This document shows, one piece after another, positions 1 to 64,000 of a DNA stretch of 64,000 nt; positions within the stretch are counted from its first letter, which is position 1; each line of letters opens with the position of its first letter. This stretch comes from Sminthopsis crassicaudata. Taxonomy: Eukaryota. The stretch lies in assembly GCF_048593235.1 (NCBI RefSeq), contig NC_133621.1, positions 299,965,146 through 300,029,145 on the forward strand, written 5' to 3'. Made by a program: the position numbers and the translations under genes. The notes under the pieces were generated by a model. It had not been told where the DNA came from, ran no database searches, and saw only the letters and a program-made list of their open reading frames with translations.

Positions 1-351
1 AAAATATAAATGAAATCTCTAATAACAAAAATCTTTTTAAAACCTCAAGCTCTTTTTGTTGTCATCAGCATTCTTGAGCAACTTCAGTTCATTCTTAGTT
101 TCAAGGTTCCAAACTCCGTTCTTGGGTGAAAGACCATTGTCACATTTTTGGGGTCAGTATGACACCTGCCTAGTTTCGTTGTCTGGACACGTCCACAAAA
201 GAAAACAAGTTCCCTGTATGTCCATATCATTCCTTTTTTTTTTTTTTTTTTTTTTTTAAAGAATTCTTTCTCCTCCCTCCCCCTTCTCATCTGAATATTT
301 TTCCTTTTTCTTGAGTTTCCTATCTCTCTTGGGATAATTTCCCTCATAGAT

Positions 352-510
352 TTTTTTTTTTTCCTGAAGCAATTGGGGTTAAGTGACTTGCCCAGAATCA
401 CACAGCTAAGAAGTGTTAAAAGTATATGATATATGAGGCCAGATTTGAACTGAGGTGTTCCTCCTGACTTCAGGGCTGGTGCTCTATTCACTGAGCCACC
501 TAGCTGCCCC
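352..510 (-). mobile_element. Marsupial CORE-SINE
   Basis: Reverse complement of ggggcagctaggtggctcagtgaatagagcaccagccctgaagtcaggagga...cacttaacccc plus A tail. Confidence 0.85.
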
Positions 511-1369
511 ATAGAATTTTAAGTCATAGGATCCTACCTGTACTTTCTGCGGACCAAGTGAAATGTATTTTCCCAAAATCTAGGGCCCACATCAGAGTAT
601 TCTTTTCTAGTTCTCTAAATCTCTAAAATGTCTAAAAATAGAGATCTCTTATCCACAAGGTTCCAATCTACTTCAACAGCTGGATTTGTAAATAATTTTA
701 AATTCATATTCTCACTTAATACTGTGTCATAATTATTATTTGCATTTTACCAATGCAGAAAATGAGGTTCCCCCAAAGCCAAGTGATCACCAGACCACAC
801 TGGTGAAGGAGAGATTTGATTCTAGAGCCGTTTTCCTTTGGCACAAGACTTCATTCCTTTTGGTTGGTAAGAATCTGATCCAGAACCACAGTTCCCTCTT
901 TTGCTTTCTTCCCCTTTTGAAGAATGAAATGATCATTGATATAAATTAAGAATTTACCAATCGATGTTTTTAGCAGAGAGAGATTCTACCAAACCAGATC
1001 AGAGATTCACTTCTTAAAATTCCATTTATCTTCTTTCCAGGAGTTGACAATCTATTCCTATCAAAATATTCCTTCTTTTCTTTCTCTATTACTCTTTACC
1101 CAAGTATTCTTTTATCATGTTTTCCCCTTTGGGCTCTGAGTTCCATTATATAAGTATAGTTTTCTCCTCCTCCTTTCTTCTTTCTCTTTCTTCTTCCTCC
1201 TTTTTCTTTCTTTTCCTTCTTCCTCTTCCTCCTCCTCTTTCTCCATTTTCTTCTTTTTTTTAGGTTTAAATGGCTTGCCCAGGATTGAACTCAGTTTCTC
1301 CTGAATCCAGGGCCACTGTTCTACTCACTGTGCCATCTAGATGCTCTAACATAGCTTTTTTTTTTTTTT

Positions 1370-1710
1370 TTAAACAATTTTCAATAGTATTTTATTTTCC
1401 CCAATACATGTAAAGATAGTTTTCAATATACATTTTTATAAGACTTTATATTTTAAATTTTTCTCCTTCCTTTCCTTACCTCTCCCCTCCCCAAGACAGT
1501 AAGATATCTGATATAGGTTAAATCTGTACAATTTTTAAAAACTTAATTCCATATTTGTCACTTTGTACAAGAAAAACCAAACCAAAAGAAAAAAAAACCA
1601 TAAGAAAGAAAAACAAAAAGGTAAAAATACTAAGCTTTAAATCATTTCACTCTATATAGTTTTCTCTCTGGATATAGATGACATTTTCCATCTCAAGTCT
1701 ATTTGAATAG
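1370..1710 (-). mobile_element. L1 3'UTR fragment, antisense
   Basis: T-rich start and ttctccttcctttccttacctctcccctcccc, the reverse complement of the marsupial L1 3' end. Confidence 0.65.
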
Positions 1711-4700
1711 CATAGCTTCTTCATATACAATACTACCCCACTGCCTTTTAAGATAGTCAATTCCTGTTAAAGAGGTATTGTCATTCACAATGTACTCTAG
1801 CCATGAGCATCCTTACTCCAAACCCCAGAGATCCTTAGGAAGCAAATTTTGCCTCTTTACTTTTAAGATTTCTAGGTCACCTTGTTTGTTACCCACACTC
1901 TGTGCCCTTTTGTATAGATGGACAGCTAAGGCTTGGTTTTATTGCTGGTTTGCTTCTTGGATGTCTTTTGTGATAACTGAGCTCTCCAGTTATTCTATGT
2001 CATCTCCATTACTTCCTACGATGTCTGCTTTGGCAGATTTATGTAGGGATTCTGCAGCCCTCACTTTTCATTTAGAAAGCTCTTTTAAGAAACCAAAACA
2101 GATCTGCAAGTTTCAGGCAAACAGAGCTTTATTAGCCCTTGTTAGGTATTCTCTCTCCTGGCTAAGAGCCTCTATTTTAAGGCACAGCCAATGATCTAAA
2201 TCTCCTTCCAGGATACACCATCTTCTTAACCAGTTGCTCAGTTTCGAAATCCGCCTCCCTTTCTGAATCCCCAACCTTCATTTGGCAGCAGTGAGGAAAC
2301 TACCACCTGTGTCCCTAAGGTAGGCCCCCCCGCCCCCCATGCCAGAACTGAATGCTTTCTAAGTCCCTCCATTTGTCCCGACATGCACCAGACAGGGATG
2401 GTATTCATCCAATGTAACAGGGCTCTGATCCCAGACCAGGCCTTCCCCATCCATCAATATTAAAGAGTCATCTTGGAATCCCACAGCAGGAAGCCACTAG
2501 CCTCTACTGGTCTTTTTCTTCTCCTTTCCTCTGATCCCCTTTTTCCTGATGCCATATAAAGGAACGTTCCTTAGTGCCAAAGAAGCTGTTTCCTTCTAAA
2601 AGAGACTGACTCCCTCACTCCCCTCAACTGTTATTGCTGTTCAGTCATGTCTAACTCTTGGTGACCCCGTTTGGGGTTTTCCTGGCAAAGATACTGGAGT
2701 ATCTTTTCCTTCTCTAGCTCATTTTACAGGTAAGGAAACAAACAGGGCTAAGTGACTTGCCCAGGGTCATGGAGATAGGAAGTGTCCGAGGCTGAATTTG
2801 AATTCAGGACTTCCTGAGTCCAGCCTTCAATTTTATTATTTTATATATAAATATAATTTATATTTTATATTATATTTTATATATTTATATGACATCTTAA
2901 ATAATATAAAATATATATTATTTTATAAATATAATTTAATAATAAAATATATAAATAAAATAAATATTTATTATGCTCCATTTATTCATTATCTGGTGTT
3001 TTCCTTTTCTCTCTGGGTTATATTCCTACGTCCTCCAACTTCCACGTACAAGTTAGGATTTTCTTCTTTATAACCTGAAACACGTCCCCCATTCTTTTAA
3101 GGAATCCATCGCCATCTTAGACAATCTCCGTATTATGAACCTGGAGTTTGCAGAAGCATTTTCCCAGCTTTTAACTGCACAGGTGACCAATCCATACACA
3201 GTAGTGGTAAATTGGTGATGGGAAACACAAACACAACAGACGCTCTGCTGTTGCGAAGAACCCTTCTGGCCCTTCCACTCTGCTACTAGTGAGACTGTCA
3301 TGTTCCTCAGCTCTCTGTCCTATGTTTACCTGTTGGGAAACTCAGGAAGTGAGGGTGCCTCTAGAAGGTCAAACTAGGCCATCTTTTGCATCAGTTCTTA
3401 TCTAATCACTGAATGGGTATTGCTCCAGACAACTGAGATCTGGAAAAGACCTTAGCTTAAAAAGGTCGGGTCTCCTTCCATTGCATCCAGGGCCATTTTT
3501 AGTCCTCCTGATCTCTATCTGGCCACTGGACTCAGATGGCTCAGGAGGGGAAAGTGAGGCAGGTGACCTCGCAGAGCCCTCCCTCACTTGCTGATGTCAT
3601 CGGTCTTCTTCCAGAAGGAAGGACAAACAATATCTACTTATAGGAGCCTTTTCTCAGGAGATGCCATGACTTTGCTCAGTTTCTTTATGAATTAGTCCTG
3701 CCCTGCCAAAGCCTCAATGCAAAGAGAGATTCCATTTGCCTTTGTCTTCGAGGGGTTCTCAAGAAAAATCCAATTACTGGCTGTTGGGCCACTCAAATCC
3801 CTCCCACTCAAGTCTAATGATATGTTCTTCTTGGAGAATGGGGTATCCTGGATGGTCTCTAACTTTCCCACCAGCTCTAAGATTGCATGATTCTAAAATT
3901 TCTTTTCTGCTCTTTAAAACACATTTAAATTTCAGGATTGTTTGGTTTTCCACATCCTTATCTCTAAATTAAAGCAGGGCTTGAAAGCCTCTGGGGCTCT
4001 TCTAGCTCTAGGACCTACCTGGAATTCAGTTTCCTTATCTGTAAAATGAGATTGGAGTCCCAGGCCTCCTTCCAGCTCTAGATCTAGGACCCTGTAGACT
4101 CTCTGGGCCTCAGTTTCCTTATCTGTAAAACTGGAGGTTAGGCTTGATGGCCAGTAAGGTCCAAGTCTAGGATAAGAGTTTTTATTTTATCTGCCCCATG
4201 GCTTACATGTCCTAGACATTCAATATTTGTGTCCCCTGGAAACAAGGGGACTGAATGCTGGATCGTGAAATTGTGATCATCAGTAAATATTTGATTTCCC
4301 TACTATTTTATATAGCTACATTCCCAGGATCAGGTGAAAAGGGATTGCAAAAGTGGGAAAAGTTTAAGAAGCCCTATTATAGATCCTTCCATTTCCAGCC
4401 CGTCCAGACTGCTTTTTTTTTGGCTGGACACACACACTGAGCTTTCTCTCTTGTTCTCTCTTTTCCTTTGCGTTAGTTCTCCTTCCTGGTGTTTGGAGCG
4501 CACTTTTTCTCCCCTGCAGCTTTTAGCATCCTTTGGGCCTTTAAACCTCCGTTCAAACACTACCTTAGAGTTAAGCCTTTCTATGAAGCTCCTCCCCCTC
4601 CCCCCTTGCCAAGTCTGCCAGCCTCAGTTTTCCCCATCTGTAAAATGGAGGTGCAACACCTAGCCCATGGGGTCGTTGTAGGGATCAAGTGAGACGAGCC

Positions 4701-4949
4701 AAGTAAAGCACTTTGCCACCTTATATAAAGACTAGCTGTCCTTTATACGCCTTTTAGCCCTTTTTAAAAAATTAAACTATTGGGTTTTTTTTGTTTCTTT
4801 GTTTTTTTAGAAAACCAAGTTCCATTTATTTTCCCCGGAATTTTTCAGTTTTCTGACGGCAAAACGGGGTCACTAAAGCACTTACCCACGGCTGGCGGTA
4901 AGGATCAGGTAAGACGAGATACATAAAAAGGCTTTGCCCTAAGAATCCC

Positions 4950-5620
4950 CCGCCTTACGTAGCGGGGGAGGGGCGGCTGCTGAGGCGGCCTTCGGCCGGG
5001 CCGCGGACACTGAGCGGCCGCCGGAGCCTCCGCCCACCCGTCGGCGCAACTATTACACGCATGTCCCTTTGGGGCTCAGCCGAGGGGCCCCATCCCCGCT
5101 GGGACCACTACTGAATAAACAGGATAACAGCCATAAAAGCGCGTTTTGTTGGTCGCGCTTTCGGGCTGGCTCGGCGCTTTGCAGGCGTCAGGGGAACTCC
5201 TCAACCCATTTTACATTAGCGGTACACTGAGGCTAGCCGTGTCCAGGCACGGCGCCCCCTGGCGACCGCCCCGGGACCGAGCGGGCCCCTCCCCCCACCC
5301 TTCCCAGGCCCCGGTTTTTCACCTCAGCCCTTTCCCGCCTCACCCCGCCCCACTCCGCCCTGCCTCAGTTTTCCAGTCCGCGCTCGAGGCTCCTGCATCT
5401 GCGCCCCCTCCCCGGACGCCCGGACCCCACCCCCCAGACCCCAGGCCCACCCCAAGCCGCAGAGGCGCCCCCAGAGTGCGCGCGAGGCCGAACTGCAGCT
5501 ACCACAAGAAGGAGGGGTGGGGCTGGAAGAGGGGCGGGGCCAACGAGGGCGTGCGGGGAAGAGGCGGGGCGAGCAGAGGCACGCCCTAGGAGGGAGGGGC
5601 CTGAGGGCTGAAGGCGGGGC
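4950..5620. promoter_or_regulatory. CpG-island promoter with GC boxes; probably the 5' end of DMC1 (minus strand), by synteny only
   Basis: Dense CpG and repeated GGGGCGGGG in a CpG-poor background; candidate minus-strand donor ctac|GTAAGG at ~4958. DMC1 lies 3' of FAM227A on the same strand in human (recalled); no DMC1 coding exon seen here. Confidence 0.5.
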
Positions 5621-8134
5621 TGAGGGGTGTGCCCAAATAGGGGGTGCTGAGCAGTATGAGACCCCCAGCTGTGGGGTCTCCAGCAGCCTCACCTCCCCAT
5701 GCCCTGTCAGAAATCCCAGTCACGTCCCGGAGGATAAATGTTCCCTATAAAATCTCCCTGTGGGCTCCCATGCTGCTGCCCTTCTGGGTCCCGTCCCCTC
5801 CAGCGCCCCATACCACGTGACGTCTCCCCTAACTTCCGTGCTTCCCCCACTTCTCCCCCTACGCTAGCTCTTTGGGGGGCCGGTCCCTTCCGGGCCATGC
5901 CGGCTAAGGGCAGGCCCCGAGCTCGTGGGGGCGCCCTTTCTCCTGGCGGTGGCGAGTTCCACCCCGACGGTGTCTTTCATATGCTCTCCCTCTCCATTTT
6001 GTGCTTCCCCTCCCTATGGCACCCTTCCTTTTGTCCGTATTCTATTCCTCTAATAAGATCTCCCTTAATAATAATAAGTCTGCTTTTGCCAAAGAGAATG
6101 GCCATTGTGGATTCCCCACATGACTGAACTCATCAGCTGGCGTCTACATCACACACATTTTGGTGGCCAGCCCACTAAATTGGGGGTACAGAATGTGCCA
6201 GAGTGGGGGTGTGGGAGGAAGGGCAGGGGTTTTGGAGAGGGGACCATCATTACTAGAGAATCCCCCATCTCTCCCAGGGAGCTGATTCACCTCAAAGTTG
6301 GCCTGCCCCCCTTCAAACCGGATCTAAAGGGTCAAAAAAGCACAAAGGGTTTTGGGCGCGGCTTTCTTGCCATCTCTACGGTGACCACCCCAACCACCAG
6401 GGGGCTCTTGTTAGCAGCGTCCTACTTTGACCGGGGGCACCGCCAGGGATGATCATGGGGGAGCCACCCTTTCTCTTCAGGGTTTGAGTGAGTCTGGTGG
6501 AATAAATGATGGAAACCCCCACAACAGCACCTGTTATTTCACAAGTAATTTTATTCTGGAAGAATGCTCAAAATGCCAGCCAATGGCTTCCAGTGTGATT
6601 CAAAAGATGTTCCGCTCCCAAACCATAGTATATTGTGTTAAAAGGCCAATGACGTCTGTTCCATGAGGAAATGACCTGTGTCCACATATGACTGGATTTA
6701 CACAAAGCATGAAGTAAGAGTTACTTTCACCTAGGACCTCTCACATGAAATAATTACGGTCAGTTCTGACCATTATCACATAGGATAAAGCGACAATGTT
6801 CGAGAGAGTGGAACTAAAGACAATCTCTGAAAAATACAGCACTTGAGACTGGAGTTTCACCTCCCCCTTGACCTTCCCTTAAAAACCCTACTGTGTGTCT
6901 GCAGTGACATCCCATCCCTCGACCCCTCAATTCTATCCTTTCTCCCCATCTTAACCCCTGGGTGAACCAATTCAACTCTCCCCAGTCCTTTTTTGGAGGA
7001 CTGATGATTGCATCCTGCTGAGCCTCAGCCTTGAATCCGCCTCCCTATTCCTCACCTCTGCTCTTTCTCATTTGCTGCTGAACAAATATGGAGGAAATCA
7101 CAGTGCCATTCTGACAGGATCCATTACCCGGGCCTTCACTGCTGTGCTACTCTTCCTCCTTCATCAGTTCACTTCAGGTCATCCCTCCACAGGCTCCCCT
7201 TGAGGTATTTGTATGAGCTCCCTTTGGGCCCCACTGCATTTCCTGTCACTTCACTCTCCCCTCTTTTATCCCTCTCTCACATGGCCATGGCTTAACTCCC
7301 CACCATCCAGTCTCCTCTAACAGATTTCTCCCTCTATCACTTCAGTCCTGAAAGTCACAGAAACACCGGACAAACCTCCACAATGTCACCCAAAGCCCAG
7401 ATCCCCCTCCCCAAGAGCTCTAGTTTCCCAGGAATCCAGGTGTGCAGTTCTGAAAATAGGCCTCAAAGGGCATATGGTATCGTTCTATGGTTTGTTGTCT
7501 CACCTAAAGCTAATTTAGGATCTCCACAAAATCCTTATTAATGGCCTATGTCTGGAGCAACTGTACGATCTGTCTAAGCAGCTCACAGTGACATCCTGGA
7601 GGGACAACAAAGTCCAGTTCTCTTGGGTCTCTGTGATACAGATTTAGTCCTCCAAATGTTTGATAGTCCCCTTCCTTTTCAATACCGCACCCTGCTGTGT
7701 AATCTCCCTTTGGAAGATTGGTTCCTGGCTCAAACTCAAATACCCTGGAAGTAACCCCTAAGACTGGAAACACCATGTCTCATTAATATCAATAGACTCA
7801 GTAAAATATAAAATACACAGAAGAAACAACTTATCAACGAGAGACACAAACAGGGCAATTTTGCTACTGCTTTGTTAAATTTAATACACATTAAAAAAAA
7901 CCTAAATTGCATTTAGCTTAAGTTCACAGTTTCATATATAATCCTGTTTTTGTTTCATGTATTTGTTGATTTAATTCACAATGAAAAAATGTTTTTAAAA
8001 TTCATGATAAAAAAATTTGTCTAACATGCATGAAACCCAAGAAATCCTGCTTTTGCTCTACTGCCTGAAACCCTAAGACTTGAGGAATATGTGGCTCCTG
8101 GGAGACAAAACACCCCTCCTGGTTTTCTTTACAT

Positions 8135-8389
8135 TACCTTCATACTGTTTTTCTTTTACTTAATTTGGCACATTATTGTTTTCTAAGTGCTCAGGGGGAA
8201 CTGGTTGCCCGTGATCTCTCAATCATCTTATAGTATGATGATTTAAAATCACACAAAATCTACCTTCATATTGTTTTTTACTTAATTTGGCACATTTCTT
8301 ATTGTTTTCTAAGTGCTCAGGGGCAACTGGTTTACCCATGATCTCTCAACCATCTTATAGTATGATGATTTAAAAATCACAAACAAAAT
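8135..8389 (+). repeat. ~126-bp tandem duplication (2 units)
   Basis: taccttcata...gtatgatgatttaaaatcac occurs at 8135-8260 and 8261-8389, with a few substitutions and indels. Confidence 0.9.
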
Positions 8390-8799
8390 CAATGCAAGTG
8401 GAATGAGAAGAAAAGATATGGATGGGGTAGGGGGAGGAAAACATCATTGATAAAAAGTCTAACAATAAAAACTTATAGGGAATTAACCCAATCTACGTGA
8501 TTAAAAGTTGTTCCCTGAGAGACAAGTTGTTAAAGAAGGTGAACAGTTTTCAAAAGAAAAAGTGCCCCAAATATTAAATGGTTGAATAAATGTTCATATT
8601 TACAAATAATAATAGAAATGCAAATTAAAAGAAGAGATTATTACCCCATGCCCATCAAAATGTCAAAGAAGGTGAAAGATGGGGAAAATTTTATCTTGGA
8701 GGGGCTGTGAGGAAGATAACCATTTTAAGTTGTATTAAAGTCATGAATTGGTCCAACCTTCTGGAAAATACTTGAGAATCATTCATGAATATTTGACTC

Positions 8800-10200
8800 A
8801 ATAAGCATTTATTGAAGGTCTTCTATATATATGTAAGGCATTTTACAAGGCTGAGGGTTTAAAGACAAAAACAAGCCCTTGTCCGTGGGGAGTTCACCTT
8901 CTACTAGATACAAATCACACAAATAAGGATGGTTTAAGAAAAGATGAGGAGGGAGGGAGAAGGGATTGGGGAAGGTTCCTCCTAGTAGGTGACACTGGCA
9001 TTAAGCTTTAAGGGAAGATAAGTATTTTGAGAAAGCAGAGAGGGGAGCAGAAGTCCAAGGACTGGGGGCAGTTCTGGCAGTTCATCCCCAGCAGTGGGAT
9101 GTAGAATATTAAATGTAGAAAATGGTAAACCATCCAATTTAGGTGAAACATAAGGAGCTGTGTGGAATAAGGCTAGAAAGGGGAATGCCTGTTAGGTAGC
9201 ATAAGACCATAATGCCATACCCAAGAGTCCGTATTTGGTCACAGAGCAGGGCTTTTGAGCAGTGGAGTGACCAGTCATCCCTGTCCTTTAGGAAGATGAT
9301 TTTGACAGTTGAACAAAGGATGAGCTAGTGAGGGGAGAGAGCCTGTAAGAAAGGACACAACAATAATCCAGGGGAGAGAAGTGAAGGGCCAGAGGAGGCA
9401 ATGAGCAGCCTAGAAGTCTGGCAGTGCCAGGGAGGTGCCATGCAGGACACCAGCTTGAGAAGAGAAGACACTTGTGAGGATGAGCTCCTTCCTGGAGAAG
9501 ATGGGTTTGAGACCAAGGACCCAAGTCCTTGGATGGCTTTTGGCTGCAAAGACCGTGACTTCCTCATATGAGTGGAGAGGTGCAGAGTAAGAAAAAAAGG
9601 GTTCACAGCAGCTGGCTTCTACTCCCCCCATGTAGCAAGAGTTGAGGACATCTGTAGAGACAAGAGCTGGAAGCAGCTTGGGAGCTTGCTTGAGGATTGC
9701 AGAGGGGAGTTTGGGAGAGAGTCGATTAAGGAAATGTTATGTTTTTCTGTGTAACAATAAGGACCAATTAAGACTGGATAGCATGAATTTGTTCTGGATC
9801 TGGCAAGATTGGGGTGTCTCCCTCTGGTGATGTTCAGCAGGTCAAGATGGTGGATATTGGGAGTGGATGAAGAACATTGCTAATGGTAGCAGGAAAATGA
9901 GGCAAGGGATAGTTGTTGGTCAGCTATAGGGTCAAGACTCCGAAGACAGGGAAAGGAGCCAGGAGACTTTGAGAACAAGGGTGGAAACACTGGAGTTTGC
10001 AACGAGGATGAAGAAAGATTTAGAAAGAGGCAGAGGGGAGAGACGGAAGAATGGTCATGTGTAATGAGGGAATTTCAGAGATGAGAATTACATGGTGATA
10101 GTTCTGGAGGAAGGCACTCGTCCCTGGGATAGCTGAAGGCGAGAAAAGCTGTGGGGGAGGGAAGCACAGGCCTGTGAAAGCAATAGCAGTGTTCATATTA
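8800..10200 (-). mobile_element. Ancient L2 LINE fragments
   Basis: Purine-rich antisense L2-like motifs (gaatatttgactcaataagcatttattg; gagcagtggagtgac; ataatccagggga). Confidence 0.55.
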
Positions 10201-11334
10201 TTGGATGTAGAGATGCTACTATGAAGTGAATATCCTAAGAAATTAAATGTAACTAGGAAAGACCCCTATGTTAAAAACTGATCGTTATTTGTCATAACAG
10301 AACATGCCCCATAACGAGGGACGATGGAACAAAGTACACTCTGGAATGTCGGGGATCTTTACACTTTCAAGAACACAAAAAAGAAGAAATCAGAAGAATT
10401 CCCACTCCAGGATGGAAAAAGCCAAGAAAGCCACAAAGTACAATGACTACATTAAGGCAAATAAGGGCAGTTCTCACTGCTAAACTTCAAGTTAGAGTAG
10501 ACACATAAACTTTTCCTTTCTGTTTCCCGGACATCCCACAGACTGACGGGGCAGTCACTTGAGTCGCAGTGGTTTTAGATCGCTGCTGAATGGTGTCTGG
10601 CCATCAAAAGAAAACCTATCGGATTTTTTAAAAAGAATAAGTTGGAAAGGATGGAGGTCATCCTCCAGAAGGTCTGAACAAAGGGGTGAATGTTAAATAA
10701 GCCTGGGAGGCCAAATCAACAGAGCATGGTTGGATAAAAGCCAAGGTGCTTGGGAATGTGGCGCATCTCTCCATAGAAATTGGGACTTTTGAAAAGGAGC
10801 AGATGGGCCGAGAAAGAAGATATGTTTTCTTTTGAATCTATTGAATTTTAAATCAAACCCTTCAACTTGGGGTCTGAGCTCAGCATCTCAAAACACACTT
10901 GAGTAGGGCTGACTCACTCTCATGTGGGATTCTTCCCAAGTTCATTAAGGCTCCGCCCTCCACCCCACACTCAGCCCCTGGGGGTCTCTGTTTGTCACCT
11001 CCCCCAAGGCCCCGGATGTGTCCTGTGTAATGTTTAATGTGCCTTCGGAGGTCCGAGTGTAGGCCACGCCAAGAGGAACAGGGAGCAGCCATGCCTTAGC
11101 CAGCTCTGACTCCCCTCCCCAGGCCAGGAACACTGGGGCAGCCCCAGAAAGGCCTGTGGTCACTGGTGCTGGCCCAGCCCACCCGGCCCAGGGTAGCAGA
11201 GTGCAGGCATTTAATGTGCTTAAGCAACTCTGAAGGCTCGGTAACTTCTAACTCATTATCTTAGGCCAAACTCTGTTTTCAGCGGACGCAGCTCTGCCCT
11301 GGATATCATCCACTTAAAGATTCTTCCAAATTGA

Positions 11335-35473
<24,139 letters not shown>

Positions 35474-37499
35474 CTTCGATCCTGCACATCAGGCACAAAA
35501 TCTCCATGAGGATGGAACAGCCAGAGAGAGAGCCCCACCCCTACCCGCCGACTGACGGGAGGCACAGGTAAGGTGGGCCACCCGGGGCAAGCAGAGGGTG
35601 GGAAAGAGCCCCCGAGCAGGGCTCTGGGCCCGCATGCCACTCCTGGTGCAGTCTGGAGGCCTGGGTTCAAGGCCTCTCCCGAGCAGAGATGCTCCCCTGC
35701 CCAGGGGCAGCCCTGAGAAATCATCGCCGGCCTCGGCAGCTCAGGCGCCTCCTCCGCGCGATCGTGGGAGGGGCCCCAGCCTGGCCGGGGGGTGGCCAGC
35801 CTCACATCGGACTGACCTGGCAATGGGCGTCCTGCCTCAGGCCGGGGGCAGCTGTGGGGTGTCGAGGTACTGCAGCTTCATGCACAGGGGATCCACGGGG
35901 ACTCGCTCGGGAGAGCCCAGCACGAGGTGCTGTTTGCTCCTCCACCTGGGAAAAGAGCCAGGAGGCACAGACTTGCGGCCCAGAGCCGACTTGGCGGCCC
36001 TAGGCAAGCCCCATTTGGCCCTGAGCCTCTGTTTTCTAATCTGTATAATGGGAACGTAAGGCCAGAAGATCTCTAAGATTCCTTCAAGTTCAGAGAATCT
36101 GAAAAAGGTGACAGGTGACAAGCAGCAAGACATGAGAGCGATTACTTGTCTTCTCCCCAGCCCCCTGCCTCTGACCCAGTGAGGCTTCCTTTGCAGAAAA
36201 CAATTGGATATCGTCAGAAGATCTGAATTCCCTGCTAGGCTATTTATCACTGCGGGACCCGGGAGAAATTACATCAGCTCCGACAGCTTTACTTTCCTCA
36301 TCTGTGAAATGGAGCAGTTGGAACATCGGGGACGGTCTACCTGGGGAAGCCTGTGCAGCCCTTCTCAGAATCATGCAGAGGAGCAGAACCCAATGGCCAG
36401 CGGACCCAAGATGTAAATGTTCTCCCACCCAAGTTCCCCAGCACCCGGGGGATCAGCCCGCTGGTCCAGACGGGCAGTCTGCTCGCCCTTCTCAGGCCGG
36501 GAGCGGCTACCCGTCCATTGGCCAGCTGCAGACCGCCCCAAGGGACCGCTCGTTACGAGATGCCCCGGCCCGATCACAGCACCTCCCCTCGTTTTCTGAT
36601 TTTTGTCTCAGGCAAAGACCTGAGAACGAGGAGGGAGGGATGGTACTGAAACACAGCAGCACAAATTAAAAATCGACAATCCCACAGAACCACTCCTATG
36701 CTTATATGAAAATAAAACAAGGCGATTTAAGAAAAGTGTGCGCGTCAGGACGCCGTGGCTTCATCTCCCAGGACCAGCAGATGGGGCCGTGCTCTTTCGA
36801 CCGCTCCGCATCACTCATCCCGGTCACTTGGGATGCTTCCTGATGGCGGCGAGAGGGCCCAATTCTGCAGCGGGCAGCAGCGCACCGCCGGCTGCCCGGG
36901 AACCGACTTGTTCCGTCTGGGCTCAGGCAACATGGAAGCCTATCCCTGTGACTCTCCTGTATGTATTCATTCATTCTACGGGCAGACCTACTATGCGCTG
37001 ATTCAGCACAACCCCTAGGAATACAGACATGCAAACAAGCATGGGCTTCCCCTAGAGTGGCACTGAGCAGTCCTTCTGCCCTAGCCTGCAGGGTGGGGGT
37101 TGTTACATCCCGAGGGGTCAATCAGTGCAGGAAGGGGATCCTGGCTGACACAAAGAGGAAAACACCTGCAGTGTTCTGGCCAGACTGGTATACAGTGGGG
37201 GCATAATAAATACCCATTGCCATGCCCTTCTCCCCCACAATCTCTAGTACCCCAAGCCGGACTGACCACTCCTGGGCACGGATTCTCACTTAACCTCCCG
37301 CCTTTATGCACCTTCAAACCCCAGGCAACTAACACTGAGTAAGCACCTACTGTGTGCAGGGTAAGGGGCTGAGGCTGGAGACGAAGCCCCGCCCACATCA
37401 CTGCCTATTGGTCAGTGAGTCCTTATAAAGGGCCTACTCTGAGCTCCTCTCCGGGGAGAATAAGCATGTATTGAGGGCCTACTGAGTGTCCAGCACCTT

Positions 37500-38480
37500 G
37501 GGTGCCCACAGCGGAAGGCCACAGAGGATGAGGATTTGAATTCACTTCCTCCTGAGGGCTCCGCGCCACCGAGATGGCGGATATAACACGTGTAGCCATG
37601 GCGTTCTCGCCATGGGGGCGAAGGCTCGGAGGCAGGAGACGGAGCGGCTGAGGTTGGGCCTGGACCCAGCCCAGATTACTAAGCTCCCCAGGCCGCAGGT
37701 CCACGCGCCATAAAATGGAGGGAAAGAAGTCCGGGAGGGGAGATGATCGTAAAGCGCGGCGCTGTCGTGAAAGGCGGGGAGCGCGTGCCGTTACCTAAGC
37801 GGGGCGGCTCCCTGCCTTAAGCCACTCACGCCGGGGATCCCTCGGGTGTGTTGCGGGACCAGCTCCGCACGACCCACCGAGCGTCCCCTTCAACACCCAG
37901 AAGGACGCCCTGGGGTCGAGAGATGGGCCCCATAGCGGTGGGGCCGCCGGGACGGACGTCCATCGTGCCTCCGGCCTACTATGCGTTCTTACGTTCCAAG
38001 GCGACCCCCGTAGTGCGCCCGTGCACGCGGCTCCCGGGAGCCTCGCAATTCCCCAAGGAAAGCAGCATTCCTTCGTGTGTGCACGCACGTGCGTGCGAAG
38101 CCAGTCTTGGAACGCCGCGACGCCGTTACTATGGCGATCTCAGGGGCGGACCTTGGGGAGCGACTATTGTTGGTATGGGGACGAGCCCAATGGGCGTAGG
38201 GGGCAAGAGGGGAACAGATGACATTTTCGCGTTTCCTTGTTTATATCGGGGAACTTATCCGAGCTGACCTTCTAGTTATGTTCTCTTATTAGAGGAATCC
38301 GAAGGCAGTTCGAGCGTGTACGGCGTCTCTCCGACAAACTTTCACCTCTCCAGCAATCTGCCCTTCCCCCCTGCTTCCAGAAAGTGGTAGAACCCGAGGC
38401 GGTGGCGCGCAAGCGCGGTCGGTGGGCCGGCGGTCTGCTGGATTTGGGCCCCAAAGGGCTCCGGCAGAACATCACAGGTA
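37500..38480. promoter_or_regulatory. FAM227A/CBY1 bidirectional CpG-island promoter, copy A, including CBY1 non-coding exon 1 (donor cag|GTAAGT after 38477)
   Basis: CpG-rich, lies between divergent genes; CCAAT and GC elements; degenerate X-box GTTACTATGGCGAT at 38125-38138; minus-strand donor tag|GTAACG near 37793. Confidence 0.8.
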
Positions 38481-40439
38481 AGTGAGTCTTTCCTTCTTCC
38501 CAGCAGTCAGTTCTGTAAGAGCAGGATTGTTCTGGGCTGGCACCCCCAGCACCTCCACCCACAAGGGCTTGGTATTTGCATTTTAAATGACTGCTGGCTG
38601 GTACCTATGAAGTGGGTAGAGCGGAGGTTCCAGAGTTGGTGGACCTGAGTTCAAATTCAGCCTCCAACACTTCCTAGCGGTGCAACGCTGGACAGGCCAC
38701 TTTCTCCGCCTCAGTTTCCTCATCTGTAACATGGGAATAGCGTCACCTGCCTCACGGTGAGGCAGTGATTGTAAAGCACTTCGCTCAGGGCTTGGCCTGT
38801 GTATGCGCCTGTGCTGTCTCCCCTCCACAGGAGGGTGCTTCTAGAAGGCGCCTGGGTGGGTGGTGGGGCCGGGTTTTAGGAGCACCGGAAGCGCTTGCTG
38901 AATACCTTCTTTAGCCCGGGGCTGCTGGGTAACAAAGAGCCTTACTGGTGCCCCTGGAGGGGGGGCTCTCCCTCTCTTCATCCCGGCCTTCCTTGGGGTT
39001 GGGAGCACAGGCTTCTGGCCCTAGAAGCCACTCCAGAGAGCATAAGATTGGCTTAGGGTCACCCAGGCGGAGTGGAGAGCAAGCCCTGGGATTGGATTCC
39101 CCCTTAGCCCCTTACTAGCTGGCCGGCCCTGGGAAAGTCACGTAGCCTCAGGTGGCTCCTCTCTAACTCGTCCCTCCGGTCTAAAGCTGGGGGGACCTGA
39201 TGCCACGTCCAGGATTTCCACGACTCACCCGCCTCCTTCAAGGAGCGCCCCTCCATCCCCTTTTTGTCCCTGCGGGGCCAGCACAGGCCCTCCCTGCGTG
39301 GGGTAGGCCTGGGAGGAATGGTCCTGGAGGCGGACCAGTAACACACAACAAAGCGCGGTCCCTGACGGCGCAGGCCCCATAGTGGCCCTTGGTGTTTTGG
39401 GACCCATAGCCACAGCCCGGTGGTGCATGAGGTCAGTCTCGTCAGGGGCAGTTCTGGATCCCCCCCACGCCTCCCGGACTTCGAGGAGCGTTTCTCAGCA
39501 TTATTGGCAGCTTGGTGCACAATTAGAATTTAGGGATAAGTGGGTCCAGGCAGAGTTGGGAAGGAATTCCTTCCTCGTGTCCATTTCTACTTAAATGTCC
39601 TGGCGGCATTCTGCCAGAAGAGAGTCGTTATTAGTAGCACAATTAAAACAGAGGGAATGGACAAAGCAGGGCGGGAAGGGACTTGGGCAGCAAGCTCTGC
39701 TTCCCAGCCGAGGCATGTGGGAGGGCAGACTCGGGGGCTGCTGAATGTGGGGGGAATTTCCCATCCTGGGCACGTCAAGCCCAGCGGCTCACCACCTGTA
39801 AAGCAAGGCAACCTTTCGGGGCTTCAGTTTCCTCGTCTATGAAATGGACTGCCTTCTGACGTTCAGTCCTTCTGGTCTTTGCACTGGCCTTGGCTGCCTC
39901 AGGTAGGAACACTTAGATGGCAGCGTGGATAAAATACCAGCTCTGGAGTCAGGAGGACCTGAATTCACATCTGGCTTCAGACACGTAACACTCACTAGAC
40001 AAGTCATTTAACCCCAATTCCCTTGCAAAAGAAAAAGAATGAAAAAAGATGAAAGCCTTTTAAGTACAGGCAAGTGAGAGACTTAAGTCCGTTCTTCTTC
40101 TCAGTGCCCATTCCTGCATTATTTGCAAACATAACTCAGAAAGTGCAGTGATGCGCTAAACTGTTCCTCCCCAGGTTGGCGCACCTTTCCTGAGCGCCTT
40201 GCTGTTGGGGGATAGAGGTCATTATTGAGGGAAGACCATTTAGCCTTGTGTCTTTTGTAGGCCAGGACAGAGCTTCACTGAGAGGAAAAAGCATCTCAGG
40301 ATGAGAGAAGCGGCAGCCAGGGAATTCTGGGCCATGTGTCCTTGTGACCCCTCCCCCATGACAGAAGCCACCCGTCGTCATCCCCTAACTTCTCGCTGTT
40401 TTTTCTCTGCTCTAGGAGGAGGTGGAGCTTTACTGGGAG

Positions 40440-43400
40440 ATGCCTCTCTTCAGAAATAAGTTCAGTCCCAAGAAGACGCCTCCTCGGAAGTCAGCCTCTC
40501 TCTCCAATCTGCACTTTGTGAGTGAGCCCTGACTAGAGTAGGAGGAGTGACTGTAAAGGCATAGGGCAGAAGGGTGCTTCCAGGAAGGCCCAGGACAGCT
40601 TAGGAAGCTGCCTCCTAATAAGGAGATCCTTGTGCAGAGCCCTCTTTGAAGGGCACTAGCTTTAGAGCCTATTTGTCACATCACAATATTTGCCTCATTG
40701 CTGCATAGTCACAGCTGAATAATTTTAAAAAATAAAATAAAACTAGTATCCTTCCCCTGCTTTATCACTGAATTCTGTTCCCCAGACTTGGGACTAAATG
40801 GCTATGACAGTTTCAAAAAATCCAACTCACTTTAGGGGATAGAAGCAAGATTTGTCACGATGGCAGATCTCCCGAACAGCATATTCCAGGACCAGGATGT
40901 GTTGGGAGCAGTAGGCAGCTTCACTGGGACAGTTCCTGGAGCCCACTCCCAACCCCCATGGGGGATAACATGCATTTGCTTGTCAGTCTCACTGCAGGGA
41001 TAGAGACAGGAGCCTGGGACTTCATTGGTGGAGGAGGTGCCAGCAGCATGCTCTGGGCAGCCTGTGGTCTCGGTTACTTCCGGTATGGAGAGTTTATGTA
41101 AACTGCCCAGCTTACTGAGCCCAGATATATGAGAAACAGAACTTGACCAGGTCTTGCTGGCTTTGAGGCTGGTTTCCCATGCACCACTACACAGCCTATG
41201 GAAAAAAAAATCAGTCACAGAATTATAATCCTGCTTGGTAAAAATGCTACCAATAATCCTTGATGTACTTTTGATCCCTTAATAGTTGATGAAAAAGGAG
41301 TTTGTATTTTTTTCACTTAATAAGCATTTATTTTCTCTCCCTCCAAGGGAGAAAAAACTTGTCACAAACTATCTGGTCAAGCCAAGCCAGTTCTTGCACA
41401 CACCATGTCCAAGCAGGATCATGGAGGTGGGGGGAGTGGTGGAGGGGTATCTGTCCCTCTGCTTCAGGAGTTGAGCAGTAGGCTTCTTCCTGCTTACTCT
41501 ATTCCTCAGTGTTCCCAAGTCTGAAATCAGTTCTCACCCATTAAGTTTGGAGAAGAAAAAGATCAGAAAGAGGAGGAAGTGCTCTAAGGACAATGGCCAT
41601 GTCAGCCAATGAAGGGTGAGAAGCAGCGCAAAGACTTGCCCCCAAGTCTCACTTATCAGGGGTAGGGTCGGTGATTCCAGACTTCCAGATACAGAATCAA
41701 GTATCCGATCTGCCTCTTCAGCCAACCTTCAAGACAACAGCACAAAGCAACTACAAATTAACTTGTTTATTTTACTTAAACTACATCTTTAGAGTAGTAC
41801 CAATATGTCAATCATCAAATTATAGGATCTCATCTTTGGCAAAGACCTCTAAAGTCAAGCAGTCCAAACTCTTCTCAAACTGGAATTTCTCTACAACATT
41901 GTCAGAAGATATCCATCAGGGCCACAGGAGAGCAAGAGGTGGCTATGGTGCCATAGTGTGTAGAGCAGAATGCCAGGCCTGGGATCAGTAGAAACCAAGT
42001 TCAAATCCAGCCTAGCTGTGGGATTCTGGTCAGATCCGCAAAGGTCTCTCTATCATAGTTTCTTCATCTGTAGAATAATAACAACCCCTACTTCTCAGGA
42101 TTATTGTGAGGATTTTAGATTATGGTAGAGCTTTAGCCACAGAAAGCCTAACTCCTAATTTGTTGCCTTCCAAGGCCATCCATTTTGTTTTTCCTACATA
42201 AGGAAATTGTCCAGAATCTATCCTGTTGGAGTCCAGCTCCAGTGAATACCGAGAGTGTGAACTTGAATTGAATATCTATGAAGTCTACAGGTAGAAAAAT
42301 TTAATTTGCAATTTTTCATCTATTAATCTGAGAGCCAGAGTTTATATACTCTTTAATGTTGCATTAATGGTGCTATATATATTCCAGGGTTAATGAATAG
42401 ACCATACTTCCAACATTTCAGTTTGACCTTAACTAACATTAACAAAGTATCTATCATAACAAGGTCATAAATGATAGTAACTATTGATAATAAGATATCT
42501 CTCATAACAGACTTATTAATAGTAGTAAGTATCAGTAATAAAGTATTTGTCAAAACAGAATTAATTGTAAATAGCGCAGTCGTGTTGCCTTGTTCCTGTT
42601 ACATGCATTCTCCATCAAGAGTATATTAAATTTATATCGAGTATGTCTTTTATTCATTGTTAAGGGAGGTGGTGAGGTAAGGCTTTGAACTGTTTGCCCT
42701 TACAGAGACCAGGTCTCAGTAATACCTGAATTGGACTTTTCCTGTATGGGGACTTATTCAATACTGGCCCTCTCTATCTCCCCCTTTTTTATTCAGAAGA
42801 TGAAGTCTATGAACTTAAGTTCCCATAGTTGACAATGATGAGAAAACATATTGGAAAACACAAGAGGCTAAGCCAATGAGTATAGGAATGACACATGCAA
42901 GAACAAAACACAAAAGCATAGAAAAATCAGATTATTTACAGGATTTATCTTTTTCAACCACTCAAATACTTTGTTTGCTATGCTGTCAGTTTCAATTCCA
43001 GGGGCACTAATTGTGCCATATTTTCTGCCAAAGCAGCTAAGATATATGCAAAGTGAGGTTGGAATTATGTATAGCTCCATTTATTCTGTTCCTTATTTGA
43101 AGCCATGTCACATTTTTGGTATCATTGTCTCGTCTATATGGAGTTACACATACATAAGTAAAAATATAAGCACGTTAGTTGTAATCAAGTTTCCAAATTG
43201 TTTACATAACCCCTAACTATATTAATAATTTTTCCATTAAATTTAATTCTTGTTTTAGCTCATTGTATTAATTTGTTCTTTAAGAGCTTATGATACATTT
43301 TTTACTAATTGATCTGTGAATTGGGCAGTCTGAATAGATTCTGTTAGAGATGTAGCTGAAATGGCAAGTGAATTAATAATTGCCATAGCTGCTAGAATTC

Positions 43401-46400
43401 CAGCAATGAGTAATCCAACAAATCACCTTTTCCTACTTCTGTTGTTTTCTAATTTTCTTTTGACATTATCTCAAGCCTGTTTACCTGCTGATGGCTTCCA
43501 ATTGTAACTAATCTTAGTAGGCACCATCCTTGGTTCAATAATAAGAAACATAGGTAGTGATTTAGAAATAAGACATTGGATTAAAACGTATTTGTAACAT
43601 TTTATAATATATCCTGCTGACACATTCATGATTTATATTCCAGAATCATTTCTTAAAACATTATCTGTAGTTAGATGATATTTCTAACATAGTTTAAGCA
43701 TGCCCATATGGTATATTTCTGCAGGGCCTGAAACATCATGGAATCCCATATCTGACATGTGAAAATCTGTTCCATCCCAAGTCCCAAATACATTGTAACA
43801 GGGGACCCATCCAGACACTCGATAATTTGGGGTACATTATCACCAACCAGTTCCAGTTCTTCTCCAAACAATAGGGCCTAAAGTCCTCTGGGAGCAGAGG
43901 CAATGATCTCATCTTCTGAAACTACCTCCTCCTGAGAATGGGCATAGAGCTGAGTCACCTACAGGGTCCCATTCTTTTTTTGGAGGAAGTGGTAAGCTGG
44001 AACTGATTGAAGTATCCAATGGTTGATTCAGCTCCTTTAAGCTAGTAAGTACAGTTGTAACTGACCAAAGTCTAAAGAAAAGAAAGAAATCTAATAGAGG
44101 CTAAAATAATCTGAGATAGAAAGACAAGCCCACAAGGACTGCTATAGGTTCTAGAGAGGCCAATGTAGATTGACCAGCAACTTTTCACATAAATACATTT
44201 GTTTAACAGGACACACAGTACATACAAATGTTAAAGATATTTCAGCTTTAATTTCAATAATAAAATAACAGCTCTTATAATCAATCATGCTAATTGTTCT
44301 TACATTATTTTTGAAACCTTTAAAGACCTTATTTCATATAGACATAAACATCTAGTAATAGATAAATGACTAGGCCAAATACTCATTCATTAAGTTATTT
44401 AGACATAATGACTAGATTTTTCAGATTGAAAACAAGATGATATGTAATTGAATTGTGTTCATGGCTTCTATTGACTTCTGATTATATAAATTTGCTACAG
44501 GAGTAAAATACAGGGGTATTATTATAAAAACTGATTCTTCAAGCTTCTGTCTGGGAGCATATACATGACGGGATAAAGCATCCTTAGCTCAGTTTGATAT
44601 CTGATTATAACAATTACACCTTATAGCCAGATTCAGGAATAATCAGGTGGGTTCTTATTCAAGGAGACACAACTGGGGAACTGAGTCAGAAGGATCTCCC
44701 CTTGAACAGAGGCCAAGGTTCCAACTCTTTGTCTAAATACAGAACTTCACTTATAACAGTCCAGGATCACGTTTTTCTGAGTAGCTTATGGTATTTCTCT
44801 CAATGGGTGGGTTACTGACTTAATGGTCAGGCAGTCCTGAAAAAAAAATTTCAGGAGCCCTGAAAGCATTTCAGATAAAATTTTAACCTTAAGCAAAGAT
44901 TAAGATTCAAAACTCAGTCCCAAGAGATTTTATCTCTAACAGTAAATACTACTAATCACAGTTTAGAGCCAGATAAATTCTTTTTTAAAATGTTTACCAA
45001 AACTTACACACACAGATTTTGTTTAACTTGTTTTATATGTTTAAGCTTATCCTGGTGCAAAGAACTGATCATTAAACAAGTTTATAGATTCTTAGTAAAC
45101 ACTTTCTTTGTTTAGGAACTATACATCCTAAACAGGCTCATTTCTCAGGACTGATGACCTTGCTTACCCTGATGCTTTCAAGACAACTGGCAAGCTTACA
45201 AATTAAGGGAAGTTGACAGAGACCTGAAGGAAGGGACTGAGCTTCTTGTTGCCCATCACAAGCATTCTTAGTGTTTTTATGGGCCATGCTGTTTGATACC
45301 TCCTCCCACCCTGTGAAGGGGGAGAAAGGTACTTTATACCTTCATACTTTTTCTTTTTTTAAATTTAATTTTATTTATTTGCTGAGGCAATTGGCGTTAA
45401 GAATTAGTCACACATCTAGGAAGTGTTAAGTATCTGAGAACAGATTTGAACTCAGATCCTCCTGACTTCAGTGGTACTCTATACACTACATCAACTAGCT
45501 GCCCTAGCATGAGCATTTTCGAGGGCAAATTGTTTCAATAAAATTTAAGCTGCCTCCCCATGCTGATTGAAGGTTGAATTGCCATCATTGAGCAATTGAC
45601 AGCCAGCAAAGGTGTCATTGGGTCCTTGCACAATTTTTGTATAGAATGTCCCTCTGTCCCTACTGTCTGATTGATTTTGCCTATTCCAATTCAATCTGTA
45701 CTATATTGATATCAGCTGGACAAGAATCAATCTTACAACTTATATCTAATATCTGATATATTTTAATCCTCGTGTTAGCCTGGTGACAAACTACCTTCAC
45801 CTCTTACTTACCTTCTTTTTCTTTAAATGTTGAGCTCACCAAGAGGTCACTCTCCTGCCCGGTCATTCAAGTGCCTGTTCTAGGCGCCAACTGTTGAGAG
45901 TCCAGCTCCAGTCAATAAATACCATGTGTGTGAATCTGAATTGAATATCCACGAGGCCAGACAGAAAGATTTGCTTTGCAATTTTCCTTTATTAATCTGA
46001 GGGCCAGAGTTTATATACTCTTTAAGCTAGTGTTGCATTAATACCAGCTACCTCCAGGTGGCGCGATATACATTCCAGGTTAACATATAGAGCATAGTTC
46101 CAAGATGCAGTTTGACTTTAAGTAGCAATAAAACGTTGTAAATAGCAATAATTATCAATAACAAGGTATTTGTCAAAACAGAGTTGTAAATAGCATAGTT
46201 GTGCTGCCTTGTTCTTGTCACATGCATTCTCCATCAAAAGCATCCTAAATTTATCTCCAGTATATCTATCTCTCATTCATTGTTAGGGTTGGTGGTGAGC
46301 CAAAGTTTTGAATTGTTCACCCTTACAGAGAGCTGGTCTCAGTAATCTCTGAAGTGGACTCTTCCTGTACGTGGATTTACTGAACACTACTCCACAGTTT

Positions 46401-49280
46401 CCATTCCTTGTTCTTGCTTAGATTATCGGTGCATTCCCTCTTCCAGATGGTAAAGGGAGCTATCTCGGGCCTGGAGGCCCTCCTCCTTCACTTGATCCTG
46501 TTAGATCCTGCTTCTCAGGCTCTTCTCAGTCACCTGAGATCCAGTTTAATGTCTTTATCCTCAGAGTGTACCCACACACGCACTGGGGTCCCCAGGGCCG
46601 GAGCAGAAGAGGACCCTTGGAGTGGACACCATGTATTCCATTTCTGTCTCATAAAGTCCCCAGCCCATCACTGCCCCCTGAAGTGGGCTGAGGGCATCAC
46701 AGAAATGATCTTGGAGGAAAGAGAGGACTGAGCTCAGAAGGGAAGTGGGTGAGAATCTTGGTGATGTCCCTGCCCTGAATGCTCCAGGCATCTGTTTTCA
46801 AGGAGCACATGCTGGGATAGAGGAAAGCAGCACTACCCAGAATGAACGTAAAAGGAATAAAGGGGGTCCCTGGGTATGGTTTTAAGAAAACTTGCCCAAG
46901 GGCAGGATGGGAACATCATGATGATCTGATGACTCTAGGATGCAGAGCAGCAGGGTAGGTGAAGCAAGCCGGTCCAGGAAAGGAGGGCTGAGGGCCACTG
47001 TAGGAGCCTACTGAGGCCACAGGTGGATTAGAGGCCCTGGGGGGCAGTTGCTCAGGAGGCTCCCCCTTGTCTGCAGCCTCAGCCCAATAAGGCAGGAAGG
47101 AATCAGGCTCTCTCAGTAGAGAGGCAGGCCCTGGTCACATTAGGGGAGAGGCCGTGGCAGTGGCTTCCATAGTGGGCACAGGCCTACTGTGCACTGCCCC
47201 CATGAGGCCTCATCTGGGACACTGGACTTGGTACCAGATGCAGTATCTAAAGGATCCCAGCTAAATTTCGCCTTCTGCATGGGACTTTTCCTGATTGCTT
47301 CTCAGCTGCTGGTGCCAGCCCCTCTGAACTTACCTCCCACTTCTGTTTGCATGTGTGCATGTGTCTGTACATGTGCACACGCACACATCTCTACCAATTC
47401 TCTCCCTTGACTCATTAACAGCACGGACTGCTTGCTTACTTTGGCACATATTTATCTGAGCCCAGACTGTGTTCCTTGAAAGGAAGAGCAAGATGTGGAG
47501 GAGCCCTGAAAGCATTTCAGATAAAATTTCAACCTTAAGCAAAAATAATCTGGATTAAGATCATAGAGAGCAGTTGGTGCTTTTAAAAGACTTTTTTTCT
47601 CCCATGCCAAAGTAGCCCTTTCCCTATAGGTTTTATTTTGTCTTCCGGCTCAGCAGTGCATTTGGAATAAGATTCAATTTGCAGGATTTCGGTTTCCCCG
47701 AGAAACATATTGTAGCAGTGACCAGTGTTTACAATTCTATATTTGGGATCTCTCTGATGCCAATTTCTGACAGTGTGGCCAGATTTCAGTTTAAAAAACC
47801 ATGTGACGTGCCAGAGCCTGTAGTTCCAAAGACCCCAAAAACGACCGCTGCCCTCAGAGAGCCGTTCGGTTGGCAAGTTGTCACACAGCAGGATTTACAA
47901 AATCACCTCAGGAGCAGAGCATTGATGAGCCAGTGGGGCAGGAAGGAAGCCAGGGCATGGAGGCCGGGTGGGAGTAAGGGGAATAGTAGGCAAGCTGCCT
48001 GCCCCAACCCTTTAATGAGCAAAGCAAGACTCCCAGGAAGGAAAGTATTTATCCATGGTTGACATGGTCAGAAAGAGTTGTTACTTTGTGACTCTGGGGA
48101 TGAAGGAGTACGCTTCAGTATCCTGCCCTGAGAATGGGGGCCCACAGTTCTGGGCCTGCTCACAGTTCCATATTGTGAGGACAAAACAGGACTTGGCTCT
48201 GCAGAGACAGTGCCAGTCCCAGATCGCAGGGTCAGGTGGCCATCCAGAGACAGAGCCTCCTCCCATCTGTGGGGCACTTCACTGGATCCTCAGAAAAGCT
48301 CTCAGGCAGGGAGAGACCATCAGCCCCATTTTTCAGTGAGGAAACTGAGGCCAGCCTCACAAAGTACTGAACTGCAGAGCCCGGACTCGCCCTTCAAGAC
48401 CATTCTGCCATGTCTGCAAGGCCTCCTGCCCTGCCATGGCAGGGTCTTTAGCAAGCCCTCATGAGGAGCCAGGCCTCGGGCTCAGAGCTGAGCCGGCCTC
48501 TGGTCTGTTTATTGCCCACAGTTGGACAGATCCACTCGGGAGGTCGAGCTGGGATTGGACTATGGAGCGCCAACCTTGAACCTAGCTGGGCAGAGCCTCA
48601 AGTTTGAGAATGGCCAATGGATAGCAGGTGAGAAGCCTGGGCTACTCCCTGGGGTCCCTGCATGGGGAGAGGGGCTCTCATGGATCCTGCTCCTCTTCTC
48701 CCAGAGTCAGGTGCCTGTGGAGGCGCGGATCGCAGGGAGGCGCAGCGACTGCGCAAGAGGAACAAGCAGCTGGAAGAGGAGAACAATCTCCTTCGAGTCA
48801 AAGTGGAGATCCTGCTGGACATGGTGAGGGGCTGGACCAGGGAAATCTTACTGGTCATGGTGAGGGGCTAGGTCCAGGACATCCTGCTGGACATGGTGAG
48901 GGGCTTTTTGCTGGAGTCAAGACACTCAGAGTAGGGGTTGCCTTGGAGGAGACAGACCTGGCCCCTGCCATCTGTGGGTGTGCCATCTGCGTGGTAGGGG
49001 AGAGTGGGCCAGGTGCCCTGTACCGTGAAAGGCTAGTACCTGTCCATTGGCCCCACCAGAATCTCCCCCACCTAATCATTGTTCCTTTGTGGAGCAGCCC
49101 CTTCCATGTTGCCTTCTGATGTCTTCACCTGCCTCCAGATGGGAGGGCCAGCTGTGCTGAGGGCCCCCGGCCTCACGGTGTGTCCCACATTCCTTCCAGC
49201 TCGCTGAGACCACGGCCGAGTCCCATCTCATGGAGAAGGAGCTGGATGAACTGAAGAGCATTAGCCAGAGGAGGAAGTGA
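40440..49280 (+). CDS. CBY1: Chibby homolog 1, copy A; exons 40440-40517, 48522-48627, 48705-48823, 49200-49280; intact 127 aa
   Basis: MPLFRNKFSPKKTPPRKSASLSNLHF/LDRSTREVELGLDYGAPTLNLAGQSLKFENGQWIA/ESGACGGADRREAQRLRKRNKQLEEENNLLRVKVEILLDM/LAETTAESHLMEKELDELKSISQRRK*; nearly identical to recalled human CBY1; all GT-AG. Confidence 0.95.
42225..42776 (-). mobile_element. 3' LTR of the provirus
   Basis: Direct repeat of 45892-46386; adjacent PPT AAAAAAGGGGGAGA (minus strand, 42777-42790). Confidence 0.85.
42830..43480 (-). pseudogene. env TM remnant (stops and frameshifts)
   Basis: RSRKR furin site (43426-43440) then FVGLLIAGILAAMAIINSLAISATSLTESIQTAQF fusion peptide; APGIETDSIANKVFEWLKKINPV plus a hydrophobic anchor, resembling HERV-K/MMTV TM. 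Confidence 0.8.
45345..45506 (-). mobile_element. CORE-SINE nested inside the provirus
   Basis: Reverse-complement consensus ending aactagctgccc, next to the gag remnant. Confidence 0.8.
45509..45660 (-). pseudogene. gag capsid remnant
   Basis: KIVQGPNDTF (MHR-like) and LLKQFALENAH, resembling betaretroviral QGPxEPxxDF and LAxENAN. Confidence 0.65.
45892..46386 (-). mobile_element. 5' LTR of the provirus
   Basis: Direct repeat of 42225-42776; followed on the minus strand by TGGCGCCTAGAACAGGCAC (~45871-45889), resembling the tRNA-Lys3 PBS TGGCGCCCGAACAGGGAC. Confidence 0.85.
48809..48905 (+). repeat. 36-bp tandem repeat (2.7 units) spanning the CBY1-A exon-3 donor
   Basis: atcctgctggacatgGTGAGGggctggaccagggaa / atcttactggtcatgGTGAGGggctaggtccaggac / atcctgctggacatgGTGAGGggct. 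Confidence 0.95.
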
Positions 49281-50345
49281 TGTCAGAGGCGCCAAGCCCT
49301 GGGGGTCAGTACCAAGGGGTCAGGGAAAAGGGAGGGCTGGCCCTAGTGGAGGTACTGGTGGAGCACGTGACCCATGCACACACACAGCATGCAGGATTGT
49401 CTGGGGCTGGGAAATATTGGGGTGATGTGGCTTTTAACCTTTGGGGATGGTCTAACTGGAGAAGCTTTTGTGCCCCTTCTCAGAATAATGCTTTTGATGG
49501 AGAGGATTAGAAAAGAAATCATAGTCAGGGAGACCCAAGATGTAATTGTTTTCCTACCGAAGTTCCTGAGCACCCTAGGGGATTAGCACCTTGGTCCAGA
49601 TGGGCAGTCTGCTCTCCATTCTCAGGCTGAGAGGGGCTATGTGTCCATTATCCCCTCATTACCCTGAGATGCACCAGCCCTGATCACAGCACCTCCCCAT
49701 GCCTTCTGTCCTTTCTCTTAAGCAACAAAGTGAGAATGAGGAGGAGGGATGGGTAGTAGTAAAACACAGCAGCACAAATTAAAAATCAATATTCCCACAA
49801 AATCACTCTCATTTGTATGAAAATAACAAGCAAAACAAGGTGATTGAAGAAAATTGTGCATTTCAGGATCCTGTGGCTTCATTTCTCAGGACCAGCACAT
49901 GCAGCACTTGGAAAGGCCTTGGGCCTGCGGGATGAGTGTCAAGTGTCACATGCTTGGGTAGGGCCAACATGGGAAATCCATTCTGACGATGCAGGTGTTA
50001 CAAGGATTTTGGCTTTTGGTTTTTCCATTGAGGGGCTAGAGAGCTGGCCGTAGGGCTGTCCAAAACAATAAAGAGAGAGAAAAGCAGGGCTCCTGAAGCA
50101 TTTTTATTTTAAATGCACAGCAGAGAAGGCCAGAAATAACCTGAGCTTGAGCAGGCCAGCTTTCACAATAACCTGAGAGATTTATTAAATGGAGAACTGG
50201 AGCAATCATTTGCTTGTCTTTTTTTATGAGAAGGCATTGATTTTATGCCCTTCTGGAGATTTTTAATTTGTGATGTTATGTTTCATCACTATCCTAGATA
50301 TAAAGTAAATAAAAAGCAAGCCATCCAGAAGAATGTCCATTTTAC

Positions 50346-50547
50346 NNNNNNNNNNNNNNNNNNNNNNNNNNNNNNNNNNNNNNNNNNNNNNNNNNNNNNN
50401 NNNNNNNNNNNNNNNNNNNNNNNNNNNNNNNNNNNNNNNNNNNNNNNNNNNNNNNNNNNNNNNNNNNNNNNNNNNNNNNNNNNNNNNNNNNNNNNNNNNN
50501 NNNNNNNNNNNNNNNNNNNNNNNNNNNNNNNNNNNNNNNNNNNNNNN
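50346..50547. other. Assembly gap (202 N)
   Basis: Run of N. Confidence 1.
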
Positions 50548-51271
50548 ATATATTTTTAAACAGGAGGGCTCATAGAGAGCAATCCTCTCTATGTGTATAT
50601 GAGGCCCAATGGGTGGTGGGCACTTGCCCAGGGCCCCCAGAATTAGCTGAAGACAACAGCAAGGCCAGGCCTGTTTCCCGACACCCCATTCTACCAGGCT
50701 CATGACCTCTCCTGACCAAATGCCCGCCATCTCAGGGTAGTTGTACCTCTCCTGCTGAGATAGGGTTAACACATTGAGAAGCCCTGCTTCCATCAGCCTG
50801 GAGACCCCAGACCCGCTTTGGACACCTGCTGAGAGGCACTCTGTGCCCAGAGGAAGGCAATTAGTACAGGGAAGAGCCCTGAGTCAACTTTCCGTGAAGA
50901 TGGGCTGAAGGAACCATTACTGGAGGAGGGACGAGTTTCATTGGGCCCCAGAAAGCAGACCCAGGGGCCATAGTAGGATGTGGTCAAAAGCTATTGTCCC
51001 CGCTAGGAGCTGCCTGAGATAGCCTCAGCTTCCGACAGGGACTGGACTCCGACCTGCCGCTCTGTAGACAGAGGCTGCAAATACCCGATCACATACAGGA
51101 CAGATGGGTGGGCCATGGGGAATCACTGCCTGCCAGCTCCCCAAATCTGTGATTCTGGGGCAAAGCCCTGGTGGTCAGCCAACTCATGATGAGGCAAGAC
51201 TACCCTGGACACCGTGTCCACAGATGAGGGAAAAGGTGCTGAGCAAGCTGCCCCACCCCGTGGCCCTGCCT

Positions 51272-51441
51272 TTGAGAGCCCCCATCAGAGGGAACCCCTC
51301 ATATGAAAATCTCCCCGCTACAGGGAACCCCACACTATGGAGAGTCCCCCAACTACAGAGAGCCCCGCACCACAATGAACCCCATACTATGGGGGCCCCC
51401 ACACCACAGAGAATACCCCACTACAGGGAGCCCCCCCCATT
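51272..51441. repeat. Degenerate ~17-bp minisatellite (about 10 units, e.g. agggaaccccacactat)
   Basis: Periodic purine-run / C-run / cac-tac pattern. Confidence 0.7.
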
Positions 51442-52299
51442 AGGAGTTGGAGGCCATGATGCAGTCAGAGACTTCCTCTATTTTTGAACAGAGCCAATGG
51501 GCTCCAAGGGCCGTTGGAAGCCATTCTGCCCAAGCCCTCCCTGGGAGGCCCTGGGAAAGGATCGGCCTCTAGTGGCATGATAGGGTCCTTCTCCTCCCAC
51601 ATCGCTCCTTGGACAAACCCTGCTCGTTTTTCATCACAATCACTTCGGATTAGTTTCCTGATGGCGGGAGAGGGCTAACCTGCAGCCCTGGCCCAATTCT
51701 GCAGCGGGCAGCAGCGCACCGCCGGCTGCCCGGAAACCAACTTGTTCCGTCTGGGCTCAGGCAACATGGAAGCCTATCTTGTGATTCTCCTGCTATACAT
51801 TCATTCTACGGGCAGACCTACTTTGTGCTGACCCAGGCTAGCCCCTAGGAATACAGACATGCAAAACGAAGGTGTCCCTGCCTTGGGTCAACAAGCATGG
51901 GCTTCCCCTAGACTGACACTGACCAATCCTCCTGCCCTGGAGAGGGGGGGGGGCACAATCAGTGCAGGAAGGGAATCCTGGGCTGAGCTCCAAAGGCACC
52001 AGTGACACAAACGGGAGAACATCTGCAGTGTTCTGACAGGGCTGGTATACAGTAGGTGCATAATAAATGCCCATTCCCATGCCCCACTCCCCCACAATAC
52101 CAAGTACTACAACTGAATGACTACTGCTGGAATAGGGCACGGATTCACACTTGACCTCCCGCCTTTATGCACCTTCAAACCCTAGGCAACTAACACTGAG
52201 TAAGCACCTATTGTGTGCAGGACAAGGGGCTGAGCCACATCACTGCCTATTGGTGAGTCCTTTTAAATGGCCTATGAGGAGCCAGGCACCTTGGGTCCC

Positions 52300-53300
52300 C
52301 ACAACGGAAGACCACGGAGGATGAGGGACTTGCAGGTAGGGAGTGGCGCAGGATTTGAATTCAGTTCCTCTAATTCCTTCCCCCCCACCGCCCCCCCAGA
52401 TTGCGGATATAACACGTGCACCCACGGCGTTCTCGCCATGGAAGCGAAGGCAGGAGATGAGCGGCTCAGGTTGGGCCCTGACATACACCAGACTACTAAG
52501 CTCCCCAAGGCCGCAGGTCCACTCGGGGAGGAAAGTCGGAAAGCGCGGCGCTGTCGTGAAAGGCGGGCAGCGCGTGCCGTTACCTAAGCGGGGAGGTTCC
52601 CTGCCTCTAGCCACTCACGCCGGGGATCCCTCGGGTGTGTTGCGGGCCCAGCTCCGCACGACCCACCGAGCGTCCCCTTCTACACCCAGAAGGACGCCCT
52701 GGGGTCGAGGGATGGGGCCCCATAGCGGTGGGGCCGCCGGGACAGACGTCCATCGTGGCTCCGGCCTACTGTGCGTTCTTACGTTCCCAAGGCGACCGCA
52801 GTTGGCCCTTCATGGCCCCCGTAATGCGCCCGAGCACGCCGCTATCGGGAACCCCGCGTTTCCCCAAGGGAAGCCCATTTCTTCTTAGAGTGTGCGTACG
52901 TGCGCGCGCAAGCCCATCTTAGAACGCCGTGACGCCGTTACTATGGCGACCGCAGGGGCGCATCTTCCTTCAGGATTGACTATTGTTGGCATGAGGACGA
53001 GCCCAATGGGCGTAGGGGGCAGAGGGGAACAGATGACATTTTCCCGTTTCCTTCCTTATATTGGGGCGCTTATACTAGCTGACTCCGTGGTTTTATTGTC
53101 TTTTTAGGGGAATCCGATGCGGTTCGAGCGTATATGTGCTCTCTCCGACAAACTCTCACCTCCCGGTCGATCTGCCCTTCCCCCCCCGCTCCCAGAAAGT
53201 GGTAGAACCCGAGGAGGTGGCGCGCAAGCGCGGCCGGCGGGCCGTTGGGCTGCGGGATTTGGGGCCCTAAGGGCACTAGCAGAACACCACTGGTAAGTGA
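52300..53300. promoter_or_regulatory. Duplicated bidirectional CpG-island promoter, copy B, including CBY1 non-coding exon 1 (donor ctg|GTAAGT after 53292)
   Basis: Homologous to 37.5-38.5 kb (~80-85% by eye); near-canonical RFX X-box GTTACTATGGCGAC at 52937-52950; NRF1-like TGCGCGCGCA near 52901. Confidence 0.8.
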
Positions 53301-55590
53301 GTCTTCCTAACTCGGCCCTCCCCTTATGGGGTTTCTCTACAGACAGTCCAGGCCTGGCACACACCGTAGGCGCCTAATCTGTGCATGGGGAATGATGGGT
53401 GCGCTTGTTTATATGTGTCTCCTGGCCCCCTGAGGACTAAATACACAGCAGGTGCTTAGTATGTGCCTCTGGGGGGTTGGGGTTACATGTACCAGTCTGG
53501 GGAAGTGTCTTCTCAGTAGAATGTAAGCTCCCTGTGGGCAAGGTCTCCTCTTGTCAGCGCTCCGCCCCCGTCAGGCACACTGCAGGCACCTAATACTTGC
53601 ACCCGGACTCCCGAGTGTACACGGTGCTCCCTCAGCAGTCAGTTCTGTAAGAGCAGGATTGTTCTGGGCTGGCACCCCCAGCACCTCCACCCACAAGGGC
53701 TTGGTATTTGCATTTTAAATGACTGCTGGCTGGTACCTATGAAGTGGGTAGAGCGGAGGTTCCAGAGTTGGTGGACCTGAGTTCAAATTCAGCCTCCAAC
53801 ACTTCCTAGCGGTGCAACGCTGGACAGGCCACTTTCTCCGCCTCAGTTTCCTCATCTGTAACATGGGAATAGCGTCACCTGCCTCCCGGAGTTGTGGGGT
53901 ATACGGTGAGGCAGGGATTGTAAAGCACTTCGCTCAGGGCTTGGCCTGTGTATGCGCCTGTGCTGTCTCCCCTCCACAGGAGGGTGCTTCTAGAAGGCGC
54001 CTGGGTGGGTGGTGGGGCCGGGTTTTAGGAGCACCGGAAGCGCTTGCTGAATACCTGCTTTAGCCCGGGGCTGCTGGGTAACAAAGAGCCTCCAGGGGAG
54101 GGGGGGCTCTCCCTCTCTTCATCCCGGCCTTCCTTGGGGTTGGGAGCACAGGCTTCTGGCCCTGGAAGCCACTCCAGAGAGCATAAGATTGGCTTAGGGT
54201 CACCCAGGCGGAGCGGAGAGCAAGCCCTGGGATTGGATTCCCCCTTAGCCCCTTACTAGCTGGCGGGCCCTGGGAAAGTCACGTAGCCTCAGGTGGCTCC
54301 TCCCTAACTCGTCCCTCGGGCCTAAAGCTGGGGGGACCTGATGCCACGTCCAGGATTTCCACGACTCACCCGCCTCCTTCAAGGAGCGCCCCTCCATCCC
54401 CTTTTTGTCCCTGCGCGGCCAGCACAGGCCCTCCCTGCGTGGGGTAGGCCTGGGAGGAATGGTCCTGGAGGCGGACCAGTAACACACAACAAAGCGCGGT
54501 CCCTGACGGCGCAGGCCCCATAGTGGCCCTTGGTGTTTTGGGCCCCATAGCCACAGCCCGGTGGTGCATGAGGTCAGTCTCGTCAGGGGCAGTTCTGGAT
54601 CCCCCCCACGCCTCCCGGACTTCGAGGAGCGTTTCTCAGCATTATTGGCAGCTTGGTGCACAATTAGAATTTAGGGTTAAGTGGGTCCAGGCAGAGTTGG
54701 GAAGGAATTCCTTCCTCGTGTCCATTTCTACTTAAATGTCCTGGCGGCATTCTGCCAGAAGAGAGTCGTTATTAGTAGCACAATTAAAACGGAGGGAATG
54801 GACAAAGCAGGGCGGGAAGGGACTTGGGCAGCAAGCTCTGCTTCCCAGCCGAGGCATGTGGGAGGGCAGACTCGGGGGCTGCTGAATGTGGGGGGAATTT
54901 CCCATCCTGGGCATGTCAAGCCCAGCGGCTCACCAGCTGTAAAGCAAGGCAACCTTTCGGGGCTTCAGTTTCCTCGTCTGTGAAATGGACTGCCTTCTGA
55001 CGTTCAGTCCTTCTGGTCTTTGCACTGGCCTTGGCTGCCTCAGGTAGGAACACTTAGATGGCAGCGTGGACAAAATACCAGCTCTGGAGTCAGGAGGACC
55101 TGAATTCACATCTGGCTTCAGACACGTAACACTCACTAGACAAGTCATTTAACCCCAATTCCCTTGCAAAAGAAAAAGAATGAAAAAAGATGAAAGCCTT
55201 TTAAGTACAGGCAAGTGAGAGGCTTAAGTCCGTTCTTCTTCTCAGTGCCCATTCCTGCATTATTTGCAAACATGACTCAGAAAGTGCAGTGATGCGCTAA
55301 ACTGTTCCTCCCCAGGTTGGCGCACCTTTCCTGAGCGCCTTGCTGTTGGGGGATAGAGGTCATTATTGAGGGAAGACCATTTAGCCTTGTGTCTTTTGTA
55401 GGCCAGGACAGAGCTTCACTGAGAGGAAAAAGCATCTCAGGATGAGAGAAGCGGCAGCCAGGGAATTCTGGGCCATGTGTCCTTGTGACCCCTCCCCCAT
55501 GACAGAAGCCACCCGTCGTCATCCCCTAACTTCTCACTGTTTTTTCTCTGCTCTAGGAGGAGGTGGAGCTTTACTGGGAGCCTCTCAGAG

Positions 55591-58500
55591 ATGCCTCTTT
55601 TCGGGAATAAGTTCAGTCCCAAGAAGACGCCCCCTCGGAAGTCAGCCTCTCTCTCCAATCTGCATTCTGTAAGTGAGCCCTTGCTCGGGTAGAAGGAGTG
55701 ACTCTAAAGTCATAGGGCAGAAAGATCTTCCAGGCGGGTCCAGGAGAGCTTAGGAAGCCGCCGCCTCATAAGGAGACCCTTGTGCAGAGGCCTTTTTTGA
55801 GGGGCACTAACTTTAGAACCTATTTGTCATATTTTAAAAGTAAGGGAAAAAAAAACAACAGTATCCTTCCCTGCTTTATCACTGAACTCTGTTCCCCAGA
55901 CTTGGGACTAAATGGCTATGACAGTTTCAAAAAATCCAACTCACTTTAGGGGATAGAAGCAAGATTTGTCACGATGGCAGATCTCCCGAACAGCATATTC
56001 CAGGACCAGGATGTGTTGGGAGCAGTTCCTGGAGCCCACTCCCAACCCCCATGGGGGATAACATGCATTTGCTTGTCAGTCTCACTGCAGGGATAGAGAC
56101 AGGAGCCTGGGACTTCATTGGTGGAGGAGGTGCCAGCAGCATGCTCTGGGCAGCCTGTGGTCTCGGTTACTTCCGGTATGGAGAGGTTATGTAAACTGCC
56201 CAGCTTACTGAGCCCAGAACTTGACCAGGTTTTGCTGGCTTTGAGGCTGGTTTCCCATGCACCACTACACAGCCTATGAAAAAAAAAATCAGTCACAGAA
56301 TTATAATCCTGCTTGGTAGAAACGCTACCAATAATCCTTGATGTACTTTTGATCCCTTAATAGTCGATGAAAAAGGAGGTTGTATTTTTTAAATTAATTT
56401 TTTCAAAAAAAAAAAAAAAAAAAAGCCCTTGTCACAAATTCACAAACGACATGGTCAAGCTAAGCCAGTTCTTGCACGGGCAGGAGCATAGGGGGTCTGT
56501 CCCTGCTAGGTCAGGACCTGGGCAGTGGATTTCTTCCTGCTTACTCCATTCCTCAGTTTTCAGGTCTGAAATCAGTTCTCACCCATTGAGTTTGGAGAAG
56601 AAAAAGACCAGAATGAGGAGGAAGTGCTCTAAGGACAAAGGTCTTGTCAGCCAGTGAAGGGTGGGAAACAGAGCAGAGATTTGCCCCCAAGTTACACTTA
56701 TCAGTGGTAGGGCTGGTGACTCCAGACCTCCAGATACAGAATCGAGTGTCCCATGACCCTCTTCAGCCAACGTCTAACTGCCTTCAGGACAACACAAGGC
56801 AACTACAAATTAACTTGATTAGTTCATTTTAGTACATCTTTAGAGAGAAGTACAATATCATCTCAATCTCATGGACAGAAACAACTACACCCAGAGAAGG
56901 AACACTGGGAAGTGAATGTAAATTGTTAGCACTACTGTCTGTCTACCCAGGTTACTTATACCTTTGGAAGCTAATAATTAACGTGCAACAAGAAAATGGT
57001 ATTTACACACATATATTGTATCTAGGTTATATTGTAACACATGTAAAATGTATGGGATTGCCTGTCATCTAGGGGAGGGAGTAAAGGGAGGGAGGGGATA
57101 ATTTGGAAAAATAATACAAGGGATAATGTTATAAAAAAATTACTCATGCATATATACTGTCAAAATAATTTTTATAATTATAAAATTAAAAAAAAATTAT
57201 AGGATCTCATCTTTGGCAGGGACCTCTGAAGTAAACAGCCCAACCTCTTCTCAAACTGGAATCTCTCTACAATATTGCCTGGAAATATCCATCAGGGCCA
57301 CAGGAGAGCAAGAGACGGCTATGGTGCCATAGCGTGAAGAGTAAAACGCCAGGCCTGGGGTCAGGAGAAGCCAAGTTCAAATCCGGCCTAGCTGTGGGAT
57401 TCTAGTCAGATCCCCAAAGCTCTCTCTCTCATAGTTACTTCATCCCTAGAATAGGGATAATAATAGCCCCTATTTCTCAGGATTATTGTGAGGATTTTAG
57501 ACTATGGTAAAGCTTCAGCCACAGAAAGCTTAACTCTTAACTCATTGCTCTCCAAGGCCACCCATTCTCTTTTTCCAGAACCTGTTCTCCAGAACCTACC
57601 CCACAGTTTCCATTCCTTGTTTATGCTTAGACTATCAGTGCAGTCCCTCTTCTGCGTGGTTAAGGGAGCTGGTGTGCCTTCTCAGGCCTGGAGGCCCTCC
57701 TCCTTCACCTGATCCTGTTAGATCCTGCTTCTCAGGCTCCTCTCTGTCCCAGTCATCTGAGATTCAGTTTAGTATCTTCATCCTCAGAGTGTACCCACAC
57801 ACCCACTGGGGTCCCCAGGGCTGGAGCAGAAGAGGACTCTTGGAATGGACACCATGTATTCCATTTCTGTCTCACAAAGTCCCCCAGCCCATCACCACTC
57901 CCTGAAGTGGGCTGAGGGCATCGCAGAAATGATCTTGGAGGAAAGAGAGGACTGAGCTCAGAAGGGAAGTGGGCGAGAACCTTGGTGATGTCTCTGCCCT
58001 GAATGCTCCAGGCATCTGTTCTCAAGGAGCGCGTGCTGGGATGGAGGAAAGCAGCACTACCCAGAATGAACGTAAAAGGAATAAAGGGGGTCCCTGGGTA
58101 TGGTTTTAAGAAAACTTGCCCAAGGGCAGGATGGGAACATCATCATGATCTGATGACTCCAGGCTGGGTGAAACAGGATAGCCCGGGAAAGGAGGGCTGA
58201 GGGGGACTGTAGGAGCCTGGTAGGCCACAGGTGGATTAGAGGTCCTGGGGGCAGCTGCTCAGAAGGCTTCCCATTGTCCGAAGCCTCAGACTGTGCTCCA
58301 AGAAAGGCAGAGCAACTTGTACAAGAGCCCTTCAGGCCAGTTCCAAGGGTCTTGTGATAGAGAGAGCCATCTGCATCCAGCAAGAGGATTATGGGAACTG
58401 AGTGTGGATCACAATATTGCATTTTCCCTCTTTCTGTCGTTTGCATTTTGTTTTCTTTGTCATTGTTTTCCTTTTGGATCTGATTTTTCCTGGGCAGCAA

Positions 58501-60649
58501 GAGAATTGTAGAAATCTATGTAAAAGAATTGCACACATTTAACGTAATGGACTACTTGCTGTTAGAGGAGGGAATATGGGGGCAAGGTAGGGGAAAAAAT
58601 TTAAGCACAAGGTTTTGTAAGGGTGAAGGATGAAAATTATACATGTATATATTTTGAAAATAAAAAGCTTTCATTTAAAAAAAAAAAAAAAGACATGGAA
58701 GAGCCCGAAAACATTTCAGATGAAATTTCAACCTTAAGCAAAACTAATCTGGATTAAGACCATAGAGAGCGGTTGGTGCTTTTAAAAAAGGCCTTTTTTC
58801 GCCTAAGTAGCCATTTCCCTGTAGGTTTCATTTTGCCTTCCAGTTCAGCAGTGTATTTGGAACAGGATTCAATTTGCAGGATTTCGGTTTCCCCGAGAAA
58901 CATATTGTAGCAGTGACCACTGTTTACAGTTCTATATTTGGGATCTCTCTGATGCCAGTTTCTGACAGTGTGGCCAGATTTCAGTTTAAAAAACCATGTG
59001 ATGTGCCAGAGCCTGTAGTTCCAAAGACCCCAAGAACGACCGCTGCCCTCAGAGAGCCGTTCTGCTGGCAAATCGCCACACAGCAGGATTTACAAAACCA
59101 ACTCAGGAGCAGAGCATTGATGAGTCAGTGGGGCAGGAAGGAAGCCAGGGCATGGAGGCCGGGTGGGAGTAAGGGGAATAGTAGGCAAGCTGCCTGCCCC
59201 AACCCTTTAATAAGCAAAGCAAGACTCCCAGGAAGGAAAGTATTTATCCATCAGAAAGAGTTGTTACTTTGTGACTCTGGGGATGAAGGAGTACGCTTCA
59301 GTATCCTGCCCTGAGAATGGGGGCCACGGTTCTGGGTCTGCTCACGGCTCCATATTGTGAGGATAAAACAGGACTTGGCTCTGCAGAGACAGTGCCAGTC
59401 CCAGATCGCAGGGTCAGGTGGCCATCCAGAGGCAGAGCCTCCTCCCATCTGTGGGGCACTTCACTGGATCCTCAGAAAAGCTCTCAGGCAGGGAGAGACC
59501 ATCAGCCCCATTTTTCAGTGAGGAAACTGAGGCCAGCCTCACAAAGTACTGAACTGCAGAGCCCGGACTCGCCCTTCAAGACCATTCTGCCATGTCTGCA
59601 AGGCCTCCTGCCCTGCCATGGCAGGGTCTTTAGCAAACCCTCATGAGGAGCCAGGCCTCGGGCTCAGAGCTGAGCCGGCCTCTGGTCTGTTTGTTGCCCA
59701 CAGTTGGACAGATCCACTCGGGAGGTCGAGCTGGGACTGGACTATGGAGCGCCAACCTTGAACCTGGCTGGGCAGAGCCTCAAGTTTGAGAATGGCCAAT
59801 GGATAGCAGGTGAGAAGCCTGGGCTGCCCCCTGGGGTCCCTGCATGGGGAGAGGGGCTCTCATGGATCCTGCTCCTCTTTTCCCAGAGTCAGGTGCCTGT
59901 GGAGGCGTGGATCGCAGGGAGGCGCAGCGACTGCGCAAGAGGAACAAGCAGCTGGAAGAGGAGAACAATCTCCTGCGAGTCAAAGTGGAGATCCTGCTGG
60001 ACATGGTGAGGGGCTGGGCCAGGGAAATCTTACTGGTTATGGTGAGGGGCTAGGTCCAGGACATCCTGCTGGACATGGTGAGGGGCTGGGCCTGGGAAAT
60101 CATACTGGTTATGGTGAGGGGCTAGGTCCAGGACATCCTGCTGGACATGGTGAGGGGCTTTTTGCTGGAGTCAAGACACTCAGAGTAGGGGTTGCCTTGG
60201 AGGAGACAGACCTGGCCCCTGCCATCTGTGGGTGTGCCATCTGGGCCCTGTACCCTGAAAGGTACCCTGTACCTGTCCATTGGCCCCACCAGAATCTCCC
60301 CCACCTAATCATTGTTTCTTTGTGGAGCAGCCCCTTCCATGTTGCCCACATCAGGTTTTGTTCCTGACATATGGGCCTCAAAAGCTTACAGATCTCCCCA
60401 AGGGGCGGCTGCATCTTCAGGCTGAACAAGATAATTCCCCATCGGGAGCCCTTGGCTTGTGGAGCCCGAGAGGAGGGGCTCCTTCTGATGTCTTCACCTG
60501 CCTCCAGATGGGAGGGCCAGCTGTGCTGAGGGCCCTCGGCCTCACGGTGTGTCCCACATTCCTTCCAGCTCGCTGAGACCACAGCCGAGTCCCATCTCAT
60601 GGAGAAGGAGCTGGATGAACTGAAGAGCATTAGCCAGAGGAGGAAGTGA
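55591..60649 (+). CDS. CBY1: Chibby homolog 1, copy B; exons 55591-55668, 59704-59809, 59887-60005, 60569-60649; intact 127 aa
   Basis: MPLFGNKFSPKKTPPRKSASLSNLHS/LDRSTREV.../...GGVDRRE...ILLDM/LAETTAESHLMEKELDELKSISQRRK*; canonical splice sites; branch point CCCTAAC before exon 1. Confidence 0.96.
56868..57195 (+). mobile_element. 5'-truncated L1 3' end inserted only in CBY1-B intron
   Basis: Marsupial L1 3'UTR (G-rich ggggagggagtaaagggagggagggg, A tail); flanks are contiguous in copy A (catcaaattataggatctc, ~41815). Confidence 0.75.
58331..58692 (+). mobile_element. Truncated L1 3' end with poly(A), only in CBY1-B
   Basis: L1 3'UTR with AATAAA and A tail; degenerate duplicated ...aagagccc on both sides. 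Confidence 0.7.
59991..60159 (+). repeat. 36-bp tandem repeat (4.7 units, 72-bp higher-order dimer) spanning the CBY1-B exon-3 donor
   Basis: Five atgGTGAGGggct donors, after 60005, 60041, 60077, 60113 and 60149. Confidence 0.95.
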
Positions 60650-61067
60650 TGTCAGAGGCGCCAAGCCCTGGGGGTCAGTACCAAGGGGTCAGGGAAGAGG
60701 GAGGGCTGGCCTTGGTGGAGGTACTGATGGAGCACATGTGACCCATGCACACACAGCATGCAGGACTGTCTGGGGCCGGGCCTCCGGGCAGAAGAGGAAG
60801 AGGCGCTCATTCTAGAGCTTGGAAATCTTGGTATGATGTGGCCGCCAGAGCAGCTCCATCCAAGACATGTGCTTCATTCAGATGGATCATCAGCTTGCTC
60901 CTACTTGGCCCCAGCCACAACAAGCTCTGGGGTGGCCTGAAGTCCAGCTTTGATCCTCAGCCTGGTTTGTCCCTCTCCTAAATTAGTAGCTCGGTGGCTT
61001 CATTGGCTCATCCTTTTTTCCTGCTCCCATGGGAGTGCAGGGGTTCTAGTTTTTACTATTAGTTTTT

Positions 61068-61073
61068 ATTAAA
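61068..61073 (+). terminator. Candidate polyadenylation signal (ATTAAA) of CBY1 copy B
   Basis: ATTAAA about 420 nt after the stop, followed by GT-rich sequence. Confidence 0.45.
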
Positions 61074-61855
61074 AGTGAAATCAGTTCTGTGGCTCAGGTA
61101 ATTCTGCCTCCGGTGAACAAGGGGGAGACTGGCCATCTGTGGCGCTTTGAAGGCAGCTCTTGACCCAGAGCTTTAATGGTTCAGAGGAAGAGGAAAGCCA
61201 TGCAGTGGGTGCTCACAGGTGGTTTTGATAAGGTCAGGGTATGACAGGTTCCTCTTAGGGTCCACCATGGGGGGAAGGGCTGGGATACAATAGAAGGATG
61301 TGCCTTGCAGATTTTGAAGCACAACATAAAGGCTCCATGCCTTCAATCCAGCGAGGCCTTCAAGCTTCCCTCTCTGGCCAGGACCCCGCGTGGGAGCTGA
61401 GCCAAGAGTGCCCAGTGACCTCCAGTGCTCTGCCAGGCTTCTACTTCCTACACAGCAGCCTTAGGGGATGGAAGTGGGGACCCTCAGGTGAGCCTTAGGG
61501 CCAAATCACCGTGCTGGGAGGTGATGACACCAGAAGTGGAAGGTGGGCCATGGTGATCCTGACAAAGGGTACAAAGGACCAGAGGATCCAAGGATGCCCC
61601 AATTACTCTCTTCTGGAGTGGATACATCATCCACTCTCCAAGGCCCAGCTTGTGGGCTAGCGGGCCAATGTCTTATGGGGAGTCCATGGCCAAAATGAAA
61701 TAGTCCCTTCCTTCGAGTTTATAGGATATAGGGGCAAAAAGCCCGTCTACCACTAAGTCAAATAAAATACATCATAAGTAAACACACATGATAATCATTG
61801 ATAGCTTTGGATTTGTAGCTCATTTTTCATTTGGGGGAAAGAATAGCAGGCTTCA

Positions 61856-61975
61856 GGGCAGCTAGGTCGCACAGTATATAGAGCACCAACCCTGAAGTCA
61901 GGAGGACCTGAGTTCAAATTTGACCTCGACATCTGTGTGACCCTAGGCAAGTCACTTAACCCTCAGCAAAAAAAC
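61856..61975 (+). mobile_element. Marsupial CORE-SINE, internally deleted
   Basis: gggcagctaggtcgcacagtatatagagcacc...ggacctgagttcaaat. Confidence 0.8.
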
Positions 61976-62089
61976 AAATTACCAGGCTTCCCGGGGACAA
62001 TTTTAACATCACTTTAATATATATCCAAGCTATTTCTAGCTTAGAAAGATGTCCAAATGGCACCACTGATTCCACTTTGCCTCAAGATG

Positions 62090-62990
62090 ATTCATTTTGA
62101 CAAACCAGCAATACTGCTTCTGGGTCTTATGTCCCACAAAGATCACAAAAAAGGGAAAAGGACGTACATGGACAAAAATATTCATGGCAGCTCTTTTTGG
62201 TGGCAAAGATTTGAAAACTGAGGGAATGCCCATCAATTGGGGAATGGCTGAACAATTTACCTGGAAAAGCCTGGAAAGACTTGCATGAACTGATGCTGAG
62301 TGAAGTGAGCAGAACCAGGAGAACATTCTACATGGCAACAATAAGATTATGTGATGATCCACTGCTAAATTTAATTCTTCTCAGCAATACAATGATCTAA
62401 AACAGTTCCAAAAGACTCCTAATGGAAAATGCTATCCATATCCAGAGAAAGAACTATCATGTCTGAATGCAGATCAAAATACACTATTTTCACTTTTTTT
62501 GGTTGTTTCTTTTGTTCTGATTATCTTTTCATAACATGACTAATGTGGAAATATCTTTAATGTGATTGTACATATATCAGATTGCCGTCTTGGGGAGAGG
62601 GAGGGAAAGGGAAAACATGGAAATCAAAATCTTATAAAAGTAAACATTCATTCCCTTAGCCTTATGATTGGAAAGTGCCATCTGAATCCAGAGAACTATG
62701 GAGATCAAAGCATTGTATTTTCACCTTTTGTTGTTTTTTTCCCTCTTAGATTTTTTTCCCCCCTTTTGACTTGATTTTCTTGTGCAAACATGACAAATAT
62801 GGATATATGTTTAGAAGAAATTACACGTTTAACCTATATCAGAATGTTGCTGTCTTAGGGGAGAGGGAGAAATATTTGGAACACAAGGTTCCTTTTGTAA
62901 AGATGAATGTTGAAAACTTATCTTTGCATGTATTTGGAAAAATAAGACACTATTAAAAGTTTTTTAAAAGTAAATATTGAAAAGTTAAAA
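62090..62990 (+). mobile_element. LINE-1 3' fragments (ORF2 end and 3'UTR)
   Basis: TKIFMAALFGGKDLKTEGMPINWGMAEQ, typical of the L1 ORF2 C-terminus; A-rich tail. Confidence 0.8.
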
Positions 62991-64000
62991 AAGGGATCTA
63001 GAAGGAGGCATTATTAACAATCCATTGAGCAACCCCATCCTGAACCTCTTTCTTGACAGCCACCTTCAGGAATCTGCTAAGTTCCGTGCATAGAGCCAAG
63101 ATGAGAAACTAAATGGAATGGATTTGAGTGCCTTTGGGTGAAGAGGCTCCATTCCAAGGAGCATGTCCCAATCTTAAGTTCTGTTAGCTATTACAGCTGC
63201 TATTGAGAGGAGAAGTGATTGTAGAGAAGGGCCTATCTCATTACAACCTGATGTTGCTGCTGAATGACTCCTACCGACAAGCAGACACAGGAGCCAGGGG
63301 ATCCCCTCACCCTATTCTAGTACCACTATCAGTCATGCTTACAGAGACCTGTCCAGTGTCCTCTGCACAGGTACCTCCTGAGAACAAAGGGCCATTCCCC
63401 ACTATTACGATGTTCTGACAGGAGCATCAGGATAACCCTGGGGCAGTTAGGCAAATCAGGCTGCCACCACCCTGACATGTCCCTTCAAACTCTGATGGAG
63501 GCAATCCAGGAGCCTGAGCCTAAGAATCTTAAGGAACAGCCACGTTAGCAGCCCTGTGCTCCCTCCTCCTCTACCCCCTCATCCCCTTTCTGGAAAGCTT
63601 CCCTTGAGGAGATACAGCCTGGGAATGGTTTCTTTCTACAGAGGCTGCAGCAGCCATAGCTCTGGAAACCCCAGAAAGGAGGATCCTTATCACCAAAGCC
63701 TTTAGCTCTGGCCACCATGTGACAGTACAACATCAGAAATATATCAGTGATAAATATTAGAGATAAAGCAGTTCTCATTGTGGCAGCAAAGAACTGGAAA
63801 TTGCAGGGATGATGTCAATGGGGAATGGCTGAACAAATTTTGGTATATGATTGTAATGGACTATTATGGTGTAAGAAATGAGTTCAATGATCTTAGAAAA
63901 ACATGGATAGGCTTGTGTGATGTTTAAAAGGATCATTTGGTCATTTCATGGACCAAAGACCTGTGGTGGTGGTGGGCTTACTGTACAGGACTTACATGTC

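What the first reader, a model, noticed from the sequence alone, without database searches (positions are those of the whole stretch)
36322..60842. Two intact tandem CBY1 (Chibby) genes, each with its own copy of the bidirectional promoter
Seen: two complete 4-exon, 127-aa CBY1 ORFs with intact splice sites. They differ at 11 of 384 coding nt and 3 residues (A/B: R5/G5, F26/S26, A69/V69). At all three, copy B matches recalled human CBY1, so the derived changes are all in copy A. Known: CBY1 is a beta-catenin antagonist and basal-body/ciliogenesis factor, single-copy at this locus in human. Inference: a retained lineage-specific duplicate under constraint. F26 sits by the RKSASL (S20) 14-3-3 motif and the N-terminal export signal, so copy A could shuttle differently. 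The A/B junction (49431/49436) is in contiguous sequence left of the gap, which argues against a scaffolded haplotig.
Basis: partly seen in the sequence, partly recalled or inferred. Interest (0 to 1): 0.78.

Follow-up and report, generated by a model that had tools for sequence, protein, structure and literature searches.

The report
Old tandem CBY1 pair in dasyurids
The fat-tailed dunnart really has two intact head-to-tail copies of the cilia/Wnt gene CBY1. The pair predates the dasyurid radiation (over 20 million years), RefSeq already annotates it, and gene conversion keeps the copies alike except for a small island at the first coding exon.

Summary
There are two 4-coding-exon, 127-aa CBY1 genes on the + strand, differing at 11 of 384 nt and 3 residues (R5G, F26S, A69V).

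The window is Sminthopsis crassicaudata (GCA_048593235.1). The N run at 50346-50547 is a mask over contiguous sequence and lies in non-coding DNA upstream of copy B.

The duplication is not an artefact. Tasmanian devil (two assemblies) and Antechinus have the same junction and the same order, FAM227A, CBY1-A, CBY1-B, TOMM22. Bilby, koala and Dromiciops have one CBY1. The duplication therefore arose after the split from bandicoots and before crown Dasyuridae (about 21-29 Mya).

Most of the unit, including exons 2-4, groups by species, which indicates repeated gene conversion. The unit's 5' end groups by paralog. So does a roughly 100-bp island at coding exon 1, holding a 10-nt deletion before the ATG, R5 and F26.

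Both copies evolve under purifying selection, and all six copies keep a CpG island.

RefSeq already lists both genes in all three dasyurids, but no paper was found.

The parts
36328..49411 (+). Duplicated unit A (CBY1-A; RefSeq 'protein chibby homolog 1-like', P0183)
   Evidence: Self-blastn; boundary alignments; exon peptides match P0183 exactly.
49412..49442 (+). A/B junction filler. It is contiguous here and conserved in devil and Antechinus.
   Evidence: window 49312-49560 aligns unbroken to L002 20283-20517 and to Antechinus 22949-23183.
49443..60780 (+). Duplicated unit B (CBY1-B; RefSeq 'protein chibby homolog 1' isoforms X1/X2, P0181/P0185)
37600..38490 (+). CpG island of copy A (GC 0.62, CpG o/e 0.96). 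By homology the 5' non-coding exon ends at 38477, followed by a GTAAGT donor.
52400..53305 (+). CpG island of copy B (CpG o/e 0.94). It holds the RefSeq 5' exon at 53108-53292; the other RefSeq 5' exon (52267-52335) lies just upstream of the island.
40416..40517 (+). Copy A ATG exon (acceptor at 40415, ATG at 40440, 26 codons, donor GTGAGT)
48522..48627 (+). Copy A coding exon 2
   Evidence: Pfam Chibby positions 26-59.
48705..48823 (+). Copy A coding exon 3 (holds A69)
   Evidence: Pfam Chibby positions 67-99.
49200..49280 (+). Copy A coding exon 4 with TGA stop
55557..55668 (+). Copy B ATG exon (ATG at 55591)
59704..59809 (+). Copy B coding exon 2
59887..60005 (+). Copy B coding exon 3 (holds V69)
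60569..60649 (+). Copy B coding exon 4 with TGA stop
40436..40532 (+). Island of paralog-specific differences fixed in dunnart, devil and Antechinus. It comprises a 10-nt deletion between 40436 and 40437, plus sites 40448, 40452, 40454, 40514, 40516, 40531 and 40532. The copy B counterpart is 55578-55683.
   Evidence: Six-way alignments. There are no such sites in the 1.9 kb upstream, and only one (40726) anywhere downstream to the unit end.
42194..46382 (+). A-only 4.2-kb insertion in intron 1, bounded by about 0.5-kb direct repeats (42223-42765 and 45891-46388; LTR-like). It is shared by all three A copies.
49902..51689 (+). Ancestral upstream stretch kept in copy B and deleted in copy A (A has 36784-36855 in its place). 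It contains the masked N run at 50346-50547.
   Evidence: homologous to koala 4672-6541 and to the B copies only of devil and Antechinus.
35473..35473 (-). Start codon end of the FAM227A (FWWh) coding sequence, 855 nt outside the duplicated unit
   Evidence: Gene calls on L004, offset +30439.

Best explanation
In the stem lineage of Dasyuridae, a unit of about 11-13 kb was copied head to tail. The unit ran from about 4 kb upstream of the CBY1 start codon, promoter CpG island included, to 131 nt past the stop codon. The result is FAM227A, CBY1-A, CBY1-B, TOMM22.

Copy B kept the ancestral N-terminus (G5, S26), the ancestral upstream stretch and the ancestral 3' flank. Copy A acquired R5, F26 and a 10-nt deletion just before the ATG. 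It also gained a 1.8-kb upstream deletion, an LTR-like insertion in intron 1, and a new 3' UTR that runs into the junction.

Since then, interlocus gene conversion has repeatedly homogenised most of the unit within each species. This includes the 1.9 kb upstream of the ATG and exons 2-4. Two regions have stayed paralog-specific in all three genera: the unit's 5' end and a roughly 100-bp island at coding exon 1.

Shown: the duplication, its age bracket, the conversion mosaic, and purifying selection.

Inferred: both genes are active, because CpG islands are kept and the ORFs are intact. Also inferred: selection against homogenising exon 1 maintains two N-terminal variants of Chibby, which differ next to and inside the 14-3-3/NES region.
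For: - Identity and gene models.
- Same junction and gene order in devil (two assemblies, 99.5-99.98% alike) and Antechinus.
- Single CBY1 between FAM227A and TOMM22 in bilby, koala and Dromiciops, with no second exon set.
- Shared rare changes in A copies (1.8-kb deletion, 4.2-kb insertion, 10-nt deletion).
- Trees: the unit start groups by paralog (supports 88/90 and 84/91). The tract upstream of exon 1 and exons 2-4 group by species (supports 98-100).
- Site patterns, dunnart versus devil: 22:1 for orthology at the unit start, and 0:48 to 0:86 for concerted evolution further in.
- Six-way paralog-specific sites form an isolated island at exon 1.
- A exon 1 has 0 substitutions among three genera against 11.7 expected from its flanks (P about 8e-6).
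- dN/dS is 0.02-0.07 among A orthologs, 0.04-0.11 among B orthologs, and 0.11-0.20 between A and B.
- CpG o/e is 0.90-1.00 in all six promoter islands, as in koala and Dromiciops.
- Dates: crown Dasyuridae 20.6-29.3 Mya; Peramelemorphia split 47.6-64.4 Mya (PMC5715987).
Against: - There are no expression data.
- Conversion from B could keep exons 2-4 of A intact without selection acting on A.
- The exon 1 island could persist because its indel and mismatches impede conversion, not because of selection.
- F26 occurs in single-copy bird CBY1, so it need not change function.
- Thylacine, numbat and quoll were not examined.
- Loss of a second copy in bilby cannot be formally excluded.
Confidence: 0.75

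Rival explanations
1. The duplication and gene conversion are real, but the exon 1 island is a neutral by-product. Once a 10-nt indel and several mismatches accumulated there, heteroduplex rejection stopped conversion tracts at that spot. The two proteins are then functionally equivalent, and the pair is kept for dosage or by chance.
For: The island is short and contains an indel. F26 and L26 are ordinary states in sauropsid CBY1. The A-B dN/dS of 0.11-0.20 shows no sign of positive selection.
Against: Conversion tracts end on both sides of the island independently in three lineages, while 1.9 kb upstream is fully species-specific. A exon 1 is frozen, with 0 substitutions against 11.7 expected. 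Both nonsynonymous differences are on the A side, and G5 is otherwise nearly invariant.
Confidence: 0.2
2. Copy A is a silent or dying duplicate that only looks intact because conversion from the working copy B keeps repairing it.
For: Exons 2-4 of A are converted in every species. No RNA evidence could be obtained.
Against: Exon 1 of A is not converted, yet it is identical in three genera, with its ATG, donor and A-specific residues kept. A keeps a CpG island with o/e 0.90-1.00 in all three species, which methylated silent DNA would lose. RefSeq models exist for A in three species.
Confidence: 0.04
3. Assembly artefact: two haplotypes or a mis-scaffolded repeat placed in tandem.
For: An N run lies inside the finding. 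No read depth could be checked.
Against: The copies are only 72-96% identical and have different indels and flanks. The N run is a mask over contiguous sequence. The same junction and order occur in two devil assemblies and in Antechinus.
Confidence: 0.01

Closest known systems
CBY1 (Chibby 1) of human and mouse: beta-catenin antagonist and basal-body/ciliogenesis factor
   Same: Both copies match Pfam Chibby. They are 84-87% identical to eutherian CBY1. They keep the RKSASL S20 14-3-3 motif, the coiled-coil exon and the FAM227A/TOMM22 neighbourhood.
   Different: There are two tandem genes instead of one. Eight residues changed in both dasyurid copies relative to other marsupials (T7K, T42A, M45L, Q81K, L91V, D94E, S103A, R124Q). 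Copy A additionally carries G5R and S26F.
CBY2 and CBY3, the old vertebrate Chibby paralogs (own knowledge)
   Same: They are extra Chibby-family genes alongside CBY1.
   Different: They are ancient, dispersed and highly diverged. The pair here is a young, local, 97% identical tandem copy of CBY1 itself.
Tandem duplicates under concerted evolution with selectively retained differences, e.g. primate L/M opsins, RHD/RHCE, fetal globins (own knowledge)
   Same: There is a mosaic of conversion tracts that group by species, next to short segments that stay paralog-specific.
   Different: The retained island here is a single 5' coding exon of about 100 bp. No functional difference between the two variants is known.
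RefSeq models XP_074127843 ('chibby homolog 1-like') and XP_074127838 ('chibby homolog 1') of S. crassicaudata, with counterparts in A. flavipes and S. harrisii
   Same: They are exactly these two genes.
   Different: This is database annotation only. No paper describing the pair, its age or its conversion pattern was found.

Membership tests
Chibby family / CBY1 orthologue | Match to Pfam PF14645 above the gathering score | tested here: met
   Exons 1, 2 and 3 of both copies score 25.8-49.6 bits (cut-off 24.8) at profile positions 1-24, 26-59 and 67-99. Exon 4 is too short to score.
Chibby family / CBY1 orthologue | N-terminal 14-3-3 motif RKSA-S20-LS and NES 21-29 | tested here: met
   RKSASLSNLH is present in both copies. 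The motif is as defined in PMC4409382. Copy A has F at NES position 26. Phosphorylation and binding were not tested.
Chibby family / CBY1 orthologue | Conserved synteny FAM227A (-) / CBY1 (+) / TOMM22 (+) | tested here: met
   Gene calls in dunnart, devil, Antechinus, bilby, koala and Dromiciops. TOMM22 itself lies beyond the window end.
Tandem duplicate with interlocus gene conversion | The same duplication junction in several species (single origin) | tested here: met
Tandem duplicate with interlocus gene conversion | Some segments group by species and others by paralog | tested here: met
Functional (expressed) paralog | Transcripts carrying paralog-specific letters | not testable with these tools
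Functional (expressed) paralog | Purifying selection and an intact gene structure across species | tested here: met
Bidirectional CBY1/FAM227A promoter duplicated with each copy | A FAM227A start site or first exon inside the duplicated unit | tested here: inconclusive
   The CpG island is duplicated. The FAM227A coding sequence starts at 35473, outside the unit. Its 5' UTR and start site are unknown without RNA data.
Haplotig or assembly artefact | Near-identical copies, with the junction unsupported elsewhere | tested here: not met

The most novel reading that the evidence does not exclude
Dasyurids have kept two functionally distinct Chibby proteins for more than 20 million years. Selection blocks gene conversion at one small exon, so that CBY1-A keeps R5 and F26 and its own start-codon context and 3' UTR. 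CBY1-A would then differ from CBY1-B in 14-3-3/CRM1-dependent shuttling, in basal-body targeting, or in tissue use (for example a sperm or multiciliated-cell form). That would make the pair a natural separation-of-function experiment for Chibby's Wnt and cilia roles.
Probability: 0.3. Interest if true: 0.6.

Novelty: new member of a known kind. Interest (0 to 1): 0.4.

Why it matters
CBY1 is single-copy in the other mammals looked at here, and its N-terminus controls 14-3-3 binding and nuclear export. This pair is conserved and dasyurid-wide, and differs consistently only at the N-terminal exon. It could serve as a natural test of which CBY1 functions depend on that region.

It is also a clean, small textbook case of concerted evolution with a protected island. 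The fat-tailed dunnart is becoming a laboratory model, so anyone editing or quantifying CBY1 in dasyurids needs to know there are two nearly identical genes.

Otherwise this is an ordinary lineage-specific tandem duplication that RefSeq already annotates.

Tried and rejected
1. Haplotig or scaffolding artefact: rejected.

2. The 49902-51689 stretch as a B-specific insertion: rejected. It is ancestral sequence, present in koala, and was deleted in copy A.

3. The FAM227A side of the promoter decayed in copy B, based on CpG o/e of 0.04 in B against 0.63 in A at the unit start. Rejected: the CpG richness is peculiar to dunnart A and is absent from devil A, Antechinus A and koala.

4. The unit start as a common interspersed repeat giving false homology. 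Rejected: it has no other copy in the window, and it is collinear and groups by paralog in three species.

5. TOMM22 in 60.8-64 kb: not seen. It lies beyond the window.

6. PDB search with exon 1: no hit, because the deposited peptides are under 20 residues.

7. The bacterial-type promoter/terminator scan is irrelevant to a mammalian gene.

8. Dunnart transcriptome paper: no supplements are held.

No read depth, junction-spanning reads or RNA evidence could be obtained, and read laying was not used.

10. The joined 127-aa spliced models were never sent to a search tool. Searches used single exons or a stop-free ORF by reference, or database proteins by id. Codon 62, which is split between exons 2 and 3, was left out of the dN/dS counts.

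11. The large representative-protein search and structure prediction were not needed.

Full report
**What is in the sequence**

The window has two N runs, at 30311-30444 and 50346-50547. Self-comparison shows a head-to-tail duplication on the + strand. Unit A is 36328-49411 and unit B is 49443-60780. Block identities range from 72% to 96%.

Each unit holds four coding exons:
- Copy A: 40440-40517, 48522-48627, 48705-48823, 49200-49280.
- Copy B: 55591-55668, 59704-59809, 59887-60005, 60569-60649.

All exons have AG/GT splice sites and the genes end in TGA. Each encodes 127 aa. The copies differ at 11 of 384 nt and at three residues, R5/G5, F26/S26 and A69/V69. Exons 1-3 of both copies match Pfam Chibby at successive profile positions.

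**Species and the N run**

A word search used a stop-free ORF holding exon 3, given by reference. It was followed by cluster listings. These showed:
- The copy A exon peptides equal RefSeq XP_074127843, 'protein chibby homolog 1-like' of Sminthopsis crassicaudata.
- The copy B exon peptides equal the C-terminal 127 aa of 'protein chibby homolog 1' isoforms X1/X2 of the same species.
- The extra N-terminal exons of those isoforms map at 100% identity to 52267-52335 and 53108-53293.

Locus L004 of GCA_048593235.1 equals the window at offset +30439 at every non-N base. It has no N run, and the 207 disagreements equal the 202 + 5 N positions. The N run at 50346-50547 is therefore a mask over contiguous sequence of the same length. 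I only counted disagreements; the masked letters were not read, printed or used. Devil, Antechinus and koala are collinear across that place. The run lies in non-coding DNA upstream of copy B, so no reading frame is affected.

**Real or artefact, and how old**

Two independent Tasmanian devil assemblies (L001 and L002, 99.5-99.98% alike) and Antechinus flavipes have two Chibby genes in the order FAM227A(-), CBY1-A, CBY1-B, TOMM22. The dunnart junction stretch 49312-49560 aligns unbroken to both species.

Bilby, koala and Dromiciops have one CBY1 between FAM227A and TOMM22, and tblastn finds no second exon set there.

Three rare changes mark all A copies:
- A 1.8-kb upstream deletion. The stretch 49902-51689 kept in B is ancestral, because koala has it.
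- A 4.2-kb LTR-like insertion in intron 1 at 42194-46382.
- A 10-nt deletion immediately before the ATG.

The duplication thus predates the Sminthopsinae/Dasyurinae split, dated at 20.6-29.3 Mya depending on the analysis. Assuming no loss in bilby, it postdates the split from Peramelemorphia at 47.6-64.4 Mya (PMC5715987).

**Concerted evolution with a protected island**

Four-sequence site patterns (dunnart A/B against devil A/B) favour orthology 22:1 in the first 450 bp of the unit. They favour within-species identity by 0:48 to 0:86 in the tract upstream of exon 1 and through exons 2-4.

Maximum-likelihood trees with Antechinus and outgroups agree:
- The unit start groups by paralog.
- The 1.8-kb tract before exon 1 and the exon 2-4 segment group by species, with 98-100% support.
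- The CpG island gives a mixed picture.

In a six-way alignment I looked for sites fixed for one letter in all A copies and another in all B copies. They occur in three places:
- The unit's 5' end, 36351-37745 (23 sites).
- 38472-38500 (4 sites).
- An isolated island at the first coding exon: the 10-nt deletion plus 40448, 40452, 40454, 40514, 40516, 40531 and 40532, with one more site at 40726.

There are none in the 1.9 kb upstream of the island and none from 40828 to the unit end. The island carries both consistent protein differences, R5/G5 and F26/S26.

**Selection**

By Nei-Gojobori counts, with split codon 62 left out, dN/dS is as follows:

| Comparison | dN/dS |
|---|---|
| A versus B within a species | 0.11-0.20 |
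| Among A orthologues | 0.02-0.07 |
| Among B orthologues | 0.04-0.11 |

Exon 1 of A is identical in the three genera, 0 of 78 nt changed. Its flanks predict 11.7 neutral substitutions (P about 8e-6). Zero synonymous changes alone is not significant (P about 0.06).

All six promoter CpG islands keep a CpG o/e of 0.90-1.00, like the single islands of koala and Dromiciops. This argues that both promoters have stayed unmethylated in the germ line.

The 5' exon donor and the ATG-exon acceptor are conserved in both copies.

No poly(A) signal lies in the 131 nt shared after the stop codon. Copy A must therefore use a site in the junction or the B-upstream region (49778 or 50067), and copy B a site in the ancestral flank (61068).

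- Against marsupial outgroups, G5 and S26 are ancestral and R5 and F26 are derived in A.
- Position 69 is G in the outgroups, A in both Antechinus copies, and a GCG/GTG CpG site. It is neither paralog-specific nor polarised.
- Among 130 vertebrate CBY1 proteins retrieved here, residue 5 is G in 125. Residue 26 is variable, with L or F common in birds and reptiles. R5 is therefore the more unusual change.
- Position 26 does lie inside the published NES 21-LSNLHSLDR-29 and in the segment 26-SLDR-29, which is thought to touch 14-3-3 (PMC4409382). A functional effect is possible but untested.
- The FAM227A coding sequence begins at 35473, outside the unit. What is duplicated is the CBY1 CpG-island promoter. 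Whether it is bidirectional is unknown.

**Novelty and limits**

RefSeq already lists both genes in dunnart, devil and Antechinus. Full-text searches found no paper on a CBY1 duplication in marsupials. What is new here is the age bracket, the conversion mosaic and the exon 1 island.

The joined spliced proteins were not sent to any search tool; exons, one stop-free ORF and database protein ids were used instead.

It is a 36-bp minisatellite, with 2.8 copies in A and 4.8 in B.

Noticed in passing
window 48805-48905 and 59987-60159: A 36-bp minisatellite straddles the exon 3 / intron 3 border. Each unit repeats the exon end plus a GTGAGG donor. Copy A has 2.8 units and copy B has 4.8 (also readable as period 72, 2.4 units, 97% matches). 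Whether the extra in-frame donors are used is unknown.
   Followed up: partly
both CBY1 copies, all coding exons: Eight residues (T7K, T42A, M45L, Q81K, L91V, D94E, S103A, R124Q) are changed in all six dasyurid copies relative to bilby, koala and Dromiciops. Those three differ from one another by only one to five residues. dN from dunnart to koala is 0.032-0.039, against 0.0035 between koala and Dromiciops. This looks like a burst of protein change on the dasyurid stem, around the time of the duplication.
   Followed up: partly
window 36328-36783: The first 456 bp of unit A are CpG-rich only in dunnart (23 CpG, o/e 0.63). Devil A, Antechinus A, all B copies and koala score 0.04-0.28. This lineage-specific gain next to FAM227A is unexplained.
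   Followed up: partly
window 52267-52335, 53108-53292, 55557-55590: RefSeq isoforms X1/X2 of copy B begin at upstream in-frame ATGs, adding 96 or 70 residues read from 5' exons. In copy A the 10-nt deletion before the ATG breaks that frame. Koala and wombat models have similar extensions. These may be annotation artefacts or real long isoforms.
   Followed up: no
window 42194-46382: This A-only 4.2-kb element has about 0.5-kb terminal direct repeats that are 74-80% alike (LTR-like). It has no long ORF left. It is shared by the A copies of devil and Antechinus, so it inserted before crown Dasyuridae.
   Followed up: partly
window 53306-53632 and 56858-57194: These are B-only insertions of about 330 bp each, just after the 5' exon donor and in intron 1. 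Their nature was not determined.
   Followed up: no
window 29597-30308, next to the N run 30311-30444: A tandemly repeated stretch with self-matches at 77-84% identity and offsets of about 170-460 bp abuts the first N run.
   Followed up: no
protein P0142 (Pipistrellus kuhlii, 'chibby homolog 1-like'): Another mammal has an annotated extra CBY1-like protein. Lineage-specific CBY1 copies may therefore not be unique to dasyurids.
   Followed up: no
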